A stretch of 64,000 nucleotides of DNA from Candidatus Shapirobacteria bacterium (GTDB lineage: Bacteria > Patescibacteriota > Microgenomatia > UBA12405). The translations under genes and the position numbers were made by a program. This document shows, piece after piece, positions 1 through 64,000 of the stretch. The notes beneath the pieces are model-generated. The model worked only from the letters and a program-made list of their open reading frames with translations, did no database searches and was not told the DNA's origin. Each line of letters starts with the position of its first letter. Positions within the stretch are counted from its first letter, which is position 1. The stretch lies in the NCBI GenBank assembly GCA_018062705.1, contig JAGORQ010000003.1:2270-66269 (forward strand). The letters run 5' to 3'.

Positions 1-512
1 CAAATTAATAAACTGTTCCCAACTTTCACAATCAACCCCAACCGCCTCTCGTCTCAAATCTTCTACGTTCATAATTTCATCCATCACTACTCCGCCCCGA
101 TTAAGCAAATCATCCACCATCTTTTTAATATTTTCTCCATTTTCCAAAATCGGGATCCCCCGACAATCTATCTCTGTCTCATCACCTTTTTTTATAACCC
201 AACCCACCACCAATCGACCCTCAGGATAATTCTCTGGCCCTCCCGGCGGACTTGCCCAAATCACACATTTTTTTTCCTGTGCCAACTCCCATACAGACCT
301 CATCCCATCAGCTTCAGCCTGTTTTAAAAATGTATCTCTACCGTAATCAAAATTTGGTTCGCCATTTTTATCAAATTTTAGCTTGTACGGACTAATTCTC
401 TCATGTTCTTTTTTACCTCTTCCATTTTCTCGGTAAACCAGGGCCAACTCAACCTGCCCCTGTCTTTTTATATCACTTATCAAATACTCTTTTTGTCTAG
501 TAAAAACCATAT
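1..512 (-). CDS. hypothetical protein, truncated by window edge (ATG at 510-512, runs off position 1)
   Basis: Open minus-strand frame from ATG to window start; no recognisable motifs; absent from ORF track because it is truncated. Confidence 0.35.
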
Positions 513-616
513 TACTTAATGCTCGTAAGTTTACCTACCGTTAGGCAAGATTTAGGGCTCGGACTGTTACCGTAGCGGCACTGTCAGGGAATTCCACCCT
601 AGTTCAAAATAAAATT

Positions 617-1030
617 TTATTTCAAAATAAAATTAAAATAAATATAACTTCCCACCACTACTAGAATAATTAGTTTAAACACCCACCCTGCCAACAACTT
701 TCGACTATTATTTTCCTTCCATACCTCACTAGGAATCTCATCTTTTTGATAACCAGTCAAAACTAAAGTTGGTATACTCTCATTCCAATCATTACACTCA
801 ACACACTTCCAGCTATTTCTAACCAAATCTAACTCTTTTCTTCCTTCAACATAAGTCATCCCCGACTCACAATGTTTGCATGATAGTTCAAAGTGCTTCT
901 TCCCACATGTTCTACAAACTGAGTACCCTCCCGCCAAAGTTACAAATACATAATATTTGTTGCCACAATCACAAAATACTTCAAACATATCACTTTTTTT
1001 ATTTAAAAATTCTTGAAAATCATTGTTCAT
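617..1030 (-). CDS. Cys-rich (zinc-ribbon-like) protein with C-terminal TM helix, hypothetical
   Basis: Multiple CxxC pairs (CDCG, CRTCG, CKHCE, CVEC) and hydrophobic C-terminus. Confidence 0.45.
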   Translation of the reverse strand: MNNDFQEFLNKKSDMFEVFCDCGNKYYVFVTLAGGYSVCRTCGKKHFELSCKHCESGMTYVEGRKELDLVRNSWKCVECNDWNESIPTLVLTGYQKDEIPSEVWKENNSRKLLAGWVFKLIILVVVGSYIYFNFILK

Positions 1031-1040
1031 ATTTACTGGT

Positions 1041-1538
1041 TTACCTCGCCGTAGCTTCCTCGCGAAGGCGGGCCATCATAAATAAATAATCTGACAATCT
1101 ATTGATATATATAAGTATGTTTGGATCTATTTGTTGGCTTTGGCTCAATGTCACCAATCGTCTCTCACATCGTCGACACACTGTCCTCACCCAATTAATT
1201 TCCCTCGCCTCTTTATTTTTAAAAATCAAAAAACCAGTGATTGGACCTAAGTTTTTTTCTAACTCTTGCGTTTCTTTCTCCAGATTGAAGATTGAAGTTT
1301 GAAGATTGAAGATCGAGCCATAGGCGATCACCCCCATTATTTCATAAAGGTCTTTCTGAATTTTACTTAGCACTGTGGACTTAGCACTTAGCACCCCCAA
1401 TGATGCCTGCAACTCGTCTAATGTTCCTACCGCCTCCAGTAGTGGCGAATCCTTCACCACTACTTTCCCGCTCCATCTACTCTTCCCATCATCGCCAGTT
1501 TTAGTAGTAATACTCATGAGCATTTCGAATAACCACAA
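1041..1538 (-). CDS. ATP:cob(I)alamin adenosyltransferase, PduO-type
   Basis: N-terminal ITTKTGDDG...LEAVGTLDEL motif typical of PduO-type adenosyltransferases; adjacent to B12-dependent nrdJ; carries in-frame heptamer insert (SIFNLQTSIFNL). Confidence 0.65.
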   Translation of the reverse strand: MWLFEMLMSITTKTGDDGKSRWSGKVVVKDSPLLEAVGTLDELQASLGVLSAKSTVLSKIQKDLYEIMGVIAYGSIFNLQTSIFNLEKETQELEKNLGPITGFLIFKNKEAREINWVRTVCRRCERRLVTLSQSQQIDPNILIYINRLSDYLFMMARLREEATAR

Positions 1539-4093
1539 AATGAATTACTGCATTTAAAACACCCTTCTTCGGCATACAATGGACTACCACAATCCGGGCA
1601 CGAGCTAAATTTACTTTCACTTTCTGCCTGTTTAGATCTAATTTCCGATAATATATTTTTCTGTACGGGCGCAATGCTTTGCGCCCCTACTTCAATTGGA
1701 TTTTTCTCCTCTTCAAACATTGCCAATTGTTCACCTCTCGATACTTCGAGTAATGACTTACCCACTGCATCAAACATGCTCAAAATTGCATTTGGCCCCG
1801 TCCCCACTCTCTGGCCACAAGATATTCCTACCAATTCGTCAGCCAACTCATCCAAACTGGCTCCATATTTTAATGCCAGTGATGCCAATCGACCCGTCAC
1901 TTCAGCCGAGCCGGCCATATAACCACCCGACTTCCCTAGAGTTACAAAAATTTCTACCGGACCATCCCCTTCCTCAAAAAATACTGAGGTATACACCTTC
2001 CCTACATCAGAAGTTTTTCTAAATCTCACCCCCCTGGCCGCCTCCGGCGTCTTCTTCTTGCTAGCCAACTTCAAACTTACTTCTAGTTTCTCGTTTCTCG
2101 TTTCTAGTTTCTTTTCTGTGACCGGTGCAATCACTTCTTTCTCTCTACTTCCACTTCGATAAATTGTGATCCCCTTGGTCCCTAGAGAATAGGCCAATCT
2201 ATAGGCAGTTCGCACATCTTCGACTGTCGCTTCTTTGGGAAAATTAATTGTTTTACTGACTGCATTATCTGTGAATTCCTGAAATGCGGCCTGAAGCTTT
2301 ACATGCCATTCCGGCGTAATCTCCAAAGCCGTCCTAAATATATTTTTTATATCATCTGGCAACTCCTCCATTCCTGACAGCTTACCTCCATTTTTGACAA
2401 TCTTGTCCAAGAGTTGATCATTATATAAATCACGTCTTTTCAATTCTTCTACAAACACTGGGTTCATCATATATAGAGTTTTGCCTTCCACCGTATTCTT
2501 TTGAAAACCCAAACTAAATGCCGGTTCCACTCCACTACTACAGTCGGCAATCATGCTGATTGTTCCGGTTGGAGCAATCGTTGTTAATGCCATATTGCGT
2601 GGTCGGTAATCAGTTCCGAGAAACACCGACACCTCCCAAGCGGGAAACACCCCCCTAGTTTTGGCCAATTCAACAGTTTCTTTTCTTGACTCTTCATTAA
2701 TAAATTTCATCAATTTTCTCGCCCATACAATTCCTTCTTCTGAATCGTAACGAACTCCCAATTTAAACAACATATCTGCAAATCCCATCACTCCCAACCC
2801 AATCCTACGGGTTTTCGACACCATATCCCGGATTTTTTGCACCGGAAACTCGTTTACCTCCACCACATTATCCAAAAAATGAATTGCCTCGTGTACCACC
2901 CTCGCCAACTCATCCCAGTCAATATCTCTTCGTATTATTCCAGTTTCTAGTTTCTCGTTTCTAGTTTCTGTTTCCAAATCTTTCTCTATAATAAATTTGG
3001 AAACATTTATCGACCCCAAATTACACGCATCATACGGCAACAATGGTTGCTCCCCACACGGATTGGTAGCTTCAATTCTACCCAACTTTGGCACTGGGTT
3101 ACTGTTAGCATCATTCATTCTGTCAATAAATACCAACCCCGGATCACCATATTGCCAAGCCAGTCGAGTTACCAAATTAAATACTTTGTAGGCGTTCAAC
3201 TTCATCACTACCTTACAATTTCGTGGATTTATCAATTCATAACCTTCACCCTCATTTGTGGCCTTAGCCCAATCATAAAGTTTTACAATCCATTGTTCAA
3301 TTGTCCTCAATCGCAAATCAACATCTCGCAATCCTTCTGCTTCCCTAATTTTTTCCACTACTTCTTCGGGAAAGGACTCGTCGCTCACAAATCTTTTATC
3401 TGGCTCAATTTGATCCATAAACTTGTTAGTTATCGCCAGAGAAATATTGAAGTTAGTCAACGAATATTCATCCAGTTTTACTACCGCAAATCTCAATACA
3501 TCTGGATGATCTACCGACAACATGCCCATATTTGCCCCCCTACGTACTCCACCTTGCTTGATCTGACTAGTTACATCATTGTAGGCCTGCATAAAACTTA
3601 CCGGCCCAACAGTCGTCCCACCCGATGTGGCAATATAGTCTCCACTTGGTCTCAATCGAGTGAACGAAAACCCAGTGCCTCCACCACTTTTATGGATTTT
3701 GGCCATATCCGTCATTGTTTCCAGTATCGATTCCATCGAATCATCAATTGGCAACACAAAACAAGCTGATAATTGTTGATGTTTTTTGCCAGCATTCACC
3801 AAACAAGGTGTGTTTGGAAAAAATTTTTGCTCGGCCATCATTTCATAAAACACTTTAGCCTGCTGCTCTATATTTGATTGAAGATTGAAGTTTGTAGATT
3901 GAAAATTCTCATCGCCCTTGGCTATGTTACTCGCCACTCTCCAAAAAATATCCTTGGCAGTTTCCACCACCTTCCCCGACTCGTCCTTCATTGCATATCT
4001 TGTTTCGGCAATATACTTTGCGTTTGGCGACAGCATCGGTTCTTTTAATTCAGCACCGTTAATCTGATTATTTCTTTGGTTTAAATCGTTCAT
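1514..4093 (-). CDS. nrdJ: ribonucleotide reductase, class II (adenosylcobalamin-dependent)
   Basis: Motifs LSACFVLPIDDS, NPCGEQPL..YDACNLGSIN, C-terminal CxxC zinc finger; downstream of nrdR. Confidence 0.9.
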   Translation of the reverse strand: MNDLNQRNNQINGAELKEPMLSPNAKYIAETRYAMKDESGKVVETAKDIFWRVASNIAKGDENFQSTNFNLQSNIEQQAKVFYEMMAEQKFFPNTPCLVNAGKKHQQLSACFVLPIDDSMESILETMTDMAKIHKSGGGTGFSFTRLRPSGDYIATSGGTTVGPVSFMQAYNDVTSQIKQGGVRRGANMGMLSVDHPDVLRFAVVKLDEYSLTNFNISLAITNKFMDQIEPDKRFVSDESFPEEVVEKIREAEGLRDVDLRLRTIEQWIVKLYDWAKATNEGEGYELINPRNCKVVMKLNAYKVFNLVTRLAWQYGDPGLVFIDRMNDANSNPVPKLGRIEATNPCGEQPLLPYDACNLGSINVSKFIIEKDLETETRNEKLETGIIRRDIDWDELARVVHEAIHFLDNVVEVNEFPVQKIRDMVSKTRRIGLGVMGFADMLFKLGVRYDSEEGIVWARKLMKFINEESRKETVELAKTRGVFPAWEVSVFLGTDYRPRNMALTTIAPTGTISMIADCSSGVEPAFSLGFQKNTVEGKTLYMMNPVFVEELKRRDLYNDQLLDKIVKNGGKLSGMEELPDDIKNIFRTALEITPEWHVKLQAAFQEFTDNAVSKTINFPKEATVEDVRTAYRLAYSLGTKGITIYRSGSREKEVIAPVTEKKLETRNEKLEVSLKLASKKKTPEAARGVRFRKTSDVGKVYTSVFFEEGDGPVEIFVTLGKSGGYMAGSAEVTGRLASLALKYGASLDELADELVGISCGQRVGTGPNAILSMFDAVGKSLLEVSRGEQLAMFEEEKNPIEVGAQSIAPVQKNILSEIRSKQAESESKFSSCPDCGSPLYAEEGCFKCSNSFCGYSKCS
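1663..1690. repeat. 28-bp palindromic element (family A) in-frame in nrdJ
   Basis: See 20530-20557. Confidence 0.8.
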
Positions 4094-4149
4094 ATAAAGC
4101 CCCGCGCAGCGGCATCTTTTTTAATTAGTAATTAGTAATTTGTAATTAG

Positions 4150-4593
4150 TCATTTTTTAAACTCCTCTACAATCTTCTTAAACTCCCCCACCTCTTTAAT
4201 ATCCAAATAAATCGTCGCAAACCGGATATACGCCACCGGGTCAGTTTTTTTCAAAATATCCATCACCAACTTCCCAATTTCTTTAGAAGGGATTTCCACA
4301 CTCTTCCAGTTAAGAAGCTTCATTTCTATTTCATCAATCAATTTTTGTCGTTCATCTGCCGTCACCCGCCACAAAGCCCTCTCAAAACATCTCTCTAGTT
4401 TTTCTCGTTGATAATCTTCAACTGATCCATCCTTTTTGACCACCTTCAATTCAATACTGCCCACCTTTTCATAGGTTGTGAACCGCTTGGCACACTTGAC
4501 ACACTCCCTTCGACGCCTAGTGGCCTTGCCTTCCATCGCATCCCGCGACTCAAGGACGTTGCTTTCATCAAAACCGCAATAAGGACATAACAT
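4150..4593 (-). CDS. nrdR: transcriptional repressor NrdR
   Basis: MLCPYCG...Zn-ribbon plus ATP-cone sequence; upstream of nrdJ. Confidence 0.9.
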   Translation of the reverse strand: MLCPYCGFDESNVLESRDAMEGKATRRRRECVKCAKRFTTYEKVGSIELKVVKKDGSVEDYQREKLERCFERALWRVTADERQKLIDEIEMKLLNWKSVEIPSKEIGKLVMDILKKTDPVAYIRFATIYLDIKEVGEFKKIVEEFKK

Positions 4594-4643
4594 TTTTGTC
4601 TGTCATTCCCGCGAAAGCGGGAATCTATATAAAAATTAACAAT

Positions 4644-4659
4644 CCACTATCCATAGTGG
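4644..4659. promoter_or_regulatory. NrdR-box-like palindrome CCACTATCCATAGTGG upstream of nrdR-nrdJ
   Basis: 16-bp palindrome resembling NrdR box consensus (acaCwAtATaTwGtgt), about 50 bp upstream of nrdR start. Confidence 0.5.
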
Positions 4660-4764
4660 ATGACTTCTATCTTATCCGCCACCCCAAGTGCCCGTCAACT
4701 ATTAACTAGTGTAACAATGTATCCCCAATCCCCCTCAAACACCCTGAACAATTTATTTATACAC

Positions 4765-4968
4765 TTACTCAAACTCCCTTTGCGCTTTCTCCAGCTCAAT
4801 CAACATTTTCTCATTAACTCCTTTTAATAAATTCTTTAAATACTCAAAATCAAGCACACCAAACTTCACCTTGCCTCTCACACTAATCAACCTATACTTT
4901 TCTTTTTTAACCTTACCTAAGGTAACTGCCAAATTACTTCTCAATTTTGTACTACTAACAATATTCAT
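4765..4968 (-). CDS. Phd/YefM-family antitoxin-like protein (apparently orphan)
   Basis: 67 aa, pattern S.T.LRSNL...V.....LISVRGK..FGVL.FEYL typical of Phd/YefM. Confidence 0.45.
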   Translation of the reverse strand: MNIVSSTKLRSNLAVTLGKVKKEKYRLISVRGKVKFGVLDFEYLKNLLKGVNEKMLIELEKAQREFE

Positions 4969-5035
4969 ATGTACATAACAAATGTACAGTTAATAATGGT
5001 CAACCCGTCCCGTAACAAGTCACAAGCAACACCAA

Positions 5036-5734
5036 CTATTCACTAATTTTATGTGCATCCCAATCAAAATCTCCCGTCTGCATTTTCACTTCAAAAGCAT
5101 TCTCTGGTTGTTTGAACCCTTTTAAATGTATTTCTACAACTGAAGGACTGTGCCTCTTCCTTGTACCATATACATTAGAAGTATCTACTCCTTGAGCAAC
5201 TTTTGCAGTAACAAAACTACACCCTCTAAAATTTATTTCATCAGCCGTACCACCAGCAAATCCTTTCGACAGAATTACCTGACCAGGATCACCACTAGCA
5301 TGTATCACCATCGGATTGTTAGTGAACGTATCTGCCACCATCACCCAATCTTCACCATTTCCCAACTTTGTCATTACTTCATCATTCAAAGGTGTTTGAT
5401 ACAAAACTCTAGCTGCCTCCTGATCGGTGTTACCCATATCACCACCACCTTTTCTCGTCATACCCATCTCTTTACCAACAAATAATGCTAAATCATATAC
5501 CGCTCTCGCATATCCACTAGTATCTCCAGCTTCTTGAGCATTGGTTATTAAACCATTTAATCTTTCATACTCTCCTACAATCGACACTTCTCCTATCCTG
5601 ATACCAGGCGAATCGGGCAAAGATATACCAGTTCTAATAGTTTTATCACCAAATCTGGCAATAAATTTCTGCTTATCAAAACCCTGAGCTGATGTATTAA
5701 CTGCGTCGTGCAAATCTCGAAGATTGTCAAACAT
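5036..5734 (-). CDS. hypothetical protein
   Basis: 232-aa ORF between nrdR and secE, no recognised motif. Confidence 0.45.
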   Translation of the reverse strand: MFDNLRDLHDAVNTSAQGFDKQKFIARFGDKTIRTGISLPDSPGIRIGEVSIVGEYERLNGLITNAQEAGDTSGYARAVYDLALFVGKEMGMTRKGGGDMGNTDQEAARVLYQTPLNDEVMTKLGNGEDWVMVADTFTNNPMVIHASGDPGQVILSKGFAGGTADEINFRGCSFVTAKVAQGVDTSNVYGTRKRHSPSVVEIHLKGFKQPENAFEVKMQTGDFDWDAHKISE

Positions 5735-5813
5735 TTATATTATTAACAATTATTACCCAAATTCTACCAAATTTATCGATTTATTAACAACGATATATAA
5801 GGTACAATACCTC

Positions 5814-6095
5814 ATGCGTCAAATCGTTAAGTTTCTCTCTGAAGTCAGAGCCGAATTTAAAAATATAACTTGGCCTTCTCGACAGTCTTTAATTCAGCTC
5901 ACATTTGTGGTAATATCAATCTCCATCATCATCTCCCTGATTTTAGGGGGTTTCGATTATATTTTTACTCAATCAATCGCCCTTTTGGGCCAAAATAAAC
6001 AAACCGTAGCACCAACTGTTATCAGCACTGCTACCCCCACCCCCGACAAATTTCCACCAATTCTTCCTACAACCAAGCCAACAATTAAAAAATAA
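5814..6095 (+). CDS. secE: preprotein translocase subunit SecE (track ORF starts 5724; ATG at 5814 more plausible)
   Basis: KFLSEVRAEFKNITWPSR + TM helix; immediately upstream of nusG; C-terminal Pro/Thr-rich extension. Confidence 0.7.
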   Translation: MRQIVKFLSEVRAEFKNITWPSRQSLIQLTFVVISISIIISLILGGFDYIFTQSIALLGQNKQTVAPTVISTATPTPDKFPPILPTTKPTIKK

Positions 6096-6096
6096 T

Positions 6097-6693
6097 ATGC
6101 CAAATAACTCTACTAAGACCAAAAACAAAGACTACTTATTCAAACTCTCTCCTCTCGAACCTTCCTTTGATGCTGCCTGGTATGTCCTCAATACCTATTC
6201 TGGTCACGAATACAAAGTTATTGATGCTCTAAAAATCCGTATCAAAACCATGGGTTTGGAAGATCAAATTTTTCAAGCCATTGTCCCAATTCAATCCAAA
6301 ATGGTTATCCGCCGTGGTCAAAAAGTCAAAACCCAAGAAAAAACTTTCCCCGGTTATGTCTTAATCCAAATGGCTCTCAATGATGATTCCTGGATCACTG
6401 TTCGCACCACCCAAGGTGTCACTGGCTTTATCGGTATTGAAAATCAGCCCACTCCCATTTCCCAGGCTGAAGTTGATGTCATTATCAAAGGTGTCGTTGA
6501 AGACAAGCCCAAATTCCAAACTCCGTTTGCTCAGGGCGATGTCGTCAAAATCACCAATGGTCCCTTTACCGACTACATTGGTACTATTGATACTATCGAT
6601 CAAGAACGTGGCCGTCTTCGTGTTCTCGTCTCTTTCTTCGAGCGCGAAACCCCAGTTGAACTTGATTTCTTGCAAGTAACCAAAGAGCTTTAA
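6097..6693 (+). CDS. nusG: transcription termination/antitermination factor NusG
   Basis: NGN and KOW regions (VVKITNGPFTDYIGTI), conserved synteny secE-nusG-rplK. Confidence 0.9.
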   Translation: MPNNSTKTKNKDYLFKLSPLEPSFDAAWYVLNTYSGHEYKVIDALKIRIKTMGLEDQIFQAIVPIQSKMVIRRGQKVKTQEKTFPGYVLIQMALNDDSWITVRTTQGVTGFIGIENQPTPISQAEVDVIIKGVVEDKPKFQTPFAQGDVVKITNGPFTDYIGTIDTIDQERGRLRVLVSFFERETPVELDFLQVTKEL

Positions 6694-6696
6694 TCT

Positions 6697-7053
6697 ATGC
6701 CCGGATTTAATCGAAAAAAAGGTGAGATTATCAATATATTCGCCACCTCTGTCGCTCAAAAAATTACTGAAGGCAATGCTTTTAGACGAACCGATCTTGG
6801 GGAAATATGGACAAGTACCTTCGCACCTCTTTGTGGTGAGGTCGGCAACGGCACACCACTAGCAATTTTGGAAACTAAAGTTCGAACTAAGTATTACGAG
6901 TTAAATAAACATAATCTAGCAACAAGGCGCACTCACGACGGATTTGTCACTTACGACCCAACAATAAGTGCCAGTCAAGTAGCTTTCGAACAGATACAGC
7001 ATAACTCCTCGGCAGAAAAAACCCAAGCTCGTCTAAAAAACAAACAAGGTTGA
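6697..7053 (+). CDS. hypothetical protein inserted between nusG and rplK
   Basis: 118-aa ORF starting 3 nt after nusG stop; no known motif; atypical position. Confidence 0.3.
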   Translation: MPGFNRKKGEIINIFATSVAQKITEGNAFRRTDLGEIWTSTFAPLCGEVGNGTPLAILETKVRTKYYELNKHNLATRRTHDGFVTYDPTISASQVAFEQIQHNSSAEKTQARLKNKQG

Positions 7054-7157
7054 TTCGATTCCTAGACTTTTACCGCAATTTATTAGATAATACCAACATT
7101 CCTCAAGCTCTGTCGTGAACCAGAGGCTTCACTTTAGGACTATAAATTTTTCAAACT

Positions 7158-7583
7158 ATGGCAAAAAAAATAAAAACAGTTGTTAAGCTCGCTCTCCAGG
7201 CCGGCATGGCCAATCCCGCTCCTCCAGTTGGTACTGCTCTCGGTCCTCAAGGTATCAAAATCATGGATTTCTGCAACGAATTCAACGAACGCACCAAAGA
7301 CATGAAAGGTTCTTTGATTCCTGCTTTAATCACTATTTACGAGGATAGATCTTTTGATTTCATCATCAAAAAACCACCAGTTTCTGACATGATCAAAAAA
7401 ATTACCGGTATCACCAAAGGTTCTGGTACCACCGGTCGTGAGAAAATCGGCATAATTACCCAAGACCAAATCACCAAGGTCGCTACCGACAAAATGTCCG
7501 ATTTAAATACCCAAGACATTGAGGCCGCCAAGCGCATGGTCACCGGCACCGCCCGCTCCATGGGTTTTGAGATTGTTGGTTAA
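7158..7583 (+). CDS. rplK: 50S ribosomal protein L11
   Basis: MAKKI...GMANPAPPVGTALGPQGI... canonical L11. Confidence 0.95.
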   Translation: MAKKIKTVVKLALQAGMANPAPPVGTALGPQGIKIMDFCNEFNERTKDMKGSLIPALITIYEDRSFDFIIKKPPVSDMIKKITGITKGSGTTGREKIGIITQDQITKVATDKMSDLNTQDIEAAKRMVTGTARSMGFEIVG

Positions 7584-7600
7584 TCAATTTAAAAATCCTT

Positions 7601-7891
7601 ATGGAAACAACCAAGGGATTTAGAGAAAACTACAAACACCTCTTTGAGGGCTCCCAAACAAGTTTACCTGAACGATCGAATAATTTAGAGTGTCATTTTA
7701 CCCCTGGAGGTGTCACTACTTGCTGTGAAAATGCCGGTCATGAATACCTCGTAGAGCCAATGCCTCAAGGCAGGATGGGGCTAACTAAATTACCAACAAT
7801 CATCGGCTTTAAAGGGACATGTGTTCCTGGTTGCAGTTCCTGTCGAGTAACCGGCAATGAAAATATGCAAGATAAGTTTTTTAGAGATTAA
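7601..7891 (+). CDS. small Cys-containing hypothetical protein
   Basis: 96-aa ORF with CC, CxxGC, CSSC motifs between rplK and rplA. Confidence 0.3.
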   Translation: METTKGFRENYKHLFEGSQTSLPERSNNLECHFTPGGVTTCCENAGHEYLVEPMPQGRMGLTKLPTIIGFKGTCVPGCSSCRVTGNENMQDKFFRD

Positions 7892-7899
7892 CTTTCCAT

Positions 7900-8154
7900 A
7901 TGCCAAAAGGCTTGCCAGAACTAAATCCAGCTACTGAAACAAGATATTCACACCTTACAGTTGTCGAGGTTGACGAAGTCACCGATGGGACAGCTAAGTT
8001 TAATAGCTACGGTTTGGGTTGTGACCTGTTGGGTGAAGGTTGTCGAAGGCTAAGTCATGTAGTTCCTATAACAACCGCCGACGGTTTAATCGTACCAATT
8101 GCCCGTTTTTCGTCATGCAAAAAATGTATTGAATACGGAATAAACAGGAAATAA
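7900..8154 (+). CDS. small Cys-containing hypothetical protein
   Basis: 84-aa ORF with GCDLLGEGC and CKKC motifs, follows previous ORF by 8 nt. Confidence 0.3.
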   Translation: MPKGLPELNPATETRYSHLTVVEVDEVTDGTAKFNSYGLGCDLLGEGCRRLSHVVPITTADGLIVPIARFSSCKKCIEYGINRK

Positions 8155-8201
8155 CCAACGGTTATCTGTTATAATTACCCACTTATAATTTTCCAAATCA
8201 T

Positions 8202-8963
8202 ATGAGCAAAACCTCACAAGAAAACAAAAAGAAAAAGCTTGTTGTGGAAGATCAAGTAATTGATCACAAGGCTTCAGAATCCGTCGAAGAAACTGGAGTA
8301 AATCCCGAAATCGTTAATGAGGAGACCGTTTCCGCCGAAGGCGGATCCGCCTCTGGCGGAAAAAGAACTGCCAAAGTTCGCGGCAAAAAATATCAAACCG
8401 CCAAGAAAAAGGTTGACGTAGCCAAATTTTACCCCATCAAAGACGCTGCCAAATTGGTCAAAGAAACTTCTTTCTCCAAATTTGAAGGCAAAATCGAAGC
8501 TCACATCACTGTGACCGAAGAGGGTAACTTAGGTGAAATTGTCTTCCCCCACCTCGAAACAGCCAGCAAAAAAATCGTCATCTTAAACGATGCTATTTTG
8601 GCTGAAATCAAAGACGGTAAAGTCGATTTTGATATTCTTATCGCCACTCCCGCCACCATGCCCAAGCTTTTACCTTTTGCCAAGGTTCTTGGTCCCAAAG
8701 GTTTAATGCCCAATCCCAAGAGTGGCACCTTAACCGACAAACCCGAAGAAGCTGTCAAAAAGCTGTCAGTAGCCAAAACCATGATCAAAACCGAGAAAAA
8801 AGCTCCGGTTGTTCATATCATTGTTGGAAAAGTTTCCCAACCGGTCGAAGAGCTCAGTGCCAATGTGGCTGAACTCATCAAGGTTGTCAAACCAATTCGT
8901 ATCAAAAAATTGGCTCTTTGTGCCACCATGGGCCCATCAGTCAAAGTCGAGGTCCTAAAATAA
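8202..8963 (+). CDS. rplA: 50S ribosomal protein L1 (with about 65-aa Lys/Glu-rich N-terminal extension)
   Basis: Conserved L1 core from about residue 70 (FEGKIEAHITV...KVLGPKGLMPNPKSGT). Confidence 0.9.
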   Translation: MSKTSQENKKKKLVVEDQVIDHKASESVEETGVNPEIVNEETVSAEGGSASGGKRTAKVRGKKYQTAKKKVDVAKFYPIKDAAKLVKETSFSKFEGKIEAHITVTEEGNLGEIVFPHLETASKKIVILNDAILAEIKDGKVDFDILIATPATMPKLLPFAKVLGPKGLMPNPKSGTLTDKPEEAVKKLSVAKTMIKTEKKAPVVHIIVGKVSQPVEELSANVAELIKVVKPIRIKKLALCATMGPSVKVEVLK

Positions 8964-8966
8964 CAA

Positions 8967-8990
8967 GTCATTCCTGCGAAGGCAGGAATC
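8967..8990. repeat. GC hairpin element GTCATTCCTGCGAAGGCAGGAATC (family B copy)
   Basis: Near-identical copies at 4602-4625 and 45557-45580, variant at 1056-1075. Confidence 0.7.
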
Positions 8991-9006
8991 TATTTAAATT
9001 TTCAAT

Positions 9007-9034
9007 CCCCCTCCCCCGAGGGGGATTTTTATTT
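9007..9034 (+). terminator. rho-independent terminator after rplA
   Basis: CCCCCTC-cccc-GAGGGGG hairpin followed by T-run. Confidence 0.7.
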
Positions 9035-9037
9035 CCC

Positions 9038-9086
9038 TTGACACCCCAACATAGTTATGTTATCATATACATATTCGTATATGATA
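9038..9086 (+). promoter_or_regulatory. sigma70-like promoter (TTGACA-N17-TATCAT) overlapping 10-bp palindrome TATCATATAC-N6-GTATATGATA (putative AbiEi operator)
   Basis: Exact -35, 17-nt spacer, near-consensus -10; perfect inverted repeat spans -10 and start region. Confidence 0.5.
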
Positions 9087-9620
9087 AACAAACTATCCAT
9101 TTTACTTCAGCAACCACAAAAGATCTTCCACACCGCCGACCTTCGCATTTTGTGGGGTATTTACAACCAGAACACTCTCCGTCAAACTGTTAGCCGTTAC
9201 ACCCAAAAAAAGTCTCTTTTTCGCATCTACAAAGGTGTTTACAGCACTATTGATCCCCAAAAACTCGACACTACCGAACTAGGCTACCGACTCTTTAATC
9301 GCTACTGTTATCTCACCACCGAGACTGTTTTGTCCCAAAACGGTCTAATCAATCATTCCCCTACCAAAATTACTTTTGTTTCCAGTCTTTCTCAAAATAT
9401 TATTCTCAATCAACACACTTTTCTCAGCCGTCAGCTCAAATCACAATATCTTCATAACACCGCAGGCATTACCCAACTACCAAACGGTGTCCTCATCGCC
9501 TCTTCCGCCCGAGCTGTTGCCGATCTACTATATTTCCAGCCCAACTTCCATTTTGATGCCGGTAGTATTATTAATTGGGACCAGGTTAAACAAATTCAAC
9601 AGGAGGTTTACTCACAATGA
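9057..9620 (+). CDS. AbiEi-family antitoxin / transcriptional regulator (alternative start at 9081)
   Basis: about 185 aa, ETVLSQNGLI motif like AbiEi; 4-bp overlap with downstream AbiEii-like gene. Confidence 0.5.
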   Translation: MLSYTYSYMINKLSILLQQPQKIFHTADLRILWGIYNQNTLRQTVSRYTQKKSLFRIYKGVYSTIDPQKLDTTELGYRLFNRYCYLTTETVLSQNGLINHSPTKITFVSSLSQNIILNQHTFLSRQLKSQYLHNTAGITQLPNGVLIASSARAVADLLYFQPNFHFDAGSIINWDQVKQIQQEVYSQ

Positions 9621-10348
9621 TTACCGTCAGACCAGAAGATGCAATTCACAAAGCCTATTTATTTCGAGTTCTTACGGAAATTATCGACAACCCCCTACTT
9701 TCCCAGTCACTCTATTTTAAAGGCGGCACCTGTGCCTCACTTATGGGAATTCTTGATCGTTTTTCTATAGATTTAGACTTTGATCAAAAACCAGGAGTAT
9801 CCGAAGCCAGACTTCGTACCGAATTTCACCAATTATTTAAAAAGAACGACCTAACTATTAGTCAAGAAAGCCAAAAAACTCTCGAATTTTTTGTTAAATA
9901 CCAAAATACCGCCAATCAACGTAATACTTTAAAAATTGATGCCTTAAATTTTCAGGTCAAATCAAACCGTTATGCCCCATTTTTTTTAGCTGAAATTAAT
10001 CGAACAATTAATTGCCAAACTTCCGAAACTATTTTTGCCAACAAATTAGTAGCTGTAACCGACAGATACATTTTGCACCAATCAATTGCCGGTCGTGATC
10101 TTTACGATATTCATCACTTTTTTATGAACAACTTGCGTTACCTACCAGAAATTATCATCGAGAGAACTAGTCTGTCGCCCAAAAAATATTTTGAAAAATT
10201 AATTAAATTTATTAACTCTAAAATAACTCAAACTTTAATTGATCAAGATCTCAATACCCTCCTACCAACCGATAAATTTAAAACCATCCGTCGCCACCTC
10301 AAATCCGAAACTATCATGTTTCTCCAAAACGAGTTGGCCAGACACTAA
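9617..10348 (+). CDS. AbiEii/AbiGii-family nucleotidyltransferase toxin (DUF1814)
   Basis: YFKGGTCASLMGILDRFSIDLDFD motif diagnostic of DUF1814 nucleotidyltransferases. Confidence 0.7.
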   Translation: MITVRPEDAIHKAYLFRVLTEIIDNPLLSQSLYFKGGTCASLMGILDRFSIDLDFDQKPGVSEARLRTEFHQLFKKNDLTISQESQKTLEFFVKYQNTANQRNTLKIDALNFQVKSNRYAPFFLAEINRTINCQTSETIFANKLVAVTDRYILHQSIAGRDLYDIHHFFMNNLRYLPEIIIERTSLSPKKYFEKLIKFINSKITQTLIDQDLNTLLPTDKFKTIRRHLKSETIMFLQNELARH

Positions 10349-10364
10349 AAATAATGTTGGCCTA

Positions 10365-11777
10365 TTACATCATTTTGGTTGTTAAGTTTAAGTCAATATC
10401 AGCCAAACTATCATAGTCACCAACTTTCAGTGCTTTATCCATTTGCTCAATAGAATCTTTTAAAAAACCATTGAACTCTTCATTTCGAACACCATCAAGT
10501 GACTTGTTTTCATATAATCTGGCAAACTTAAACCAATCCCCCCTAACTTCAGCGTAAAAGTTGTCCAAAAAATGTGTCGCCATACCGTCCAAGCCTTTAA
10601 TTATATCCATACCATCAGTTACAGACTCCGTTTCTCTGTATTTATTAACTGCCCCAATTATCGAATGATAACCTTCTTTTATAATTCCTGCTTGCGAAGT
10701 TCTTCCTGCATTCATTCTTTTAATAGCAATTTCCTCACCCCCCAATAAATCTTCCACACCAAATCCATAATGCATAATTAAAATATCAACAATATCTTTA
10801 TCAACCTCAAACACTTTTTCTTCAGATAGATTTACTTCAATCAATCCAAGTTCGAGAGCCCTATCTTTAACTATTTTCCACCCTTTCTTGTCTGCTTCCA
10901 AAACTCGTTTTTTATTTCTATCTACTGCCTGTTTATCTGTTAACCACCCCAAAAACCAAGTCTCAGCCTCCCAATCAACCTCTGTCTCGTGCCGAAACCT
11001 CTTCATCAAATCTGCTCCCAACATCTTTTTAAATAATGTCGAACCTTTTACTTCATCACATAACACCGAGTTGCCATCTCCACTATCCATATCCACCACT
11101 TCTGCAAACTTAATCATTTTTTCCCCCAACGTTCTAATTTCATAACCCTGCAATTCAGTGCTGGCTAACTTAGCTGCTTTTTCTGCTTTAATCATTTCAA
11201 CTTCTTTTTTCTGATTTAATACTTCTTCAAAATCATTTCGCCATTTCCATATAGATATCAACCCAGACCACTCAGGCAAAAGTATCGCCCCACTATAATC
11301 AACCATTTCCATATCCGTATCATTTTCAACCAAAATTGCATCGGTTTTAACATCGACCACCGCAATTCCTGCCATATGAGCTTCGGCTATTTTTAATTTC
11401 AAAAAATTTACCAATAGCCTTGCCATTTCCGGCTCGACATTGTCAGTCATAATATTTATAGGTTTTCCATTTTCTCTTGGAACAGCAACCCCCGCCACAC
11501 TAATATCAAAAACTTTCTTACGCAACCTAGTTATTGCCGCCCCTTCAGTTGCCACACCATCAATATCACTCAATTTTAAACCCGCTTTTACTACTAAATC
11601 ATGATTCTTATCATCCTCATGCGTAGAAGCCATAAATCCAGGTGTCCCCAACCTGTCACCTTTTGGATGTTCACTTCTAAAATCTGCTACATTCAAAACC
11701 CTAGGGTCACTCATTACACCAACACCTGCCTTTCTTGCGATTAATCCATCCCATTTTCCCATCCCTAAATATAGCAT
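10365..11777 (-). CDS. hypothetical protein (470 aa)
   Basis: Long ORF, no motif I can assign. Confidence 0.45.
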   Translation of the reverse strand: MLYLGMGKWDGLIARKAGVGVMSDPRVLNVADFRSEHPKGDRLGTPGFMASTHEDDKNHDLVVKAGLKLSDIDGVATEGAAITRLRKKVFDISVAGVAVPRENGKPINIMTDNVEPEMARLLVNFLKLKIAEAHMAGIAVVDVKTDAILVENDTDMEMVDYSGAILLPEWSGLISIWKWRNDFEEVLNQKKEVEMIKAEKAAKLASTELQGYEIRTLGEKMIKFAEVVDMDSGDGNSVLCDEVKGSTLFKKMLGADLMKRFRHETEVDWEAETWFLGWLTDKQAVDRNKKRVLEADKKGWKIVKDRALELGLIEVNLSEEKVFEVDKDIVDILIMHYGFGVEDLLGGEEIAIKRMNAGRTSQAGIIKEGYHSIIGAVNKYRETESVTDGMDIIKGLDGMATHFLDNFYAEVRGDWFKFARLYENKSLDGVRNEEFNGFLKDSIEQMDKALKVGDYDSLADIDLNLTTKMM

Positions 11778-11824
11778 GATTTATTTGCCATTTTTTTGTG
11801 CTATCATAACCTCTCTTTTCCAAC

Positions 11825-13192
11825 ATGTCCAACCCTCTCGCCCCTACATTTTGTGGCATTGATTTTGGCACTTCAAACTCGTCTGTATCTATTATCAGGT
11901 CTGGCATTCCCCAAGTTGTCCCGATCGATAAACACAGTCCTCACCCTCTCATTCTCCGCTCACTGATTTATCTCAATCCAGAACATCAACAATCAGTTGG
12001 CTATGATGCTATTAATCGATATCTAACCGATCTTTCCACTTTAAAATCAGTACCACTCAGACTGGTTGAAACAAGCAAAAAGGTCAAGGTCATGACTCCG
12101 ACTGGCAGTGGTGTCATGAAAGCCGACTGGGTCCCCGAAATTATCGAGGTCGACGACAGTGGTCGTGGTCGTCTGCTTCAATCTCTCAAATCTGTTTTAA
12201 CTAGTCAACTGTTCACCGGCACCAGCATTTTTGGCAAATTTTACACTCTAGAAGAGTTGTTGACTATTTTATTAACCGAAATTAAAACCCGCGCCGAAAC
12301 CGAACTAGACCATGAATTAACCTCGGCTGTTATTGGTCGACCAGTCCGCTACGTTGGTACGGCTGAAAACAAAATTGCCCTCGACCGCATGCATCAAATT
12401 GCCCTTAAATCCGGCTTTAAGCATGTTGAGTTTGAATATGAACCGGTTGGCGCTGCCCTCAACTACGGCATTAATATTACCGATAACCAAAATATTTTAG
12501 TCTACGATTTTGGTGGTGGCACCCTCGATGTTTGTATTATGAAACTCCCCGAGAAAAAAATAATTGCCGTTTCTGGTCGTGGCATTGGTGGTGACCTACT
12601 CGACTCTCGACTCGTCAAATCTCAACTACTTCACCACTTCGGTGCTGATACAGTTATCAATGGCAAATTCACTTTTCCTCGTCATTTTTTTTCCGCCTTT
12701 GACAGTTGGTACCAAACCACTCTCCAAAAAACGATTAAAAATATTGAATCTCTCCGCACCATGTCAATCCAGTCCAATAATCCTCCACTCATTAATAATC
12801 TCATCAGTCTGATTGAAAATGATTATGGTTTTGAGTTTTTTCAATCAGTCGACACCGCCAAAATATCTTTATCAGACAATGATTCCTACGATTTCAAATT
12901 CAAACGACCATCGCTTTACTTATCTCAAATTTTAAGTCGTGCCAACTTCGAATCATCAATCGAAACTGAACTAATCGAATCAGAAAAATGTATTTTTGAA
13001 TCAATTACTCAAGCCGGACTTACCCCAGCCACAGTCGATAAAGTTATTCTCACAGGTGGCTCCTCCCAAGTCCCCATGTTTATCAACCAAATAAGGCATA
13101 TTTTTGGAGCCGATAAAATAGTTACCTCCGACCATTTTACTTCCGTCGCCTCCGGCCTGGCCCTTCGGGCACAAAATCTGTTCTCAAATTAA
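11825..13192 (+). CDS. Hsp70-family ATPase-like protein (truncated, actin-fold)
   Basis: GIDFGTSNS phosphate-1 and DFGGGTLDV phosphate-2 motifs. Confidence 0.65.
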   Translation: MSNPLAPTFCGIDFGTSNSSVSIIRSGIPQVVPIDKHSPHPLILRSLIYLNPEHQQSVGYDAINRYLTDLSTLKSVPLRLVETSKKVKVMTPTGSGVMKADWVPEIIEVDDSGRGRLLQSLKSVLTSQLFTGTSIFGKFYTLEELLTILLTEIKTRAETELDHELTSAVIGRPVRYVGTAENKIALDRMHQIALKSGFKHVEFEYEPVGAALNYGINITDNQNILVYDFGGGTLDVCIMKLPEKKIIAVSGRGIGGDLLDSRLVKSQLLHHFGADTVINGKFTFPRHFFSAFDSWYQTTLQKTIKNIESLRTMSIQSNNPPLINNLISLIENDYGFEFFQSVDTAKISLSDNDSYDFKFKRPSLYLSQILSRANFESSIETELIESEKCIFESITQAGLTPATVDKVILTGGSSQVPMFINQIRHIFGADKIVTSDHFTSVASGLALRAQNLFSN

Positions 13193-13636
13193 CCCGTCTT
13201 CGATCAACTTCGGCACCAAAAACTTTTTGGTACTCTCCGACACTACCAAATCTTTATTCTCAAAATCTGCTCGCAAAAACCACCTCATTTCCCCAATTTC
13301 ACTCGCCAGTTTTATTTTTTCAATATCAATAGTTATCAAATAACAGTCAATTTGTTGCATCCCACCATCATTTTGCAACGGCGCTTGATATTCAATATAT
13401 TTACTAAAATTTAACAACTCAATCGACAACTCTTCCATCAACTCCCTCTTTAATGTCTCCAAATCAGACTCACCATCCTCCACTCTGCCTCCTGGTGTAA
13501 AATAAAAATCTTTATAAAATCCACTATTGCCCCGCACCAATAAAATCTTTTTGTCTTGAATAATCACCGCCGACACCCTTTTTCGCTTTATTTCCATTAT
13601 CCATATTATAATATAGCTAGTGAAAAAAACTCTCAC
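13184..13636 (-). CDS. NUDIX hydrolase
   Basis: Nudix box GGRVEDGESDLETLKRELMEELSI. Confidence 0.75.
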   Translation of the reverse strand: MRVFFTSYIIIWIMEIKRKRVSAVIIQDKKILLVRGNSGFYKDFYFTPGGRVEDGESDLETLKRELMEELSIELLNFSKYIEYQAPLQNDGGMQQIDCYLITIDIEKIKLASEIGEMRWFLRADFENKDLVVSESTKKFLVPKLIEDGLI

Positions 13637-14867
13637 ACTTCTTATCCTCCACTATTTTCGAGTACTAGCCAAAGTCCAAATTTCCAAGGTTAAGCTGCTT
13701 CAAAAAATCGAAGGCAAAACGCTAACCATTGTCGGCATTACTGGTTCGGCCGGTAAATCCTCCACCCTCTCTGCCTGCGAAGCTGTTCTTAAAGATTATT
13801 TTAATGTCAAAACTAATGGTGGTAGTAATTCTGAAACCGGCATTCCTTTTAGCATTCTCGGTATCAAGGCCACATCATACTCCCCAATAGACTGGCTAAA
13901 ATACACCTTACTCGCACTCATCAAACTCATAACTAACTGGCAATCATACGATATTTTTTTGCTTGAAATGGGCATTGACGAACCTGATGAACCCAAAAAC
14001 ATGTCCTACCTCCTAAAAATAGTCCGACCAACGATTGGTATTTTTCTCAATGTAAATTTAGTTCATTCACAGCAATTCGACAAAACTATATCCCAAAACA
14101 TCACTGGCGATCAAAGACAGCCATTAATTTTAAAAAACATCGGCCAAGAAAAAGCTAATCTAATTAACTCGCTTCCCTCAACTGGCCATGCTCTCATCAA
14201 TTCTCAGGATCCAATTGTTTCCTCGACCACTCAAATAACTCTTGCCAAAAAAACTGAACTCAAGCCAATCCATGTTGATCTAAAAAAATACGCTCCCCCA
14301 AAATCGTTTGACGTTTCTGTTTCTGCCGCTATCAATTTAGCCAACATTTTTAAAATAGATAAATCGAAGGCCATTCATTCACTCCAAAAAAACCTGGTTC
14401 TGCCACCTAGCCGGTCAAGTGTTTTTAAGGGGATTAGCAATTCCACCATTATTGATAGTAGCTATAACTCCTCCCCACTTGCCTGTTCCGAAATGCTCGA
14501 TGTGTTATCAAAATACCCCTCGCCCAAAATCGCCATTCTTGGTGATATGCGCGAGCTCGGTCTCCAATCAAAATCCGCTCACGAAAAAATTTACCAAAAA
14601 GCCCTCAAATCAGCCGACACGATAATTAGTGTTGGGGTTGAAACTAGACAATATTTTGGCGCCAAAGCCATCAAATTTACCGACTGGTCTGAAGCTAACG
14701 AATACATCAAACAGAATCTAAAGCCCAATTCCACTATACTTATCAAAGGTTCTCAAAACACCATTTACTTGGAAGAAATAGTTAAGTCACTTTTACAAAA
14801 TCCCGCCGACGCATCACTAATTTGTCGTCAATCCCCCTACTGGCAAAAAGTTAAGTCAACCCTCTAA
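13620..14867 (+). CDS. Mur ligase family protein (MurF-like)
   Basis: IVGITGSAGKSST ATP-binding motif of Mur ligases; GTG start. Confidence 0.6.
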   Translation: MKKTLTLLILHYFRVLAKVQISKVKLLQKIEGKTLTIVGITGSAGKSSTLSACEAVLKDYFNVKTNGGSNSETGIPFSILGIKATSYSPIDWLKYTLLALIKLITNWQSYDIFLLEMGIDEPDEPKNMSYLLKIVRPTIGIFLNVNLVHSQQFDKTISQNITGDQRQPLILKNIGQEKANLINSLPSTGHALINSQDPIVSSTTQITLAKKTELKPIHVDLKKYAPPKSFDVSVSAAINLANIFKIDKSKAIHSLQKNLVLPPSRSSVFKGISNSTIIDSSYNSSPLACSEMLDVLSKYPSPKIAILGDMRELGLQSKSAHEKIYQKALKSADTIISVGVETRQYFGAKAIKFTDWSEANEYIKQNLKPNSTILIKGSQNTIYLEEIVKSLLQNPADASLICRQSPYWQKVKSTL

Positions 14868-14969
14868 TTTTTTATCAAAAATCACCAAATTATCGGATAA
14901 TATGCTACAATAATTGCCTTTGGTGTTTGAAAACAAGACCAACACCTGGAATAATGATTACTGTCATAG

Positions 14970-15641
14970 ATGTTCAAAAATCTAAAAAAACAATTGTTTC
15001 CTAAAAACGAAAGTTTAGAATCAATCTTTCTTGAATACCCAAACGTCTTCAATTACTCTCCTACTGCCAGCATTCAGTATGCTACTAAAGCTTTCACTTA
15101 CATCAATCTAAATCTAGAAATTATTGCCTCCGACCCAAAAAAAAGACAAATCGTCGTTGATAAATTACTTTCTGAAACTAATAATTATTCCGATATTGAT
15201 TATATCTGCGGTATTGAAAGCGGCGGGTCTTACTTTGCCTCAGCAATAGCCGACAGACATCAAAAAAAACTAATTATGCTTCGTCGAAGAGAGAAAATTG
15301 AAAACAACAATCTCTCTCGCTTAGTTGGCCAGTTTCCACCTGCAGGAAGTCGCATATGCCTAATTGATGATGTACTGTCAACCGGCTTAACCTTATTCCA
15401 AGCCAAAAAATTTTTTACAGACATTGGTTGCTCGGTAATTGAAGCCAAAATTATATATAGTTACGGCTTCGAAAAAGCTATTAGTCGTGAGTTGGATCTT
15501 AAAATCAGTGTTATCTCAAATTATAACAACCTTATTAAGATTGCACTTGAAAAAAAGATACTCACCACAAAAGATACCCTAAAACTAAACCGATACATTA
15601 GCTCTTTCAAACAATACTTGACTCGAAAAAAGATTATTTAG
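14970..15641 (+). CDS. phosphoribosyltransferase family protein (type I PRTase)
   Basis: PRPP-binding motif ICLIDDVLSTGLT. Confidence 0.55.
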   Translation: MFKNLKKQLFPKNESLESIFLEYPNVFNYSPTASIQYATKAFTYINLNLEIIASDPKKRQIVVDKLLSETNNYSDIDYICGIESGGSYFASAIADRHQKKLIMLRRREKIENNNLSRLVGQFPPAGSRICLIDDVLSTGLTLFQAKKFFTDIGCSVIEAKIIYSYGFEKAISRELDLKISVISNYNNLIKIALEKKILTTKDTLKLNRYISSFKQYLTRKKII

Positions 15642-15643
15642 AA

Positions 15644-16219
15644 CTAGGTATAATCTTTATCTTTCTTCATTTCCTTTTCAATCAGATCCCGTAAAAATAC
15701 GGAGCGTGGGATCATTCTTTTCTTTGCCACCCAGTCCAAATAAGACAAAATTCTTGGGCTGACAAAAAAGTTGAAACGTACATCAATTATCTTTCTTGCT
15801 TGTTCCAATGCCTCCGTCAACTTTGGCATCAAATTTGATTCGTCATATTCAATCCAAATGACCTTATTATTCTGTATTCCAGTAAAAAGTATCGGCTCAT
15901 GGTCTGCTGTATGTAAAACAATTACCGGCTTTCCCTTTTCGAGAGCAACGGTAATTTCATGACCTATGTGTAAAGTTGAGGGGAAAGATGCTTCAAAAAC
16001 ACAGATATCAGCCTTTTCAATATTTTTCAACATCGTTCTGTATAGACCCAATCTATCATTCTTTGATAAAGAGCTGTATGCACCTGATGGTGATTTAAGT
16101 CTACCGTTGTCAGTAACTTTATATTCCGACTTAACCAACACTTTCATTATATTTTCATAGTTAACCCCAAACTTTTCTCGATAGGCTCTAGGTGCTGAAA
16201 AATATAGTTTCATAGCCAA
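15644..16219 (-). CDS. hypothetical protein, possible ribbon-helix-helix C-terminus
   Basis: C-terminal RSVFLRDLIEKEM resembles RHH antitoxin-like tails. Confidence 0.35.
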   Translation of the reverse strand: MAMKLYFSAPRAYREKFGVNYENIMKVLVKSEYKVTDNGRLKSPSGAYSSLSKNDRLGLYRTMLKNIEKADICVFEASFPSTLHIGHEITVALEKGKPVIVLHTADHEPILFTGIQNNKVIWIEYDESNLMPKLTEALEQARKIIDVRFNFFVSPRILSYLDWVAKKRMIPRSVFLRDLIEKEMKKDKDYT

Positions 16220-17245
16220 TTATCTCAAATTATCAGCAAAAAATCCAATATCCCTCTCCACCGCCTCTTTCCACCCCTTCGTCAAATTATGATCACTTCC
16301 TTCATACACATCCAGTGTGGCATCTTTATCCAGACTTTTTAATTTAGTTACCACTTTTTCCTGCCAACTAAGCTTGACCTGATCATCAATCGTCCCCTGC
16401 TGAATTAATATTGGCGCATTTATCCATTGATAATAATTTTCAAACGCATATCGCCGGGCATCATAATGCTTCTCAAAATCCTCCATTATTTGTTTTATTG
16501 GGCTATCAACATCAATGGTTGACAACACACTGTCCGGAAACGGTTGGGTCATTGGCGCCCACAATACAGCAGGATACTTTTCTCCAGTAATTTCCAACAC
16601 CGACAACACAATCTGCCCACCATTACTATGTGCCCAAATTCCAATTTTAGTTTTATCTACCCAGGGCAATTGCTTAACTGCATTAATTAAATCAAGTACT
16701 TCCGCCACTTTGTGAAATCTAGCCTCAAGTGGATCAATGGATTCTCCATCCGAATTTCCATATCCCAAAAAATCCAAACTAACCGTGGCATAACCTGCCT
16801 CAGCCAATTTGTCCGCTACTCGCCAACTCCCCGACCCCGGGTAATACCCCGCCTTTTCCGCATACCCCCGAACCATTATTATTACTGGCGTCAAGCTGTT
16901 TTTTTCAGGAAAATAATTGATCATTCCCGACACTTTTTTACCATCACTCTCAAAGCTAATTTCTCGTGTATCAAATTGACGGTCATACTTCAACTTTTGT
17001 TGCTTTCTCCGATCTTCTACAGGCTTTAAGTTTCCCAATATTTTAAAATTTCCTGCAGATTGCAGTTTGTAGATTGAAGATTGCCGTAGACTATCAAAAT
17101 CGTACCTCAGCAAACTTTGCTCAATCTTTTCTTTTTCTTCCCCCTTTGGATCCATCCACCCTCTCGGCCAAAAATAATACCCCACCGCCACCAATATGGT
17201 TGCCACTCCAATTCCTATTAACCATTTGCCTAAACTTTTTCTCAC
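16220..17245 (-). CDS. alpha/beta hydrolase (membrane-anchored)
   Basis: N-terminal TM helix, GIWAHSNGG nucleophile-elbow-like motif; in-frame heptamer insert at 17056-17085. Confidence 0.55.
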   Translation of the reverse strand: MRKSLGKWLIGIGVATILVAVGYYFWPRGWMDPKGEEKEKIEQSLLRYDFDSLRQSSIYKLQSAGNFKILGNLKPVEDRRKQQKLKYDRQFDTREISFESDGKKVSGMINYFPEKNSLTPVIIMVRGYAEKAGYYPGSGSWRVADKLAEAGYATVSLDFLGYGNSDGESIDPLEARFHKVAEVLDLINAVKQLPWVDKTKIGIWAHSNGGQIVLSVLEITGEKYPAVLWAPMTQPFPDSVLSTIDVDSPIKQIMEDFEKHYDARRYAFENYYQWINAPILIQQGTIDDQVKLSWQEKVVTKLKSLDKDATLDVYEGSDHNLTKGWKEAVERDIGFFADNLR

Positions 17246-17263
17246 TACTCATTTTACCCCAAA

Positions 17264-17626
17264 CTAATCTACCAGTTCTAATCCAGGCACTCGCTCAAAA
17301 TGTTTCCGATTTAATGTCCACAGTTTTCCTCTTCCTTCAACACAACTGCTAGCAATTAGTAGATCTTTTTCATCAATTGGACTTTGTCTTAATAGTATTT
17401 TTAATTTTGTATATATTCTAGCTGTTTGTAATCCTATATCTACCAAATTTACTTTATTTATCTTCAACCATATTTCCCAATCATCAAGGCTTTTTCCAAT
17501 TCGCAAAAACCCATACCCAACTTCAGCATAAACAGTTGCATTTATCCAATACTCATCTTTTTGATTCAACAAAATTCTCTCTTTTATTTTTTCTATAATT
17601 ACACAAGAGTCTAAAAATATTTTCAT
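17264..17626 (-). CDS. PIN-domain toxin (VapC-like)
   Basis: MKIFLDSCVII N-terminus, about 120 aa, 4-bp overlap with upstream Phd-like gene. Confidence 0.65.
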   Translation of the reverse strand: MKIFLDSCVIIEKIKERILLNQKDEYWINATVYAEVGYGFLRIGKSLDDWEIWLKINKVNLVDIGLQTARIYTKLKILLRQSPIDEKDLLIASSCVEGRGKLWTLNRKHFERVPGLELVD

Positions 17627-17853
17627 CTATCAAAATCCATTTTAAACGATTCTCTAAATTCTTTCATCCCTGCTTCGATTCCATCAATTTCTTCATCGGT
17701 CAAATTAAATTCATAGTCATTAAACACTGGTGAAATAATTACAGCCGGTTTTTTGCCCCGATTAACAGTCACCTTAATTCTTTTACTAATCACATCATCC
17801 ATTAGTTTTCCAAAGTTGTTTTTGGCATACGTCGCCGTTACTGTTGTCATCAT
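17623..17853 (-). CDS. Phd/YefM-family antitoxin
   Basis: TATYAKNNFGKLMDDV...VNRGKKPAVIIS pattern. Confidence 0.7.
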   Translation of the reverse strand: MMTTVTATYAKNNFGKLMDDVISKRIKVTVNRGKKPAVIISPVFNDYEFNLTDEEIDGIEAGMKEFRESFKMDFDR

Positions 17854-17883
17854 TAGCTATTTTAGCTAATTTAGCTAAAGCTG

Positions 17884-18159
17884 TCAAACAATTTTTGATT
17901 CTTTATCCATCCTCTCACTCAAATATATCTTCATCAGCGATTGGTAAGGTACATCTTTTTTATTGGCAGTTTGCTTAATTCTGGCCAACAAACTCACTGG
18001 CAACCTTAAAGAAATTGAGACAGTTGACGGTTTTAGGTTAGGGAAAATAGCTTTCTCTGCCTTTGACCAATCAACATAATCAGTCGAATCATGAGTCGCC
18101 CAAAAGTCTCTTTCCTCGTCTTCATTTTTAAATATTGGTATTTTCTTAAACTTTTTCAT
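17884..18159 (-). CDS. BrnA-family antitoxin
   Basis: FKNEDEERDFWATHDSTDYVDWSKA...ISLRLP...VPYQSLMKIYL signature. Confidence 0.75.
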   Translation of the reverse strand: MKKFKKIPIFKNEDEERDFWATHDSTDYVDWSKAEKAIFPNLKPSTVSISLRLPVSLLARIKQTANKKDVPYQSLMKIYLSERMDKESKIV

Positions 18160-18439
18160 AATTATTTTTCTCCTTTTTATTCATATCTCTAATAGAAATA
18201 ATTCTAATTTTTTCATCTCTTTTGGTAAAAGAGACAAAAAGCAACCGACTTTGATTTGTTTTTCCCAGACCTTTGTACCTTTGTTCTCTTTCTGAATGAA
18301 TAATGTCTAAAGCTATTATCAGAGGTTCATTACTAAAAACCTCCTCAGCCTCCTGATTAGTTACATTATGTCTAATAAAATTTTTATCAATATTTCCTTC
18401 ATCCCACTCAAATAATATAGGTTCAGGAATTATTTTCAT
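18146..18439 (-). CDS. BrnT-family toxin (DUF497)
   Basis: FEWDEGN...HNVTNQEAEEVF...IRIISIRD signature; overlaps BrnA start. Confidence 0.75.
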   Translation of the reverse strand: MKIIPEPILFEWDEGNIDKNFIRHNVTNQEAEEVFSNEPLIIALDIIHSEREQRYKGLGKTNQSRLLFVSFTKRDEKIRIISIRDMNKKEKNNYEKV

Positions 18440-18504
18440 TCTAAATTAGTATATTACTCCAATATACATTTGTCAATAAATCAAACTATTCCACTTTTTT
18501 CAAA

Positions 18505-18650
18505 ACTCTGTTATAATCACACCTGTCCTACCGAAGACAGCCGGTTTTCTGAAAAGATATAAATCCCGCCGAGGCCAAAACTAGATTCTTTTATCTACGC
18601 CTCGAATTTCGAGGCTATTTCGTTTTTAAATTTTAAATTTTTAAATTTAA
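18505..18650 (+). promoter_or_regulatory. putative rplJ leader with strong hairpin GCCTCGAATTTCGAGGC
   Basis: Structured region directly upstream of rplJ; perfect 8-bp stem at about 18600-18617. Confidence 0.3.
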
Positions 18651-18655
18651 TAAAA

Positions 18656-19174
18656 ATGCCATCTATCGCTAAAACAAAAAGTATCAACAAGGTTGATGAA
18701 GTTGTCGTCAAATTAACCGACTCCAAATCAGCTGCCCTAATCCAATATCAAGGTCTAACCGCTGCTGACGTCGCTTCCCTCCGTGCCAATGTCAAAAAAA
18801 CTGGTGGTGAGCTTGAAGTTGTCAAAAATACTCTTATTCACCGCGCCCTTCTCAAGCTCGGTATTTCTCTTCCCCAAACCCTAACTGGTCCCACCGCTAT
18901 TGCCTACAGCAATACCGACGAAATTGCTCCACTCAAGGAAATTGACTCTGTCAACAAAGCCAAAGAAAAAACCTTTTTCAAATACGGTATTTACGACAAA
19001 AAACTTTTGTCTGCTGACGAACTCAAAGCTTTCCTATCGCTTCCTTCTAAATCTACCCTCATTGCCCAACTTATTGGCGGTTTGAAGAATCCTCTTCAAA
19101 GAATGGTCTATGCCATGCGCTACAACCAAACCAAGCTGGTCATGACCCTTAAAGCCATATCGGAAAAAATTTAA
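18656..19174 (+). CDS. rplJ: 50S ribosomal protein L10
   Basis: Canonical L10 sequence, followed by rplL. Confidence 0.9.
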   Translation: MPSIAKTKSINKVDEVVVKLTDSKSAALIQYQGLTAADVASLRANVKKTGGELEVVKNTLIHRALLKLGISLPQTLTGPTAIAYSNTDEIAPLKEIDSVNKAKEKTFFKYGIYDKKLLSADELKAFLSLPSKSTLIAQLIGGLKNPLQRMVYAMRYNQTKLVMTLKAISEKI

Positions 19175-19333
19175 CCATTTAACCATTTTTCATTTATCAA
19201 AAAACCAAAATATCAAATCAATGATAAATGGTTCTCAAATATCCTTATATACACTGAGAAATTAAATTTCCTCTTTGAATAAGTTTATTCTAATAGTCTT
19301 TTATAAATTATTAATTAATTTTTTTATAAAAAT

Positions 19334-19711
19334 ATGGATAAAAAATTAGAAAAAATCCTAACCGACATTTCTGAACTTTCAGTTCTCGAATTGTCCGAAC
19401 TCGTTAAAGCTCTCGAAGAAAAATTCGATGTCAAAGCTGTCGCTATGGCTGCTGCTCCAGCCGCTGGTGCCGCCGCTGCCGCTCCTGTTGCCGAAGAGAA
19501 GACCGAATTTGATGTTGTCATCAGCAATGCTGGCACCAACAAAATCGCCGTCATCAAAGTCGTCCGCGAATTCAAACCAGAACTTGGTTTGAAAGAAGCT
19601 AAAGACATGGTTGATGCTGCTCCAGCCAACCTCGGTACCATGAAAAAAGACGCCGCCAACGATGCTAAGACCAAACTCGAAGCTGCAGGCGCCACCGTCG
19701 AACTCAAATAA
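19334..19711 (+). CDS. rplL: 50S ribosomal protein L7/L12
   Basis: Ala-rich hinge, C-terminal KEAKDMVD...AGATVELK. Confidence 0.95.
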
Positions 19712-19732
19712 GAGAAACATTTCTTTTAAACT

Positions 19733-19762
19733 AAAACCCCCGCCTCCGCGGGGGATTTTTTT
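19733..19762 (+). terminator. rho-independent terminator after rplL
   Basis: CCCCCGC-ctcc-GCGGGGG hairpin followed by T7. Confidence 0.75.
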
Positions 19763-19774
19763 ACAACACTCCAA

Positions 19775-19942
19775 TTACTCTCTTGCTTTATATTCAGCCT
19801 CTGTCCACAATTCAACCGACGAATAACACTTTGCATCACCATCTTTCGTGGTGACATAAACATCATTACCGTCAATACGACTAATAACACACCTTTTGAG
19901 CGTTGCCTTGTGATAAACGATATCACCTAAATTTAGATTCAT
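19775..19942 (-). CDS. small hypothetical protein (55 aa), below track size cutoff
   Basis: ATG..TAA minus-strand ORF MNLNLGDIVYHKATLKRC...; low-complexity-free. Confidence 0.25.
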   Translation of the reverse strand: MNLNLGDIVYHKATLKRCVISRIDGNDVYVTTKDGDAKCYSSVELWTEAEYKARE

Positions 19943-20296
19943 ACTACTAGTTAACTAATAACACATCCTCTTTACAACTCAAACTCATTACTTAATAATA
20001 AGGTTGCACATGAGAAACGGGAGGATGAATAATCTTTCCGTTTTTTATTTTCCTCTTCTTTGTCTCAAAGCAGAACCTGCGACAGATTTTTCTTTTTTAC
20101 GAGAAAGATCTTTCTTTAGGAGCTTTGAAGCAATAGAGCCGATTTTTTTTGATGTTTTGGCCATATTTTTTCTTAAATAAATAACATTAGCGCTCAATAT
20201 AATTGATTGCTAATGTAATTTTATTTCAAGCATAAATATCTTCAAGAGAGAAAAATGTAACAAATTAATTACTTGAGCATATTCTGCGGAGATTAG

Positions 20297-21904
20297 TTAT
20301 CCGCGACACTTTTTTACAAACTCCACAAATATCGGATGTGGAGCCAACGGTCGGCTCTTATACTCCGGATGAAACTGTGTCCCCACAAAAAAGGGATGAT
20401 TTTTTAATTCAATTGCCTCCACCAATTTTCCATCTGGACTGGTGCCACTAATCACCATCCCCGCTTTTTCCAACTGCTCTCTAAATTCATTGTTCACCTC
20501 ATATCGATGACGATGCCTTTCTTGCACCTGTACGGGCGCAATGCATTGCGCCCCTACATCCATATATATATATTCCAAAATACTGCCTTTTTTAACTTTA
20601 CATGGCCAACCCCCCAATCTAATTGTCCCACCATATTGATGCGCTTCCAAATATTTTTTTTGATCCGGCATCACATGCACTACCGGATATTTCGTCTTCG
20701 GATCCACCTCTTCCGAATTAGCATTTTTCAATCCCAGCACGTTTCGACTAAATTCAATCACTGCCATTTGCATTCCAAAACAAAGACCCAAATAAGGAAT
20801 CTTGTTCTCCCTAGCAATCCGCACCGTTTCAATAATTCCCTCCGTCCCCCGGCTCCCCCATCCTTGTGGCACCACAATGCCACTATATTTTTTCAACATT
20901 TCTTCATTAACTTCTTCAGAGCAAATCGAATCAATCTGTAAATTTACACTATTCGCAATTCCCCCATGCTTCAACGCCTCCATTACCGACACATACACAT
21001 CAGCATGCTTCCCTCCCCCATGATTCACATATTTTCCCACCAACGCTATTCGTACGGGCGCAATGCTTTGCGCCCCTACAATTAATTTTTTCCACTCTCC
21101 TAAATTAGCCTTTCTATTTTTTATTTTAAAATGCTTAAATATTTTTTTTAATATTTTTTGTTTTTCCAAAACTAACGGTACTTCATAAATTGATTTACAG
21201 TCTGCATCCTCAAAAATTGCATCATTTTCCAAAAAACATCTTTTGGCCAAAGTCTCCCTCCTTGGTTCATCCAGTTCAATTTCGCTTCGGGTTATCAAAA
21301 TATCCGGAATAATACCCGTTGACCTCAATTCGGCAATCGCCTGCTGAGTTGGTTTAGTTTTTAGCTCACCCACATTTTTCAAAAACGGCACGTAAGTCAC
21401 CATCACATACATCGCCTTGCGCTCCCGCCCCACCTCTCGTGCCGCATACAAAAATGGCAAGTTTTCTATATCCCCAGTGCTTCCCCCAATCTCTACGACG
21501 ACAAAATCAAAACCACTTTCTAATTCATAAAATCTCCTCTTCACCTCATTTGGCACATCCGGAATCATTTCCACATCTCGTCCCTCATATTTAAACGCCC
21601 GCTCGTTATTAATAATCGTCTGATAAATTTTCCCAGAGGTAATATTATTGTCTTTGGAAAAATTTTGATTCAAAAATCTCTCGTAATTTCCCAAATCCTG
21701 GTCAATTTCCCCGCCATCTTCGGTCACAAAAGTTTCTCCGTGTTCCTGCGGTCGCATTGTCCCGGCATCCACATTCAAATACGGATCAATTTTTATCATG
21801 TTCACCTTAAAACCAGATGCTTTCAAAAGCATTCCTATAGATGATGCCACAATTCCTTTACCCAAACCACTCACTACCCCCCCAATTACAAAAATATATT
21901 TCAT
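20297..21904 (-). CDS. pyrG: CTP synthase
   Basis: N-terminal MKYIFVIGGVVSGLGKG and C-terminal GATase domain; contains two in-frame 28-bp palindromic inserts. Confidence 0.95.
   Translation of the reverse strand: MKYIFVIGGVVSGLGKGIVASSIGMLLKASGFKVNMIKIDPYLNVDAGTMRPQEHGETFVTEDGGEIDQDLGNYERFLNQNFSKDNNITSGKIYQTIINNERAFKYEGRDVEMIPDVPNEVKRRFYELESGFDFVVVEIGGSTGDIENLPFLYAAREVGRERKAMYVMVTYVPFLKNVGELKTKPTQQAIAELRSTGIIPDILITRSEIELDEPRRETLAKRCFLENDAIFEDADCKSIYEVPLVLEKQKILKKIFKHFKIKNRKANLGEWKKLIVGAQSIAPVRIALVGKYVNHGGGKHADVYVSVMEALKHGGIANSVNLQIDSICSEEVNEEMLKKYSGIVVPQGWGSRGTEGIIETVRIARENKIPYLGLCFGMQMAVIEFSRNVLGLKNANSEEVDPKTKYPVVHVMPDQKKYLEAHQYGGTIRLGGWPCKVKKGSILEYIYMDVGAQCIAPVQVQERHRHRYEVNNEFREQLEKAGMVISGTSPDGKLVEAIELKNHPFFVGTQFHPEYKSRPLAPHPIFVEFVKKCRG
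20530..20557. repeat. 28-bp palindromic element GTACGGGCGCAATGCATTGCGCCCCTAC (family A) in-frame in pyrG
   Basis: Copies at 1663-1690 (nrdJ) and 21052-21079 (pyrG); all encode VGAQ[S/C]IAPV. Confidence 0.8.
21052..21079. repeat. 28-bp palindromic element (family A) in-frame in pyrG
   Basis: See 20530-20557. Confidence 0.8.
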
Positions 21905-21983
21905 GCTCCCATTCTATATATGACTCAGTTTGAATCAATGGATTTCTTTTGATTAAAGTCTATACTATCTTTATTCCCACCCC

Positions 21984-22799
21984 CTAAACTCTCGCTTCGC
22001 CTTTCTCATTGATGATTTTCATTACTTTCGCCTGATTCCACAGACTCTCAAACAACTGTCTTTGCATATCCGCCATCTTTTGATTATAAATTTCAACACA
22101 AAACACCTCCTCTCCACCAATATACTGACACCAACAATAAACATTGTTGTAAATAAACACATCAGCGCTAATTTCTAAAGTACTCCTATCAATTGATTTT
22201 ATTTTCCAAAAGTTTTTTACCAACTCTTCAACCTTAGTATACGGTTCTATCCTTGTTTTGTTCGTAATTGTTCTTACTAGTATTTTATGGTCAACTATCC
22301 CCTGTCTCAGCTTTTCTGCCTCAATTTCTGGCAAATAGGCATCAGCTGTCGCCACTTCATAACTCAATACTCCACCTGTAGCCCGTAGCAGATTCCAATT
22401 AACTTGACTCAATCCTCTTTGGCCTTGGTAGTACAGCACTTTCGAATTTGATTTTTGCAATCCTACCAAATTTTTCATTTCATCTACCAAATCAGTTACC
22501 CCATTTTTCAATTCCTGCACCTCAACTTCTTTTTGGATAATTAATTCTTCTATCTTTCCTGGATCATCAGCCACAAATCTAAATCCACCACTCATTTGTT
22601 TTAAAATTACCAGTCTTTTCTCAATTAATCTGTCCAAAATCCGGTACACTCTGGTTCTGGCAATTTTCAATTTTCGACTAATTTCCAGTGCAGACAAGTC
22701 ACTGTTTTCCAGTAATATTAGGTATATTCTGGACTCGTCTATCTCCAGACCGTATTTACTCAAGCTATTAATTATTCTGTCTGTCTCTTCGGACATCAC
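21984..22799 (-). CDS. TrmB-family transcriptional regulator
   Basis: N-terminal wHTH (LEISRKLKIARTRVYRILDRL) and C-terminal TrmB-like domain. Confidence 0.6.
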   Translation of the reverse strand: MMSEETDRIINSLSKYGLEIDESRIYLILLENSDLSALEISRKLKIARTRVYRILDRLIEKRLVILKQMSGGFRFVADDPGKIEELIIQKEVEVQELKNGVTDLVDEMKNLVGLQKSNSKVLYYQGQRGLSQVNWNLLRATGGVLSYEVATADAYLPEIEAEKLRQGIVDHKILVRTITNKTRIEPYTKVEELVKNFWKIKSIDRSTLEISADVFIYNNVYCWCQYIGGEEVFCVEIYNQKMADMQRQLFESLWNQAKVMKIINEKGEARV

Positions 22800-22969
22800 C
22801 TGTAATTATCATTCACTCTAACCTAAACTGTCAACATGGAAAAAATATCACCACAATTTATTACCGACAAAACCGATCCTCGTTATTATCAACAATTTCA
22901 TTCAATCATGAACGGCAAACACACCCAAGATCTAAGATTTGGTAAAAAATTACCAGTTCCAACACCATT

Positions 22970-23368
22970 ATGTCAAGAGAAATCACCTTTGGTCGAATCA
23001 GAGGCCAAATAGAATATACTAGTCAACCGCAAACCATTGATGGTTATGATCTTGAATTTATCACTTTTAAGTTTATTGGATTATCCGGTCAAATAATTGA
23101 TGGTGCCAGAATCAAACTTGGTAAACAAACACCTCCACAATTAGTTGTCAGGGGAACTTTTCGTGAACTAGTCAAATTAGGAAAAGTCAGAATCGATGTT
23201 GTATCTAACAATCAAACAACTTCGCACTACCCAAATCCATACGACAATTCTCCCATTTTAGTTGAGGAAAATTCACGCATGCAAATTACCAACCTAGGTA
23301 CCACTCCAGCCGAAATAATCGAACTGTCTCTTCCTGGCTTCGAAAAATGTATTCTCATAAATCTCTAA
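22970..23368 (+). CDS. hypothetical protein
   Basis: ORF only; a 58-codon ORF (22836-23010) in another frame precedes it. Confidence 0.3.
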   Translation: MSREITFGRIRGQIEYTSQPQTIDGYDLEFITFKFIGLSGQIIDGARIKLGKQTPPQLVVRGTFRELVKLGKVRIDVVSNNQTTSHYPNPYDNSPILVEENSRMQITNLGTTPAEIIELSLPGFEKCILINL

Positions 23369-24414
23369 ACCAACTCATTTTTTCCATCCGCCTTCAGTTT
23401 ATCCACAATCTCCCCCACCCTACCAGTTTGATCTTTTTTACAAATTAAAATTGCATCATCCGTTTCTACTACAACCAAATCCTCGACCCCAACTAACGCC
23501 ACATATTTTTTCGACCTCACATAATTATTTTTTGCTTGAATTTCTATTCCGTTTTTTAATTCGTAATTATTAATTAATAATTCGTAATTAATTAAAGATT
23601 CCCAAGTTCCAAAATCAATCCACTCAAAAGGCAGTTCCACCATTATTCCGTTACCATCACGGTGAACTTTCTGGGTCAATTCTTCCTGCATTCCCTTTGG
23701 CATATCTCTAAAATTCAAGTCCACATCACCACCATTTACCACTTTCATTAGAGGCTCATACCAGTCCATCCGATATTTCTGGTACATTTTTAAATAATTG
23801 TTTGGCGTCATGGTTGTGTGATTGCTGTGAATCATCAATTCATCCGTCCCCATATATTTTTGCAATTTATCTTCTTCTGTCCGATCAATAAAATCTGCTA
23901 CTTCATAAACATTTACTCCATTTTCATTACTCAACAATTTCCCCTTAACCAAATAATCCACACCACGAACGACCCTATCCGGTTTAATACACCCAGTAAC
24001 ATACTTATTTGTCGATAGAGCAAATTTATTCAATACCTCCGCCATATCAAACAGTCTTTCCACCGGTTTTCTTAAATCATCAGCCTGTATCAACATAAAC
24101 GGTTCATCTCCGTAGCCTTTTCTAGCTAAAAGTGCCGCCGTTAAACCAATTGCCGGACCAGTGTTACGTACCTCAGGCTCTAACAGAATATTGTCCCTGC
24201 TAATTTCTGATACTTGTCCTAGTGCCAACTCTGCTTGCAATGGGTTTGTCTGCAAAAAGATATCATTAGCTTCAAACTTTTTACGCAAATCCTCCCAATT
24301 TATCTGGAATAGTGACTTTCCCTTAATAAGTGGCAAAAAATGTTTTGGTAAAGACTGCCGACTTTCCGGCCACATTTTAGTGCCCACACCTCCACAAATT
24401 ATTACCATCTTCAT
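23365..24414 (-). CDS. nucleotidyltransferase, mannose-1-phosphate guanylyltransferase-like
   Basis: MKMVIICGGVGTKMWPESRQSLPKHFLPL N-terminus typical of ManC/GMP family; in-frame heptamer insert YELLINNYEL. Confidence 0.65.
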   Translation of the reverse strand: MKMVIICGGVGTKMWPESRQSLPKHFLPLIKGKSLFQINWEDLRKKFEANDIFLQTNPLQAELALGQVSEISRDNILLEPEVRNTGPAIGLTAALLARKGYGDEPFMLIQADDLRKPVERLFDMAEVLNKFALSTNKYVTGCIKPDRVVRGVDYLVKGKLLSNENGVNVYEVADFIDRTEEDKLQKYMGTDELMIHSNHTTMTPNNYLKMYQKYRMDWYEPLMKVVNGGDVDLNFRDMPKGMQEELTQKVHRDGNGIMVELPFEWIDFGTWESLINYELLINNYELKNGIEIQAKNNYVRSKKYVALVGVEDLVVVETDDAILICKKDQTGRVGEIVDKLKADGKNELV

Positions 24415-24445
24415 AGTTAGACTTCCAGTATATCAACAAAAAATC

Positions 24446-24727
24446 TCAAATTGAACCAAGTTCTTTTTTTACAATATCTGCCAGATAGACTTTTATCAAA
24501 GATTGGTATGGCACATCTTTCTTGTTGGCTATCATCTTTAAATCAGAAATAAGCGAAGTAGGAAACCTAATCAGCACAGACTTTGTCGAAAACTTTAGGT
24601 TTGGCAAAGATGGGTTTACTATTACCTTCTTTAAATCAACAAAATCAAGAAAACTATTTTTAGCCCAGAATTCCCTTTCTTGATCCTCATCTTTAAATAT
24701 TGGTATTTTTTTTATTTTATTTTTCAT
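24446..24727 (-). CDS. BrnA-family antitoxin (second copy)
   Basis: Paralog of 17884-18159. Confidence 0.75.
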   Translation of the reverse strand: MKNKIKKIPIFKDEDQEREFWAKNSFLDFVDLKKVIVNPSLPNLKFSTKSVLIRFPTSLISDLKMIANKKDVPYQSLIKVYLADIVKKELGSI

Positions 24728-25013
24728 ATTTTTTATAAAACATTTTTTCTCTTTTATTTTGATCTCTAGCCGAAATTATTCTTATTTTATTGTGCCTAAT
24801 AGTATAGATCACAACCAACAGTCGGCCCTTGGATGTTTTTCCATAAACTCCTTCCCGAATCTCACTTTTTGAATGTTTGTCATCTGCAAACATCAACAAT
24901 GGAACTATTTTAAAAACTTCCTCTGCCTCATCCCAAGTTACCCCATGAGATAAGTTGTTTTTACTTTGATTTCCCAAATCCCACTCAAAGCCTTCGGTTT
25001 TGGTTAGCTCCAT
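24717..25013 (-). CDS. BrnT-family toxin (second copy)
   Basis: FEWDLGN...AEEVF...IRIISARD; paralog of 18146-18439. Confidence 0.75.
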   Translation of the reverse strand: MELTKTEGFEWDLGNQSKNNLSHGVTWDEAEEVFKIVPLLMFADDKHSKSEIREGVYGKTSKGRLLVVIYTIRHNKIRIISARDQNKREKMFYKKYEK

Positions 25014-25068
25014 ATTTTTAAAGTGTATACAATGATAGTATACAAATTATTATTTGTCAATACTAATT

Positions 25069-26079
25069 TTACGAACTTGAAGAACTTTTTAACTTGATGA
25101 ACTTATTTATATTCTCCACCGTAGTCCGAATAATTCTCTCAATCGCCTCTTTAGTATTAAACGCATTGTGGGGTGTAAACACCACATCGTCTCGATCGCG
25201 TAGCAAATGGTAGCTTAACACCTCCTGCAAATCATCTTTGGATGGCTCTCGGCTAGTCACCATCGCCACATTTTCTAGCTTATCTTCTTCTTCAGTCACA
25301 TCTAGTCCTGCCCCCCACAAAATTTTATTATTCAGCGCCCAAATAATTGCCTCCGTCTCCACTACCGCCCCACGTGAGGTATTAATCAGGATTGATCCCG
25401 GCTTCATCAATTTAATATTTTTTCGATTAATCAAATGGTGTGTCTCTTTGCAGGCAGGAACATGAATAGTTAGCACATCCGATTTTTTTAGACACTCTTC
25501 CAAACCAACATAATCAAACTTCAACTTCTTCGCCAACGCCTTGTCATGATGCTGTTCCACACCTAGCACTTTCATCCCAAAAGCCCTCGCCATCTTCACC
25601 ACATTTTGACCAATTCTACCCACTCCTACTACCCCCAAAGTCCGTCCAACTAGATCAATTCCGGTAAGCCCTTCCGGGCTAAACTCACCATTTTCCACCG
25701 ACTGATGTGCCGGCACAATTCTTTTGGCCACCGAGAGCATTAATGCCATTGTGTATTCCGCCACTGTTGATGAGCCATAAGCTGGTACGTTGGCCACCAC
25801 AATTTTTCGCCGATTACATTCTTTACAATCAACATTATCAATTCCGGTTGACCTCGCCGCCACCATTTTCAAGTTTGGCAACTTATCCAAAGTTTTTTTA
25901 TCCGCCATCGAGTAAATAAACACTGACACCACTTCGTATCTTTTTGCCAATTCAATATTATCTTGCAACTCACCTTCAAAAATTCCTACCCCTTCAGCCT
26001 CAAGCTCTACAATCTCTCTTTCTATAATCGGTCTTTCCCAACTTTTCACCCCAAAAAACCCTACTTTAAGATTGTTCAT
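25069..26079 (-). CDS. D-isomer-specific 2-hydroxyacid dehydrogenase
   Basis: NAD-binding GVVGVGRIGQNV motif and catalytic-domain layout. Confidence 0.75.
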   Translation of the reverse strand: MNNLKVGFFGVKSWERPIIEREIVELEAEGVGIFEGELQDNIELAKRYEVVSVFIYSMADKKTLDKLPNLKMVAARSTGIDNVDCKECNRRKIVVANVPAYGSSTVAEYTMALMLSVAKRIVPAHQSVENGEFSPEGLTGIDLVGRTLGVVGVGRIGQNVVKMARAFGMKVLGVEQHHDKALAKKLKFDYVGLEECLKKSDVLTIHVPACKETHHLINRKNIKLMKPGSILINTSRGAVVETEAIIWALNNKILWGAGLDVTEEEDKLENVAMVTSREPSKDDLQEVLSYHLLRDRDDVVFTPHNAFNTKEAIERIIRTTVENINKFIKLKSSSSS

Positions 26080-26102
26080 ACTTCATTCTAGCGCAAATAA
26101 CA

Positions 26103-26690
26103 CTATATTTCTAAACACACCTGTGGCTTGAAATGAGAATTTGGATATTCCGACACTCTCAAGCACATCGAATTTTTTAAGATACAATAGGCCACATATT
26201 GAACATCAACATATGTTTTATACCTTCCAGCATTTCCCGAAATAGATAATAGACAGTAAGCCAGCCACTCACCCAGCTCATTTTCGTCGAGCAACCGCTC
26301 AGTTCCAATAAAGTGATAAGAATTATCAGTCTCTACAAAAACTCCCCTACCAAATTTTGGCACCATAAGTTTTTTCCATACCGTAGATATTTTTTTTAAA
26401 TTTTTTTCTGATTTTTTTATAGAAAAATCCATCATCGGAATATGCCTTATGTTCCTGTTAATTACCACTTTTGATTCAATGCCAATATTTCTATTTTTCT
26501 GCAAATGAGAAATAATAAAATCAATTTTGCCCAGCTTATCTACACCAATATGGTGAATAACATCTCCAATCGCTGGTAATGTTCCTGGTGGCATTCCCGG
26601 ATATACGTACTCTCTGAGATCTACACTTTCAACGTCTTTATTATTAAGTACTATTTTTTTTAAGATATCCAAAGTGCTACTACCTAGCAT
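26103..26690 (-). CDS. hypothetical protein
   Basis: ORF only. Confidence 0.4.
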   Translation of the reverse strand: MLGSSTLDILKKIVLNNKDVESVDLREYVYPGMPPGTLPAIGDVIHHIGVDKLGKIDFIISHLQKNRNIGIESKVVINRNIRHIPMMDFSIKKSEKNLKKISTVWKKLMVPKFGRGVFVETDNSYHFIGTERLLDENELGEWLAYCLLSISGNAGRYKTYVDVQYVAYCILKNSMCLRVSEYPNSHFKPQVCLEI

Positions 26691-26702
26691 GGCACTATTT
26701 TA

Positions 26703-26998
26703 CACCAAACATCTTTTTTCCTGTCTTTACGGATTACGTATTACGGTTTACGGATTACGTCTTTTTGACACGTTGACCCACTAGTATCCGACATGCTTTA
26801 CCACCAAACATCTTTTTTCCTTTTTTTCGGTCATTAGTAATTAGTCATTAGTAATTAGTAATTTTGTTCCATTGACCCACAAGTATCCGACATGCTTTGT
26901 CCCCAAACATCTTTTTTCCTGTCTTTTCCTCATTTGTCATTAGACATTAGTCATTTGTCATTTTGTTCCATTGACCCACTAGTATCCCTTATGCTTTA
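26703..26998. repeat. three tandem about 99-bp repeats in divergent intergenic region; conserved flanks with variable heptamer-repeat cores
   Basis: Units 26703-26800, 26801-26899, 26900-26998 share CAAACATCTTTTTTCCT and TTGACCCACTAGTATCCGACATGCTTT. Confidence 0.8.
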
Positions 26999-27043
26999 AT
27001 GAATAAGAGTTAATCATTAGAAAGATACAAAAGGAGATACCCT

Positions 27044-27301
27044 ATGAACGATCAAACAGTCCCACAAGATAAAGTAGTGGAACAAAAAGCCTCTCCCAAA
27101 AAGATCAATGGTGTCAGTATCGACAACCTCCCTGATCTTTTAACTGTGGCTGAAGTGGCCGACCTTCTCCGTGTGTCCAAGCTCACCATCAAACGCTGGG
27201 GTAAGCGAGGTAAACTCCCCGCCATCCGCATCAATGCTCGTGGTGACCGACGCTACCGCAAAGAAGCTGTTCTCTGGCTACTCGGTATCCAAAGCGAATA
27301 A
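27044..27301 (+). CDS. excisionase/MerR-family HTH DNA-binding protein
   Basis: LLTVAEVADLLRVSKLTIKRWGKRGKLPAIRI resembles excisionase-family HTH. Confidence 0.6.
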   Translation: MNDQTVPQDKVVEQKASPKKINGVSIDNLPDLLTVAEVADLLRVSKLTIKRWGKRGKLPAIRINARGDRRYRKEAVLWLLGIQSE

Positions 27302-27358
27302 CCAAAATCGCTTTCCTGCCCCGGAAAGCAATTTTGGTATATCAAACAATCACTTAAG

Positions 27359-28279
27359 TTAAACTTGTAGTAAGTTTCGCAACCCTGCCACTCTTTCCTC
27401 ATCCAAATGCCAAGTGTCCTTTATTGCCTGATAATACCCCTCTGTTATTATTTCTTGATAGTCAGCGTCAAAACCACCAACCTTTTTGTCCACCATTGGA
27501 ATTTCATAGCACGGTATTGCCATTCGTAGTACATCCATTCCATCTGTCAATCTAGTTGGCCCTCCATTTTCTATTTTCATGCCGGGCAAATCAATGATCA
27601 TAAAGCTAAATGTATTTGTCCACTTATCCCAAAGCAAATTTATATAATCACCAAAACTTACTCCGGACAACTTTTGCCACTCACGATTTGCAGAGATTAT
27701 TTCAAAAGCCTTATTAACTTCTTTACCGTCCCACCCTGATTCTTTTAAAATATTCTTCAAAGTCTCGCCGTTATCTTTAGCAAAAATATCAGCCGTTACT
27801 ACTGCCGAGCCCCACTTTTCCCCCTCAATTGCAGTCAGTGTCGATTTACCCTGCTCCGACCTACTTGACCCTATTGTCAACATGGCTGGACCCTTGATAT
27901 AAGAATATTTCTCCATTATCTCAGCCAAATCCACCTCAGTATTCATAGCTAAATTAAAAATAAAAATTGGTGGTAAGTTTGTTCGTGCTAAAATTTTCAA
28001 CCTCTCTTTTTTTATCGGATCCAAATCAACCATCACTGCTTTATCCTTATACCCACTTCCCTCCAACCATTTATCCCAACCATCCTCCCTTCCTTCTGGA
28101 ATAAATAATCCCATCCACGTCCCCTGATCATTTTTACCAGCAAACCTTACTAATCTGACCGTCTCCTTTTTCCCACTTTTTAGTTCAATATTACCCAATT
28201 CAATAAACTCCAAATTTTCATTTAATTTATCCTTTGGCGCTGTCATATCAACAGTCGCTTTTAAATCCATTGCTACCAT
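27359..28279 (-). CDS. hypothetical protein; possible divergent SIMIBI-type NTPase
   Basis: GSSRSEQGKST (Walker-A-like) and FMIIDLPG (hhhhDxPG Walker-B-like); weak. Confidence 0.4.
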   Translation of the reverse strand: MVAMDLKATVDMTAPKDKLNENLEFIELGNIELKSGKKETVRLVRFAGKNDQGTWMGLFIPEGREDGWDKWLEGSGYKDKAVMVDLDPIKKERLKILARTNLPPIFIFNLAMNTEVDLAEIMEKYSYIKGPAMLTIGSSRSEQGKSTLTAIEGEKWGSAVVTADIFAKDNGETLKNILKESGWDGKEVNKAFEIISANREWQKLSGVSFGDYINLLWDKWTNTFSFMIIDLPGMKIENGGPTRLTDGMDVLRMAIPCYEIPMVDKKVGGFDADYQEIITEGYYQAIKDTWHLDEERVAGLRNLLQV

Positions 28280-28280
28280 A

Positions 28281-29225
28281 TTATTTTTTAGTCAACTTAA
28301 AACCAGTCTTCCAAATAGTCTCAATTTTGTAAACTTTCATCTTTGACGACAATCGCCTCATGGTTTTATTAATTGCCTGATCAGAAAAATCAGTAAAATT
28401 TTCGCTCCCCCATTTTATGCCTGCTACTTTTTCCCGAGGTAAACACCCATTATTTTGCAACATTGCAGTCAATATATCTTTTTCCACCCTAGCCAGCTTC
28501 TCTCCCCTATTACCATCTTCACATATCGTCAAATCGTTCTCAATTTTAATACTTGTTGATAACCAAATATCACTAAGTAGTTTACGGAGTATTTCAGATT
28601 TTACTTGTCCCTTATCAACAATTTTTAATTTTTCCAAATAACTTGTCGATGAATTCTTAATTACCTCTATCATCGGTCGGCATATCGATTGCAACGTAGT
28701 GTCTTCTAGTAGTTCTTTTATACTCACACCGTTATCTTTTAGACACAGATACTTTACCAATCGACTAATACCACCGCTTAATTTGTAGACATCATCACGA
28801 CAATTTTTTTTAAATTCACTAACTAACAACTGAGTACTCGTTTCGTCAAACGCACCATGCCAATAATATTCATATATCCGACCAGATAAAAGTGAGCTTT
28901 TAAACTCTTCACTGTCTAGTACCCCGGGATCATCAATTACCATAATCATCTTCTGTTCAGACCCCGCTATCCTCAAGTAATCATCAACCGTCTTTAGAAC
29001 TAAATTATTTCCCACAAAACTCATTAAAACAATATTGAAATCCCCCAATTCCTCCCCTTCTTTCACTAGATAGTTTGTATCACGATTTTTTTCAACATAT
29101 TTATTCAACCTAAAAGTTAACCCACAACCAGGAAAAGTGATTATTGCCCCATTTGTTTTTGCTTTTTTTTGAGCATCCAGCCATTCAGCCAATCTGCTAT
29201 AAGAATCATTATTTTTCGTGCTCAC
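28281..29225 (-). CDS. winged-helix (OmpR/PhoB trans_reg_C-like) DNA-binding protein with uncharacterised N-terminal domain
   Basis: C-terminal LTICEDGNRGEKLARVEKDILTAML...KIETIWKTGFKL matches trans_reg_C pattern; N-terminus has MIMVIDDPG. Confidence 0.5.
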   Translation of the reverse strand: MSTKNNDSYSRLAEWLDAQKKAKTNGAIITFPGCGLTFRLNKYVEKNRDTNYLVKEGEELGDFNIVLMSFVGNNLVLKTVDDYLRIAGSEQKMIMVIDDPGVLDSEEFKSSLLSGRIYEYYWHGAFDETSTQLLVSEFKKNCRDDVYKLSGGISRLVKYLCLKDNGVSIKELLEDTTLQSICRPMIEVIKNSSTSYLEKLKIVDKGQVKSEILRKLLSDIWLSTSIKIENDLTICEDGNRGEKLARVEKDILTAMLQNNGCLPREKVAGIKWGSENFTDFSDQAINKTMRRLSSKMKVYKIETIWKTGFKLTKK

Positions 29226-29439
29226 AATTTACTATAGCATATTCAAATCGGACAAAACTGTCCGAATTCTATCCATCTTTTGTCATGTATATAACTCATT
29301 ATTATAAGATAATAATCTTAACTTAATTGGAACTACCAATCAAGTTAGTCCCCCATCGGGGCAGATGGAAATCATCACTGCGATGAATCTTCCGTCAGCA
29401 CTTTAAAAATTCGGGCTATATAAAAAAGGAGAAAAAGCC

Positions 29440-29946
29440 ATGATTACTTTCGACATTGTTACCGAATCACTATATATTGCAATGGAAGCCTTGTTTGGAA
29501 TCAGTATTGGATTAGATATTTGTTTTGTTGGCTTTATGATACTAGTCTGGTTTGATGAAAAAAAGATCCGTCTACCAAAAATCGGGGAGTGGAAAACATT
29601 TTGCTACATCACCTTGATTCTTGGTGGGATAGTCTTTCTTTTTGGGTTTTTTCTGAACCTCAGTATCTTAAACAGGGAACAACACGACCAACAGATTAGT
29701 CAAATATGTGTACCCGCCATCCTTGGCGATAGTTACATTATCAATGATACAGAAATTATCATTGGTACTGCATATCGACTTGATGACCGGCCCACAAGAT
29801 GGGGACGTGTGAACTACACTTACGAAGAGACCACGATCTTCATTCAAGGAACACCAGTCGAAAATTTTCAAGGATACAGAATCATCAAGGACAACCAACT
29901 AAAAGAATACCTCTGTTCACCACAAGCCATCGAAACAATATATTGA
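29440..29946 (+). CDS. hypothetical membrane protein
   Basis: Two N-terminal TM helices. Confidence 0.4.
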   Translation: MITFDIVTESLYIAMEALFGISIGLDICFVGFMILVWFDEKKIRLPKIGEWKTFCYITLILGGIVFLFGFFLNLSILNREQHDQQISQICVPAILGDSYIINDTEIIIGTAYRLDDRPTRWGRVNYTYEETTIFIQGTPVENFQGYRIIKDNQLKEYLCSPQAIETIY

Positions 29947-30075
29947 CCACAACTAAATAGCCCGAAGCGGCGCAACTATTCCTAATTGGACTCAGGCTAT
30001 TGCCTGAGTCCAACCCAAGGTTTTAGTTGCGTCGTATTTTTTTTAAATTATTAATTATTAATTAAATATAAAATT

Positions 30076-30546
30076 ATGAAACATATTGATAATAGTGAAC
30101 CTCGCATTATAGATGACCTAGTCCATTTAGCCCAAGTCGCCAAAAAAGTCCTCAGGGATCAGATACCTCTATATGGCGTGGTTAAACAACGTGAAGAATT
30201 GCGCCAAGAAATAAATGCCCAAGCCAGGGTAGTTGGCAATAGTCCCAAGACCTATCGTTCGGTTGAAGATTATACAAACCGAACGGAAGAATGGTATCTC
30301 GAAGGGGGCAGTGCCTTTAACGAAAATCCATATTGGCCTGTTCTTGGAAAATTCATGATGTTTATGAATGATATAAGCGAATCTACTATTTTACCAATTG
30401 CCTTGGTTGCTACTAGTAAACCTACCGTCGAGGAAGCTATCGCTCTAACTAGTTATCATCTAATTGTCCACGGAATAGCTGGATTAAATCATCAACGAGA
30501 GTTAGAAGCTGTTAGAAAAGAAACTGCAAAATATACCATAAAATAA
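30076..30546 (+). CDS. hypothetical protein
   Basis: ORF only. Confidence 0.4.
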   Translation: MKHIDNSEPRIIDDLVHLAQVAKKVLRDQIPLYGVVKQREELRQEINAQARVVGNSPKTYRSVEDYTNRTEEWYLEGGSAFNENPYWPVLGKFMMFMNDISESTILPIALVATSKPTVEEAIALTSYHLIVHGIAGLNHQRELEAVRKETAKYTIK

Positions 30547-30547
30547 T

Positions 30548-30889
30548 ATGACCACCACTAACCAACCAACCAACTTTAGTCTAAAAAATCTTCATGATTC
30601 TTTTATTCTTGCCATTACTAAAATTGGCCAACTCCAACTAAAAGATTTTGAGTCGAGAATCACTATTGAAAAAATGTGGTTGGACTTATTATCAGAATCA
30701 GCCACTACTCATGATATCACCAACAACAATTCCCAGCTTACAGAATCTATACTCAAATCAACCAACGAATATATTAATACCCTGCCAAATGAATCAAAAG
30801 ATGTTTTTGGTAATCAGCTTCTGACCAATATGGAACAAAAAATAGACAATTTTGTTACCACAGTTGCCAGCAAGCTGACAGACCAGTAA
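30548..30889 (+). CDS. hypothetical protein
   Basis: ORF only, 1-nt gap to previous gene. Confidence 0.4.
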   Translation: MTTTNQPTNFSLKNLHDSFILAITKIGQLQLKDFESRITIEKMWLDLLSESATTHDITNNNSQLTESILKSTNEYINTLPNESKDVFGNQLLTNMEQKIDNFVTTVASKLTDQ

Positions 30890-30933
30890 TAATTTACCTT
30901 GGTTTAACCCAAGGTTTTAGTTGCGTCGTATTT

Positions 30934-31581
30934 TTATATATCAAACTTTTCTACCATTTTTTCTTTGTTCTCGATCACAATCGCGTCTTCTCCTTGAAAA
31001 ATCAATCCCTCATTTTCAATTCTTTTTATTTGAATACTGGCAGTCTCGCGACTAACACCCAACATACTGGCGATTAATTGATGAGTGGTTTTAAACTCAA
31101 TCACTTCTTTACCATCAACTACTTTTCCGTAATCTCTGGCCAGCATCAATAGTAACCTACCAACTCGCACATAAGCATCCCCACTAATTGAGTTTTCCCA
31201 GGCTGTCAAAGTTTCATTAAACGATCCTAAACTCAACATCGTCAAATCAATTACTAACTGTGACTCTAGCTTCAAAAATTTTTCAAAATCATCCAACGGT
31301 GCCTTCCAGATTTCCAAATCCGTTAATGCTTGAAAAAAATATTTATTGGCTGTTTTCTTTTTTGCCAAAAAATAACTCATTAAAAAAATCGGTTTAAAAC
31401 CTGAATATGTGATCTCTCTACCCGACTTATCATAGTTGTATAGCCGTACATAACCTTGCTTCACAAATGCCACTTGCTCCACCATTTCGTCTGGTCGGTA
31501 AACAATATCTTTTTCTTGATACTTCAACACTGAATATCTCTCAAAAAAACTCTTCAACTTTTCCATTAAGTTTTCATTCAT
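30934..31581 (-). CDS. Crp/Fnr-family transcriptional regulator
   Basis: cNMP-binding fold plus C-terminal HTH ASMLGVSRETASIQIKRI. Confidence 0.7.
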   Translation of the reverse strand: MNENLMEKLKSFFERYSVLKYQEKDIVYRPDEMVEQVAFVKQGYVRLYNYDKSGREITYSGFKPIFLMSYFLAKKKTANKYFFQALTDLEIWKAPLDDFEKFLKLESQLVIDLTMLSLGSFNETLTAWENSISGDAYVRVGRLLLMLARDYGKVVDGKEVIEFKTTHQLIASMLGVSRETASIQIKRIENEGLIFQGEDAIVIENKEKMVEKFDI

Positions 31582-31653
31582 AACCCAATAATACCACCAT
31601 ATCTCTGTTAGACATCTAACTTACAAAAACCCTTCTCTATCAGACAATTCTTC

Positions 31654-32100
31654 ATGTTCTTTTTAACTTCATTAATCATGTTAGCTTTAATAACCGCCCC
31701 ACCACCTTTAGATGCCAGCGAAATAATTCAGCTCACCAACATTATCCGTCTCGAAAACCATTTACCAGCACTAGAATCAAGTCCAAAACTCAATTTAGCT
31801 GCCAAACTAAAGGCTGATGATATGATCAAAAATCACTATTGGTCCCACGTTTCCCCATCTGGACTAACTCCCTGGTATTGGTTTAATAAAGTTAACTACC
31901 AGTACGTTTATGGTGGTGAAAATTTAGCTCAAGGGTTTGGTGTCTCTGCCGAAGTTGTTGGTGCTTGGATGGCTTCACCATTACACAAAGAAAATATACT
32001 TTCTCCGAATTTTTGCCAAATTGGTATCGCCAAAGTCCAAGGTGTGGTCGAAAACAAAAACACCAATCTGATTGTTCAAACTTTTGGTTGTACTAAATAG
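31654..32100 (+). CDS. CAP/SCP-domain secreted protein
   Basis: Signal peptide; HYWSHV...YGGENLAQG...[12 protein letters not shown] motifs. Confidence 0.65.
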
Positions 32101-33058
32101 TCACCCTCCCCCGCGGTGTTCTTTTAACCAGTCCCCGTTTCATCAAATACGGTTCATACACATCCATAATTGTCCCCACATCTTCCGTTAGGGCCGCTGC
32201 AATATTTTCCACCCCCACTGGTCCACCACCATACTGATTTTTGACTACATCCAAATACCGCCTATCTGCATCAGACAAACCCATTTCGTCCACCCCCAAT
32301 TTATCCAAAGCCAGTTTTGATTCTTTCAAAGTTATTTGTCCATCATTGTTTATCTGGGCATAATCCCTGACTCTCCTTAATAATCTGTTGGCAATTCGTG
32401 GCGTCCCCCGCGCTCTCTTAGCAATTTCCTCAGATGCCTCTTTTTCAATTTTAGTTTTCAATACTTCGGCTGTCCGACTGACAATTTGTGCCAGATTATC
32501 CTCTCCATAAAAATCAATTTGCTGAACTATTCCAAACCGGTCTCTCATTGGGCTACTAATCAAACCAATTCGAGTAGTGGCTCCCACAATTGTAAATTTT
32601 GGTAATTTAAGTCTGACCGAGCGAGCACTTGGGCCTTTACCTAGAACAATATCCAGCGCAAAATCCTCCATCGCACTATAGAGGGTTTCTTCGACAATTT
32701 TATTGAGTCGGTGCACCTCATCAATAAACAAAATATCACCTTTTTTGAGTCCAGTTAATATGGAAGCCAAATCCCCTGCCCGCGTTAATGCCGGACCAGA
32801 GGTGATTCGAATATTTGTTCCCATTTCGGCTGCCAAAAGCATGGCCAAAGTTGTTTTCCCTAGTCCTGGCGGACCATAAAACAAAATGTGGTCTAACTGT
32901 TCTTGTCTCTCTCTCGCTGCCCGAATAAAAATATCTAGCTGGTCTTTCAATTTCTTCTGACCAATAAATTCCGACAACTTCTTTGGTCGCAAAGACAGCT
33001 CTAATTCTTTGTCTTCTAATTTTCTATTTGGATCTAAATTTTCAGTTGTTTTATTCAT
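32093..33058 (-). CDS. ruvB: Holliday junction branch migration ATPase RuvB
   Basis: [11 protein letters not shown] Walker A and full RuvB collinearity. Confidence 0.95.
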
Positions 33059-33083
33059 ACATCTTACTTCTTACATCTTAAAT

Positions 33084-33653
33084 CTATTTCCTATTTTTCA
33101 AAGCATATTCTAACTTCTCTTCTGTGGTTACCAGATCCGTCGGCACACCCTTAACCATTTGTTCAATCTCTTTTTTCTCAAATCCTAACTGTTGCAAACT
33201 CGCCGTTAAGTCATCGTCAAGCAACGGTCTTTCGTCTTTTAAATTTAACTCCCCTAGTCCACCAATTTTTGATTTTAAATCCACAATAATTCTCTGCGCC
33301 GTTTTCAATCCAATCCCCTTAATCTTTTTGAAAAAATCCACATCCGCATCACCTATTGCCTTCATAATATCCAGCGAACTTTTCTCGGCCACAATTCCCG
33401 CCGCTGTCTTCGGTCCCACTCCCGACACCGTAATCAACATTTTAAATAAATCCAATTCCTCCACAGTTTTAAACCCAAATAAAGTAATTGCACTCTCATT
33501 CATCGACGTATAAATAAACAACTTCAACTCTTTCCCTACTGTGAACTCAGCACTTTGCACTTTGCACTGTATCTCATATCCCACTCCACCCACCTCCACC
33601 TCAATTCCCCCATTCCAAATTCGGGAAACAATTCCCCTCAAGCTACTGATCAT
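33084..33653 (-). CDS. ruvA: Holliday junction DNA helicase RuvA
   Basis: MISSLRGIV... OB and HhH domains. Confidence 0.9.
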   Translation of the reverse strand: MISSLRGIVSRIWNGGIEVEVGGVGYEIQCKVQSAEFTVGKELKLFIYTSMNESAITLFGFKTVEELDLFKMLITVSGVGPKTAAGIVAEKSSLDIMKAIGDADVDFFKKIKGIGLKTAQRIIVDLKSKIGGLGELNLKDERPLLDDDLTASLQQLGFEKKEIEQMVKGVPTDLVTTEEKLEYALKNRK

Positions 33654-33717
33654 TACTCATCATAACATGTTCACCACCCGAACAAAAGACAAAGATATGC
33701 TATAATTTACCACTTTT

Positions 33718-34740
33718 ATGACGTCATCAAATCTCCCTACAGTCACCTGGGAAACTAGTATTGAACACGAAGCTCTCCGAATCATTTATTACCTAATGCG
33801 CCTCCCCGAACGCGAGCTCCAAAATCGTGGCTTTTTAGTACTTCCGTCAAGCAACCCCCAAAATTCAAATCGCACAATAGTTGTTCCTGATCTCCCCTAT
33901 CATCTAGTTTCTAGAATCTGGTTTCTAGTTTCTAAATTAATCCCCACCACCCCCATGACCGCCCCATCTTCACTCACTGATCAAATTGTTGAATTACTCA
34001 AACCCACTTACCACCCACCCAATCTCCAAATATTTCAAACCGATTTTGGCACCATCAAAGAATCTTTTTTTAAATCACTCTTTTTCCTCCTCCCAAATTC
34101 TAAGAACCGACTCCAAAAAATAAACATCATCGTCACCCATTCAGGCACCTGTTCTCAATTTAACATGCTGACACCAACCAAAACCACTCTCACTGTCTAC
34201 CTTCGTTCCGATTCCAAAATTACCGATCTTATCCAGGTTATTGTCTTATCTCTAATTCGTCACGACCTCCAACATATTGAACACAGAAGCTGGGAAGAAA
34301 TCCAAACCGTGGCCGATTTTTTGCTCACTCACACTTCACTCAATGAATCAATAAAACCCTTCAACCACCTCACCATGATGCCTCGGCTCCAACAAAAACA
34401 ATCAGGCAAATTGATCAAGGCTTCTCAAAATTACCAATCTAAACTCGGTATCCCCACCCAAAACAATTGGCGAATATCGAGCAATGAAATTTTTTATCAA
34501 AGCATCAAAATAGATCAATTGACCCCTCGCCAAAGCAAATTACTAAAATTACTTATCAAAAAATATGGCGAGGTGGTCAGCAATGATCAAATTGCCGATG
34601 CTCTTTGGCCTAATGGTGAAAACTATTCGCTCTGGGCCATTGTCAAAGAAATCGCCCGCATCCGTGCCTGTATTGTCAGCTCTGGCCTCCCCGGCTCCCT
34701 CCTCCAATCCCATCGAAAACTGGGGTATAGCTTGCGTTAA
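33718..34740 (+). CDS. winged-helix (trans_reg_C-like) DNA-binding protein, no receiver domain
   Basis: C-terminal LTPRQSKLLKLLIKKYGEVVSNDQIADALW...RKLGYSL; in-frame heptamer insert HLVSRIWFLVSKL. Confidence 0.5.
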   Translation: MTSSNLPTVTWETSIEHEALRIIYYLMRLPERELQNRGFLVLPSSNPQNSNRTIVVPDLPYHLVSRIWFLVSKLIPTTPMTAPSSLTDQIVELLKPTYHPPNLQIFQTDFGTIKESFFKSLFFLLPNSKNRLQKINIIVTHSGTCSQFNMLTPTKTTLTVYLRSDSKITDLIQVIVLSLIRHDLQHIEHRSWEEIQTVADFLLTHTSLNESIKPFNHLTMMPRLQQKQSGKLIKASQNYQSKLGIPTQNNWRISSNEIFYQSIKIDQLTPRQSKLLKLLIKKYGEVVSNDQIADALWPNGENYSLWAIVKEIARIRACIVSSGLPGSLLQSHRKLGYSLR

Positions 34741-34741
34741 G

Positions 34742-35321
34742 TCACCAGGAAAGCGTCCCTTTTCTTTGTGACCGCCTAAACCCTTTATGACCTACAGCTC
34801 GCACACAACTCACTATTTCTGCCACATGTTTTACTACATTCTGCCTACCATTCTTTTTTAAAGCGCTAGCAACTCTCGGAGAAAATCCTTCAATTTGTAG
34901 ATTAGTTTCCTTATCTTCATCCAGATGTGACTCAACCATACCATTACTACCGAATACAGTTCCTTCAATTTTTGTATAATTTGTCGACATTCTATAATTC
35001 TCCCCTATTCCTAGCCGATTCATCTCTCAGCGACATTACTACACTATAGACAGCTCGCGAAGCCTCTATTGCCTCCGGTGAGGATGTTCTTCCATGAAAG
35101 TTAAATAATGGCTTAGCTTTTTCCTGTTTATGTCTATCGATTATTTCCTGCTCAGTTTCTGTAAGAGTTCTGCCGATTGTTACAGAATCTCTTTTTGGTT
35201 CAATATTTGTTCTAAACCGAACTGTCGTTATTTTAACCGAATTACGTTCAACGACATTTACACCCAAAATATCTGCTGTATTCGTCTCTAGTAAATTCAT
35301 AAACTGTATCTTACCGACCAA
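34742..35321 (-). CDS. hypothetical protein, possibly one gene disrupted by frameshift (track ORFs 34992-35321 and 34742-35023)
   Basis: Two consecutive same-strand ORFs overlapping by 32 bp in different frames. Confidence 0.25.
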
Positions 35322-35376
35322 ATCAAAGATTATCTTGACTTTTTTATGACGTTAGAATTTCTGTTATTCTCATACC

Positions 35377-36006
35377 ATGAAGCAATACTTAAAATTTCTT
35401 GGCGAGACTTTTATTATTCTCCTAATCCCTGTCATCATCTTAACCTCAAACACAACTCTGATGGCTTACCGTTGGTATTTTTTTGGACTTAGTCTATTTT
35501 TTATCCTCTGGCAAACTATAAAAAACCAACTAACTTTTGCCACTTTTGGCCTAAACAACAACAACTTCTACTCCTCTTTCAAGGCATTAATTCTGCCAAC
35601 AATTTTAATAATTATTTTTATGATTACCACCACCAAAATTTTTCCACCAGTGCAACTTCATTCACTTTTTTCAACCGACAATTTCAACCTATCTCCAAAT
35701 TTGTTAATCATCAGCTATTGTCTAATTTCTGTCCCCATCCAAGAACTCATTTTCCGTGGTTTTTATACTTGGCGACTGTCTCGTCTAACTAAAAAACAAA
35801 ATTACCTAGTCTTTTTTTCAACCACTATCTTCACTATTCTTCATTTTCCGTTTGGGATTGCCATGACTATTGGTACTGCCATTCTCGGTTATATCTATGT
35901 TCGCCACTTTCTCAAATATCATAATCTGTACCCCATTATCTTGTCCCACATGATAATTGGGCTTATCAATATCATTATTAGATTCAATTTAGGAAAGTTT
36001 GTTTAA
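35377..36006 (+). CDS. CPBP-family intramembrane metalloprotease (CAAX protease-like)
   Basis: Multi-TM, QELIFRGF motif, His-rich TM later. Confidence 0.65.
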   Translation: MKQYLKFLGETFIILLIPVIILTSNTTLMAYRWYFFGLSLFFILWQTIKNQLTFATFGLNNNNFYSSFKALILPTILIIIFMITTTKIFPPVQLHSLFSTDNFNLSPNLLIISYCLISVPIQELIFRGFYTWRLSRLTKKQNYLVFFSTTIFTILHFPFGIAMTIGTAILGYIYVRHFLKYHNLYPIILSHMIIGLINIIIRFNLGKFV

Positions 36007-36494
36007 GCTATTTTCATCGTAAACCCGGCCGTTAGTGCCACCGCCACTGCATCCGACGCATGCGACGGTGATATTGGCTTGTCCAGCCCCAATTCCATCC
36101 TCACCATTGTTTCCACCTGATCCTTTTCTGCTCGACCATAGCCCACCAACGCCATTTTTACCTGCAATGGCGTAAATTCCTTTACCGCCAAACCATTATT
36201 AATTCCACACAGCTTCACCACCCCTATTGCCTCAGCTACTTTTAGCGCCGACTTGGCATTTTTGGCAAAAAACAAACTCTCCATCGCCATTTCTGTCACT
36301 TTATATTTTTTAATAATCTTTTCCAATTCATCATAAATAAACTTTAACCTCTCCTCGCTTCTTTTCCCCGCCTTCTTGCTAACAATCACCCCACAATAAA
36401 CTAGTTTTATTCTAGAATCTAGAATCTCGTTTCTAGTTTCTACTATCCCCCATCCTGTATTTTCCAATCCCGGATCAATTCCTAATATAATCAA
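36003..36494 (-). CDS. ruvC: crossover junction endodeoxyribonuclease RuvC
   Basis: MIILGIDPGLENTGWGIVE; in-frame heptamer insert ETRNEILDSRI. Confidence 0.9.
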   Translation of the reverse strand: MIILGIDPGLENTGWGIVETRNEILDSRIKLVYCGVIVSKKAGKRSEERLKFIYDELEKIIKKYKVTEMAMESLFFAKNAKSALKVAEAIGVVKLCGINNGLAVKEFTPLQVKMALVGYGRAEKDQVETMVRMELGLDKPISPSHASDAVAVALTAGFTMKIA

Positions 36495-36513
36495 TGGTTA
36501 AATGGTTAAATGG

Positions 36514-37386
36514 TTAAATAATCAATTTTACTTTATTCTCAACGTTTCCATCATCAAAGACTGTCACCTCAGAATACCTCGGTGTCTGAGTATTTCTCTC
36601 CTTTGATATCGCCCCCACCAGCACCGTCTCCCAGCCATCAACCGTGTAGCTCGACGAATAATGCAAATGTCCTGAGTACCCAGTCGTGACCTTATTTTCC
36701 AATAAAATGTTTTTCAACCACACCGCTTCCATTGCCGTTGTTTTACTATATTCCCCCATTACATGCTTGGAAAAATTATTTAGTAGTGGCATGTGCATCA
36801 CCGCCACACACCGAATAATCTTGCACTCCGGCAATTCATCACCCAACCATCTTTTTTGACCATCCCCCAACCCCCGCCAATTACTATTGTCGATTAATAA
36901 AAATTTTAGACCACCTTTTCTCACACTCTGAAATTTCTCCTGCCACAACCACACGTTTTTGTAAGTATCATGATTCCCCGGCACTACAAAATACTCTATA
37001 CCACCATCTTCTAGGGTTGTTTTAATTTTCTCTTCTTCGGCCTTGGTACCATCTATAGTCAAATCACCAGCCACCAAAACCATTTCATCTCCATTTGCTC
37101 TGGCGTGCACCAAAGCCTTGGCCAGAGACTCAGTGTCATTGTGTATATCCGCCATCACCGCGAATTTTAGAGTTTCCACCTTTTCCGTCTTTTGTTCTAT
37201 TCCAGTTTCCAGAATCTCGTTTCTAGTTTCTTTTCTTGAATTACTCATAACCATCCCACCAACCACTATCACCAAAATCAATGCCACTCCCACCAACCAC
37301 CACTTTTTCATTACCAATTTTACCTCATCAATAACTATAGGCCACCACCCCCTTTCTCCACTTTTCCACACAAACATCCCATACAC
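36514..37386 (-). CDS. metallophosphoesterase (calcineurin-like), membrane-anchored
   Basis: DIHND...GDLT...GNHD motifs; in-frame heptamer insert ETRNEILETG. Confidence 0.65.
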   Translation of the reverse strand: MYGMFVWKSGERGWWPIVIDEVKLVMKKWWLVGVALILVIVVGGMVMSNSRKETRNEILETGIEQKTEKVETLKFAVMADIHNDTESLAKALVHARANGDEMVLVAGDLTIDGTKAEEEKIKTTLEDGGIEYFVVPGNHDTYKNVWLWQEKFQSVRKGGLKFLLIDNSNWRGLGDGQKRWLGDELPECKIIRCVAVMHMPLLNNFSKHVMGEYSKTTAMEAVWLKNILLENKVTTGYSGHLHYSSSYTVDGWETVLVGAISKERNTQTPRYSEVTVFDDGNVENKVKLII

Positions 37387-37431
37387 ATATACTCTAGGAT
37401 TAAATACATTAATTTAATGATATTTATCGCT

Positions 37432-37486
37432 AAATTAGTAATTAGTAATTAGTAATTGGTAATTAGTAATTAGTAATTAGTAATTA
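37432..37486. repeat. (TAATTAG)n heptanucleotide tandem array, about 8 units
   Basis: aaattagtaattagtaattagtaattggtaattagtaattagtaattagtaatt. Confidence 0.9.
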
Positions 37487-37507
37487 GTAATTAAAGTATA
37501 ATCAAGT

Positions 37508-38593
37508 ATGTCCCTCTACGACGACCTACGCTTAAAACTCCCCCAACTCGACATTCGCCAAAACTCTCCCCTCGCCCCCTACACCACTCTTCGCATTGGC
37601 GGTCCTGCTGAATGTTTGGTTGTGGTCACCAAACAATCCGAACTTTTTTCCATTCTAAAATTTATTTCCCAACAAATTGTAGATTGTAAATTGAAGATTG
37701 AAGATTTTCGTATTCTCGGCAAAGGCTCCGATCTGGTAATTTCCGACTCTGGCCTACCCGGTCTAACCATTATCAATCGTGCCTCCCAGATCCATATTCA
37801 CCCCAAAGTTGAAATGATAAATGGTTCAACGAAAAATGATAAATTTTCCCCAATCAGCACTCAGCGGAATGAAAATGAACCAGAAAAATATCTTGATTTT
37901 GGGAAAATCGATTATGACGAATCAGGACTACCCACTCAACTAGTTACTCTCCAAGCCGGTACACCACTTCCCTTTGCCATCAACCAATTACTCAACGAAG
38001 GTCTTACTGGGCTCCAATGGTTTGCCTATATTCCCGGTACTGTCGGCGGTGCTGTTTATCAAAACATTCATGGTGGCAAATACCATTTTTCCGATTATAT
38101 CGACTCTATAAAAACTTTTAATCTCAAAACTGGTAAAACTCAACTTTTCAAAAAAACCGATTTAAATTGGCACTACGAAACCAGTTTTTTTCAATCAAAC
38201 TACCATTTAATAATACTTTCTGCCACACTTCGACTTTTTCGGGGCGACGCCAACCTGGCTCGACAAGTAACCACCGCTTGGATCGCTCAAAAAACCAAGG
38301 TTCAACCCATGAATTCCGCCGGCTCAGTTTTTGCCAACCCGTCACCCGAAATTTGTCAAAAAATTTGGGGCGAACAAAAATCAGCCGGTTGGATCATCGA
38401 CCACGAGTTGGGCTGGAAGGGTAAAGCTATCGGCGGTGCTCAAATTAGCCCGCTTCACTCCAATTTTATTGTCAACACTGGTACCGCCACCGCAAAAGAC
38501 TACCACTCCCTAGTCAAACAAATCATCGCCGAAGTTAAAACTCGTTTTGACTTTGAACTTATCCCTGAAATAAAGTTTTTAGGACAAATTTAG
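37508..38593 (+). CDS. murB: UDP-N-acetylenolpyruvoylglucosamine reductase
   Basis: FAD-binding N-terminus and MurB C-terminal collinearity; in-frame heptamer insert IVDCKLKIEDF. Confidence 0.8.
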   Translation: MSLYDDLRLKLPQLDIRQNSPLAPYTTLRIGGPAECLVVVTKQSELFSILKFISQQIVDCKLKIEDFRILGKGSDLVISDSGLPGLTIINRASQIHIHPKVEMINGSTKNDKFSPISTQRNENEPEKYLDFGKIDYDESGLPTQLVTLQAGTPLPFAINQLLNEGLTGLQWFAYIPGTVGGAVYQNIHGGKYHFSDYIDSIKTFNLKTGKTQLFKKTDLNWHYETSFFQSNYHLIILSATLRLFRGDANLARQVTTAWIAQKTKVQPMNSAGSVFANPSPEICQKIWGEQKSAGWIIDHELGWKGKAIGGAQISPLHSNFIVNTGTATAKDYHSLVKQIIAEVKTRFDFELIPEIKFLGQI

Positions 38594-39374
38594 GTAAATC
38601 CAACTTCCTTTTCCTTCTCCCCTTATCAGTAAAAAACGAGTAGAGCCACTCCAGTCCCATCCCCCTCACCCACCTTGGCGCTCGAGGCAATTCTCCAGAA
38701 TAATAATCAAAAGTCCTCCCCAACCCAATCACCACCCCCACCTTAAGCTCGTGAAGATGTTCGTTTATCCACTCTTCTTGTTTCTTCATTGCCCGACAAA
38801 CAAATAAAAAATCTACTTTTATTTCAAAATTAAAATCCTCGGCCTGTGCCCCTACCACTTTTAATTTTGGATATTTTTTCAAAAAATATTTCGCTGTCCG
38901 CTCCGACCTATCATCCCAACCCCCATAAAAAAACACCGTCTTATTAGTTTTCTCCGCCAAGGCACACAACTCATCGACCAAGTCTACCCCCGAAATAATT
39001 TTATTTTTATATCCTCCGCCCAAAACTTTAACCCCTTCTATCGCTCCAAAAAATATTCTTTTTACTATTTTAATAATTCGTAATTCGTCATTCGTAATTC
39101 GTAATTGAACTTCATTGGCCCAGGCTAATCCTACTCCATCAACCACGTTAACCGATGTCCGCTCTTGCAACATTTTCAAAAATTCCCCATCCTTCCATGT
39201 AGCCATCACAAACTCCGGATTCACAGTAGCTATCCAAACCGGTTTTTTAAGTTCACCCGATTCTACCATTTTTAGCAGTAAGCCCATCGAACTGCCAAAT
39301 AGTGGAATTCCGTACATATAGTCTATCTTTCCGCATTTTTCTATTATCAGTCTAGACTCTTCTCCAGTCCTCAT
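38559..39374 (-). CDS. WecB/TagA/CpsF-family glycosyltransferase
   Basis: Collinear with TagA family; in-frame heptamer insert LRITNDELRI. Confidence 0.65.
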   Translation of the reverse strand: MRTGEESRLIIEKCGKIDYMYGIPLFGSSMGLLLKMVESGELKKPVWIATVNPEFVMATWKDGEFLKMLQERTSVNVVDGVGLAWANEVQLRITNDELRIIKIVKRIFFGAIEGVKVLGGGYKNKIISGVDLVDELCALAEKTNKTVFFYGGWDDRSERTAKYFLKKYPKLKVVGAQAEDFNFEIKVDFLFVCRAMKKQEEWINEHLHELKVGVVIGLGRTFDYYSGELPRAPRWVRGMGLEWLYSFFTDKGRRKRKLDLPKFVLKTLFQG

Positions 39375-39776
39375 AGCTCCATTTTAGCAAATATTTCCCT
39401 ATACTCCCCTAGCAAAAACAGTTACTGGATAAGAAAATATTTTGCGACCTGTTTTTGCCCACCAACAACCACATCAAACTAGTCAAAAAACCCTCGATAC
39501 CAATAATTATACAGGTTAGTCAACATAACTATATCACCCGTTAAATACCTAATTTACTATAAGTTTTAAAACCAACTATATCATCTTTCAAAAAACAATC
39601 GTTTAGAACAACATTTTTATTCAACATAATTACCTATGACCAAAGCAATTAATCTAAATATTTACCAAAAATATACCAAAACTCTACCAAGAACAATATA
39701 AGTTAAAAAGACAATGATAAATGACAAATGATAAATGATAAATATTCAAAATTACAGGATGTAATTTTGAAGTATA

Positions 39777-40778
39777 TCATCTAATCGCCCGACGATACGC
39801 CTCAATATTTTCCAACGCTATCCCAGTCCCCTTAATTACACAATGTTGTGGCTCCAATGCCACATGGACCGACACCCCAATTTCTCGGGTTGCCAAAATA
39901 TTAAAATTTCTCAACTGTGATCCGCCACCCGACAACACCATCCCCCGATCCAAAATATCTGCCACCAACTCTGGTGGAGTTACTTCCAATGTATCTTTGA
40001 CCATCCGAATAATATTGTCCAGTTGTGGTCTAATCCAATCGTACACCATATCCGAATCAACCAATACCATTTTTGGCATTCCGTTAATCGAATCCCTACC
40101 ATTAACCTCCATCGTTTCTGCTCTCTTCAGTTTAATTGCACTGCCAATTTTTATTTTTATCGCCTCAGCTGTCTGCTCGCCAATTATTAAATTATTTTTT
40201 TTCCTCAGGCCTTCCATTATTGCCCAATCCAATTTATTTCCGCCCACCCTAACTGCTTTGTGAGTCACCACCCCACCCAAAGAAATGACTGCTGCCTCTG
40301 ACGCTCCCCCTCCTATATCGACAATCATGTTTCCATAAGGCTCAGATACTGGTATCTTGGCACCAATTGCCGCCGCCAAAGGTTTGTCAATTAAATAAGC
40401 CCTTCGTGCCCCTGCCGACAAAGTTGCATCCAGAACCGCTCTCTGCTCAACCTGAGTTACTCCCGCTGGCACACACACCATCACTTCTGGTCCAAAAAAC
40501 CACGCCATACCCATAACTTGCCTTAAAAAAGCCTTTATCATCGCCTCTGTTACCTCATAATCTGATATTACCCCGTCCTCCATCGGCCGAATAACTTCAA
40601 TATATTCTGGAGTCTTACCCAACATCTTCTTAGCTTCGTTTCCCACTGCCAACACCTTCCGATCATCCACCCCCACCGCCACCACCGAAGGTTCATTTAA
40701 GACAATTCCCACCCCCGCCTCCCACACCAAACAATTGGCCGTCCCCAAATCAATTCCTAATTTCTTAAAAAATTTCAT
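39777..40778 (-). CDS. mreB: rod shape-determining protein MreB
   Basis: LGIDLGTANCLV... actin-fold motifs throughout. Confidence 0.95.
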   Translation of the reverse strand: MKFFKKLGIDLGTANCLVWEAGVGIVLNEPSVVAVGVDDRKVLAVGNEAKKMLGKTPEYIEVIRPMEDGVISDYEVTEAMIKAFLRQVMGMAWFFGPEVMVCVPAGVTQVEQRAVLDATLSAGARRAYLIDKPLAAAIGAKIPVSEPYGNMIVDIGGGASEAAVISLGGVVTHKAVRVGGNKLDWAIMEGLRKKNNLIIGEQTAEAIKIKIGSAIKLKRAETMEVNGRDSINGMPKMVLVDSDMVYDWIRPQLDNIIRMVKDTLEVTPPELVADILDRGMVLSGGGSQLRNFNILATREIGVSVHVALEPQHCVIKGTGIALENIEAYRRAIR

Positions 40779-40886
40779 AAAAATATTCTCCTACCAAATC
40801 ATTCTATCAAAAAGAACCACCTCCACTATCACTTTCCTTCATTATTAATTATTAATTATTAATTAGTAATTAGGTATAATATCTTT

Positions 40887-42089
40887 ATGCACAACCGATC
40901 TGATAGGCGAAGCCTATTCTTCGTTCTTTCCGTCTTTTCTTTAGTTATTATCTCCACCTATTTTGTTATCCTCTTCGCCCGAGGCTATCGTCTCGAATTC
41001 AAAAAAGACGGCCCCAGTCTCCAGGTTACCGGCATTCTTTCTTTTACTTCCAAGCCCAAAGGTGGTTCTGTTTACCTAAACGATCGCTTAATCACCGCCA
41101 CCGATGACACCCTTAACCTACCCCCCGGTAGTTACACCGTCAAAATTACTAAGGATGGCTATACCACTTGGCAAAAAACCTACCAAGTCAAAAAGGAGGT
41201 CGTCTACCAAACCGATGCCGAACTCTTCCGCTCCGCCCCAGAGCTTCGACCACTTACACTCAGTGGTGCCATCAACCCTGTCTTGAGCCCAGATGGTTCA
41301 AAGGTTATTTTTGCGGTAGCCTCTGCCTCTGCCACAAAAGACAACGGACTCTATCTACTTGAAACTTCCGACAATCTCATCCCCCTTGCCAAAACCACCA
41401 CCCGCCAAATTGCACCCAACTTTACTGGAACCGATTGGGCAAAGGCCACATTCACTTTTTCACCAGATTCGCGCCAAGTAGTAGCCACTTTCAAAAACCA
41501 ACTTAATTATCTACTAAATATAGATACGACAATTACTGAGAAAAATCTAACTGATATCACGAGCCAGCTACCTCAAATTAACAAAAGTTGGTCTCAAGAC
41601 GAACTTCAAATAATAAAAAGTCGATTAAACCGACTTCCTCCAGAAATTAGCACCCTGGTCGCTACCGATTCTGCCCGAGACATTGCCATCAACCAAAACG
41701 ACGACAAAGTTTTTTATCTTGCCTCCAAAGATGGAACAATCGACTCACAAACCACTCCACCACCAGCCCAAAGCTCCCAAACCCAAGACCGTCATGTGGC
41801 CAAAAACAATTTTTATGTCTACGACATCAAAGATGACACCAATTTTGCCATCGGCTCAAGTGAAACAGTTCGTAATTTAAGCTGGCTTCCCTACACCAAC
41901 AACCTTATTTACGTTGAAGACAACAGTATAAAAATAGTTGACTACGACAACACCAATAAAAATGTGATTTACGCAGGAAAGTTTAGTGCCGACTTAGTCT
42001 TTCCTTGGTCTGATGGTAGCCGAATAATCACCCTTACCTCTGCCTATACAGGAGCCACAAACAATCTCTATTCGATTAGTTTAAAGTAA
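40887..42089 (+). CDS. PEGA-domain membrane protein with beta-propeller-like C-terminus
   Basis: N-terminal TM, PEGA-like GSVYLNDRLI..PGSYTVKITKDGY, TolB-like SPDGSKV repeats. Confidence 0.45.
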   Translation: MHNRSDRRSLFFVLSVFSLVIISTYFVILFARGYRLEFKKDGPSLQVTGILSFTSKPKGGSVYLNDRLITATDDTLNLPPGSYTVKITKDGYTTWQKTYQVKKEVVYQTDAELFRSAPELRPLTLSGAINPVLSPDGSKVIFAVASASATKDNGLYLLETSDNLIPLAKTTTRQIAPNFTGTDWAKATFTFSPDSRQVVATFKNQLNYLLNIDTTITEKNLTDITSQLPQINKSWSQDELQIIKSRLNRLPPEISTLVATDSARDIAINQNDDKVFYLASKDGTIDSQTTPPPAQSSQTQDRHVAKNNFYVYDIKDDTNFAIGSSETVRNLSWLPYTNNLIYVEDNSIKIVDYDNTNKNVIYAGKFSADLVFPWSDGSRIITLTSAYTGATNNLYSISLK

Positions 42090-42096
42090 AAATAAG

Positions 42097-42444
42097 CTAA
42101 TTTTTACAAACTTCCATCTGTACCCCAGCAACCTGGCTTAATATATCGTATGTCTGTTGTTCAGTTAAGTCACCTGAATTTAATCTACCTTCGAGTTGAC
42201 TAACTTTTATGTTTGCCTCGTCTATTGTCAGGCAAGATTTATATACCCCATTTTCAATTTCAGCATAAGGTGCTTCCAAGGCAGGCAACTCGACCTGTTG
42301 GTTTGTCACTGTCTCCCCCAAAACCACAGGAGTAGAAACTACTACAGATTGACCCGCCTCGACAAAGCGAAGTGGAATCAACACCATAATGGCCACCACA
42401 AAACTAACAATCAGAGTTCGGCTATTTTGATTAAATTCATTCAT
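42097..42444 (-). CDS. hypothetical membrane-anchored protein
   Basis: ORF with N-terminal TM. Confidence 0.4.
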   Translation of the reverse strand: MNEFNQNSRTLIVSFVVAIMVLIPLRFVEAGQSVVVSTPVVLGETVTNQQVELPALEAPYAEIENGVYKSCLTIDEANIKVSQLEGRLNSGDLTEQQTYDILSQVAGVQMEVCKN

Positions 42445-42706
42445 AATTAATAATAGTCACCCATTTACAATTAAGTCAAGAACAAGACAAAACTAGTCTA
42501 TTTTTCAAGCAAAAGTATAAATAAAATCTATTAGCAGGAGTTAACTATTAATGCTAACACTTTTCGACACAATGGAATCAAATAACTACATATAACAAAC
42601 TTGTATATCAAATAGTCCCCATCGCACTTTAATTATTCTTCCTATATAATCATCTCAACTCTCAAAAAGTTCCCGACATTTGAGAATTTAACAAACTAAT
42701 TGTTTA

Positions 42707-42899
42707 CCGGCGGACAAGTCCCCTTCTTACCAAAACGGGCGTTGCCCGCCGTAGTCCCGCAATCGCGGGACGTAGGCGGGGACCCGCCTGCAAAAGCTGT
42801 CGCTTTAGCAACTGCGAGCAGGTTGGCGCAATTTCAGCCAGAGGCCGATCGGCCGGCCGAGGCTAGCGCAATAGAAATATGCCTAAATAGTCGTATATT
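42707..42899 (+). ncRNA. GC-rich structured element (candidate ncRNA / long tRNA leader) immediately 5' of tRNA-Pro
   Basis: Local GC far above window average; nested palindromes CCCGCAATCGCGGG, GGCGGGGACCCGCC, long imperfect hairpin CCGCC-GTAG-TCCCGC..GCGGGA-CGTAG-GCGGG. Confidence 0.35.
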
Positions 42900-42976
42900 C
42901 GGGGATTGGCGCAATTGGCTAGCGCGCACGGTTCGGGATCGTGAGGTTGCTGGTTCGAATCCAGTATCCCCGACCA
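42900..42976 (+). tRNA. tRNA-Pro (anticodon CGG), CCA encoded
   Basis: Manual cloverleaf: acceptor CGGGGAT/ATCCCCG, D-stem GCGC/GCGC, anticodon loop TTCGGGA, T-arm GCTGG-TTCGAAT-CCAGT. Confidence 0.85.
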
Positions 42977-43100
42977 GTCGGATACTGGATGAGAAGTTTA
43001 TCCTGAGCGAAGTCGAAGGAAATCCAGTATCCCCGACCAGTCGGATACTGGATGAGAAGTTTATCCTGAGCGAAGTCGAAGGAAATCCAGTATCCCCGAC
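42961..43100 (+). repeat. 2.2 tandem copies of a 63-bp unit beginning with the tRNA-Pro 3' end (CCAGTATCCCCGACCA...)
   Basis: Units 42961-43023, 43024-43086, partial 43087-43100 identical. Confidence 0.9.
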
Positions 43101-43254
43101 AAAAATAATTAATAATTAACAATTAATAATTACTAATTAAGAACAACTGTCCATTCTCTGATGATTGAGCAATCCAATCATCACAAGTTTTTTGTATTGA
43201 TAGTTTTCAACTACTAATTATTAATTCGTAATTAGTAATTAGTAGTTAATGTTC

Positions 43255-43326
43255 GTCCCTATAGTTCAATGGATAGAACGGAGGTTTCCTAAACCTTAAA
43301 TGGCAGTTCGATTCTGCCTGGGGATA
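43255..43326 (+). tRNA. tRNA-Arg (anticodon CCT), CCA not encoded
   Basis: Manual cloverleaf: acceptor GTCCCTA/TGGGGAT, D-stem GTTC/GAAC, anticodon loop TTCCTAA, T-arm GGCAG-TTCGATT-CTGCC. Confidence 0.8.
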
Positions 43327-43480
43327 CATTTACAGAATCTAATTGCCCCAGGTACGACCTGTTTCGCGAGTTCACGAGCGAAGTTCCTGGTGGGGATACT
43401 TTTTACAGTTCGACTTGTTTCGACGAACCATTTCATTTTTTTTGTGAGTCGAAGTTCTGCCTGAGGATACTTTTTTAACA
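43314..43480 (+). repeat. three spaced (about 71 bp) copies of the tRNA-Arg 3' end (CTGCCTGGGGATAC / TCCTGGTGGGGATAC / CTGCCTGAGGATAC + T-run)
   Basis: Degenerate direct repeats of T-arm/acceptor 3' half downstream of the tRNA. Confidence 0.7.
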
Positions 43481-43978
43481 AACCCTCTAGTTTCACGGAC
43501 AAGTTTTTCTCCTCAATTTCCTTTTACCGCATAATCTATAGATGAATTGTCTGATTAACCGCACATATCTGCACAATTTCCGCAACATTTTTTCCTTATC
43601 TAATAAAAAAATTATAAGTCAATTAAGATATCATTAACCGCATTTAAAAGAAAATTTTCTTATACCTGTATATATCTTTTATACTACTAATATGGTCAGT
43701 ATAACCGTACACATGACATTATGACAGTTATTTCCTAGTTACATTTTTTCACACTCGATTATTTTTCCGCAATTTTTATATGCCTTCACCCACTATCTTT
43801 ATGAAGTGAATCAATTAGAATCAATGTATTACATCAAGCTACGACGAATTATTAGACATTTTTAATGTTTAATATCAACTTGTCCCACGCGGTTAATTAA
43901 ACATTTTATGCGTATTTAGACATAAAATATTCTACTAGAAAATGTTTATCACTCACACAGCTTAATTGCTAAAACTCC

Positions 43979-45202
43979 CTAAACTAACTTCAAACTATAC
44001 AGTTTATTAACCGACACTAAGTCTTTTGCCAAACCGACTACCCCACTTATAGCCACCTTGTTTATCTTCGCCAATTCCTCCTCAATATCCACCAGTTTAT
44101 TTTCCAGCAACAATTTCTCACCCAGATAACTTGTCCAAAAATCAGTTCGGTCCATTGCCAGTTTCGTTCTGCCTCTCAAGTACTCCTTGGCTCGGGATAT
44201 CTCATCACTGGTCAAATTGTTACCAATCGTCAATATCTCTTGTTTGACTAAATCCATTGCTTCATCAATTTTCTCTTTAACCACTCCAGATTGGACCGCC
44301 CAAACACCTGCTTCAGTAATGCTCTCACTGACACTATAAACATAGTAAGCCAACCCTCTATCTTCTCTAATCTTTTGAAATAGCCGTGAAGAAGAATTAC
44401 CTGAAAGAACTACATCAAGAATTCTAAATTCATACTTTCTTGGATCAACAGAGCTAATACCAGGTATTCCCATGACAAAATGCCCTTGTTCATTTTTACG
44501 CCCAATTTTTCTGTCTAATTCTGTTGCCCAAGTTATTTCAATCCGTGGTGGAGTATGATCTTGACTGTTCCATTTACTAAAATAATCTTCCACCAATCCC
44601 AACTCATCACCTTGCAAATCACCAGCCATCACTATCACCACCTTATTTGGATCATAATGTCTTCGCCAATAATCAACAACGTCTTTTTGTTCATATCTCA
44701 AGACCTCCTCGGTTTCACCTGATATATTCCAACAACCAATTCTGGATCCTCCCCAGATAAATTTCGTAAAATCTGATGCCAATCCAGACATTGGGTTGTC
44801 TTGATACATCTTGATCTCTTCGCTAATCACCACCTTTTCTTTTAACAACTCTTTTTTATCAAAAGTTGAATAGATCAAAATATCACTAAGTAATTCAATC
44901 GCCCATTCACGGTGTTCTTTTACCGTTGTAACATAATATGAAGTTGTTTCTTGTCCAGTACCTGCGTTTGAGACAGCTCCTTTTGCGTCAATTTCTTTAT
45001 TTATTATCTCAGCTGTCGGCCTTTTCAGAGTGCCTTTAAACATCATGTGTTCCACAAAATGACTCAAACCATGCTCTCCCAACTCCTCATACTTCGAACC
45101 AACACCCACCAACACCTCAACTGTAATTGCCTTAAGACCGGTCAGTGGTTTACAAACTACCCGTATACCATTGGCTAATTTATTAATCCTTATTTTATTC
45201 AT
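43979..45202 (-). CDS. M16-family zinc peptidase
   Basis: HFVEHMMFKGT (HxxEH) motif. Confidence 0.8.
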   Translation of the reverse strand: MNKIRINKLANGIRVVCKPLTGLKAITVEVLVGVGSKYEELGEHGLSHFVEHMMFKGTLKRPTAEIINKEIDAKGAVSNAGTGQETTSYYVTTVKEHREWAIELLSDILIYSTFDKKELLKEKVVISEEIKMYQDNPMSGLASDFTKFIWGGSRIGCWNISGETEEVLRYEQKDVVDYWRRHYDPNKVVIVMAGDLQGDELGLVEDYFSKWNSQDHTPPRIEITWATELDRKIGRKNEQGHFVMGIPGISSVDPRKYEFRILDVVLSGNSSSRLFQKIREDRGLAYYVYSVSESITEAGVWAVQSGVVKEKIDEAMDLVKQEILTIGNNLTSDEISRAKEYLRGRTKLAMDRTDFWTSYLGEKLLLENKLVDIEEELAKINKVAISGVVGLAKDLVSVNKLYSLKLV

Positions 45203-45289
45203 CTATCCATCCATTATAACCTATCACTCCACCCACTAACAGCCAACAACCCACTCTGCCAATCACCAGGCTTACAAGTAGATCCCTAA

Positions 45290-47878
45290 CTATCTAACTA
45301 CAAAGTTGACCATCCTGCCTGGCACATAAATTTCCTTAACCACCTCTTTTCCCTCCAACCACTGCGTCATCTTCGGCAACTCCTTTGCCAGTTTTATTAT
45401 TTCTTCTTGGCTTTTAACTCGTAACTCGTCACTGTTAACTGATAACTGTTCTCTGACTTTTCCATTCACCGCCACCATAATGGTAACTGACTCCTCCGCC
45501 AGATACTTCTCATCCGCCACCGGCCACTCTTGATCATGAATCGATGAAAAAATCTCGTCATTCCCGCGAAAGCGGGAATCCATTCTTTGCCACATTTCTT
45601 CCGCCGTGTACGGTGCCATTGGTGCCATTAATTTCAAAAAAGTCTCTAAATCATTTCTCGAAACCATTTCTTTGTTATCTTCAAAATCATTTAATAATTT
45701 CATCAATTTTGCCACTACGGTATTGTATCCAAAACTTGCCATATCTTCGGTAATACTTTTTATGGCTTTATTAATGATTATCAGTAGTTCTTTATTACTG
45801 TCAGCAGACTTATTATTTAATTGCTCATTAGTAATTCGTAATTCGTAATTCGTAATTGATTTTTCCACTCTATCCAAAAATCGTTTCACCCCCATGAGAG
45901 TCTTCTCATTCCACGCCATCGTTCCATCAAATGGTCCCATAAACATCAAATACATCCTCACTACATCGACCCCGTACTTATCCGCTACCACCTCTGGCAC
46001 CACCACGTTCCCCTTCGACTTACTCATCCGATTATTGTCTGGTCCCAAAATTACCCCATGGGAAATTCTTTTAAAATATGGCTCGGGTAACTCTTTGGGT
46101 ACTGCGCCAATGTCGTGCAGAAACTGGTAAATAAACCTCGAATACAAAAGATGCAGTGTGTTATGTTCATCGCCACCTATGTAGACATCCACCGGACCCC
46201 AATATTTAATCATCTTTTGGGATGCCAGCTCTTTATTGTTGTGCGGATCCATATATCTTAAAAAGTACCAGTCACTCCCCGCCCAATTTGGCATCGTATC
46301 AGTTTCCCGCACTGCATCACCGTCACAAACTGGACATTTGCAATTCACAAACTCTGGAATTTTTGACAATGGTGACTTGCCATCATCCGTCGGCTCGTAA
46401 GCCTCCACCTCTGGCAACACAATCGGCAACTGTTCTTCCGGCACCGGAATCCACCCCACATTTTTCAATAAATTATTTTTTTCGTCTTCATTTTGGATTT
46501 TAGAATTTAGAATTTGGGATTTTTGATTTTCTGCACATTTATTACAGAAAATCATGGGTATCGGCTCACCCCAATAATGCTGTCTAGAAAAAATCCAATC
46601 TCTTAAGTGATATGACACCACTCTCTTCCCCCAACCCTTTTCTTCAAAATAATCCATCGTCTTCTGCATCGCCTTCGTAAAGTCCATTCCATTTAAAAAA
46701 TCAGAATTCACCATTACACCCTTATCACCCGAATGAACTTGAAAACATTCTTTTTCAACATCCCTCTCTTCTCCATCAACTCCATCTACCACTTTAATAA
46801 TTGGGATTCCAAACTTTTTGGCAAAATCCCAATCTCTCTGGTCATGACCTGGACAACCTTGAACTGCGCCAGTCCCAAAAGTCGCCAACACAAAATCAGT
46901 TATCCAAATTGGAATCTCTTTACCATCAACATGATTTATTGCATAAAGCCCAGAAAACACTCCTGTCTTTTCTTTTCCTAATTCAGTTCTTTCAATCTCG
47001 CTCTTTCGCCTTGCTACTGATATATACTTTTTTATTTCTTCAATCTGTTTCTGATCAACACCAAACTTCCCCGACACGATATCCTGCACAAACTTGTGTT
47101 CTGGTGCCACTACCAAAAAAGTCGCCCCAAAATTTACCGGTGTTGTTGTAAAAATAGCCAGTTTCTCACTCGTGCCCTTAACTTGGAAATCGATATTTAT
47201 CCCCTCTTTTCTCCCAATCCAGTTTATTTGTGCTTGTTTCACTTTCTCAATAAAATCCGTCTTCGCAAGTCCCGACACCAATTTATCTGCATAATCAGTT
47301 ATTTTTACTATCCACTGGCTGATGTTTCTTCTCGATACTTCAGAATGACACCGCTCGCACTTCCCATCGACAACTTCTTCATTGGCCAAACCAATTTTAC
47401 AACTTGGACACCAGTTAATCGGCATCTCCTCTTTGTAGGCCAAACCCTTTTTAAATAATTGAACAAAAATCCACTGTGTCCATTTATAATAGTCTGGGCT
47501 AGTCGTATTTACCTCCCTCTCCCAATCAAACGAAAACGCCAACCGTTTCATCTGACTTCTAAACATATCGGTATTTTCCTTGGTCACTTCTTGCGGTTTC
47601 CGCTTCATCTTTATCGCATAGTTTTCCGTTGGCAAACCAAAGGCATCCCAACCCATCGGAAACATCACCTCATACCCCTGCATTCGCTTAAATCTGGCAT
47701 AGACATCTCCACCAGTAAACGAAAAAGCATGACCTACATGGAGACCCGATCCTGAGGGATAAGGGAACTCATTTAGCACATAAAACTTCCCTTTGCTAGC
47801 TACTCTTTTACTATTTTTTTTGCCCCACTCAGTAATCCATTTTTTCTCGATTTCTAAAAACTTTTTATCTTCGTTCAT
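45290..47878 (-). CDS. leuS: leucine--tRNA ligase
   Basis: HVGHAFSF (HIGH) and KMSKSKGN motifs, editing domain; three in-frame heptamer inserts and one in-frame family-B hairpin (SRFRGNDE). Confidence 0.95.
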   Translation of the reverse strand: MNEDKKFLEIEKKWITEWGKKNSKRVASKGKFYVLNEFPYPSGSGLHVGHAFSFTGGDVYARFKRMQGYEVMFPMGWDAFGLPTENYAIKMKRKPQEVTKENTDMFRSQMKRLAFSFDWEREVNTTSPDYYKWTQWIFVQLFKKGLAYKEEMPINWCPSCKIGLANEEVVDGKCERCHSEVSRRNISQWIVKITDYADKLVSGLAKTDFIEKVKQAQINWIGRKEGINIDFQVKGTSEKLAIFTTTPVNFGATFLVVAPEHKFVQDIVSGKFGVDQKQIEEIKKYISVARRKSEIERTELGKEKTGVFSGLYAINHVDGKEIPIWITDFVLATFGTGAVQGCPGHDQRDWDFAKKFGIPIIKVVDGVDGEERDVEKECFQVHSGDKGVMVNSDFLNGMDFTKAMQKTMDYFEEKGWGKRVVSYHLRDWIFSRQHYWGEPIPMIFCNKCAENQKSQILNSKIQNEDEKNNLLKNVGWIPVPEEQLPIVLPEVEAYEPTDDGKSPLSKIPEFVNCKCPVCDGDAVRETDTMPNWAGSDWYFLRYMDPHNNKELASQKMIKYWGPVDVYIGGDEHNTLHLLYSRFIYQFLHDIGAVPKELPEPYFKRISHGVILGPDNNRMSKSKGNVVVPEVVADKYGVDVVRMYLMFMGPFDGTMAWNEKTLMGVKRFLDRVEKSITNYELRITNEQLNNKSADSNKELLIIINKAIKSITEDMASFGYNTVVAKLMKLLNDFEDNKEMVSRNDLETFLKLMAPMAPYTAEEMWQRMDSRFRGNDEIFSSIHDQEWPVADEKYLAEESVTIMVAVNGKVREQLSVNSDELRVKSQEEIIKLAKELPKMTQWLEGKEVVKEIYVPGRMVNFVVR

Positions 47879-48095
47879 AATTATAATGTTATTCTATCCT
47901 TCTTTTTTAGAATTTAGAATTTAGAGTTTAGGATTTTAATTGATATTAAAAAAGCCCCTCTTGGGGGCTTACCAAAAAATGCCCCCCAATCAACTAAGAA
48001 GTAAGGCAATCAACATTTTTTGCATAGGAAATTATATCACAGTCTAAAATATACATATCTGTTATTTATTTCTCTATTTTCCAACAAATATCTTC

Positions 48096-49121
48096 TTGAA
48101 TAATATTCATATATTTTGCACAATGTACCCAATGTCTTTTTTCAAAAGATATTCGTTTGTAACCATCTACATCGCCTGTTTTACAGCCGGTTTTTTTAGT
48201 TACGCCATCATTACCCGTTATACCAAGACCCCGCCACTTGCCTTCATAGAAACTCGCCAGCCAGGAGATTTTAAATTTATTAATCCTTTGATCGAATGTG
48301 ACTCCGCCAATTTTAATCTCGACACCAACTTTAGTGATCTCAAAAAAAACGTCACTGACTACATCGACAGTCAAAAAAAGGCTGACACTATTACCCATAC
48401 CAGTGTCTACTACCGCGACATGAACAACGGACCTTGGTTTGGTATCGATGAAAACGAAGCTTTTTCCCCAGCCAGCCTGGTTAAAGTGCCTCTGTTAGTC
48501 ACCTACTACAAATTAGCTGAAAAAGATCACACTATTTTACAAAAGACTTTGTCTGTTGGTAGCACCTTTAACCACAATGACCAAAACGTTCCCCCTGAAG
48601 TCACCCTCATCCCTACAAAAACCTACACTGTCGATGAACTAATAAATCAGATGATTATCTACTCTGATAACCAGGCCTACGACATACTTATTAAAAATAT
48701 TGATCCAACAATACTATCCTCTACTTATAATGATTTGGGGGTGACCATAGAAAATGACTCAAACAACTTAGCTGGCAACATTCTCTCAGTCAAATCTTAC
48801 GCTTCTTTTTTCCGAATTCTCTATAACTCGTCATATCTTTCAAAAGAAATGTCTGAAAAAACACTTAAACTATTAAGTCAAATTAAATACACAGATGGTC
48901 TTGTTGCCAGTGTTCCTCCAGTTGTCACTATTGCGCATAAATTTGGCGAAAGAAGCTACATCGAAACCTCCGAAAAACAAATGCATGATTGCGGTATAGT
49001 CTACCTACCCAAAAAGCCCTATCTTGTTTGTATTATGACCCGCGGAAAAGATTTTCAAAAACTAAACTCTACCATCAAAAACATCTCCAATATTATCTAT
49101 AAACACTTAACTACCAACTAG
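48096..49121 (+). CDS. class A beta-lactamase-like serine hydrolase (membrane-anchored)
   Basis: SxxK (ASLVK), SDN (YSDNQA), KxG (HKFG) motifs. Confidence 0.6.
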   Translation: MNNIHIFCTMYPMSFFKRYSFVTIYIACFTAGFFSYAIITRYTKTPPLAFIETRQPGDFKFINPLIECDSANFNLDTNFSDLKKNVTDYIDSQKKADTITHTSVYYRDMNNGPWFGIDENEAFSPASLVKVPLLVTYYKLAEKDHTILQKTLSVGSTFNHNDQNVPPEVTLIPTKTYTVDELINQMIIYSDNQAYDILIKNIDPTILSSTYNDLGVTIENDSNNLAGNILSVKSYASFFRILYNSSYLSKEMSEKTLKLLSQIKYTDGLVASVPPVVTIAHKFGERSYIETSEKQMHDCGIVYLPKKPYLVCIMTRGKDFQKLNSTIKNISNIIYKHLTTN

Positions 49122-49890
49122 GCATAAAATCACCATCTAAATCAGTTCGCCAAATTTCCCTGACTCCTGATGTTTTCAATCTATCTATTACTTCTCTATT
49201 TGGATGGCCAAATTTATTGTTTTTCCCCACCGATATTACTGCCACGCCAGGTTTCCAATAATCCAGCAACTCCTCCGACGTCCCTGTATTCGACCCATGG
49301 TGGCTCACCTTTAAAACACCGTCAGTATTTTTATTTATCAAGTTTCGCCAAACCAACTTTTGTTCAATTTCTACCGGAGCATCACCAGTAAACAAATAAT
49401 TCTTGTCTAAAAGCTTTACCTCCATCACCACCGAGTCAGTATTACTGTCACCACTAATTTCCTCCGGCCACCTTACATCAAACTCAATCCCGCTAATTCT
49501 TAATGAATCATCTTGGCGTAAATCAGCCGAATAAAATTTTTGTTCAAACTTGTCTGCCGGTAATTGATTGGCATACAAACTTCCTACTTTATATTTTTCT
49601 AATATACCTTTTAGTCCACCACTGTGATCCGCATCCCAATGACTAACAATTATCATTTCCAAATCCCTGTCCCAAAACGGCAAATACCGGCTCAAACACT
49701 TTTCCATTTGCCCATTATCTGGCCCAACATCGATTAATACCTGTGTCTCACCTTTTATAATTAACGCCCCATCTCCCTGCCCCACATCGCAAAACACCAC
49801 TCTCGCCTTTTCCTCTGGCATAGACACCCACCACAATATTCCCAATACCAGAATACTAAGGATGATTATGATTTTAAATTTAGTATTCAT
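49111..49890 (-). CDS. ComEC-type MBL-fold metallo-hydrolase domain protein
   Basis: HWDADHSGGL motif; N-terminal signal/TM; adjacent to ComEC membrane-domain gene. Confidence 0.7.
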   Translation of the reverse strand: MNTKFKIIIILSILVLGILWWVSMPEEKARVVFCDVGQGDGALIIKGETQVLIDVGPDNGQMEKCLSRYLPFWDRDLEMIIVSHWDADHSGGLKGILEKYKVGSLYANQLPADKFEQKFYSADLRQDDSLRISGIEFDVRWPEEISGDSNTDSVVMEVKLLDKNYLFTGDAPVEIEQKLVWRNLINKNTDGVLKVSHHGSNTGTSEELLDYWKPGVAVISVGKNNKFGHPNREVIDRLKTSGVREIWRTDLDGDFMPSW

Positions 49891-49987
49891 TTAAAAAAAC
49901 AGAAAAGCGCGCGTAGTAATCTAATTTTCCGAGCAAGACCGCCGAGGGGTTTATCCCCGAAGGGATGCGCAGTGAGGAAAATTATGG

Positions 49988-50875
49988 TTACAAGTGCGCT
50001 CTGTTTTTTAATAAAAAATAAATTATGATGATGTACCATCCAACTAGCATCATCCAATTAAATTTAATATCTATCACCCCCACCCCACTTCCTCCTACCT
50101 CAATCACCCATCTCAAATACTTTAGTCCAGGTAAAGCCAGCCAAAAAAATATTTTTAACCCAGTCACCATCCCAATTCCTCCAATCACCGTCAAGAATTC
50201 CACTAGTGGTACTACCAACAAATTAGTAGCCACCCCCACCAAACTAATTTTTCCAAAAACTAGAGCTAACACTGGTGTTATCAGTATTGTTACCCACAAA
50301 GAACTAGTTACTGTTTCTATCACCACACCTTTTTTGTTTGATTTTTCGGCTAACAATACTCCTCCAAATGCCAACATTGTCAACCAGAAGCTAACTTGAG
50401 TTAACACCCTAACATCAGCCAAAAACATAATAAAAACCAACAATATAATCGCCCTGCTTTTATTAAATTTTCTCCCTACTAGCTGGGCACCGTATTTTAT
50501 TAATACCAGTAGACCAGCCCTCAACACCGGTATTTGCCACCCCACCAAAGACGTATACTCAACCAACAAAATTAGCCCCAAAATAATTGCCCTCCGTCTT
50601 CCCAAATATTTTGCCCACCACTCGATTGTCATTGTCGCCAACAGCATCACATTTGCTCCCGACACCACTACCAAATGAATTAGCCCACTATTTTGCAACT
50701 CTGTTTTTAGACCAGCACCCGCTTTTCCTAGATCACCCAGTATCATTCCACCTAGTAATCCAGCCTCTTCAAACGGCAGATTTCTCTGAATCACTACCAT
50801 CAAACTATTCTTGTCTACAAACTTGTAGATCAGAAAAACAGCGAGAACTAGTACTAGCCAGCTATTTATTTTCAA
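49988..50875 (-). CDS. comEC: ComEC/Rec2 competence membrane-channel domain protein
   Basis: GLIHLVVVSGANVMLL competence-domain motif, multi-TM. Confidence 0.7.
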   Translation of the reverse strand: MKINSWLVLVLAVFLIYKFVDKNSLMVVIQRNLPFEEAGLLGGMILGDLGKAGAGLKTELQNSGLIHLVVVSGANVMLLATMTIEWWAKYLGRRRAIILGLILLVEYTSLVGWQIPVLRAGLLVLIKYGAQLVGRKFNKSRAIILLVFIMFLADVRVLTQVSFWLTMLAFGGVLLAEKSNKKGVVIETVTSSLWVTILITPVLALVFGKISLVGVATNLLVVPLVEFLTVIGGIGMVTGLKIFFWLALPGLKYLRWVIEVGGSGVGVIDIKFNWMMLVGWYIIIIYFLLKNRAHL

Positions 50876-51410
50876 GGTAATTTTTCCTAATAGAATATAA
50901 CTTCTCAGTCAACCCACCCTCTTGGGCAAATTTCTCAATTTCTACCTTAATTTGTCGATCCAGCAAAAAAGTCACTTGATGGCACAAAGTCAACAGAAAG
51001 TTTGCATCCACTTCGGGCTTTCCTGTCAGCTTAGGTCTTTTTATTAAGTTTCCTAAGTTACCTAAGTTTCTTAAGTTGCTTAATTCATAAGCAAATTGTC
51101 GAAATTTTGTCACCCTAGGATCTGTTTTCTGATAAAGATTTAGTCCTTTTTGCCTCAAAAAATCCTCATAGTCCATTAGCAATTCTTCAAAAGAAGCCTT
51201 CGCCACGCCTAGCAGTTTTATTAGTCCTTTCTTGGAAGTTTGTTCCTGTCCCACTCCCTCCACAATATTTTGTTTACCCGATCTAGCTGCCTGTTCCATC
51301 TGATCGCGAGTTCGCGATTTATAGTCAATATTATTTTCCACAAAATCCATAGTCAAATCATGTATCATTTCGGCATATCGGTAAGATAGTAAGTATTTAA
51401 CTTTATTCAT
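50862..51410 (-). CDS. four-helix-bundle-like protein (23S rRNA IVS protein family-like), between comEA and comEC
   Basis: QNIVEGVG...LLGVAKASFEEL resembles TIGR02436 family; in-frame heptamer insert NLRNLGNLGNL. Confidence 0.4.
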   Translation of the reverse strand: MNKVKYLLSYRYAEMIHDLTMDFVENNIDYKSRTRDQMEQAARSGKQNIVEGVGQEQTSKKGLIKLLGVAKASFEELLMDYEDFLRQKGLNLYQKTDPRVTKFRQFAYELSNLRNLGNLGNLIKRPKLTGKPEVDANFLLTLCHQVTFLLDRQIKVEIEKFAQEGGLTEKLYSIRKNYLENK

Positions 51411-52039
51411 AGTGACAATTTGTCCTTAATCTTTTCAAAAACTTTATCCCCAATTCCCGATACCAGCTTTATCTCCTCAATATTTTTAAATCCCCCATTT
51501 TTCTCCCGATAATCAATAATCCTTTGTGCCAATGCCGGCCCAATTCCTGACAATGTATCCAAATCTTCCACCGTCGCCGTATTTAGGCTAATTATTTCCG
51601 TCTTCACCCCCAATATGTTTGAAGTTGTCGTTTTTTCAATAATTTGGGCTTTAGAGTTTAGAGTTTGGATTTTTTCTGGAATATATATTTTCTCCCCATC
51701 CTTTAGTATCTCCGCCTTATTAATATTCCTCTCCACCCACTCCCTATCCGCCTTGGCAGCTAAACCACCAGCCAGAATCAATGCATCATTAATCCTGCTA
51801 CCTGCGCTTAATTTATAAACTGCTGGTTTGATTACCTCACCAGCCACCTCCACCGTTAATTGGACTATCTTTGTCGGCCCCACTCCGGTTGGAGTAACTT
51901 TTCCTTTTACCAATTCCACTTTTTGACCAGTCTGTTTAAATTTATCAGCCCAACTCATTCCCAAACCAATTACTACCAGTGCCAATCCCAAAATTAGCAA
52001 TCCATCAACCCAGTTTACCTTTCGTAAACTTTCATACAT
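51407..52039 (-). CDS. comEA: competence protein ComEA (TM + SLBB + HhH)
   Basis: C-terminal LNTATVEDLDTLSGIGPALAQRIIDYREKNGGF HhH motif. Confidence 0.8.
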   Translation of the reverse strand: MYESLRKVNWVDGLLILGLALVVIGLGMSWADKFKQTGQKVELVKGKVTPTGVGPTKIVQLTVEVAGEVIKPAVYKLSAGSRINDALILAGGLAAKADREWVERNINKAEILKDGEKIYIPEKIQTLNSKAQIIEKTTTSNILGVKTEIISLNTATVEDLDTLSGIGPALAQRIIDYREKNGGFKNIEEIKLVSGIGDKVFEKIKDKLSL

Positions 52040-52060
52040 AGATTCATCTTACCACTTTCT

Positions 52061-52717
52061 TTGCTACACTTAATTGTGTCAGCTTTTATCATTATTTTCC
52101 TACTTACCTCAACAGCTTTGTTTGGCTTCGGCATTTCCCTAACACCACTTGTTAATTTTACCCCTCAGTTAATTGCTCTAGTCGGCATCCTCTTTGTAGT
52201 TTTTTTTAAAAATAAAAAAATCTATCTATACCTCCTCGCTCTACTAACCAACTTGATTATTTTTTCTACCGGCGGACTCAATTCACCTGCCTTTTTTCTC
52301 ACCTATTTTTCCTTATTTTTAATTGCTTTTCAAAATTTACCCTCAGTCACTCTCGGCTATTCACTGGCACTAATTTTACTTTTATCTCAATCGCTCAACT
52401 CACCTCTATCACTGATCCCTCTTTTATCACTTTTACTCATCACTCCACTTGTTTGGTTCACCGGCCATGAATTTCTTCAAAAAATTAAAACTGAAAAAAC
52501 CATTAGCCAGGACGAAACCGACTTCCTCCTTTGGCTCAATTTAAAGTTCAAAACTGGCATCACCACTATTGCCGACCTCGCCTCCCAAGTCGCCTCCGAC
52601 CCATCACTTTCACACTCCCAAAAAGAAAATCTCAAAAAAATTAAAAGTAGCGCCCACAACCTACTCAATTCCGCCACCAAATTATCCGCCGAAATTAGCG
52701 ATCAGGACAATGAATAA
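52061..52717 (+). CDS. hypothetical polytopic membrane protein (TTG start)
   Basis: Five or more hydrophobic helices; 8-bp overlap with next gene. Confidence 0.4.
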   Translation: MLHLIVSAFIIIFLLTSTALFGFGISLTPLVNFTPQLIALVGILFVVFFKNKKIYLYLLALLTNLIIFSTGGLNSPAFFLTYFSLFLIAFQNLPSVTLGYSLALILLLSQSLNSPLSLIPLLSLLLITPLVWFTGHEFLQKIKTEKTISQDETDFLLWLNLKFKTGITTIADLASQVASDPSLSHSQKENLKKIKSSAHNLLNSATKLSAEISDQDNE

Positions 52718-53474
52718 AAAATTATTTTTCGTTTTATTCTTACTTCTTACATCTTACTTCTTAAATCTTAATGCTCCGCCCGCCAGGGCGCAACATTTCA
52801 CCTCTACTAATTACATCATCGATTGGGGTAATTTTAATATCACCTCTGGTTCCAAAACTTCTACCAGCTTTAACCTCACCGACACCGTTGGCCAAAACGC
52901 TCCTGGTGCCAACACCTCCACCAGCTACACTCTTAAATCGGGCTTTCAGTATATTTACGATACTTTTAATCAATTTTCTTTCCAAATCAGCAGTCTTTCC
53001 ATTCCCCTAGGCACCTTGGTGCCCGGTGTCGGCACTTCTGCCACCAACACCCTCACCATTACTACCCCCTCTGGTCATGGTTACGAAATATACGCCCTCG
53101 AAAATCACCCACTAGCCCTACTCTCCTCTGGCACTACCATTCCCGACACGAAGTGCGACTCCAACACCTGCTCCGAGACTAGTTCTGGTGTCTGGACCAG
53201 TTCTTCAGCTTATGGTTTTGGTTTCAACACACTTGGAACTAATAGTAGTGGTGCGATTACCCACGTCGGCACCTCGGGTATTTTTACCGACTCAACTTAT
53301 TATCGTCAGTTTGCCAATATTCTCGCCGGTGAAACACCTCAGGTTATTATGACGGAAAATTCTCCAGTCAAAAATCGCACCGCCCAAGTTACCTACAAAT
53401 CCCTCATCTCCGGCATTCAATCTGCCGGCGTTTACCAAAACGCAATTACTTTTATTGCTATACCTAAATACTAA
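52710..53474 (+). CDS. secreted protein; signal peptide encoded by CTTAAAT-type heptamer repeats; C-terminal domain shared with 54910-56394
   Basis: ATG at 52710 (track ORF extends upstream to 52569); MNKKLFFVLFLLLTSYFLNLNAPPARA signal; C-term IPDTKCDSNTCS..WTSSSAYGFGFN homologous to 54910 protein. Confidence 0.5.
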   Translation: MNKKLFFVLFLLLTSYFLNLNAPPARAQHFTSTNYIIDWGNFNITSGSKTSTSFNLTDTVGQNAPGANTSTSYTLKSGFQYIYDTFNQFSFQISSLSIPLGTLVPGVGTSATNTLTITTPSGHGYEIYALENHPLALLSSGTTIPDTKCDSNTCSETSSGVWTSSSAYGFGFNTLGTNSSGAITHVGTSGIFTDSTYYRQFANILAGETPQVIMTENSPVKNRTAQVTYKSLISGIQSAGVYQNAITFIAIPKY

Positions 53475-53478
53475 TACA

Positions 53479-53925
53479 TAGATTTAAGAAGTAAGATTTA
53501 AGATTTATGAATAACACAATAAAAAGTTTTACAGATTTATTTTCTTGGAAAGAAAGTCACCAACTAGTATTAATGGTCTACAAACTTTTAAGAAAATTTC
53601 CTCAAGAAGAAAAATATGCGCTTGGTGATCAAATGCGACGAGCCTCAATTTCTATAACCAGTAATATTGCTGAAGGGTTTGGCAGACAATCGATCAAGGA
53701 AAAAATTCAGTTTTACTATTTAGCTCAAGGATCTCTAACTGAAATAAAAAACCAATTAATTACTTCAAGAGACTTGGGTTACATATCTGGTGAAGAATAC
53801 GATCAAATAATCAAACAGGCAGATTTAGCACACCAAATCCTCCAGGGACTAATTACCAAAACTAAATCTTATTTGAAATAATATTTTATTCTTAAATCTT
53901 ACTTCTTAAATCTTAAATCTAAATT
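53479..53925. mobile_element. candidate cassette: 4HB gene bounded by 22-bp perfect inverted repeats (GATTTAAGAAGTAAGATTTAAG ... CTTAAATCTTACTTCTTAAATC)
   Basis: Left IR 53479-53500, right IR about 53888-53909 are exact reverse complements; built from CTTAAAT heptamers. Confidence 0.45.
53507..53881 (+). CDS. four-helix-bundle protein (TIGR02436 / 23S rRNA intervening-sequence protein family)
   Basis: SITSNIAEGFGRQS...FYYLAQGSLTE signature. Confidence 0.8.
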   Translation: MNNTIKSFTDLFSWKESHQLVLMVYKLLRKFPQEEKYALGDQMRRASISITSNIAEGFGRQSIKEKIQFYYLAQGSLTEIKNQLITSRDLGYISGEEYDQIIKQADLAHQILQGLITKTKSYLK

Positions 53926-53975
53926 AAAATATGTTTTTTGTTTTATTCTTAAATCTTACGTCTTAAATCTTAACT

Positions 53976-54854
53976 ATGGATTTTAATCTCACAATCAGTC
54001 CCGCACAAGCCGAATATTTGGTCAAACCCGGCGCGACTATTATTCAGGCCTACACTGCCACCAATAATTCTCAAAACAATTTGATTCTCAAAACCAGTGT
54101 TGAACCCTGGGTCCCCAAAGGCACTGATGGTTCTGTTGATTATCAAAATGCAACTGCCAACTCCGATCTCCAATTTTCATTGGGTAATTCCGACCTGCAA
54201 CTTGGCCAAAATTTTACCCTCAAACCTGGCGAAAAACGCCAGCTCGTTCTCAAAATAAAATCCAACCCCAACTCTGAACCAATCGATTCTTATTACACTT
54301 TTTTCCTCACTCAAGACCAGAGTGGCTCTCTTGGTGGCTCTGATAATCAGGCCCTGGCTCAAGCCAAAATCGGCTCCCATTTGCTTTTATCTTATTCCCC
54401 CACCGAAAATTATCCCGAAACTGCCACCGTCAGCCAACTTAATGTTTTCCCTGGTCTGATCGACACGTTTTTTCCTAAAATTAATATTTCCGGTGAAATT
54501 ACCAACACCTCGACCCACTTTTTCAAAACCGATGGCAAAATCACTGTCACCAAAGGCGGTGCCACTATCAAAGAATTAAAACTCTTTCCTCACAATATTC
54601 TAGCTCAAAATTCCCGATCAATTAATTGTCTTCAAGACAAAGATACTCAAATCGACTGCACCCTCTCCCCACCCTATTGGCCCGGCCTCTACACTGCCAC
54701 CCTCGAGCTCAACTCCCCCATCAAATCCACCCCACTGTCAATTAATTTTTATGTGTTTCCGTATACAGTGGTGGCTTCGATTATTTTTCTAACCTCTATC
54801 GGTTACTTATTACTACGTAAAAAATCAATCAAAAAACAACTTTCTTCCAGTTGA
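53976..54854 (+). CDS. surface protein with C-terminal TM anchor, no signal peptide in current frame
   Basis: Beta-rich ectodomain, C-terminal hydrophobic anchor + KKSIKK; upstream in-frame remnant MFFVLFLNLTS-stop at 53931-53966. Confidence 0.45.
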   Translation: MDFNLTISPAQAEYLVKPGATIIQAYTATNNSQNNLILKTSVEPWVPKGTDGSVDYQNATANSDLQFSLGNSDLQLGQNFTLKPGEKRQLVLKIKSNPNSEPIDSYYTFFLTQDQSGSLGGSDNQALAQAKIGSHLLLSYSPTENYPETATVSQLNVFPGLIDTFFPKINISGEITNTSTHFFKTDGKITVTKGGATIKELKLFPHNILAQNSRSINCLQDKDTQIDCTLSPPYWPGLYTATLELNSPIKSTPLSINFYVFPYTVVASIIFLTSIGYLLLRKKSIKKQLSSS

Positions 54855-54909
54855 CACCTACATCACCACGCTATATCTTTAATTGTATAGAAATATATAC
54901 ACCTAATTA

Positions 54910-56394
54910 ATGAAATCGAGCCTGATAAAACTGGTTGTACTAGCAATTTTAATGTCCGGTGTTTATTTGGCTATTCATCCAAAAAAATTAGTCTCTGCCC
55001 CACCCACTAACGTCAAGGACGTTTTGAGCAATTCTCAACTGTCCTACTTTGGCCGTCTAGGAGTTGGCAATAGTCAAGGTTCGTCCATTCTTACCATCAA
55101 TCTTGATTCTGGCACTCAACCAAACATCACTACTAACAACCTATTCGTCGGCGACACCATTGCTATTGGTACTACTGGCGCTGGTGCTGGTTCTACCGGT
55201 CCTACCACCAAATACATCGTCAAAGACATTGCCAATACTGGCGTTTTCCAAATCAACACCGGCCTGGGTCAAAGCAACACCTTTGTTGGTGCAGCCATTA
55301 TCGCCACCCGCTCAGCTATTCACACGATCACCTTTACTCCTCAATCAAATTCAACCGGCGGTTTTTGGCAGTTTTTGATCAAAGCCACCAGTCGTGCTGG
55401 AGAGGAATATAACGACGGCACACCCGACCAACAAGGCTTCGATTTAGGTCAAGATGTTGGCGGCACCACAGTAGGTTTGGGTACACGACTTAAGGTTACC
55501 GACGTCACTTGTCCCAACTGGGGTATAGGTACTACTACTGCTTATAGTGTTGGCACCACCGCAGTGGTTGATGGCAGTTCTTACCATGTCATCACCTGTT
55601 CGCTTGGAGTTGGTGGTACCAATCAAGTTGGTGTCGGCTACTCAGCCTCTATCGGACGCGACCTCGCCACCGGTAGTCAGCTAATTAACCCATCGGCTGC
55701 CAACGCCCACACTGAAGGTAACGCCGATGTCTACACTTTCTATCTGCGTCATTTAGATAATTCCCAAACATTAATTTCCTCTGACACTCTTCAAGGAAAA
55801 ATTGCTGTTGTCGAAGCTGTTCGTGTTACTGCCACTGTCGACCCGACTCTTACCTTCACTATCGACGCTACCGGCGTTGGTGTTGGTGCCACCCCTTGTG
55901 GTTTAAGTGCTTTTGGCGCCCCAGCCGGCAATACCACCGCCACAGCAGTTTCTTATGGATCACTCGCCCTCGGATCTGCCAACGATTTGGCCCAACGTCT
56001 CTCTTGTGTTACCAACTCAGACGGTGGTTATGTTGTCACTGCTTATGAAGATTCACCGATGCGTAATATTGCCGATGGTACCACTATTCCCAACACTGAT
56101 TGCGGTGGTAATGGTTGCACTGCCTCAGGAGTTGGAACTAGCTGGACTACTTATACTGCCTCCGGCTGGGGCTATACCATGCACAATATCAATGTTACTA
56201 ACCCAATTTTTAGTTATGGCAATTACCGTCCTTTCGGCAGCGGTTCCAGCAACGCCCAAGAAATAATGAAAAATACCGGTGTGCCTACCGCCACTGAACG
56301 AGCCTATATCTGCTACCGTCTAACTGCTTCCACTACTCAACAAGCTGGTAATTATGAGAGTAAACTTGTTTACACTGCCACTTCTACCTTCTAA
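54910..56394 (+). CDS. secreted Thr/Gly-rich protein
   Basis: Signal peptide, C-terminal Cys-containing domain shared with 52710 protein. Confidence 0.5.
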   Translation: MKSSLIKLVVLAILMSGVYLAIHPKKLVSAPPTNVKDVLSNSQLSYFGRLGVGNSQGSSILTINLDSGTQPNITTNNLFVGDTIAIGTTGAGAGSTGPTTKYIVKDIANTGVFQINTGLGQSNTFVGAAIIATRSAIHTITFTPQSNSTGGFWQFLIKATSRAGEEYNDGTPDQQGFDLGQDVGGTTVGLGTRLKVTDVTCPNWGIGTTTAYSVGTTAVVDGSSYHVITCSLGVGGTNQVGVGYSASIGRDLATGSQLINPSAANAHTEGNADVYTFYLRHLDNSQTLISSDTLQGKIAVVEAVRVTATVDPTLTFTIDATGVGVGATPCGLSAFGAPAGNTTATAVSYGSLALGSANDLAQRLSCVTNSDGGYVVTAYEDSPMRNIADGTTIPNTDCGGNGCTASGVGTSWTTYTASGWGYTMHNINVTNPIFSYGNYRPFGSGSSNAQEIMKNTGVPTATERAYICYRLTASTTQQAGNYESKLVYTATSTF

Positions 56395-56454
56395 ACTAAA
56401 TTTACAAATCACAAATCTACAATTTCCAAACAATTACCAATTACCAAATCACAA

Positions 56455-57471
56455 ATGAAACATATTAGTCAAAATAAAAAAAATATTGGAACTTGGAAAT
56501 TGTTATTTGTATTTTGTTTGGAATTTGTTTTTTGGAATTTGAAATTTACTCAAACGGTCAACGCGCAGAGCGCATTGGGTTTGAGCGCCATTCCTCCCCG
56601 CCTCGAGCTCACAGTCAAACCTGGTGAAGTAGTCACCAAAGAAATTAAAATTAGAAACGAATCAAAGAATGTAAGAAGCATTACAGTATCTGCTCGTGAT
56701 TTTATCGTCACCGACGATGCCGGCACCCCCATTCAAATTGAAGGAGATTCAACCCAAAATCGTTGGGCATCCAGCAATTGGATTAGTGTCTCCCCCTCTT
56801 CTTTTCGCCTTGATCCCGGTGAAACAAAATCATTAATGTTGACTGTCATTGCTCCAGAAGAAGCTCTTCCTGGTGGACACTATGCCATGGTACTTCACAG
56901 TCCCAAAAATGAGGCTGTTTTAAACGACACCGGCTCTGTCATTCAAACCAATGTTGGCACCCTCGTGTACATCACCGTGCCGGGAGATATTACTGAAAAA
57001 GCCCTAGTCAAAGATTTTACCGCCCCCAAATTTTCCGAATATGGACCTGTCGACTTTAAAACCAATATCACCAATTTGTCAGATATTCATATTGCCCCAA
57101 TTGGTAGTGTTGACATCAAAAACCTATTTGGTGGTCGTACCGCTTCGCTCCCTCTATCCAATACCAACATCTTTCCCCAAACCAGTCGCGAGTTCACCAA
57201 CACTCTAGCTCGCAAATGGTTGTTTGGTCGTTACGCCGCCACCCTCAATGCTGGCTATGGCACCACTGGCCAAGCCCTGACTGCCACCATATTCTTCTGG
57301 GTAATTCCCTGGAGACTAATTACTCTCGCTTTAGTAGCCTTAGCGTTAATTGTCACCATCTTTATTCTGGTCCGTCAGCGTCAAACTCCCCCTCCAGAAT
57401 CAACCGACACTCAGGTTGAAGAGCTTGAAAAAGAACTCGCCAAATTAAAACAAAAATATAAAGACCGCTAG
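56455..57471 (+). CDS. cell-surface protein, DUF916/DUF3324-like with C-terminal TM anchor
   Basis: Signal peptide, LELTVKPGEVVTKEIKIRNES... pattern, C-terminal TM + charged tail. Confidence 0.4.
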   Translation: MKHISQNKKNIGTWKLLFVFCLEFVFWNLKFTQTVNAQSALGLSAIPPRLELTVKPGEVVTKEIKIRNESKNVRSITVSARDFIVTDDAGTPIQIEGDSTQNRWASSNWISVSPSSFRLDPGETKSLMLTVIAPEEALPGGHYAMVLHSPKNEAVLNDTGSVIQTNVGTLVYITVPGDITEKALVKDFTAPKFSEYGPVDFKTNITNLSDIHIAPIGSVDIKNLFGGRTASLPLSNTNIFPQTSREFTNTLARKWLFGRYAATLNAGYGTTGQALTATIFFWVIPWRLITLALVALALIVTIFILVRQRQTPPPESTDTQVEELEKELAKLKQKYKDR

Positions 57472-57483
57472 AAAAGTAGATTT

Positions 57484-58293
57484 ATGATTTTCGTCGTCCT
57501 GGTCTTATTCTTAAATCTTAAATCTTACTTCTTAAATCCTTTTCCTCTCCAGGCTATCGCTTCTTCTTCACAGAAATCTGTCGCCATATCCGCCTCTATT
57601 GGCATCAATCGAGTCACCATTCATGGCTACACTTCACCCAACAGTCGAGTCGAATTAAATTCGCCTCGGGTTTTTGCTGTTACTTACAGCAATGATACCG
57701 GAGAGTTTGTCTTTGATAAAACCATACTTCCCAAAAACCCTTCAGATCTTTGCCTGACTTCGATTAATGTGGCCCAAATTCGCACCACTCCAGTGTGTAT
57801 CCCCCCACCTCCATCTACCAACTACCACACCAATATTGGCCCCATATTACTACCTCCTACAGTTGCCCTCGACACCTCGACTATTAAACCAAACAGTACA
57901 GCAATTATTAGTGTTCTAGCCATCCCCAACTCAACAGTAGACATTTATTTCTTTCAAAACTCTCACCACGCCTCAATTTTTCCTTCAGCCCTAGCTTTCT
58001 CTCTCCCCAAAATATCCACCACCACTTCAGCAGACGGCACCTACTCACTTAGTTTACCTACCACTTATTCTAGTGATTATCGAGTTTACGCTAGCGTTTT
58101 TTATCAAGAATTTGCTTCTCCCAAATCAAACACCCTCCTCTACAAACTCCCTTCTCTCTGGTATCTTTTTTGGATAGCCAATCAATATCAAATAATCAGT
58201 TTTATATTTTTAACCTTAATTATCGGTATAATTATCTATTTGATATATTCAAAACAGTATGGACCAAAACCCAGATCAACAGTATCAAAATAG
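57484..58293 (+). CDS. surface protein with heptamer-encoded signal peptide and C-terminal TM anchor
   Basis: MIFVVLVLFLNLKSYFLN signal from CTTAAAT repeats; C-terminal TM. Confidence 0.45.
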   Translation: MIFVVLVLFLNLKSYFLNPFPLQAIASSSQKSVAISASIGINRVTIHGYTSPNSRVELNSPRVFAVTYSNDTGEFVFDKTILPKNPSDLCLTSINVAQIRTTPVCIPPPPSTNYHTNIGPILLPPTVALDTSTIKPNSTAIISVLAIPNSTVDIYFFQNSHHASIFPSALAFSLPKISTTTSADGTYSLSLPTTYSSDYRVYASVFYQEFASPKSNTLLYKLPSLWYLFWIANQYQIISFIFLTLIIGIIIYLIYSKQYGPKPRSTVSK

Positions 58294-58711
58294 ACACAAT
58301 AGTAACAATGGTCTCTACATCCTAATCTTTCTTTTGGTTGCTTTGTTTTTTTCACTTTTATTAGTTTTTCGTACCACAGTCTTCTTTGGTAAAGCCACTT
58401 CATCCAATTCTTCTCCTATTGTCCTTGAAAATTCATACCTTTTCGCCTCACCACTCCAAGCGCTTGCCGACAATCAAGAGCAAATTCGCATCACCGCTTT
58501 TTTGCTAGACGGTCGAGGCCTGGGTGTTGGCAACCAAAAAGTTGACTTGATCTACCCCCAATCACTTCAAATGAACCCTGTTCAACCTTACACTGATGAA
58601 ACTGGTAAGGCTGTGTTTGACCTTCACACTCCAACGACCGGCACCTATTTTATAGAAGCCTCGGTTAACAACAAAAAAATCCCTCAAAAAATAAAGCTAA
58701 TATTTTATTAG
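58259..58711 (+). CDS. membrane-anchored Ig-like (Big-like) domain protein
   Basis: N-terminal TM; ITAFLLDGRGLGVGNQKV...DETGKAVFDL...GTYFIEASV pattern. Confidence 0.4.
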   Translation: MDQNPDQQYQNRHNSNNGLYILIFLLVALFFSLLLVFRTTVFFGKATSSNSSPIVLENSYLFASPLQALADNQEQIRITAFLLDGRGLGVGNQKVDLIYPQSLQMNPVQPYTDETGKAVFDLHTPTTGTYFIEASVNNKKIPQKIKLIFY

Positions 58712-59136
58712 TTTCTAAAAGTAACCCTTACTTCTCTTGCTAATGGAACGCCAGCCACCTGAGCTGTTAATGTAAACTGTCCCTCTACTTTTGATACCAC
58801 CTCAAAAACAACCTTACCTTCACTATTTGTAATCGGCGATTTTGATTTAATACCCTCTATCCCACCCATAGAGACTAGCTTTCCTGGAATACCCTTACCA
58901 CTGGCATCCAGGACAAAAACATTTACCAAACATTTGTCAGTGCCATCAGCCCGGGCTAATATTTTCTCACCCAAAACGTAAGAGCTCTTCACCGACACTG
59001 TTTGAGATGGTGCAGCCTTGGTAAAAGTGACCAAAGTTCGTGGCACCAACACAGTCGCCACATAATATATCAACACCAAACCTGCTACAGCAGAAAATCC
59101 AATCAAATAAGTTTTGGTTGTTGGCTTCATAGCCAA
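58708..59136 (-). CDS. membrane-anchored Ig-like domain protein, paralog of 58259-58711, convergent and overlapping 4 bp
   Basis: VFVLDASGKGIPGKLV...NSEGKVVFEV...GQFTLTAQV. Confidence 0.4.
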   Translation of the reverse strand: MAMKPTTKTYLIGFSAVAGLVLIYYVATVLVPRTLVTFTKAAPSQTVSVKSSYVLGEKILARADGTDKCLVNVFVLDASGKGIPGKLVSMGGIEGIKSKSPITNSEGKVVFEVVSKVEGQFTLTAQVAGVPLAREVRVTFRN

Positions 59137-59769
59137 TCATAGCATATTTCAATTTTGACTGCTAGTGATTTCTACCAACAAATAACCTAGAACTTTCAAC
59201 CAAAACGATCTAAAAATATATTTTCCGAAACTCCGCCTATTCCAGCACCTTTCTAATGTCTTTCTCTCTGAGCAAAAACTATATCAGTCTCAAATCCCTA
59301 ACCACCAACAAAACCAATCGACTAAATGCTCGAACTTAACTGGAAATATTTATCTTAGTTAAAACACCTAATAAACGGGACAGTATACCATCATTTAATA
59401 TCAAACTATCTTTACCGCACATAACCGCACAAATAATTTACCAACTGTCGTCTTAAAATACTAATTAGACTAGTTAACATGAGATTGATAGTAGACAAAG
59501 TGCTCGTGTAAACTAAAGTGAAAAATAACCGCAATACTTTTCGGTAAAATTAGTAAGCTATGTATACTATCAAACTACAACAACTTCTACCTCTTTGTTC
59601 CTGCTTGACACCATTTTCCTAATAGTAGATAGTTAATTAATATATTAATTAATTCAGATAAACATGTATAAACTATCTAATTTTGAATCTAAAAGATTAT
59701 TACCGCTATTTGAACGATTAACTCCGTTCTTAATTATTACCGCCGCCTTCGCTTGGCTCTGGAACTAAC

Positions 59770-60192
59770 ATGCTTCAATCTTTTCGCACCTGGCTTATTT
59801 CCAAAAAATACACCGAGTCAACTGTCAAAAACTATGTCACCGATATCAATCGCTATCTTGATTTTGTTGGTCCCAGCTCGAATGTTGCCCACATTTTTTT
59901 AGACTCAGTATTATCAAACTATTTGTCGCAAATATCCTTCGATATTAACTACCCCCGCTACTTAGCATCTCTTAACCAGTTTTGCCAATTTGGCATTTCT
60001 CAAAACATCATTTCCCAAAACCCTCTCAAAAAAGTTAGACACCAAATTGAAGCCACCCCTCAAACCGACCTAAAACATCTTTTAACCGAATTTTCCCAAT
60101 ATTTAATTAAACACAAAAGTTCTGATTCAACTATAAAAAACTACATCAATGATGTTAACTTATATATCAATTGGCTAAACTCTGAATCTTAA
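59770..60192 (+). CDS. N-terminal segment of giant envelope protein: two phage-integrase SAM-like (core-binding) domains
   Basis: TVKNYVTDINRYLDF and TIKNYINDVNLYINWL repeats; ends at TAA 60190-60192 but downstream +1 frame continues. Confidence 0.55.
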   Translation: MLQSFRTWLISKKYTESTVKNYVTDINRYLDFVGPSSNVAHIFLDSVLSNYLSQISFDINYPRYLASLNQFCQFGISQNIISQNPLKKVRHQIEATPQTDLKHLLTEFSQYLIKHKSSDSTIKNYINDVNLYINWLNSES

Positions 60193-60193
60193 A

Positions 60194-63100
60194 GCAATAT
60201 TTAACCAGTCTAATTTTGAAAAGTACCTTCGTCTAAAACAGACAGAGGGTCTTTCGCTCTCCAGTCTAAAACGGAAACAATCTTCGCTCACATCGTTTCA
60301 AAAATTTTTAGTCAAAAAAGGCTATCTTGATCAAATTTCTCCACTCCAAGTTGATCTTCACAAAACCCCAACTTTATCCTCTTTGCCCACCATCAATCCT
60401 CAACCCGCCAAACAATCTTTCTTGACTGGCTATATCCTTACTGCTTTAGTAGCTTTAATTTTCACTGGATTAGGTTTCGGACTTTATTATCAAACAATTG
60501 TCCGTTCTACCAAAAATCTGGCATTTTCAACTGCCGCCTCCCCTGTCCGTCCCGGGCGTATTCTTTCGTTTCAGGGTCGACTTACTGATTCGGCTGGTAA
60601 CCCTATCACCAGCTCTACCGGGATTGTCTTCAAATTGTTCAACAATAGTATTGGCGGTACTGAACTTTACAACTCAAATATTGGCAACAGTCAAACCGTC
60701 GTCCCCGACACCAATGGTATTTTTTCTGTCGTCATAGGTTCAAGTCATGGCACTGAAATCCCCTCTACAGTCTTCTCTGAAAATCAAAACGTCTACTTAG
60801 AAATTACTGCTGGTGGTGAGACCATGAACCCTCGCCAGCCTATCGCCACTGTCGGTTACGCTCTCAACTCAGAAACTTTGCAAGGCCTGCCTCCTTCTGC
60901 TAGCGGTTTAAAAAACACAGTGATGGTCATCGACGGCTCTGGTAATCTTAATCTAGGTGAAACAAGCCCTTCAATAATTTCCAATTCTGGCACTCTAGGT
61001 ATTGAGGGTCAGGCCATGCTTCTAAAAACTGGCTCCGGATCAGCCGGCAATATTACCATTGCCCCTGATGCTGGTGGCCAACTCAATCTATCTTTTGGTA
61101 GTACCTCACCCAGTAACGGCGGTTTAATCAACATTACCAACGCCAATTTTGCTGCCGGTAACATTATCAACGCTAGTATCAACAATGACAATCGTGGTTA
61201 CAACTTTGTCAGTTTTAATAACTATGACGTCGGCACTACCCAAACCGCCTCTCGCTTTTCCGTCGACTCATACGGTAATACTTCAGTTGGTGGCACATTG
61301 ACTTTGTCAGGCACTGCAGTCGGGGTGGGCACCTCCGCCTTGTTTATCGATGCCTCCACTGGAGCAGTTTCTCGTCGGGTACTCGGATCTATGGCTTTTG
61401 ACTCTGGTACTTACGATAATTATCAGCGCTGGATTGCCAATGTCGGTACCAGCAACACCACTATTAGTTCCGGCACCACTCTCTCTTATGCTGCTGGCGC
61501 CGGTCTATCAATCTCACTTATAGGCAATACTCTTACTTTCACCAATACTAGTACCGGCACCACCTACTCCTTTACCAACGGACTAACAAATAATTCCGGA
61601 ATTGTCGGACTCGGCGGCACTTTTACTCAAAACTCTCAAATTGGTACCAGTAATTTTTCTTTGGCATTCCTCGGTTTGGGAAACAGTCTAGGTCTAGCCC
61701 AAAGCTCGTCAGGAAACGTTGGCATCGGCACTTCCAGCCCCTCCCAAAAATTAGACATCAACGGCTCAGTCAGCATTGGTGGATCACTCGCCATCGGCTC
61801 AACCTTTCTCGTAACTAATCTCAATGCCGATTTATTAGACGGACTAAACTCCTCTTCCTTCCTTTACACCGCTGGTACTGGTATCAGTTTGTCTTCCGGT
61901 AATGTCTTCAGTAACATCGGCGTCACCTCCATTCTTGGCACTGCTAATCAAATCACTGCTTCTAATCCTACAGGTGCAGTTACCCTATCTCTACCACAAA
62001 ACATCGATACTGCTGCCAATGTTCAGTTTGGATCACTCTATCTATCTGCATCAGGTATTGGTCTTTCTACTGCTAGCAATGTATCAGTTGGTGGCACGCT
62101 TATCCTTGCCGGTACACCAGTCGGCACCGGAACCACCATTCTTTATATTAATTCAAACAATGAAGTCACTCGAGGTACCTTTGGTCCTTACGAATCACCA
62201 CTAACTTTTCAAAACGGCCTCACCAGATCTACCAACACTATTTCAATTGGAGGAACTTTAACTCAACATACTCAAATTGGCACAAGTAGTTTCGGATTAT
62301 CGTTTCTCGGTTTGGGCAACAGCATCGGTTTATCCCAATCAAGTTCTGGTTGGGTCGGAATCGGCAATTCTTCACCCAACTATCAACTTGATGTTACTGG
62401 TGATGCTGGTATCGGTGGCAACTTAAATGTAGGTGGCACACTAACTCTAGCTGGCACACCAGTTGGAACTGGTACAACCATTCTCTATCTAAATGCCAGC
62501 AATCAAGTTACCAAAGGTGTCTTTGGTCCTTACGACAATTACCAACGATGGGTATTGTCAAATTCCGGCACCCAAGCAAACATTACTACTGGTGTTACCT
62601 TAGCAATTGGGTCAGGTGGAGGTATCAATACTTCTCTGGTTGGCACTTCACTTACTGTAATTAATACAGGTGTTACCAACATCTTTGGCACTGCCAATCA
62701 GATAACTGCTTCCGGTTCAACTGGGGCCATCACTCTTTCTTTACCCCAAAATATTGACACCGCCGCCTCAGTCCAATTTAGTTCCTTATCTCTATCATCA
62801 ATTGGTACGGGTTTGTCTACCGCCGGCGGTCTCCGCGTCGGTACTTCACTTAGTACAGCTGGTAACTTAACAATTGGCGGTACCCTAAATCTTTCCAACA
62901 CCAATACAGTTGTCTCAACCGGGACTACTGCACTATTAATCGACACTAGTGGCAATATTAGCAAAAGAATGCTTGGCTCCATGGCCTTTGATTCTGGCAC
63001 TTATGACAACTATAACAATTGGGGACTCCGAAATAATAGTGGTGCTACTACACCAGTCACCTCTGGGTTAAGTGTTAACTTTGTTAATGGTGTTGGTATC

Positions 63101-64000
63101 TCAATTTCTCAAATTGGTACCTCTATTTCCTTTGCCAACATTGGTGTCACCTCCATTCTTGGTACAGCTAATCAAATAACCGCTAGTAATCCTACCGGTG
63201 CAGTTACTCTCTCTCTACCTCAAAACATTGATACTGCTGCCAATGTTCAGTTTGGCTCCTTAGCTTTATCATCTGCTGGTATCGGGCTGTCTACTGCTGG
63301 TGCGGTTAGAATTGGAACTTCATTGACGGTTGGCTCCAATTTATCAGTCGGTGGCAGTGTTACCTTATCCTCCCTACCGGTTGGTGTTGGCACCTCAATT
63401 GTTTACATTAACTCTTCAGGAGTCTTGACCCAAGGATTTTTTAACACTGGAGTCGGCACAACTTATGCATTCCAAAACGGCCTGAACGATCCCGGAACTC
63501 ACATCATCGGACTCGGTGGCACCTTAACTCAACACTCCCAGATTGGTACTAGCAACTTCACTCTCTCATTTTTAGGTTTAGGCAATACACTTGGTCTGTC
63601 AATTGGTCCAAGTGGTTTTGTCGGTATTGGCACCTCTTCACCTACCCAAAAACTCGATGTGAATGGCAACGTTGATATTGGAGGTACACTCTTTCTCACC
63701 GCCACCCCTGTTGGTACCGGCACTTCAGCCTTATTTATCGATGCTTCAACTGGAACTGTCTCTCGTCGAGTTCTGGGTACCATGGCCTTTGATTCTGGCA
63801 CTTATGACAATTACAACAATTGGGGTCTCCGAAGTAATAGTGGTGCTACTACACCAGTCACCTCTGGGTTAAGTGTTAACTTTGTTAATGGTGTTGGTAT
63901 CTCAATTTCTCAAATTGGTACCTCTATTTCCTTTGCCAACATTGGTGTCACCTCCATTCTTGGCACTGCTAATCAAATCACTGCTTCTAATCCTACAGGT
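60194..64000 (+). CDS. giant repetitive surface protein (continues beyond window): third SAM-like domain, TM helix, then Gly/Thr/Ser-rich repeats; likely continuous with 59770-60192 via +1 frame break
   Basis: Frame open from stop at 60176-60178 to window end with no stop (more than 1260 codons); encodes FEKYLRLKQTEGLSLSSLKRKQSSLTSFQKFLVKKGYL before any start codon; TM GYILTALVALIFTGLGFGLYY. Confidence 0.6.
63007..63215. repeat. about 200-bp near-identical intragenic repeat (second copy 63803-64000; related copy 61905-62025)
   Basis: Direct comparison shows more than 90 percent identity over about 200 bp. Confidence 0.8.

Follow-up and report, generated by a model that had tools for sequence, protein, structure and literature searches.

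Heptanucleotide arrays in a Shapirobacteria chromosome

The DNA analysed here, hereafter the window, is a 64-kb stretch of the chromosome of Candidatus Shapirobacteria (CPR, Microgenomates), taken from a contig of a metagenome-assembled genome (MAG); the genome of this bacterium is about 1 Mb in size. Among genes such as nrdJ, ruvC, murB and leuS, it carries many short arrays of 7-bp units as well as two genes for four-helix-bundle proteins (Table 1). TRF returned 41 period-7 rows in the window, against 2.3 expected from third-order Markov simulations and with all other tandem periods near expectation, so that the heptanucleotide arrays described in an earlier note on this DNA are real; a second, independent scan by lag autocorrelation likewise picked out period 7, with 11 strong arrays versus 0-1 for any other period and none in shuffles. 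When TRF rows are merged and short and low-complexity rows left out, 31 arrays remain, 27-41 bp long (median 33, about 4.6 units) with a single exception of 61 bp, and at least 18 of these 31 lie within ORFs. Each position named in the earlier note holds an array or a decayed array; the repeat that it placed in a four-helix-bundle gene (51040-51083) has a period of 9 and is no heptamer, the comEA array is present with just 2.4 copies, pyrG, named there for comparison with orthologues, is without any array, and the arrays at 1365-1394, 33054-33085, 39713-39743, 52737-52771, 53480-53507 and 56517-56547 had been missed. With a G/(G+C) ratio of 0.57, versus 0.35 in the background, the arrays are opposite to the local skew and so do not simply reflect local composition.

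Table 1. Heptad modules and associated genes in the window (F1-F5, unit families as described in the text).
Positions	Strand	Feature	Remarks
1282-1313	+	F1 (AGATTGA) module in PduO-like gene (1041-1538, - strand)	peptide IFNLQTSIFNL; TRF, frame
1365-1394	+	ACTTAGC heptad array in PduO-like gene	peptide VLSAKSTVLS; TRF
2081-2112	+	F2 (TTTCTAG) module, NrdJ site 3, linker after catalytic core	peptide KKLETRNEKLE
2938-2974	+	F2 module, NrdJ site 2	peptide ETETRNEKLETG
3876-3907	+	F1 module, NrdJ site 1	peptide NFQSTNFNLQS; TRF
4122-4154	+	F3 (TAATTAG) module between nrdR and nrdJ	TRF
17057-17083	+	F1 module in alpha/beta-hydrolase gene (16220-17245, - strand)	N-terminal to catalytic domain
23556-23595	+	F3 (TAATTCG/TAATTAA) module in ManC-like gene	between NTP_transferase and beta-helix domains
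26699-26998	+	three 99-bp direct repeats	adjoining AEP-like primase gene
33054-33085	+	F4 (TCTTAAA/TCTTACT) module between ruvB and ruvA	conserved flank GTTTTAT precedes
33903-33934	+	F2 module in + strand gene (Trans_reg_C protein)	other-strand reading HLVSRIWFLVSK
36409-36442	+	F2 module in ruvC, beta-hairpin near N-terminus	peptide ETRNEILDSR
37203-37234	+	decayed F2 module in Metallophos phosphoesterase gene	peptide ETRNEILETG
37433-37493	+	F3 array, double length (8.7 units)	divergent intergenic region phosphoesterase gene/murB
37674-37706	+	F1 module in murB (+ strand)	peptide QIVDCKLKIEDF; 7-aa insertion vs PDB 3tx1
39074-39106	+	F3 (TAATTCG) module in WecG/TagA-like gene	peptide LRITNDELRI
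39713-39743	+	AATGATA array	downstream of mreB
40841-40872	+	ATTATTA/TAATTAG array	between mreB and PEGA-domain gene
43104-43248	+	two arrays between tRNA-Pro and tRNA-Arg
43104-43140		AATAATT array	tRNA-Pro/tRNA-Arg spacer
43215-43248		TAATTAG/TAATTCG array	tRNA-Pro/tRNA-Arg spacer
45415-45450	+	TAACTCG/TAACTGA module, leuS site c (C-terminal domain)	+3 aa vs most orthologues
45827-45857	+	F3 (TAATTCG) module, leuS site b	peptide SITNYELRITN
46490-46530	+	F5 (TTTAGAA) module, leuS site a
47906-47936	+	F5 module directly upstream of leuS start codon	TRF
50862-51410	-	second four-helix-bundle gene (TIGR02436 + 4helix_suffix domain TIGR04258)	interrupted by period-9 repeat 51040-51083
51650-51666	+	short TTTAGAG array in comEA	2.4 units
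52737-52771	+	F4 module, hydrophobic core of signal-peptide-like N-terminus	FLLLTSYFLNLN
53480-53507	-	cassette upstream arm (F4 module)	inverted, abutting ATG
53507-53881	+	four-helix-bundle gene, 124 aa	TIGR02436 / PF05635 23S_rRNA_IVP / bAvd-like
53888-53973	+	cassette downstream arm (53888-53925)	further F4 module (53947-53973)
56517-56547	+	F5-like (TTTGGAA) module, signal-peptide-like N-terminus of ORF 56455-57471
57509-57538	+	F4 module, signal-peptide-like N-terminus of ORF 57484-58293	peptide FLNLKSYFLNP

Module structure and placement in genes

The arrays are discrete, oriented modules and not open-ended tandem repeats or slippage microsatellites. Each module of about 33 bp consists of four full 7-bp units followed by a partial fifth, and about five sequence families can be distinguished: F1 (AGATTGA), F2 (TTTCTAG), F3 (TAATTAG/TAATTCG), F4 (TCTTAAA/TCTTACT) and F5 (TTTAGAA). 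Unlinked copies of one family have unit order, phase and boundaries in common, their pairwise identity exceeding that of unit-order permutations in four families (p = 0.0000, 0.015, 0.0002 and 0.0004), and F4 copies also have the 5' flank GTTTTAT in common. By a hand tally, 25 of the 26 copies of the five main families match the chromosomal orientation of their own family whatever the gene strand, a co-orientation valid only for strictly defined families, since F1 AGATTGA is one mismatch off the reverse complement of F4; for some families orientation is mixed when related species are compared. Many copies have decayed, as at 37203, at 17057 and in leuS site c. The earlier note had taken the genic arrays for 21-nt multiples adding 7-14 aa; instead, array lengths are alike in coding and intergenic DNA (27-41 nt, median 33, with a sharp peak at about 4.6 units), and the module of about 33 bp corresponds to 11 codons, coding or not, which keeps the reading frame. 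The same unit families do occur in intergenic DNA and in coding arrays, as had been proposed, and each of the 99-bp repeats near the primase gene holds, at the same position, a 33-bp heptad module with its own unit (TTACGGA; TCATTAG/TAATTAG; TCATTTG).

The host genes named earlier are supported by Pfam or PDB matches, namely PduO-like (Cob_adeno_trans, a Pfam assignment taken from syntenic orthologues), NrdJ, alpha/beta hydrolase, ManC-like, Trans_reg_C, RuvC, Metallophos phosphoesterase, MurB, WecG/TagA, LeuS and ComEA. Within them the arrays sit in loops, linkers or signal peptides that are hypervariable and lineage-specific, and the idea of lineage-specific segments in conserved enzymes is borne out for NrdJ sites 1-3, LeuS sites a-c, MurB (+7 aa) and the hypervariable RuvC segment. 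The assumption that every array is an insert had to be given up: some are pure insertions, and others overlay residues already present. The PduO array at 1282 has no gap in the orthologue alignment, the same place in one orthologue (L002) being occupied by a GATTCAA array, and the RuvC array accounts for +1 to +4 aa relative to orthologues and LeuS site c for +3. The region around 1365-1394 varies in length between PduO-like orthologues, leuS site b is 8 to 11 aa longer than in the shortest orthologues, and the site a module is part of an insertion that most orthologues and PDB 1h3n lack. The NrdJ site 2 segment stands opposite a gap in PDB 1xje and is predicted to be coil with pLDDT below 50, as site 3 is predicted to be coil with low pLDDT. 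Since several of the coding arrays lengthen the protein little or not at all, simple insertion of 33 bp is insufficient, and overwriting, conversion or compensating deletions are needed. The ORF holding the 52737-52771 module probably starts at ATG 52710.

One DNA module, read in several frames and strands, encodes unrelated peptides (IFNLQTS, NFQSTNF and QIVDCKLKIED; ETRNEILD and HLVSRIWFLVS), and the NrdJ site 1 and 1282 copies have the unit order AGATTGA-AGTTTGx-AGATTGA in common, in different reading frames. Which array family, if any, occupies a given NrdJ or LeuS site differs between orthologues; in Nitrospirae, for example, the same NrdJ sites carry ACAGAAG arrays. Even the nearest of the relatives compared matches this genome at just about 80% in NrdJ, and among them no insertion event was seen. 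The NrdJ site 2 array is identical at 32 of 33 nt to that of another genome (L001), compared with 71.5% identity for the genes and 47% for third codon positions. Synonymous sites are saturated between the genomes sharing this array.

The four-helix-bundle gene cassette

The same kinds of heptad module also form the inverted terminal arms of four-helix-bundle gene cassettes. In the window, the ORF of such a gene (matches to Pfam at 3.7e-36, NCBIfam TIGR02436 at 1.1e-34 and PDB 2gsc at 7.9e-21) is enclosed by a perfect 24-bp inverted repeat formed by the upstream arm and 53890-53913, and the arms pair as a stem in both the MFE and the centroid predicted folds. This cassette (53480-53925) is the only complete one in the window, versus about 30 solo modules; cassettes with arms of F1, F2, F3 or F5 are not found in this genome's 64-kb window, nor did Pfam or NCBIfam reveal a reverse transcriptase, transposase or RAYT among the approximately 52 window ORFs scanned. 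The homologue PDB 2gsc has five chains in a single entry, and to our knowledge Avd-like four-helix bundles have no catalytic activity.

In 80 metagenomic loci, 117 of 143 period-7 arrays lie at most 100 nt from a four-helix-bundle ORF. A heptamer array abuts one or both ends of 54 of the 65 metagenomic homologues and both ends of 34, all 34 pairs being inverted with a median arm of 31 nt, while for control ORFs (n=1383) the shares are 6% with an array at one end and 0.5% with arrays at both. Flanking heptamer arrays accompany all 8 annotated plasmid homologues, which come from four phyla and from the hosts Nostoc, Calothrix, Pseudanabaena, Stanieria, Riemerella and Azospirillum. The cassette arrangement recurs in CPR, Cyanobacteria, Bacteroidota and Proteobacteria, with a five-unit periodic architecture that is conserved across phyla and a unit sequence that is not. 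Solo arrays near cassettes have the arm's unit in 10 of 25 cases (12.5% expected), and arm copy number is unchanged between two cassette loci that are 97.8% identical. Four-helix-bundle genes are frequently near contig ends. The link joins two long-unexplained features, the heptamer repeats and a functionally uncharacterised four-helix-bundle gene of many phyla.

Comparison with known repeat systems

Cyanobacterial STRRs were reportedly described by Mazel et al. in 1990 as short tandemly repeated repetitive heptanucleotides. Rickettsia palindromic elements are selfish palindromes of 100-150 bp that lie in frame in conserved protein genes and are tolerated at surface-exposed sites. The likeness to the latter drawn in the earlier note remains useful as a functional analogy and fails in size and structure, the present modules being 33 bp, non-palindromic and internally periodic. 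Its comparison with STRRs is apt, as size and architecture match the arrays of Nostoc and Calothrix plasmids: those of N. punctiforme pNPUN01 measure 32-34 nt and, like STRRs and the Nostoc-Anabaena heptamers GGGGA(C/T)T (PMC4692102), the arrays here are short, made of 7-bp units and of several dispersed families. Unlike STRRs, they occur in a CPR host with more than half of the copies in ORFs, essential enzymes included (32% of Anabaena heptamer copies are intragenic; PMC4692102), and they are strictly oriented per family, which has not been reported in Anabaena or Xanthomonas; nor do the heptamer papers on cyanobacteria mention a link to four-helix-bundle genes (PMC4692102).

TAACTGA direct repeats, found in 2-6 copies in Beggiatoaceae, Cyanobacteria and Bacteroidetes, lie mostly directly upstream of start codons (MacGregor, 2015, PMC4679880), with 24 sets within ORFs, and their uneven occurrence across phyla was taken to suggest that they spread horizontally, with 'no mechanism evident' (PMC4679880). 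TAACTGA units are present in leuS site c, but that system differs in being a single unit family, read as a translational regulator site, with no associated gene identified (PMC4679880). The 23S rRNA intervening sequences (IVSs) of Leptospira and Coxiella contain an S23p ORF of the same family, PF05635, likewise within an inverted-repeat stem, and in Coxiella GACAGAT heptamers of strain-variable copy number precede this ORF (PMC4990558). Unlike an IVS, the cassette of the window lies outside any rRNA gene, Rfam having detected no rRNA there, and solo arms scattered among protein genes are not known to have been described for IVSs. In the REP/REPIN and RAYT system, dispersed short repeats also flank, inverted, a small putative cognate gene (PMC3116915), but a REP is a palindromic hairpin and its RAYT an HUH transposase of the IS200 type, in place of the direct heptad array and Avd-like four-helix bundle seen here. 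The accessory protein Avd of diversity-generating retroelements (DGR; bAvd, PMC10053308) has a homologous four-helix-bundle fold (PF22296 match; NF033474, 8e-07); the window protein scores 29 bits, far below the Avd equivalog cut-off of 80, and neither a reverse transcriptase nor a TR/VR pair was seen adjoining its gene.

Origin of the solo modules

The explanation that we somewhat favour is that the arms of cassettes gave rise to the solo modules as non-autonomous copies, spread by templated copying and filtered by selection, a situation that would resemble that of REP/REPIN elements and RAYT genes. Descent from the arms, the mode of spread and any binding by the four-helix-bundle protein are what we infer: new copies would arise by copying or conversion templated on existing ones and not by local polymerase slippage, and selection would keep in genes only stop-free combinations of family, strand and frame. 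The peptide that a module encodes fits its site: an A-rich sense strand yields E/K/R/N/T peptides in surface loops and linkers, a T-rich one F/L/Y/S peptides in signal-peptide-like hydrophobic cores. Permissive sites may be hot spots refilled by different families in different lineages.

It is possible, though unlikely, that the modules are instead functional cis elements held by selection, as candidate sites for an oligomeric protein (e.g., a pentameric Avd-like four-helix bundle) or as RNA signals, with coding copies imposing a function on mRNAs or DNA. Such a role would fit the near identity of the NrdJ site 2 array despite saturated synonymous sites, the cross-phylum conservation of five units but not of their sequence, the five chains of 2gsc, and the many intergenic copies directly upstream of start codons, reminiscent of TAACTGA repeats (PMC4679880), whereas orthologues that fare equally with no array or another family at the same sites, and the many decayed copies, speak against it. 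As it leaves the origin of new copies unexplained, this role complements descent from cassette arms and does not replace it.

We regard as improbable that these are ordinary long simple-sequence repeats (SSRs), grown from local proto-repeats by preferential 7-nt polymerase slippage (the 'polymerase footprint' of Mrazek and colleagues) with frame-shifting lengths purged from genes. PMC4679880 and PMC4692102 cite reports that, in many prokaryotes, heptamers are the commonest class of long SSRs, and paralogous or orthologous arrays at one position can differ by the same change in every unit, resembling concerted evolution (the 99-bp repeats; PduO TCTTCAA versus GATTCAA). Slippage, however, does not account for a length peak without decay even in intergenic DNA, for the few families whose copies at unlinked loci agree in unit order, phase and ends, for their orientation bias and composition opposite to the local skew, for the constant arm copy number of the two nearly identical loci, or for the tight association with one gene family.

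Less plausible still is selection on the proteins, by which CPR enzymes would have gained adaptive peptides in the form of disordered linkers or heptad-like motifs and the DNA periodicity would be incidental. The inserts keep the frame and, in loops, are hydrophilic, ETRNEKLE and ELRITNY-like peptides recur across several proteins and species, and the tandem repeats of Borgs (PMC9879509) are a precedent for repeats creating disordered regions, but a single DNA module encodes unrelated peptides when read in another frame or strand, non-coding DNA commonly holds identical modules, and conservation is at the nucleotide level, third positions included. An assembly or sequencing artefact, conceivable for a MAG contig and for genes so often near contig ends, is practically negligible, as long ORFs stay intact through the arrays, and arrays occur both at orthologous sites in independent assemblies of different studies and in the finished plasmid sequences of Nostoc, Calothrix and Riemerella.

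Heptad Modules in the Window

Seven-base tandem repeats, to which the earlier note had drawn attention, lie far above chance in the window: 41 of the 93 TRF rows for the 64-kb window have a period of 7, against a mean of 2.3 in 10 third-order Markov simulations, in which every other period gave similarly small numbers, and the observed counts of the other periods are near expectation. A lag-autocorrelation scan counted 11 strong lag-7 arrays, with no other lag exceeding one and shuffles giving none. Each coordinate listed in that note marks an array or a decayed copy; several further arrays had been overlooked, the comEA array is present with a mere 2.4 units, and the repeat at 51040-51083, taken for a heptamer array, has a period of 9. 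Once overlapping TRF rows are merged and low-complexity arrays and arrays below 24 nt removed, 31 arrays remain (0.48 per kb), 27-41 nt long with a median of 33 nt and a single outlier of 61 nt. Their lengths form a peaked distribution that is the same for coding and non-coding DNA, which gives no support to the proposal that arrays inside genes are multiples of 21 nt. At least 18 of the 31 lie inside ORFs, and the ~15% of the window that is non-coding holds about 13, a four- to five-fold enrichment. The arrays are G-rich relative to their G-poor strand (G/(G+C) 0.57 vs 0.35), which rules out that they are by-products of local base composition.

Aligned in register, these arrays each consist of four full 7-bp units and a partial fifth (~33 bp), and they fall into about five families, F1-F5, with 4-8 copies apiece at dispersed loci within 64 kb (Table); a few are singletons outside the families. 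Same-family copies at unlinked loci have unit order and ends in common: all five F2 copies read (T/C)TATTCY-AGTTTCT-AG(TT/AA)TCT-[C/G]GTTTCT-AGTTTCT, and a GTTTTAT-like flank precedes all six F4 copies. Mean pairwise identity exceeds that of unit-order permutations in each of the four families tested (p <0.0002 for F2, 0.0002 for F4, 0.0004 for F3 and 0.015 for F1). By a tally from the array listing, 25 of the 26 copies of the five main families stand in the family orientation whatever the strand of the host gene, the sole inverted copy being the upstream arm of the cassette described below, with the caveat that the F1 unit differs by a single mismatch from the F4 unit read in reverse complement; in related species, some families are of mixed orientation with respect to the skewed strand. 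The shared unit order and ends, the peaked length, the orientation and the composition fit copies of master modules rather than independent slippage products, and the module that emerges is discrete and oriented, ~33 bp long, and comes in a few families. In phase-variation (contingency) SSRs, closely related strains differ in copy number, which switches the reading frame or the spacing of the promoter, whereas the arrays here are imperfect, near-constant in length and in frame within housekeeping genes, and arm length is unchanged between cassette loci that are 97.8% identical.

C makes up 25.8% of the window and G 13.7%, both strands carry genes, and the GC skew is -0.18 to -0.38 across positions 1-64000; proteins encoded on the minus strand abound in E/K/G/V, those on the plus strand in S/T/Q/L/P. 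Since the G/C disparity is common to all related Shapirobacteria loci and a chromosome-wide disparity is already published for the Microgenomates order UBA1400 (PMC7143001), it is a property of the lineage, and a data artefact is ruled out. The window NrdJ matches an NCBI protein of a Candidatus Shapirobacteria contig at 100% identity, and its nearest relatives after that are 70-81% identical.

Table. Module families and coordinates of features (window positions, except for the Nitrospirae loci).
Feature	Position	Strand	Unit or module peptide
Family F1			AGATTGA
Family F2			TTTCTAG
Family F3			TAATTAG / TAATTCG
Family F4			TCTTAAA / TCTTACT
Family F5			TTTAGAA / TTTGGAA
nrdJ	1514-4093	-
NrdJ arrays, sites 1, 2, 3	3876, 2938, 2081
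LeuS arrays, sites a, b, c	46490, 45827, 45415
ORF without Pfam match, module in signal-peptide-like hydrophobic N-terminus	52710-53474	+	FLLLTSYFLNLN
ORF without Pfam match, module in signal-peptide-like hydrophobic N-terminus	56455-57471	+	CLEFVFWNLKF
ORF without Pfam match, module in signal-peptide-like hydrophobic N-terminus	57484-58293	+	FLNLKSYFLNP
Four-helix-bundle cassette	53480-53925
ORF of the cassette	53507-53881
Second four-helix-bundle gene	50862-51410
Nitrospirae NrdJ array, L056	3953-3988		ACAGAAG-type
Nitrospirae NrdJ arrays, L069	3389-3414, 4215-4250		ACAGAAG-type
Nitrospirae NrdJ array, L070	10933-10963		AGTCAAG
AdoCbl-II riboswitch	545-623	-
BrnT toxin / CopG-type antitoxin pair	24446-25013
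AEP-like primase gene	26103-26690
Xis/MerR-like HTH ORF	27045-27302
tRNA-Pro	42900-42976
63-nt direct repeat	42958-43100
Phage_int_SAM-only ORF	59770-60192

Inverted Arms of Four-Helix-Bundle Genes

The one inverted module belongs to a cassette in which F4 modules in opposite orientation, with a perfect inverted repeat of 24 bp, bracket a gene of the four-helix-bundle family (PF05635 23S_rRNA_IVP, 3.7e-36, above the gathering score, plus a bAvd-like match; TIGR02436, 118.9 bits vs a cut-off of 24) whose product matches PDB 2gsc (one entry, five chains). The enclosing stem is present in both the MFE and the centroid predicted RNA folds (z = -3.3). A phmmer search with this protein returned no homologue in 86 NrdJ-centred loci, and PADLOC gave no defence-system match for the gene or for the genes beside the primase.

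The association recurs among 80 metagenomic loci encoding homologues, where 117 of 143 period-7 arrays lie within 100 nt of the four-helix-bundle ORF. Flank of sufficient length is available for 65 of the loci; an array abuts the ORF in 54 of these, and in 34 there is one at either end. In all 34 the upstream unit is the reverse complement of the downstream unit with at most two mismatches, by TRF-based comparison; the median arm length is 31 nt. As controls, 1383 further ORFs of the window and of the NrdJ loci gave 6% with an array at one end and 0.5% with arrays at both. Solo modules more than 150 nt from the gene have the unit of the same locus's arms in 10 of 25 cases, vs 12.5% for the arms of other loci. 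A tblastn search of 72,556 plasmids yielded 33 records, mostly from Nostoc, Calothrix, Trichormus and Scytonema, which are the classical STRR taxa. Flanking heptamer arrays were present in all eight plasmid records inspected (Nostoc PCC 7120, two records, Calothrix, Pseudanabaena, N. punctiforme, Stanieria, Riemerella of the Bacteroidota and Azospirillum of the Alphaproteobacteria), five of them with clear inverted pairs. On N. punctiforme pNPUN01, modules in the initial 50 kb are 32-34 nt long throughout and occur as cassette arms, as inverted pairs without an ORF and as solos. The module is the inverted arm of four-helix-bundle cassettes across phyla.

On the Pseudanabaena plasmid NZ_CP112875.1 (45668-47218, L170) a four-helix-bundle gene lies between cas6 and cas4 of a CRISPR-Cas locus and has long AAAAGCT/AAAAGCC arrays of 14-15 units. 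The second four-helix-bundle gene of the window, without heptad arms, is wedged between comEC and comEA; it joins an N-terminal TIGR02436 part to a TIGR04258 'four helix bundle suffix' domain and is interrupted by the period-9 repeat, which encodes NLRNLGNLGNL.

Arrays Inside Conserved Genes

In an alignment of 27 NrdJ orthologues, the three arrays correspond to three hypervariable indel sites of a protein otherwise 70-80% identical, at which other orthologues are empty or hold an array of another family or some other peptide derived from a repeat. PDB 1xje lacks a counterpart of site 2, the alignment being gapped there, and a moderate-quality AlphaFold model (mean pLDDT 62) shows sites 2 and 3 as low-confidence coil and site 1 as a short coil between helices. 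Direct comparison of both array sequences showed that 32 of the 33 nt at site 2 are shared with a genome whose NrdJ gene is 71.5% identical (47% at third positions), which points to recent parallel gain, conversion or nucleotide-level constraint. Among 54 LeuS orthologues, site a is an insertion that most of them and PDB 1h3n do not have, site b adds 8-11 residues and site c adds 3, and these sites hold other array families in other lineages. MurB has an insertion of 7 residues relative to 3tx1, and RuvC has 1-4 additional residues in its N-terminal beta-hairpin. The array at 1282 in the PduO-like gene aligns gap-free to non-repeat sequence of orthologues and, in one orthologue, to an array with each unit differing by the same two bases. 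In-frame insertion, the account given in the earlier note, is therefore a partial one, because some arrays overlay existing residues.

Which family occupies which place follows stop-codon content, and selection is visible in this placement. TAATTAG arrays, with stops in both senses, are intergenic only, and the stop-free variant TAATTCG occurs in minus-strand genes; F2, with TAG in each unit, survives only in one frame per strand, opened by the [C/G]G variant unit. In minus-strand genes the sense strand is A-rich and encodes E/K/R/N/T peptides, which lie in loops; in three plus-strand genes it is T-rich and encodes F/L/Y/S peptides within signal-peptide-like N-termini, which we regard, from sequence features, as putative signal peptides. 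Where a site is permissive, modules persist in frame, with stop codons and the chemistry of the peptide acting as filters.

In relatives, the hot spots of NrdJ and LeuS also hold non-heptad repeat-derived peptides (IASS..PRNDV, SFEERRG/SFDERRG, NPLSSELEDISLEKGDLKAP..GG and LRQAQDKF), found in NrdJ orthologues P0014, P0018, P0022, P0028, P0037, P0051, P0071 and P0083 and in LeuS orthologues P0249, P0255 and P0284, so that several repeat classes invade CPR genes in frame.

Distribution Among Lineages

Across 80 GTDB species reached through NrdJ, some Shapirobacteria of 39-44% G+C have heptad modules at densities of 0.1-0.27 per kb. The modules are essentially absent from the sampled loci of low-G+C Shapirobacteria, Curtissbacteria and Saccharibacteria, and appear again in a contig of Endomicrobia and in Nitrospirae, there within NrdJ at two of the permissive sites used by the Shapirobacteria gene. 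The ACAGAAG-type unit of two Nitrospirae loci belongs to the unit family of the Coxiella IVS repeats. The Endomicrobia contig (L085; 5328-5680 and 8530-8760) has inverted AGAGTGA arrays around ~300 nt of non-coding, hairpin-rich DNA and an array of 48-nt period in which ATTCGTA heptad modules alternate with GCCGTTAAAAGCCGTTG.

Known Systems and Possible Origin

Heptanucleotide repeats have been recognised in bacteria since 1990 and are their commonest long simple repeats, with an origin and function that are, to our knowledge, unexplained. The '23S rRNA IVS protein' family of four-helix bundles, recognised since the 1990s, is abundant in many phyla and its structure is solved, and we know of no function for it. 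STRRs are an established heptamer repeat family, and the window arrays have in common with them both 7-bp tandem units above chance and dispersed recurrence; Elhai et al. in 2008 reportedly described small dispersed repeats inserted into cyanobacterial heptamer arrays. An IVS lies within a 23S rRNA helix and is excised by RNase III; the window cassette has the family ORF and the long-stem inverted repeats of this type, but it sits between protein genes, and no rRNA is found in the window. In the Coxiella 23S rRNA intervening sequence, GACAGAT heptamers lie directly upstream of the homologous S23p ORF (PMC4990558). Other established heptamer families are the GGGAATC and GGGGA(C/T)T repeats (PMC4692102) and the TAACTGA repeats (PMC4679880), and intragenic copies were already noted in both studies, which contain no occurrence of terms for the four-helix-bundle or S23 family. 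Literature searches returned no report of heptamer repeats in CPR and no link from repeats to four-helix bundles beyond the Coxiella IVS note (PMC4990558).

Other systems are less close. The suggested analogy with Rickettsia palindromic elements holds for in-frame presence within conserved ORFs (NrdJ, LeuS, MurB, RuvC) and fails on structure, those elements being palindromes of 100-150 bp and the window modules direct repeats of 27-41 bp. REP/REPIN repeats flank the IS200-like tyrosine (HUH) transposase RAYT, whereas the window arms flank a four-helix-bundle gene. Diversity-generating retroelements combine RT, Avd and a template/variable repeat pair, of which the window has a weak Avd-like match alone. 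No reverse transcriptase, transposase (including Y1) or RAYT was present among the roughly 52 window ORFs scanned against Pfam or NCBIfam; no mobilising enzyme was found among them and no insertion event was caught.

Solos may be non-autonomous derivatives of cassette arms, which would spread by templated copying or conversion; the arrays that overlay residues with no change in length are not explained by a simple insertion of 33 bp. A strand-specific step tied to the one-sided replication asymmetry of the lineage could produce the orientation bias, and the five-unit periodicity may mirror binding by a pentameric Avd-like protein. The putative mechanistic link between arrays and four-helix-bundle genes is possibly general. 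A far wider reading, which we offer tentatively and consider rather doubtful, is that pentameric Avd-like four-helix-bundle proteins have the five-unit arrays as their cognate nucleic-acid sites, and that the two form a widespread cross-phylum selfish or regulatory system analogous to REP-RAYT, a single system that would lie behind cyanobacterial STRRs, Xanthomonas GGGAATC, Beggiatoa TAACTGA and rRNA intervening sequences and that, in Shapirobacteria, would continually rewrite the loops of essential proteins and also their signal peptides, with orientation tied to the one-sided strand asymmetry.

The occurrence of the repeats as inverted arms of four-helix-bundle genes in CPR, Cyanobacteria, Bacteroidota and Proteobacteria joins two orphan features. 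Within the CPR, very small and streamlined genomes tolerate a heptad repeat that edits enzyme loops (NrdJ, LeuS, RuvC, MurB) and the putative signal peptides of secreted proteins, and the repeat may shape these genomes. Modules also inflate apparent protein divergence and break assemblies, and they could serve as strain markers.

Further Loci in the Window

A perfect 63-nt direct repeat (2.3 copies) overlaps the 3' end of tRNA-Pro and looks like an integration (att) scar; an ORF with a Phage_int_SAM match only is also present. The AEP-like primase gene adjoins three 99-bp iteron-like repeats, whose heptad modules, one in each, differ in unit, as well as a small Xis/MerR-like HTH ORF of less skewed composition; the region 26103-27302 may represent an integrated replication module of plasmid or phage type. 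Besides the BrnT/CopG-type pair of the window, other toxin-antitoxin pairs (PhdYeFM/ParE, PIN) occur in syntenic loci of relatives. The AdoCbl-II riboswitch (41.3 bits vs a gathering score of 36.5) lies near the genes for the B12-dependent NrdJ and the PduO-like adenosyltransferase.

Follow-up and report, generated by a model that had tools for sequence, protein, structure and literature searches.

Hairpin repeats in a Candidatus Shapirobacteria MAG that resemble the NTS/SRM repeat of the ssDNA nuclease SsnA, with one copy in frame in leuS

[quoted passage not shown] SsnA binds and cuts ssDNA only, and the sense strand only, and no binding or cutting has been reported on RNA or dsDNA; three conserved bases 5' of the palindrome are needed for cleavage and the C directly 3' of it is needed for binding (PMC11893778). 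In Neisseria, the Ssn system modulates natural transformation (PMC11893778). A second point of comparison is provided by the Rickettsia palindromic elements (RPEs), selfish palindromes found in frame in housekeeping genes that are unrelated to one another, where the added peptide is tolerated (PMC10969869).

The DNA analysed here is a 64-kb window, by which we mean the whole stretch, from a Candidatus Shapirobacteria MAG. The original prediction, made from the letters alone, described a hairpin repeat with near-identical copies at 4602-4625, 8967-8990 and 45557-45580. A motif search of the window places the core TCATTCCCGCGAAAGCGGGAATC exactly at 4603-4625 and 45558-45580, and at 8968-8990 with three mismatches, two of which are compensatory (a stem C:G replaced by T:A) and one of which is in the loop; all three copies are on the + strand. 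The positions were thus right, and the chance expectation for the core is 0 matches (100 dinucleotide shuffles). When folded as ssDNA, each copy forms an 8-bp stem with a 4-nt loop, with dG values from -7.7 to -9.0 kcal/mol and z from -4.2 to -5.4, and Rfam has no match at the hairpins. The copies and their neighbouring or host genes are as follows.

4601..4628, + strand (24-nt unit 4602-4625): NTS/SRM-type copy 1, TGTCATTCCCGCGAAAGCGGGAATCTAT, intergenic, exact core, DNA hairpin of -9.0 kcal/mol.
4150-4593, - strand: nrdR, with Pfam Zn_ribbon_NrdR and ATP-cone.
8967..8990, + strand: NTS/SRM-type copy 2, variant GTCATTCCTGCGAAGGCAGGAATC, three mismatches with two compensatory, DNA hairpin of -7.7 kcal/mol.
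8202-8963, + strand: rplA, with Pfam Ribosomal_L1.
45556..45583, + strand (24-nt unit 45557-45580): NTS/SRM-type copy 3, CGTCATTCCCGCGAAAGCGGGAATCCAT, inside leuS, exact core.
45290..47878, - strand: leuS, 862 aa, host of copy 3; PDB LeuS matches (E 6e-202) leave gaps where the insert lies.

Copy 1 lies 9 nt upstream of the start codon of nrdR, which is on the opposite strand, and copy 2 starts 4 nt past the rplA stop codon; the CCTGC/GCAGG form of copy 2 is common in other low-GC contigs. For these three copies the proposal holds: they form a true repeat family, with members in intergenic DNA and one that is read in frame within leuS.

The family is not new: judged by its sequence, each of the three hairpins is a copy of the known NTS/SRM repeat of the SsnA ssDNA nuclease (PMC11893778), here extended to the Candidate Phyla Radiation (CPR). 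Relative to the NTS consensus there is one mismatch at 45556-45583, two at 4601-4628 and four (two compensatory) at 8967-8990. The SRM pattern is matched by 45556-45583 and 4601-4628 (0.06 matches in shuffles) and copy 2 fails it in its strict published form, but the GTC before the palindrome and the C right after it are kept in all three copies. The flank consensus GTC...CCAG recurs in viral contigs (at least 120, with 36-72% GC), and more generally the sequence and its asymmetric flanks are conserved across genomes of 30-72% GC, which fits a protein recognition site on DNA. A negative control comprising the leuS loci of 80 other species (1.36 Mb, fetched with LeuS, mostly from Firmicutes and with one Shapirobacteria locus) contained no NTS-type motif.

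The likeness to the NTS/SRM-SsnA system thus extends from the 24-28-nt sequence itself to the hairpin and the directional GTC 5' and C 3' flanks, but there are also differences. The host is a CPR bacterium, and the main text of PMC11893778 makes no mention of CPR. The 3' tail is CTATWTAAA rather than CYRG in two of the three window copies, as it is in 115 metagenome contigs, and copies are often paired with an inverted hairpin of varying stem sequence. In N. meningitidis 2% of NTS are inside genes (PMC11893778), compared with one copy of three in the window, which is read in frame in an essential gene. What we observe beyond PMC11893778 is therefore a lineage variant with the CTATWTAAA tail, frequent inverted doublets, and recurrent in-frame insertions in CPR housekeeping genes.

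Neither a phmmer probe, nor a regular expression, nor an HMM built from 7 GIY-YIG sequences (E <= 1) identified an ssnA or GIY-YIG gene in the 64-kb window. There is, however, a candidate elsewhere. MBP9817765.1 (P0124), annotated as 'GIY-YIG nuclease family protein [Candidatus Shapirobacteria bacterium]', is a 100-aa protein with a PF01541 match; its accession is only 337 numbers from that of the window LeuS, MBP9817428.1, and both are present in run SRR11088367. The locus that carries it, L318, has a GC content of 0.396 and an extreme GC skew of 0.30, the same as the window, and five NTS-type hairpins flank the gene (3442-3744), three of which have a CTATAYAAA-type tail like window copies 1 and 2. 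MBP9817765.1 has no match in PDB or NCBIfam, its GIY-YIG match being in Pfam, and it is 54% identical to the product of a GIY-YIG gene located beside a canonical NTS in a contig of 66% GC. More widely, the motif adjoins six GIY-YIG ORFs in viral loci and four in metagenome loci, and in one of the latter loci (L206) it is present on both sides of the gene. This clustering of the repeat around the gene of a small (about 100 aa) single-domain GIY-YIG protein is a further likeness to the described system. From the neighbouring accessions, the shared run and the shared composition, the window genome appears to encode its own SsnA-like protein on another contig of the same MAG; extreme GC skew is also present in relatives, and skew alone is therefore no proof that the window and L318 are one genome.

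We consider it very probable that these are NTS/SRM repeats of an SsnA system with its own ssnA in this Shapirobacteria MAG, including the copies dispersed in the window. The repeat is a directional semi-palindrome of about 28 nt, composed of GTC, then ATTCCCGC-loop-GCGGGAAT, then C; when single-stranded it folds as a hairpin, to which SsnA would bind, with cleavage a few bases before the 5' side of the stem. The ssnA gene on the other contig sits within a cluster of repeats in an IS-like NTS-ssnA-NTS layout, and the window copies would be dispersed and non-autonomous, namely a doublet upstream of nrdR, a copy by the rplA terminator, and a 24-nt singlet in leuS. MBP9817765.1 would be expected to bind and cut the window copies, and the copies may have spread by an SsnA-linked process that is either transposition-like or recombinational. 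By analogy with Neisseria, the system may serve to restrict or modulate incoming or exposed ssDNA, or else may simply be selfish. CPR organisms are thought to depend on DNA uptake. A repeat that had looked new is in this way placed within a system of known biochemistry, in which a site-specific nuclease recognises a hairpin in ssDNA. PMC11893778 proposes ssDNA-cutting tools, to which the CPR SsnA/NTS pair could add a new specificity, having a T:A stem variant and a CTATWTAAA tail.

Both intergenic copies have a second hairpin close by.

4642..4664, - strand: inverted partner hairpin of copy 1, GTCATCCACTATGGATAGTGGAT, GTC-headed, with 9 bp in the stem and 2 nt in the loop.
9004..9027, + strand: second hairpin past copy 2, AATCCCCCTCCCCCGAGGGGGATT followed by TTTTTATTT, the rplA terminator, located at the doublet-partner position.

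Copy 1 and the 4642-4664 hairpin form a convergent doublet. GTCAT sites followed by a perfect hairpin account for 4 of the 94 in the window, and these four are the three NTS-type copies and 4642-4664; doublets of such a layout occur with 59 of 95 related metagenome copies, compared with 56 of 2300 control windows. The partner itself does not match the SRM pattern and has T, not C, after the palindrome. Its palindrome (4644-4659) agrees at 12 of 16 positions with the published NrdR-box consensus, and an NrdR operator rather than a doublet partner is an explanation that we retain solely as an alternative; there is neither a second NrdR box at the customary distance nor a comparable site elsewhere, and the palindrome has the GTC head and the ATCC...GGAT architecture of a doublet partner. 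The hairpin at 9004-9027 similarly has an ATCC...GGAT core, although it lacks the GTC/GAC end, and with 10 pairs followed by a T-run it is the best terminator-like site in the interval 4400-9300.

This bears on an alternative that we regard as improbable, namely that the main action of the hairpins is in RNA, where they would be intrinsic terminators, attenuators or GNRA stem-loops that stabilise mRNA. The stems are stable, the rplA 3' UTR contains copy 2 and the nrdR leader region contains copy 1, many of the copies in phage contigs precede a ribosome-binding site and ATG by 5-25 nt, and in a terminator scan the reverse strand of copy 2 is weakly terminator-like, albeit on the untranscribed - strand. 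The original prediction had suggested that the intergenic copies could be terminators, but the GC-rich hairpin and U-run that define an intrinsic terminator on the transcribed strand are present at 9004-9027 and at none of the copies: no T-run follows any of them on that strand, and 14 nt beyond copy 2 there is a separate canonical terminator for rplA, 9004-9027 with TTTTTATTT. A terminator within leuS would moreover be harmful. The prediction of a GNRA-type RNA hairpin is probably beside the point, as the orientation is fixed on the DNA strand and the flanks are conserved across the GC range. The adjacent genes run both ways and the repeat keeps one DNA orientation whatever the direction of transcription, such that a GAAA loop would be present in a single mRNA, with UUUC in those of nrdR and leuS. 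Conservation of sequence and asymmetric flanks at 30-72% GC, and the reported failure of SsnA to bind or cut RNA or dsDNA (PMC11893778), likewise argue against action on RNA.

Less probable still is an explanation by REP/REPIN elements, with mobilisation by a RAYT transposase (IS200/IS605-type Y1). There are shared properties, in that both are short extragenic hairpin repeats, often in inverted doublets, with a single enzyme gene flanked by its own repeats, and the window does contain a separate family of GTAG-headed hairpins at 1661-1696, 20528-20563 and 21050-21085. The copies described here, however, have a GTCA head and no GTAG, and the recurring neighbour gene encodes a GIY-YIG nuclease rather than an HUH Y1 transposase; REP sequences are also normally species-specific, whereas the NTS core is the same from Neisseria to CPR, conserved across phyla.

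Similarly remote is the idea that, instead of nuclease sites, the hairpins are sites at which an integrase or an IS110-type recombinase attaches or targets DNA, as dRS3, the target of a phage recombinase (PMC11893778), is for Neisseria filamentous prophages. The core does contain the dRS3 pattern ATTCCC-N8-GGGAAT, which copies 1 and 3 fit exactly and copy 2 (ATTCCT...AGGAAT) does not; dRS3 is the palindrome only and is described in Neisseria, and the window case has neither NIME arrays nor prophage junctions. No integrase, IS110 gene or inserted element is beside any copy, and this idea leaves unexplained both the linkage to ssnA and the conservation of the asymmetric flanks.

Returning to the SsnA-associated repeat, the copy within leuS was predicted to be read in frame as DSRFRGNDE, and translation confirms this. 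On the coding (-) strand copy 3 is read as (M)DSRFRGND(E), contributing residues D767-S-R-F-R-G-N-D774. The insert is positioned in a loop between ...EEMW and S[IV]H..WP that varies from 5 to 20 residues in 60 orthologs, and an AlphaFold model places it at the end of a helix (756-768) and in the coil that follows (769-779), with block pLDDT values of 73 and 61. In the alignment of LeuS orthologs that had been proposed as a check for a lineage-specific insert, none of the 119 other relatives compared carries the segment; T. thermophilus LeuS has gaps at this position and the nearest relative (71% identity) has an unrelated loop there. A Logan assembly made independently from the same run contains the identical DNA. 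The insert is specific to this lineage and occupies a tolerant surface loop of variable length. Survival of the copy is explained by the addition of exactly eight codons, the lack of stops in that frame and a surface loop that is free in length, and the 24-nt copy is stop-free in five of its six frames.

Insertions of this type are not confined to leuS. Among metagenome contigs, the same elements are in frame inside Pfam domains of the CPR genes for MurC, MiaA, Wzy and a P-type ATPase, and Nth and CarB are among further in-frame hosts in related contigs. The CPR hairpins add segments of 8-20 residues to essential enzymes, and close MurC orthologs differ in the presence of the insert. Our search of the literature for the encoded peptides (VIPAKAGI, RFRGND and others) gave no results. 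Whether SsnA-associated hairpins are actively spreading in CPR, as 24-nt singlets and inverted doublets of about 60 nt, and repeatedly colonising essential genes in frame as the CPR counterpart of RPEs, seems to us evenly balanced. If this is true, pairs of orthologs with and without an insert give boundaries that are exact to the base, and mobility of NTS-ssnA-NTS is directly testable. The RPEs themselves are different elements, alike only in being read in frame: they are about 100-150 bp, are specific to Rickettsia, encode a conserved peptide and have no known associated enzyme, whereas the unit here is 24 nt (60 nt in doublets), the host is CPR and there is a tie to SsnA, and we do not class the repeats as RPEs. 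Hairpins in coding regions bear on gene calling and on how 'CPR-specific' protein insertions are read, and provide natural evidence for repeat movement.

A related variant had also been proposed at the end of a PduO-type gene.

1056..1075, + strand: CTTCCTCGCGAAGGCGGGCC, possibly a decayed copy, within the 3' end of the gene in the next row.
1041-1538, - strand: PduO-type adenosyltransferase gene, Pfam Cob_adeno_trans, with the domain ending at residue 158 of 165.

This proposal is doubtful. The segment contains the family's 12-mer CGCGAAGGCGGG, for which the chance expectation is 0, and is oriented like the three copies, but its left arm has an extra base, the GTCATTCC/GGAATC arms are missing, there is no SRM match, and it folds no better than shuffled sequences (z about 0), giving no stable hairpin. 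It also overlaps the coding sequence for the conserved end of Cob_adeno_trans. It is a decayed copy at best.

We also considered whether sense NTS copies avoid the G-rich strand as a general rule, and dropped this since the counts in metagenome loci are 44 versus 42; the strand trend in viral loci is weak and confounded. Across the window and L318, all six ATTCC-type copies are on the C-rich strand.

The exact 23-mer TCATTCCCGCGAAAGCGGGAATC occurs twice in the window, and a third copy differs from it by three changes: two compensate each other, turning a C:G stem pair into T:A, and the other lies in the loop. All three copies are on the plus strand and no match was found in 100 dinucleotide shuffles. 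The repeat family recognized in the original prediction is genuine. Folded as DNA, each forms an 8-bp stem with a 4-nt loop (-7.7 to -9.0 kcal/mol; z -4.2 to -5.4). Their positions are as follows.

Hairpin copies and neighbouring genes in the window
4603-4625, plus strand: copy 1 (TCATTCCCGCGAAAGCGGGAATC), its 3' end 9 nt from the nrdR start codon
4150-4593, minus strand: nrdR, first gene of a row with a class II RNR and a PduO-type adenosyltransferase
8968-8990, plus strand: copy 2 (three changes), starting 4 nt past the rplA stop codon
45558-45580, plus strand: copy 3 (TCATTCCCGCGAAAGCGGGAATC), within leuS (45290-47878, minus strand), read in frame as DSRFRGND (residues 767-774)

A fourth segment, at 1056-1075, had been put forward as a related variant, and shares the 12-mer CGCGAAGGCGGG with the family (0 matches expected). 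It has one surplus base in the left arm, lacks the outer arms and folds no better than shuffled sequence, and part of it codes for the conserved terminus of the adenosyltransferase domain. A fourth copy is thus not supported: we take this segment for a possible decayed copy and not for a member of the family. An AdoCbl-II riboswitch (545-623, minus strand), scoring 41.3 bits where the gathering score is 36.5, lies directly downstream of the nrdR, B12-dependent RNR and PduO-type adenosyltransferase row.

Scanning viral contigs for ATTCCYGCGAARGCRGGAAT gave at least 120 loci, with GC contents from 36% to 72% among the matches listed. In these listed viral matches the motif has asymmetric and strongly conserved flanks: the 5' flank is GTC in 137 of 146 copies, and the 3' flank is CCAG. 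We took this motif to be akin to the Neisseria dRS3 repeat, a presumption later borne out by a literature search. The dRS3 repeat is contained in the 28-nt Neisseria Transformation Sequence (NTS; CGTCATTCCCGCGMAVGCGGGAATCYRG), defined together with a degenerate Ssn-related motif (SRM) (Chenal et al. 2025, PMC11893778). NTS copies cluster around ssnA, which encodes a single-domain GIY-YIG protein, and the NTS-ssnA-NTS layout is insertion-sequence-like; SsnA binds the NTS hairpin only as ssDNA and in only one orientation, cutting a few nucleotides upstream, with the C right after the palindrome most critical for binding and the three bases preceding it mattering most for cleavage (PMC11893778). 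The leuS copy has one mismatch to the NTS consensus and copy 1 has two, and both match the published SRM pattern (0.06 expected). The compensated T:A pair is the sole reason why copy 2 falls outside the strict pattern, and its CCTGC/GCAGG variant is common among other low-GC contigs. The GTC before and the C after the palindrome are kept in all three copies. The window repeat family is part of the known NTS/SRM-SsnA system and no new kind. In many genomes (including viral loci L002, L003, L009, L066, L073, L095 and others) a full NTS is preceded, at a distance of about 20 nt, by at least one direct copy of its left half alone (GTCATTCCCGC); no such half copy was seen in the window.

Copies 1 and 2 also share a CTAT(A/T)TAAA tail. 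Core and tail together were found in 115 metagenome contigs in all, with a mean GC of 0.40, far more than chance gives when eight further bases are specified. Among 95 non-redundant metagenome copies, 59 have an inverted hairpin ending GG(A/G)ATGAC 9-25 nt past the NTS, compared with 56 of 2300 control windows, and in the metagenome loci the partner stems show covariation about a TCAAG loop. The corresponding partner in the window is that of copy 1:

4642-4664, minus strand: inverted partner of copy 1, GTCATCCACTATGGATAGTGGAT

Our initial reading of this palindrome was as an NrdR operator, which is still a possible alternative. It is the only one of the 94 GTCAT sites in the window, besides the three NTS copies, to lead into a perfect hairpin. 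An exact 63-nt tandem duplication (42958-43083), starting within the 3' end of tRNA-Pro (42900-42976), includes CTGAGCGAAGTCGAAGG, and the same string adjoins NTS doublets in three metagenome loci (L210, L248 and L260).

The intergenic copies had been proposed as possible terminators or structural motifs. No T-run follows the NTS on the transcribed strand at any of the three window copies; the orientation of the NTS in the DNA is constant whatever the direction of the neighbouring gene, and conservation extends to the sequence and its asymmetric flanks, beyond pairing alone. We therefore favour a protein site acting at the DNA level over either RNA role. The terminator proposal is not supported. 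At rplA, the doublet-partner position after copy 2 is occupied by the actual terminator of that gene, an ATCC...GGAT hairpin that leads into a T-run.

No GIY-YIG ORF is present in the window. Among the loci fetched, GIY-YIG ORFs adjoin the motif in six viral and four metagenome loci, and a protein database query with one low-GC GIY-YIG returned a 100-aa Candidatus Shapirobacteria GIY-YIG nuclease family protein as the fourth-best match. The accession of the Shapirobacteria GIY-YIG protein MBP9817765.1 is 337 numbers from that of the window LeuS (MBP9817428.1), both are in run SRR11088367, and the GIY-YIG locus (L318) resembles the window in GC (0.396) and in GC skew (0.30). We therefore conclude that it belongs to the same MAG as the window, on a separate 36,493-bp contig, with the caveat that related Shapirobacteria share the skew.

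L318, 3442-3744: GIY-YIG gene MBP9817765.1, with five flanking hairpins
L318, 3339-3362, 3751-3774, 3800-3823, 3885-3908 and 3933-3956: the hairpins, in convergent pairs

Three of the five are ATTCC-type copies, with CTATATAAA or CTATACAAA at their ends. MBP9817765.1 shares 54% identity with a GIY-YIG gene adjoining a canonical NTS on a 66% GC contig; PDB and NCBIfam searches with MBP9817765.1 gave no match.

Copy 3 lies in frame within leuS, as predicted, and ortholog alignment bears out a lineage-specific insert. The window LeuS is 100% identical to an NCBI entry from a Candidatus Shapirobacteria bacterium. Its alignment with T. thermophilus LeuS has gaps at the segment, between ...AEELW and a conserved WP, and across 60 aligned close orthologs the stretch from EE[LM]W to S[IV]H..WP spans about 5 to 20 residues. 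DSRFRGND is absent from all 60, and motif-derivable peptides were found in none of 119 other listed LeuS relatives. The close relatives are all Shapirobacteria or Microgenomates, the former lying within the latter in the Candidate Phyla Radiation (CPR); in the nearest (GCA_016188545.1, 71% identity) the loop sequence is unrelated and the hairpin motif was not found within 15 kb. Without the 8 codons the loop would have 7 residues, the short length seen most often in the orthologs. In an AlphaFold model (mean pLDDT 81.9) the insert occupies the C-terminal end of a helix (756-768) and a coil (769-779), with 10-residue pLDDT blocks of 73 and 61, and the motif itself is stop-free in five of six reading frames. 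An independent Logan assembly of run SRR11088367 also contains the copy 3 DNA, which is therefore not one assembler's peculiarity. The in-frame leuS copy is a real insertion, specific to this lineage and placed in a tolerant loop. Other Microgenomates LeuS proteins (P0016, P0022, P0025, P0011, P0021, P0012 and others) have short recurring peptides in the same loop ([CF]AKA[ST]EG, LHQG[SAF][GT]GEP and VRDENDP), possibly copies of further repeat families read in frame; if so, the loop would be a hot spot.

Several NTS copies also lie within long ORFs in low-GC metagenome loci, and Pfam domains span or bracket the inserts, indicating that the host ORFs are real genes.

In-frame inserts in metagenome loci (residue numbers)
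L301: MurC, Mur_ligase_M 116-304, doublet VIPAKAGIYLNRFRIKSGMT at 235-255
L253: MiaA, IPPT 38-276, insert 165-185
L276: Wzy-type O-antigen ligase, Wzy_C 178-323, insert about 206
L255: P-type ATPase, insert about 518, between Cation_ATPase and Hydrolase domains
L221: CarB, insert about 145, in an inter-domain linker
L253: Nth, insert about 191, past HhH-GPD

Named relatives of the L301 MurC are nearly all Patescibacteria (Microgenomates, Beckwithbacteria, Pacebacteria), and its insert is absent from the closest ortholog (78% identity) and present in another. Just 2% of NTS are reported to be inside genes in N. meningitidis, and the main text of the Ssn study mentions neither CPR nor in-frame copies (PMC11893778). 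A literature search for the encoded peptides found no paper containing them; the closest precedent for the in-frame habit is the Rickettsia palindromic elements. The published Ssn description is extended here by a host within the CPR, by the variant tail and the doublets, and by repeated colonisation of coding regions.

The plus strand of the window has 8,791 G and 16,525 C (GC skew -0.31), an asymmetry seen in every 4-kb bin and within genes of either orientation, and far above usual replication skew. Absolute skew is 0.26-0.34 in other Shapirobacteria loci (among L318, L319, L121, L201 and L202), and the extreme skew therefore looks like a lineage trait. A separate hairpin family, CTGTACGGGCGCAATGCWTTGCGCCCCTAC, whose reverse complement begins GTAG like REP elements, is present at 1661-1696 (in nrdJ), 20528-20563 and 21050-21085 (in ORF 20297-21904), and both the ribonucleotide reductase and another long ORF contain it in frame, as VGAQ[SC]IAPV[QR]. 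Units of 7 nt (AATTAGT/AATTCGT, TTTCTAG, GATTGAA, TCTTAMA, AATTTAG) form many tandem arrays, mostly intergenic, at 4117, 23538, 26812, 37413-37511, 39055, 40834, 43094-43266, 45806-45876 and elsewhere; in-frame arrays occur in leuS (ITNYELRITNEQ at 668-691, QKSQILNSKIQN at 452-463) and nrdJ (EKKLETRNEKLEVSL and others). A 99-nt unit is present in three tandem copies at 26698-26998 (81-90% identity), and a plus-strand ORF of more than 1,270 codons (about 60400-64000, continuing past the window end) has internal repeats of 160-230 nt. In ribosomal protein L1 (8202-8963) the Pfam-matched part is preceded by roughly 60-125 extra N-terminal residues; among them is SAEGGSASGGK, which resembles a further repeat peptide read in frame.

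Follow-up and report, generated by a model that had tools for sequence, protein, structure and literature searches.

The window analysed here, a 64-kb stretch of Ca. Shapirobacteria DNA, carries the genes for a ribonucleotide reductase (nrdJ) and a CTP synthase (pyrG), which between them contain three copies of a short palindromic repeat (Table 1). A scan of the window for GTACGGGCGCAATGCWTTGCGCCCCTAC returned three exact matches, all on the plus strand, against a chance expectation of 0.00 matches in 100 dinucleotide shuffles. For all three copies the minus strand is the sense strand of the host gene; read on that strand, each copy supplies the codons GTA GGG GCG CAA [A/T]GC ATT GCG CCC GTA and is translated as VGAQ[S/C]IAPV, and the reading frames of both genes are unbroken across the repeat.

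Table 1. Host genes and repeat copies in the 64-kb window.
Feature	Position	Strand	Description
nrdJ, adenosylcobalamin-dependent ribonucleotide reductase	1514..4093	-	859 aa; 100% match so named in Ca. Shapirobacteria
pyrG, CTP synthase	20297..21904	-	535 aa; 100% match is the CTP synthase of Ca. Shapirobacteria
REP copy 1, in nrdJ	1663..1690	-	GTAGGGGCGCAAAGCATTGCGCCCGTAC; NrdJ residues 802-810, VGAQSIAPV
REP copy 2, pyrG site 2	20530..20557	-	GTAGGGGCGCAATGCATTGCGCCCGTAC; PyrG residues 450-458, VGAQCIAPV
REP copy 3, pyrG site 1	21052..21079	-	same as copy 1; PyrG residues 276-284, VGAQSIAPV

Across genomes the 28-mer has the general form GTAG-GGGCGCAA-WGCW-TTGCGCCC-CTAC. The original prediction, made from the letters of the window, had described three GC-rich, hairpin-forming insertions in AT-rich DNA. 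The base composition was borne out (64% G+C in the 28-mer versus 36–46% in the window background), and so was the inverted repeat, which forms a 4-nt loop on an 8-bp G+C stem extended by foot pairs, with folding energies of −19.9 to −21.4 kcal/mol for RNA and −10.6 to −13.3 kcal/mol for DNA; 0 of 200 shuffles equalled this fold (z-scores −4.9 to −7.1). In copy 2, the 20-nt core of GTAGGGGCGCAATGCATTGCGCCCGTAC is a perfect palindrome. Copies 1 and 3 are identical, and copy 2 differs at one loop base. Other parts of the description needed adjustment. The element does read in frame, but 28 bp cannot be inserted in frame; 27 nt of it are coding, and compared with orthologues pyrG is longer by ~8 codons at site 2 and by only ~2 at site 1. 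The shared orientation relative to the gene is true of all three copies but cannot be separated here from DNA-strand orientation, since all three lie on the same G-rich strand. The copies are spaced 522 bp and 18.8 kb apart within ORFs and have unrelated flanks; among the window copies there is no repetition beyond the 28 nt, nor is there a direct repeat beside any of them. A MITE (70–300 bp, with terminal inverted repeats and target-site duplication) was rejected on these grounds, and a CRISPR repeat was rejected because the copies form no array with regular spacers.

Mapping the sites on protein structures, as had been proposed, placed two of the three at domain boundaries. Copy 1 lies past the solved NrdJ core (up to about residue 656), in a variable linker that precedes the CPDCGSPLYA zinc-finger tail at the C-terminus. 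Copy 3 occupies the linker joining the synthetase and glutaminase domains of PyrG, which is modelled as coil between a helix (268–275) and a strand (283–289). Copy 2 falls in a loop of the glutaminase domain ahead of the conserved ERHRHRYEVN strand, where it faces an 8-residue gap in the aligned T. thermophilus CTP synthetase 1VCO and is modelled as coil with pLDDT <50 at residues 452–455. Judged from these models, the insertion sites are indel-prone coil regions.

One peptide recurring in two enzymes could point to a protein motif of nine residues, either functional or ancestral, and near-perfect palindromes can trouble assemblers, so that the repeat might also be an assembly artefact. This explanation is highly improbable and is effectively refuted by the orthologue alignments and by independent assemblies. 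The segment is absent from 119/119 other PyrG and from 117/119 other NrdJ orthologues, and conservation among orthologues, which had been named as the observation that would overturn the idea of insertion, was thus not found for pyrG and was confined for nrdJ to two close relatives. In the PyrG model the segment lies in low-confidence coil, and it recurs in an NCBI MAG, a Logan contig (SRR11088367), two ENA contigs and one JGI contig; reading frames run through it unbroken. Together, the 240 orthologues examined argue against a segment ancestral to PyrG or NrdJ in Microgenomates.

The copy in nrdJ is the older one, because it is shared with two relatives (L122 and L123), a pattern that fits an inherited insertion. 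These orthologues match copy 1 at 28/28 bases, despite a match at only ~50% of third codon positions between their genes and that of the window; the same codon is used at only 53% of identical residues, so that nine identical codons would be expected by chance with a probability of ~0.53^9 = 0.003. At pyrG site 1, orthologues carry other 28-nt GTAG hairpins ending in CCCGTAC at the same codon; four apex families are seen at this site. Hairpins have turned over at this codon, and site 1 looks like the replacement of an earlier hairpin, not a clean insertion. In relatives, further in-frame 28-nt GTAG...GTAC hairpins are present in the L122 nrdJ (VGVDGNRPV) and in the L138 pyrG (VGAGFMPAQ-GRPQGSPV), a WecG-like ORF (L130) contains VGAQCIAPV in frame, and one ORF (L046) contains three copies.

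The nucleotide-level identity of the nrdJ copy raises the question of whether the hairpin has been exapted and kept for a role in DNA or mRNA, such as ribosome pausing at domain boundaries, mRNA stability or processing, or protein binding. Such a role would also suit the position of two of the three sites, the RNA hairpin at −20 kcal/mol, which is very stable for an A+T-rich mRNA, and the hairpins of L140 and L141 at pyrG site 1, which differ by a compensatory change of a G-C to an A-T pair. We consider it improbable, however: most orthologues lack any hairpin at the pyrG and nrdJ sites, decayed copies exist in other loci (GQPQGSPV in L139, GGVQDIAPV in L046, and a copy with an AAAG foot in L136), and the conservation would be equally expected if a live substrate were being re-templated or if the element had recently entered a hotspot for a second time.

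The 28-mer is not confined to this genome. It is dispersed over at least 129 copies in at least 120 loci with unrelated flanks, spanning at least 10 phyla that include cyanobacteria, Chloroflexota, Bacteroidota, Cloacimonadota and CPR bacteria; the Nostocaceae are a group in which it is abundant. Both feet are present in 37 and one foot in 66 of the 129 copies listed. Outside the window the 28-mer is mostly extragenic, with an open frame of ≥150 codons spanning 27% of the copies listed versus 82% of random positions. All 8 asymmetric CPR copies have their GTAG on the G-rich strand, an agreement compatible with strand-specific insertion into single-stranded DNA and confounded with gene orientation. 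It is confounded also with the chromosome-wide G/C disparity of Microgenomates (PMC7143001).

These properties lead us to classify the 28-mer, with a probability of roughly 80%, as a GTAG-tagged REP of the sub-type cognate to RAYT/TnpA_REP HUH-Y1 transposases of subclass 2.4 (Bertels group 4). The GTAG REP super-family, described with intragenic copies (Di Nocera 2013, PMC3733652), comprises short (20–40 bp) stem-loops foldable as single-stranded DNA or RNA, multi-copy and dispersed among unrelated flanks, with the tetranucleotide GT[AG]G, unpaired or as a foot, 0–2 nt 5' of the stem. The present element is such a stem-loop, occurs three times in 64 kb as well as in the other genomes, and on the minus strand each window copy has GTAG abutting GGGCGCAA. 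The super-family is predominantly extragenic, as is the 28-mer in other phyla, whereas 3/3 window copies are intragenic; the intragenic state is an accepted minority among GTAG REPs (PMC3733652), and therefore does not bar the window copies from membership. Subclass 2.4 is characterised by three G-C pairs at the stem base, by double-foot families (GT[AG]G...C[TC]AC) and by in-frame REPs within genes (PMC6006769). Every copy, inside and outside the window, has the three consecutive pairs (GGG...CCC). The feet of the window copies are GTAG...GTAC, one base off CTAC, for which reason we class these copies as single-foot versions derived from the double-foot 28-mer.

A transposase association is observed in other genomes. 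Six of the 120 loci listed have a RAYT-like HUH-Y1 gene at most 300 bp from, or around, the 28-mer: in Dokdonia (L099) the 28-mer stands on both flanks of the gene, in L092 and L115 it adjoins the gene, and in L034, L066 and L057 it is internal to it. The neighbouring proteins match NCBIfam NF047646 (REP-associated tyrosine transposase) with E-values of 1e-13 to 1e-20 and scores of 51–74 bits, below the equivalog cut-off of 80, and also match Pfam Y1_Tnp. As features of RAYT subclass 2.4 we took the HuH motif NH[IFV]H, WQ, the Y motif YIxNNP and a variable REP-bearing insert between HuH and Y. Agreement with these, at the level of motifs only, was found for L092 (NHVH, WQR, YVVNNP), for L115 (NHLH, WQR, YIVNNP) and for L034 and L141 (DH[VI]H, WQR, YIENN / YIRGNP, with REP inserts). 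For L141 the association concerns sister REP families. In this Shapirobacteria-type MAG locus, a RAYT-like gene (E 4e-34 against a RAYT profile built in this analysis) lies 66 nt upstream of pyrG and is full of in-frame REPs, and the REP family inside it also occupies pyrG site 1 of the same genome. Among the homologues of this gene are proteins named from Ca. Shapirobacteria and Ca. Peregrinibacteria. RAYT genes are present in Shapirobacteria relatives. No RAYT gene was found within the window or, L141 excepted, in ~90 kb of other CPR contigs, and among the 120 closest CPR RAYT homologues none carried the 28-mer as an internal insert and no cognate RAYT for its exact sequence was found in CPR.

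The RAYTs that adjoin the same 28-mer in different phyla are only ~30% identical, and therefore fit poorly with simple REP-RAYT co-evolution. Spread by other means, whether recombination or gene conversion between copies, template switching at hairpins in replication, or an enzyme of the kind proposed for cyanobacterial small dispersed repeats (SDRs), could accommodate this divergence. RAYT proximity would then be incidental, a consequence of elements landing preferentially in RAYT genes, and the position of the 28-mer inside the gene in three of the six associated loci could mark a target rather than a substrate; a window without a RAYT and the apparent replacement at pyrG site 1, with almost no net length change, point the same way. 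We regard such spread as distinctly improbable: the solved E. coli TnpA_REP-REP complex, according to the summary in PMC6006769, relies on exactly the GTAG foot and GGG stem base; the Dokdonia gene, with the 28-mer on either side, has the layout of a classical REPtron; and in L141 the CPR RAYT gene and host genes contain identical REP families.

For RAYT-mediated movement of a GTAG REP, we infer a mechanism of three parts, namely transposition by RAYT, a single-strand, lagging-strand route and a selective filter. On the model of IS200/IS605 and E. coli TnpA_REP, the hairpin would form where DNA is single-stranded, most readily in the lagging-strand template. The transposase would bind the hairpin, with the GTAG foot positioning cleavage and rejoining, and a hairpin cassette of ~24–28 nt would be copied or transferred to a new site, or exchanged into one where a foot is already present. 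Most landing sites would be coding in a gene-dense Shapirobacteria genome of ~1 Mb, and a copy would survive only if it preserved the reading frame, was not read in the frame that contains TAG and lay in a tolerant coil region. In the window these regions are a linker between domains, a loop at the surface and the linker to a tail. Surviving copies would be translated as a bland V-G-x5-P-V loop. We know of no in vivo demonstration of RAYT-driven REP movement in any system. Formal evidence of REP mobility is likewise described as absent (Quentin 2018, PMC6006769).

The turnover at pyrG site 1 suggests a more speculative extension, which we consider rather unlikely: that REP hairpins in CPR are exchangeable in-frame cassettes at fixed intragenic sites, some of which, such as the nrdJ copy, are kept unchanged at the nucleotide level far beyond the need of the protein. 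Once a CCC-GTAC foot had been set in a linker, hairpins of unrelated apex would replace one another at the same codon by RAYT-catalysed cut-and-swap, keeping the length (28 nt) and usually the frame (V-G-x5-P-V). If so, REPs would generate loop diversity in essential enzymes and would be a selected nucleic-acid feature of coding DNA, not merely tolerated junk.

Among known systems, the Rickettsia RPEs had been offered as a comparison. The core of that reading stands, a short mobile-type palindrome being in frame within two unrelated essential enzymes, and the element resembles RPEs in being a palindrome in frame in working genes of a small genome, at tolerated surface positions. However, RPE-1 is ~100–150 bp and encodes 30–50 residues (Ogata et al. 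2000, as cited in PMC3733652), and RPE-4 and RPE-6 are short, CGTC-tagged and without known transposase (PMC3733652). RPEs are restricted to Rickettsia. Membership was rejected: the behaviour is RPE-like, but an element of 28 nt with a GTAG tag and a distribution over many phyla is a GTAG REP. The REPINs of Pseudomonas and enterobacteria, which go with RAYT groups 2 and 3, share GTAG hairpins, a single-copy RAYT and long vertical persistence, but are inverted REP doublets of 70–100 bp, strictly extragenic and species-specific in sequence (Bertels & Rainey 2011, PMC3116915). Here, in contrast, a single 28-nt palindrome, possibly a collapsed REP doublet, is common to many phyla. Cyanobacterial SDRs are reportedly mobile-looking sequences of 21–27 nt with hairpin potential in Nostocaceae (Elhai et al. 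2008, Genome Res 18:1484). On that description they would resemble the 28-mer in size, hairpin and Nostocaceae host.

The closest match is to the 'canonical long' or 'double-foot' GTAG REPs (PMC3733652, PMC6006769). The 28-mer is like them in its GT[AG]G foot and three G-C stem-base pairs, in its dispersed, multi-copy and mostly extragenic state with RAYT genes flanked by the repeat, and in its scatter over cyanobacteria, Bacteroidetes and other phyla. Most copies outside the window also share the reverse-complement second foot, which is GTAC in the window. Our literature search found no paper that mentions REPs and CPR together. The window differs in that all three copies are intragenic and in that its host belongs to the CPR/Patescibacteria, sampled by neither PMC3733652 nor PMC6006769. 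The repeat is thus no new kind of element but a fresh example, intragenic and in a CPR host, of an already described phenomenon.

The pattern GTACGGGCGCAATGCWTTGCGCCCCTAC matched the window exactly three times, once in nrdJ and twice in pyrG, while the 28-mer was absent from 100 dinucleotide-preserving shuffles of the window. Neither a relaxed search with its 20-nt core, allowing three mismatches, nor a screen of other GC hairpins in the window revealed additional copies or members of the same family. Both encoded proteins have 100%-identical database entries named from Candidatus Shapirobacteria, which places the window in a Candidate Phyla Radiation/Microgenomates bacterium. The sense-strand sequence of the element is GTAGGGGCGCAA[A/T]GCATTGCGCCCGTAC, and translation of both ORFs gave VGAQ[S/C]IAPV in frame at every copy, as originally predicted. 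The predicted GC-rich, hairpin-forming character was also confirmed: the element has 64% G+C, compared to 36–46% for the window, and forms an 8-bp G+C stem capped by a 4-nt loop. Its free energy is about −20 kcal/mol for RNA and between −11 and −13 kcal/mol for DNA, and none of 200 shuffles folded as well. The three copies are best read as GTAG REPs of the subclass-2.4 type.

Features of the window, and REP-associated features in Shapirobacteria relatives
Feature	Position	Strand	Sequence or translation	Basis
Element copy in nrdJ	1663–1690			
Element copy at pyrG site 2	20530–20557			
Element copy at pyrG site 1	21052–21079			
nrdJ, adenosylcobalamin-dependent ribonucleotide reductase, 859 aa	1514–4093	minus		100%-identical database entry (Candidatus Shapirobacteria)
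pyrG, CTP synthase, 535 aa	20297–21904	minus		100%-identical database entry (Candidatus Shapirobacteria)
NrdR-like ORF	4150–4593			
AdoCbl-II (B12) riboswitch	545–623	minus		
A+T-rich repeat copies	2945–2965, 2088–2108 (both nrdJ), 33909–33929, 36417–36437, 37207–37227	minus	ETRNE[KI]LET	
Two adjacent G+C hairpins	8329–8362		SAEGGSASGGK	
Ribosomal protein L1-like ORF	8202–8963			
Hairpin-dense non-coding stretch	42734–42874			
tRNA-Pro	42900–42976			
RAYT-like gene, 243 aa, L141 (GCA_009885205.1)	VFLE01000107.1, 2204–2935			E 4e-34 against custom RAYT profile; NF047646 match
L136 hairpin	pyrG site 1		AAAGGTCGACATATCGGTCGACCCGTAC, KGRHIGRPV	
L140 hairpin	pyrG site 1		AAGGGCGGAGACGGGAATCCGCCTGTAC, KGGDGNPPV	
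L141 hairpin	pyrG site 1		AAAGGGCAGAAATGGGATTCTGCCCATAC, KGRNGILPI	
L139 decayed hairpin	pyrG site 1		GGACAACCACAAGGGTCACCCGTAC, GQPQGSPV	

Conservation of the 9-aa segment was not found at either PyrG site: it was absent from 119 of 119 other orthologues (68–83% identity). To place the segments on CTP synthase, as had been proposed, we used an AlphaFold model built from 40 orthologues, in which both are predicted to be coil. Site 1 (residues 276–284), an interdomain linker, is flanked in the model by helix 268–275 and strand 283–289, and site 2 (residues 450–458) by helix 441–448 and strand 458–463, with pLDDT <50 at residues 452–455. Aligned to site 2, the closest relatives show a gap, and the solved T. 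thermophilus enzyme (1VCO) shows one of 8 residues. At site 1 the net length is only about two residues off that of relatives, suggesting that the element replaced something there. Judged from these alignments, the PyrG segments are insertions, not ancestral sequence. The site-2 loop also holds unrelated inserts in PyrG of other lineages of the Candidate Phyla Radiation (CPR; P0025, P0070, P0103, P0116, P0053 and P0074), for example ...PNPSFDKEG..., ...IARSKTTKQSLKDRHASLAMT and ...EIATPLSVARNDV. Such inserts resemble translated copies of further dispersed repeats, which would make the loop a general insertion hotspot.

For NrdJ, the predicted absence from orthologues held in 117 of 119 proteins and failed in two (P0122 and P0123, 80–81% identity), which carry AVGAQSIAPVQ at the same position. 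The proposed mapping onto a class II ribonucleotide reductase structure placed the segment (residues 802–810) in a hypervariable linker from the catalytic core to the C-terminal CPDCGSPLYA tail, outside the region covered by solved structures. In the DNA encoding these two proteins (L122 and L123), the element is identical to the window copy at 28 of 28 bases, including its asymmetric features, an AGCA centre and a GTAC end. Gene-wide, third-codon positions of nrdJ are 50–51% identical between the window and these loci, a shared codon encodes only 52–53% of identical residues, and the chance of nine identical codons in succession is ~0.3%. Identity of the element despite half-diverged synonymous sites suggests that the insertion in nrdJ either dates far back or has recurred at a single site, and that its bases have been held constant. 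The pyrG copies are confined to the window's lineage yet are identical to the nrdJ copy or one base off, suggesting that the family was active, or re-templated, after the split.

Relatives whose PyrG orthologues had odd residues at either site were chosen for retrieval of DNA. At the same codon of pyrG site 1 they carried other 28-nt hairpins ending CCCGTAC (see table), and at site 2 one (L138) carried two tandem units, VGAGFMPAQ-GRPQGSPV. A second in-frame element, GTAGGGGTCGATGGCAATCGACCCGTAC (VGVDGNRPV), was present in nrdJ of L122, and VGAQCIAPV was found in a WecG-type glycosyltransferase ORF on a CPR-like metagenome contig (L130). Shapirobacteria CG2_30_35_20 (L046) has three REP-derived segments in one ORF, one of them in the other open frame. 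L141, from a Shapirobacteria-type MAG, contains a gene resembling a REP-associated tyrosine transposase (RAYT) 66 nt upstream of pyrG. This gene is full of in-frame REPs of the same family as pyrG site 1 of that genome; the two copies show a compensatory substitution, with a G-C pair in one and an A-T pair in the other. Its protein has 2551 homologues at E ≤ 1e-5, some in entries named Ca. Shapirobacteria and Ca. Peregrinibacteria; the window's own REP was found in none of the best 120 of these 2551. The copy number of the in-frame REP unit varies among CPR homologues.

A scan for the 20-nt core in one genome per species returned at least 120 loci. Flank alignment of the listed loci showed that the whole 28-mer, GTAG-GGGCGCAA-WGCW-TTGCGCCC-CTAC, is common to them and everything outside it is unrelated. 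Hosts among the matches listed include cyanobacteria (Nostoc, Tolypothrix, Cyanosarcina, Coleofasciculus and others), Anaerolineae, Chloroflexia, Dehalococcoidia, SAR202, Ktedonobacteria, Bacteroidales, Flavobacteriia, Chitinophagaceae, Rhodothermales, Ignavibacteria, Cloacimonadota, Abditibacteriota, Gemmatimonadota, Thermodesulfobacteriota, one deltaproteobacterium, one gammaproteobacterium, Peregrinibacteria and one further Shapirobacteria. Among 129 listed copies, canonical feet (the GTAG-type end tetranucleotides) were present at both ends in 37, at one end in 66 and at neither in 26. An open frame of at least 150 codons spans 27% of listed copies, compared to 82% of positions drawn at random from those loci, suggesting that outside the window the 28-mer is mostly extragenic. 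In metagenomes, the exact CPR variant had 12 matches, 11 from one Cyanosarcina metagenome and one on the CPR-like contig L130. A phage vector for cross-phylum spread was unsupported, with 0 matches to the core among 2.9 million IMG/VR contigs. Limited sequence space was also weighed as the cause of the cross-phylum identity; these loci also contain other 28-nt perfect palindromes that share the GTAGGGG...CCCCTAC ends but differ at the apex.

The core also lies within longer lineage-specific repeats with conserved flanks in Cloacimonadota (L037, L067, L118; for example GCTTTGTCAAAAGC-core-CTACA), Anaerolineae F14_28 (L017, L048, L052, L089, L091, L111, L113; for example the larger palindrome GCGTGCTNNGCCCT-core-AGGGCNNAGCACGC) and Nostoc (L021, L073, L075, L077, L109, L112). 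It appears from these sequences to be reused as a module.

RAYT genes beside the element were sought with a motif screen of the loci, then tblastn and a custom HMM. Among 120 listed loci, 6 have a gene of this HUH-Y1 type that encloses the element or lies no more than 300 bp from it, compared to ~0.1 expected by chance across 129 copies (our estimate, assuming one to few genes per several-Mb genome). In Dokdonia (L099) the element lies on both sides of the gene, the classical layout of a REPtron, a REP with its cognate RAYT. In Anaerolinea (L092) and a Dehalococcoidia (L115) it lies at the 3' end of the RAYT gene or shortly past it; in L034 and L066 it is in frame inside the gene, and in L057 it separates two gene halves found in different frames. 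The proteins match Pfam Y1_Tnp and, with scores under the equivalog cut-off (E 1e-13 to 1e-20), NCBIfam NF047646 ('REP-associated tyrosine transposase'). RAYTs beside the identical 28-mer in different phyla are only ~30% identical. Within the 64-kb window, tblastn and the custom HMM found no RAYT gene.

In the GTAG-first orientation, one frame is closed by TAG. CPR host genes other than RAYTs use the GTA-GGG...CCC-GTA frame (V-G-x5-P-V) in nearly all cases, counted over at least 7 independent CPR events in a sample partly ascertained through the peptide. A single invariant frame in CPR was ruled out by RSGVLSYART, the one counter-example found, which uses the alternative open frame of the L046 ORF, and copies inside RAYT genes use both frames; the frame bias is strong, not absolute. 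The glycine/alanine/proline-rich peptide is probably the best tolerated. In all eight asymmetric CPR copies the GTAG strand is the G-rich strand, which would agree with lagging-strand-template insertion as in IS608, a comparison confounded by gene orientation and chromosome-wide G/C disparity. The window is very strongly and evenly GC-skewed (−0.13 to −0.45 in each 2-kb bin) and has genes on both strands, matching the chromosome-wide disparity known in some Microgenomates (PMC7143001). Flanks of five CPR copies revealed no common insertion target or target-site duplication beyond the element's GTA...GTA ends; the nearest empty sites, at 83% amino-acid identity, are too diverged to place insert boundaries.

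Several other features of the window were observed. A second, A+T-rich repeat family (GAAACTAGAAACGAGA[AT][AT]CT[AG]GAAAC) occurs twice in nrdJ and also in ORFs 36517–37413 and 36006–36497, translated in frame; a partly palindromic copy (TTCTAGAAACCAGATTCTAGAA) ends a short frame at 33909. Compared with T. maritima NrdJ, the first of the two nrdJ copies is inserted sequence. Two adjacent hairpins, CCGCC-GAA-GGCGG and CCGCC-TCT-GGCGG, in the N-terminal extension of the L1-like ORF may represent a further palindromic insert, also in frame but from another family. The G+C-rich stretch just upstream of tRNA-Pro includes GTAG-TCCCGC-AATC-GCGGGA-CGTAG, and a search of it against Rfam gave no family at E ≤ 1. 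The riboswitch lies downstream of the nrdJ cluster, which comprises the NrdR-like ORF, small ORFs and the B12-dependent nrdJ; relatives have a cob(I)alamin adenosyltransferase as the neighbouring gene.

We propose that a RAYT acting on single-stranded hairpins would have spread the REPs, which in a dense ~1-Mb genome would land in genes and persist only if in frame, stop-free and in tolerant coil. This simple model leaves unexplained that one pyrG codon carries at least four unrelated hairpins across lineages with almost no length change, a pattern that suggests cassette replacement at an existing foot. It also leaves unexplained the base-level conservation of the nrdJ copy and the pairing of an identical 28-mer with such divergent RAYTs. 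Together these observations lend a modest probability to site-specific hairpin exchange, or to selection on the hairpin itself.

The REP reading extends the REP/RAYT system to the CPR, whose minimal, gene-dense genomes force REPs into coding sequence, where they show up as brief peptide insertions in core enzymes. GC-rich 9-residue segments such as "VGxxxxxPV", "RGxxxCAPT" and "GRxALRPY" in proteins of CPR and other MAGs should be recognised as REP-derived rather than as motifs, misassemblies or lineage signatures. Their presence can lead alignments, trees and structure predictions astray. The data also offer a compact natural experiment on the hairpin insertion load that essential enzymes tolerate. 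The hairpin turnover at one codon, the identical 28-mer beside divergent RAYTs in at least ten phyla and the conserved intragenic copy bear on how, or whether, RAYTs move REPs and on whether REPs are selected.

A GTAG-tagged REP super-family was defined by Di Nocera et al. (2013) in Proteobacteria, Cyanobacteria, Chloroflexi and the PVC group, with RAYT-containing REPtrons and, in several species, REPs inside genes (PMC3733652). Quentin et al. (2018) described subclass 2.4 of TnpA_REP (Bertels group 4), which they found to be common in Cyanobacteria and Bacteroidetes and to occur sporadically across phyla; the stems of its REPs begin with three consecutive G-C pairs at the base, some families have a 'double foot' (5' GT[AG]G and 3' C[TC]AC), and it alone has REPs in frame inside the tnpA_REP gene, between HuH and Y (PMC6006769). 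We found no paper linking REPs to CPR bacteria, and a literature search for the exact 28-mer returned nothing relevant. The 28-mer matches the description of subclass 2.4 feature by feature, although the window copies differ from 'double foot' REPs in having GTAC instead of CTAC as the second foot. The prediction of a mobile, in-frame palindromic element in unrelated enzymes was essentially right, and the element belongs to a described REP class; its host clade, the CPR, is new, and its state here is intragenic.
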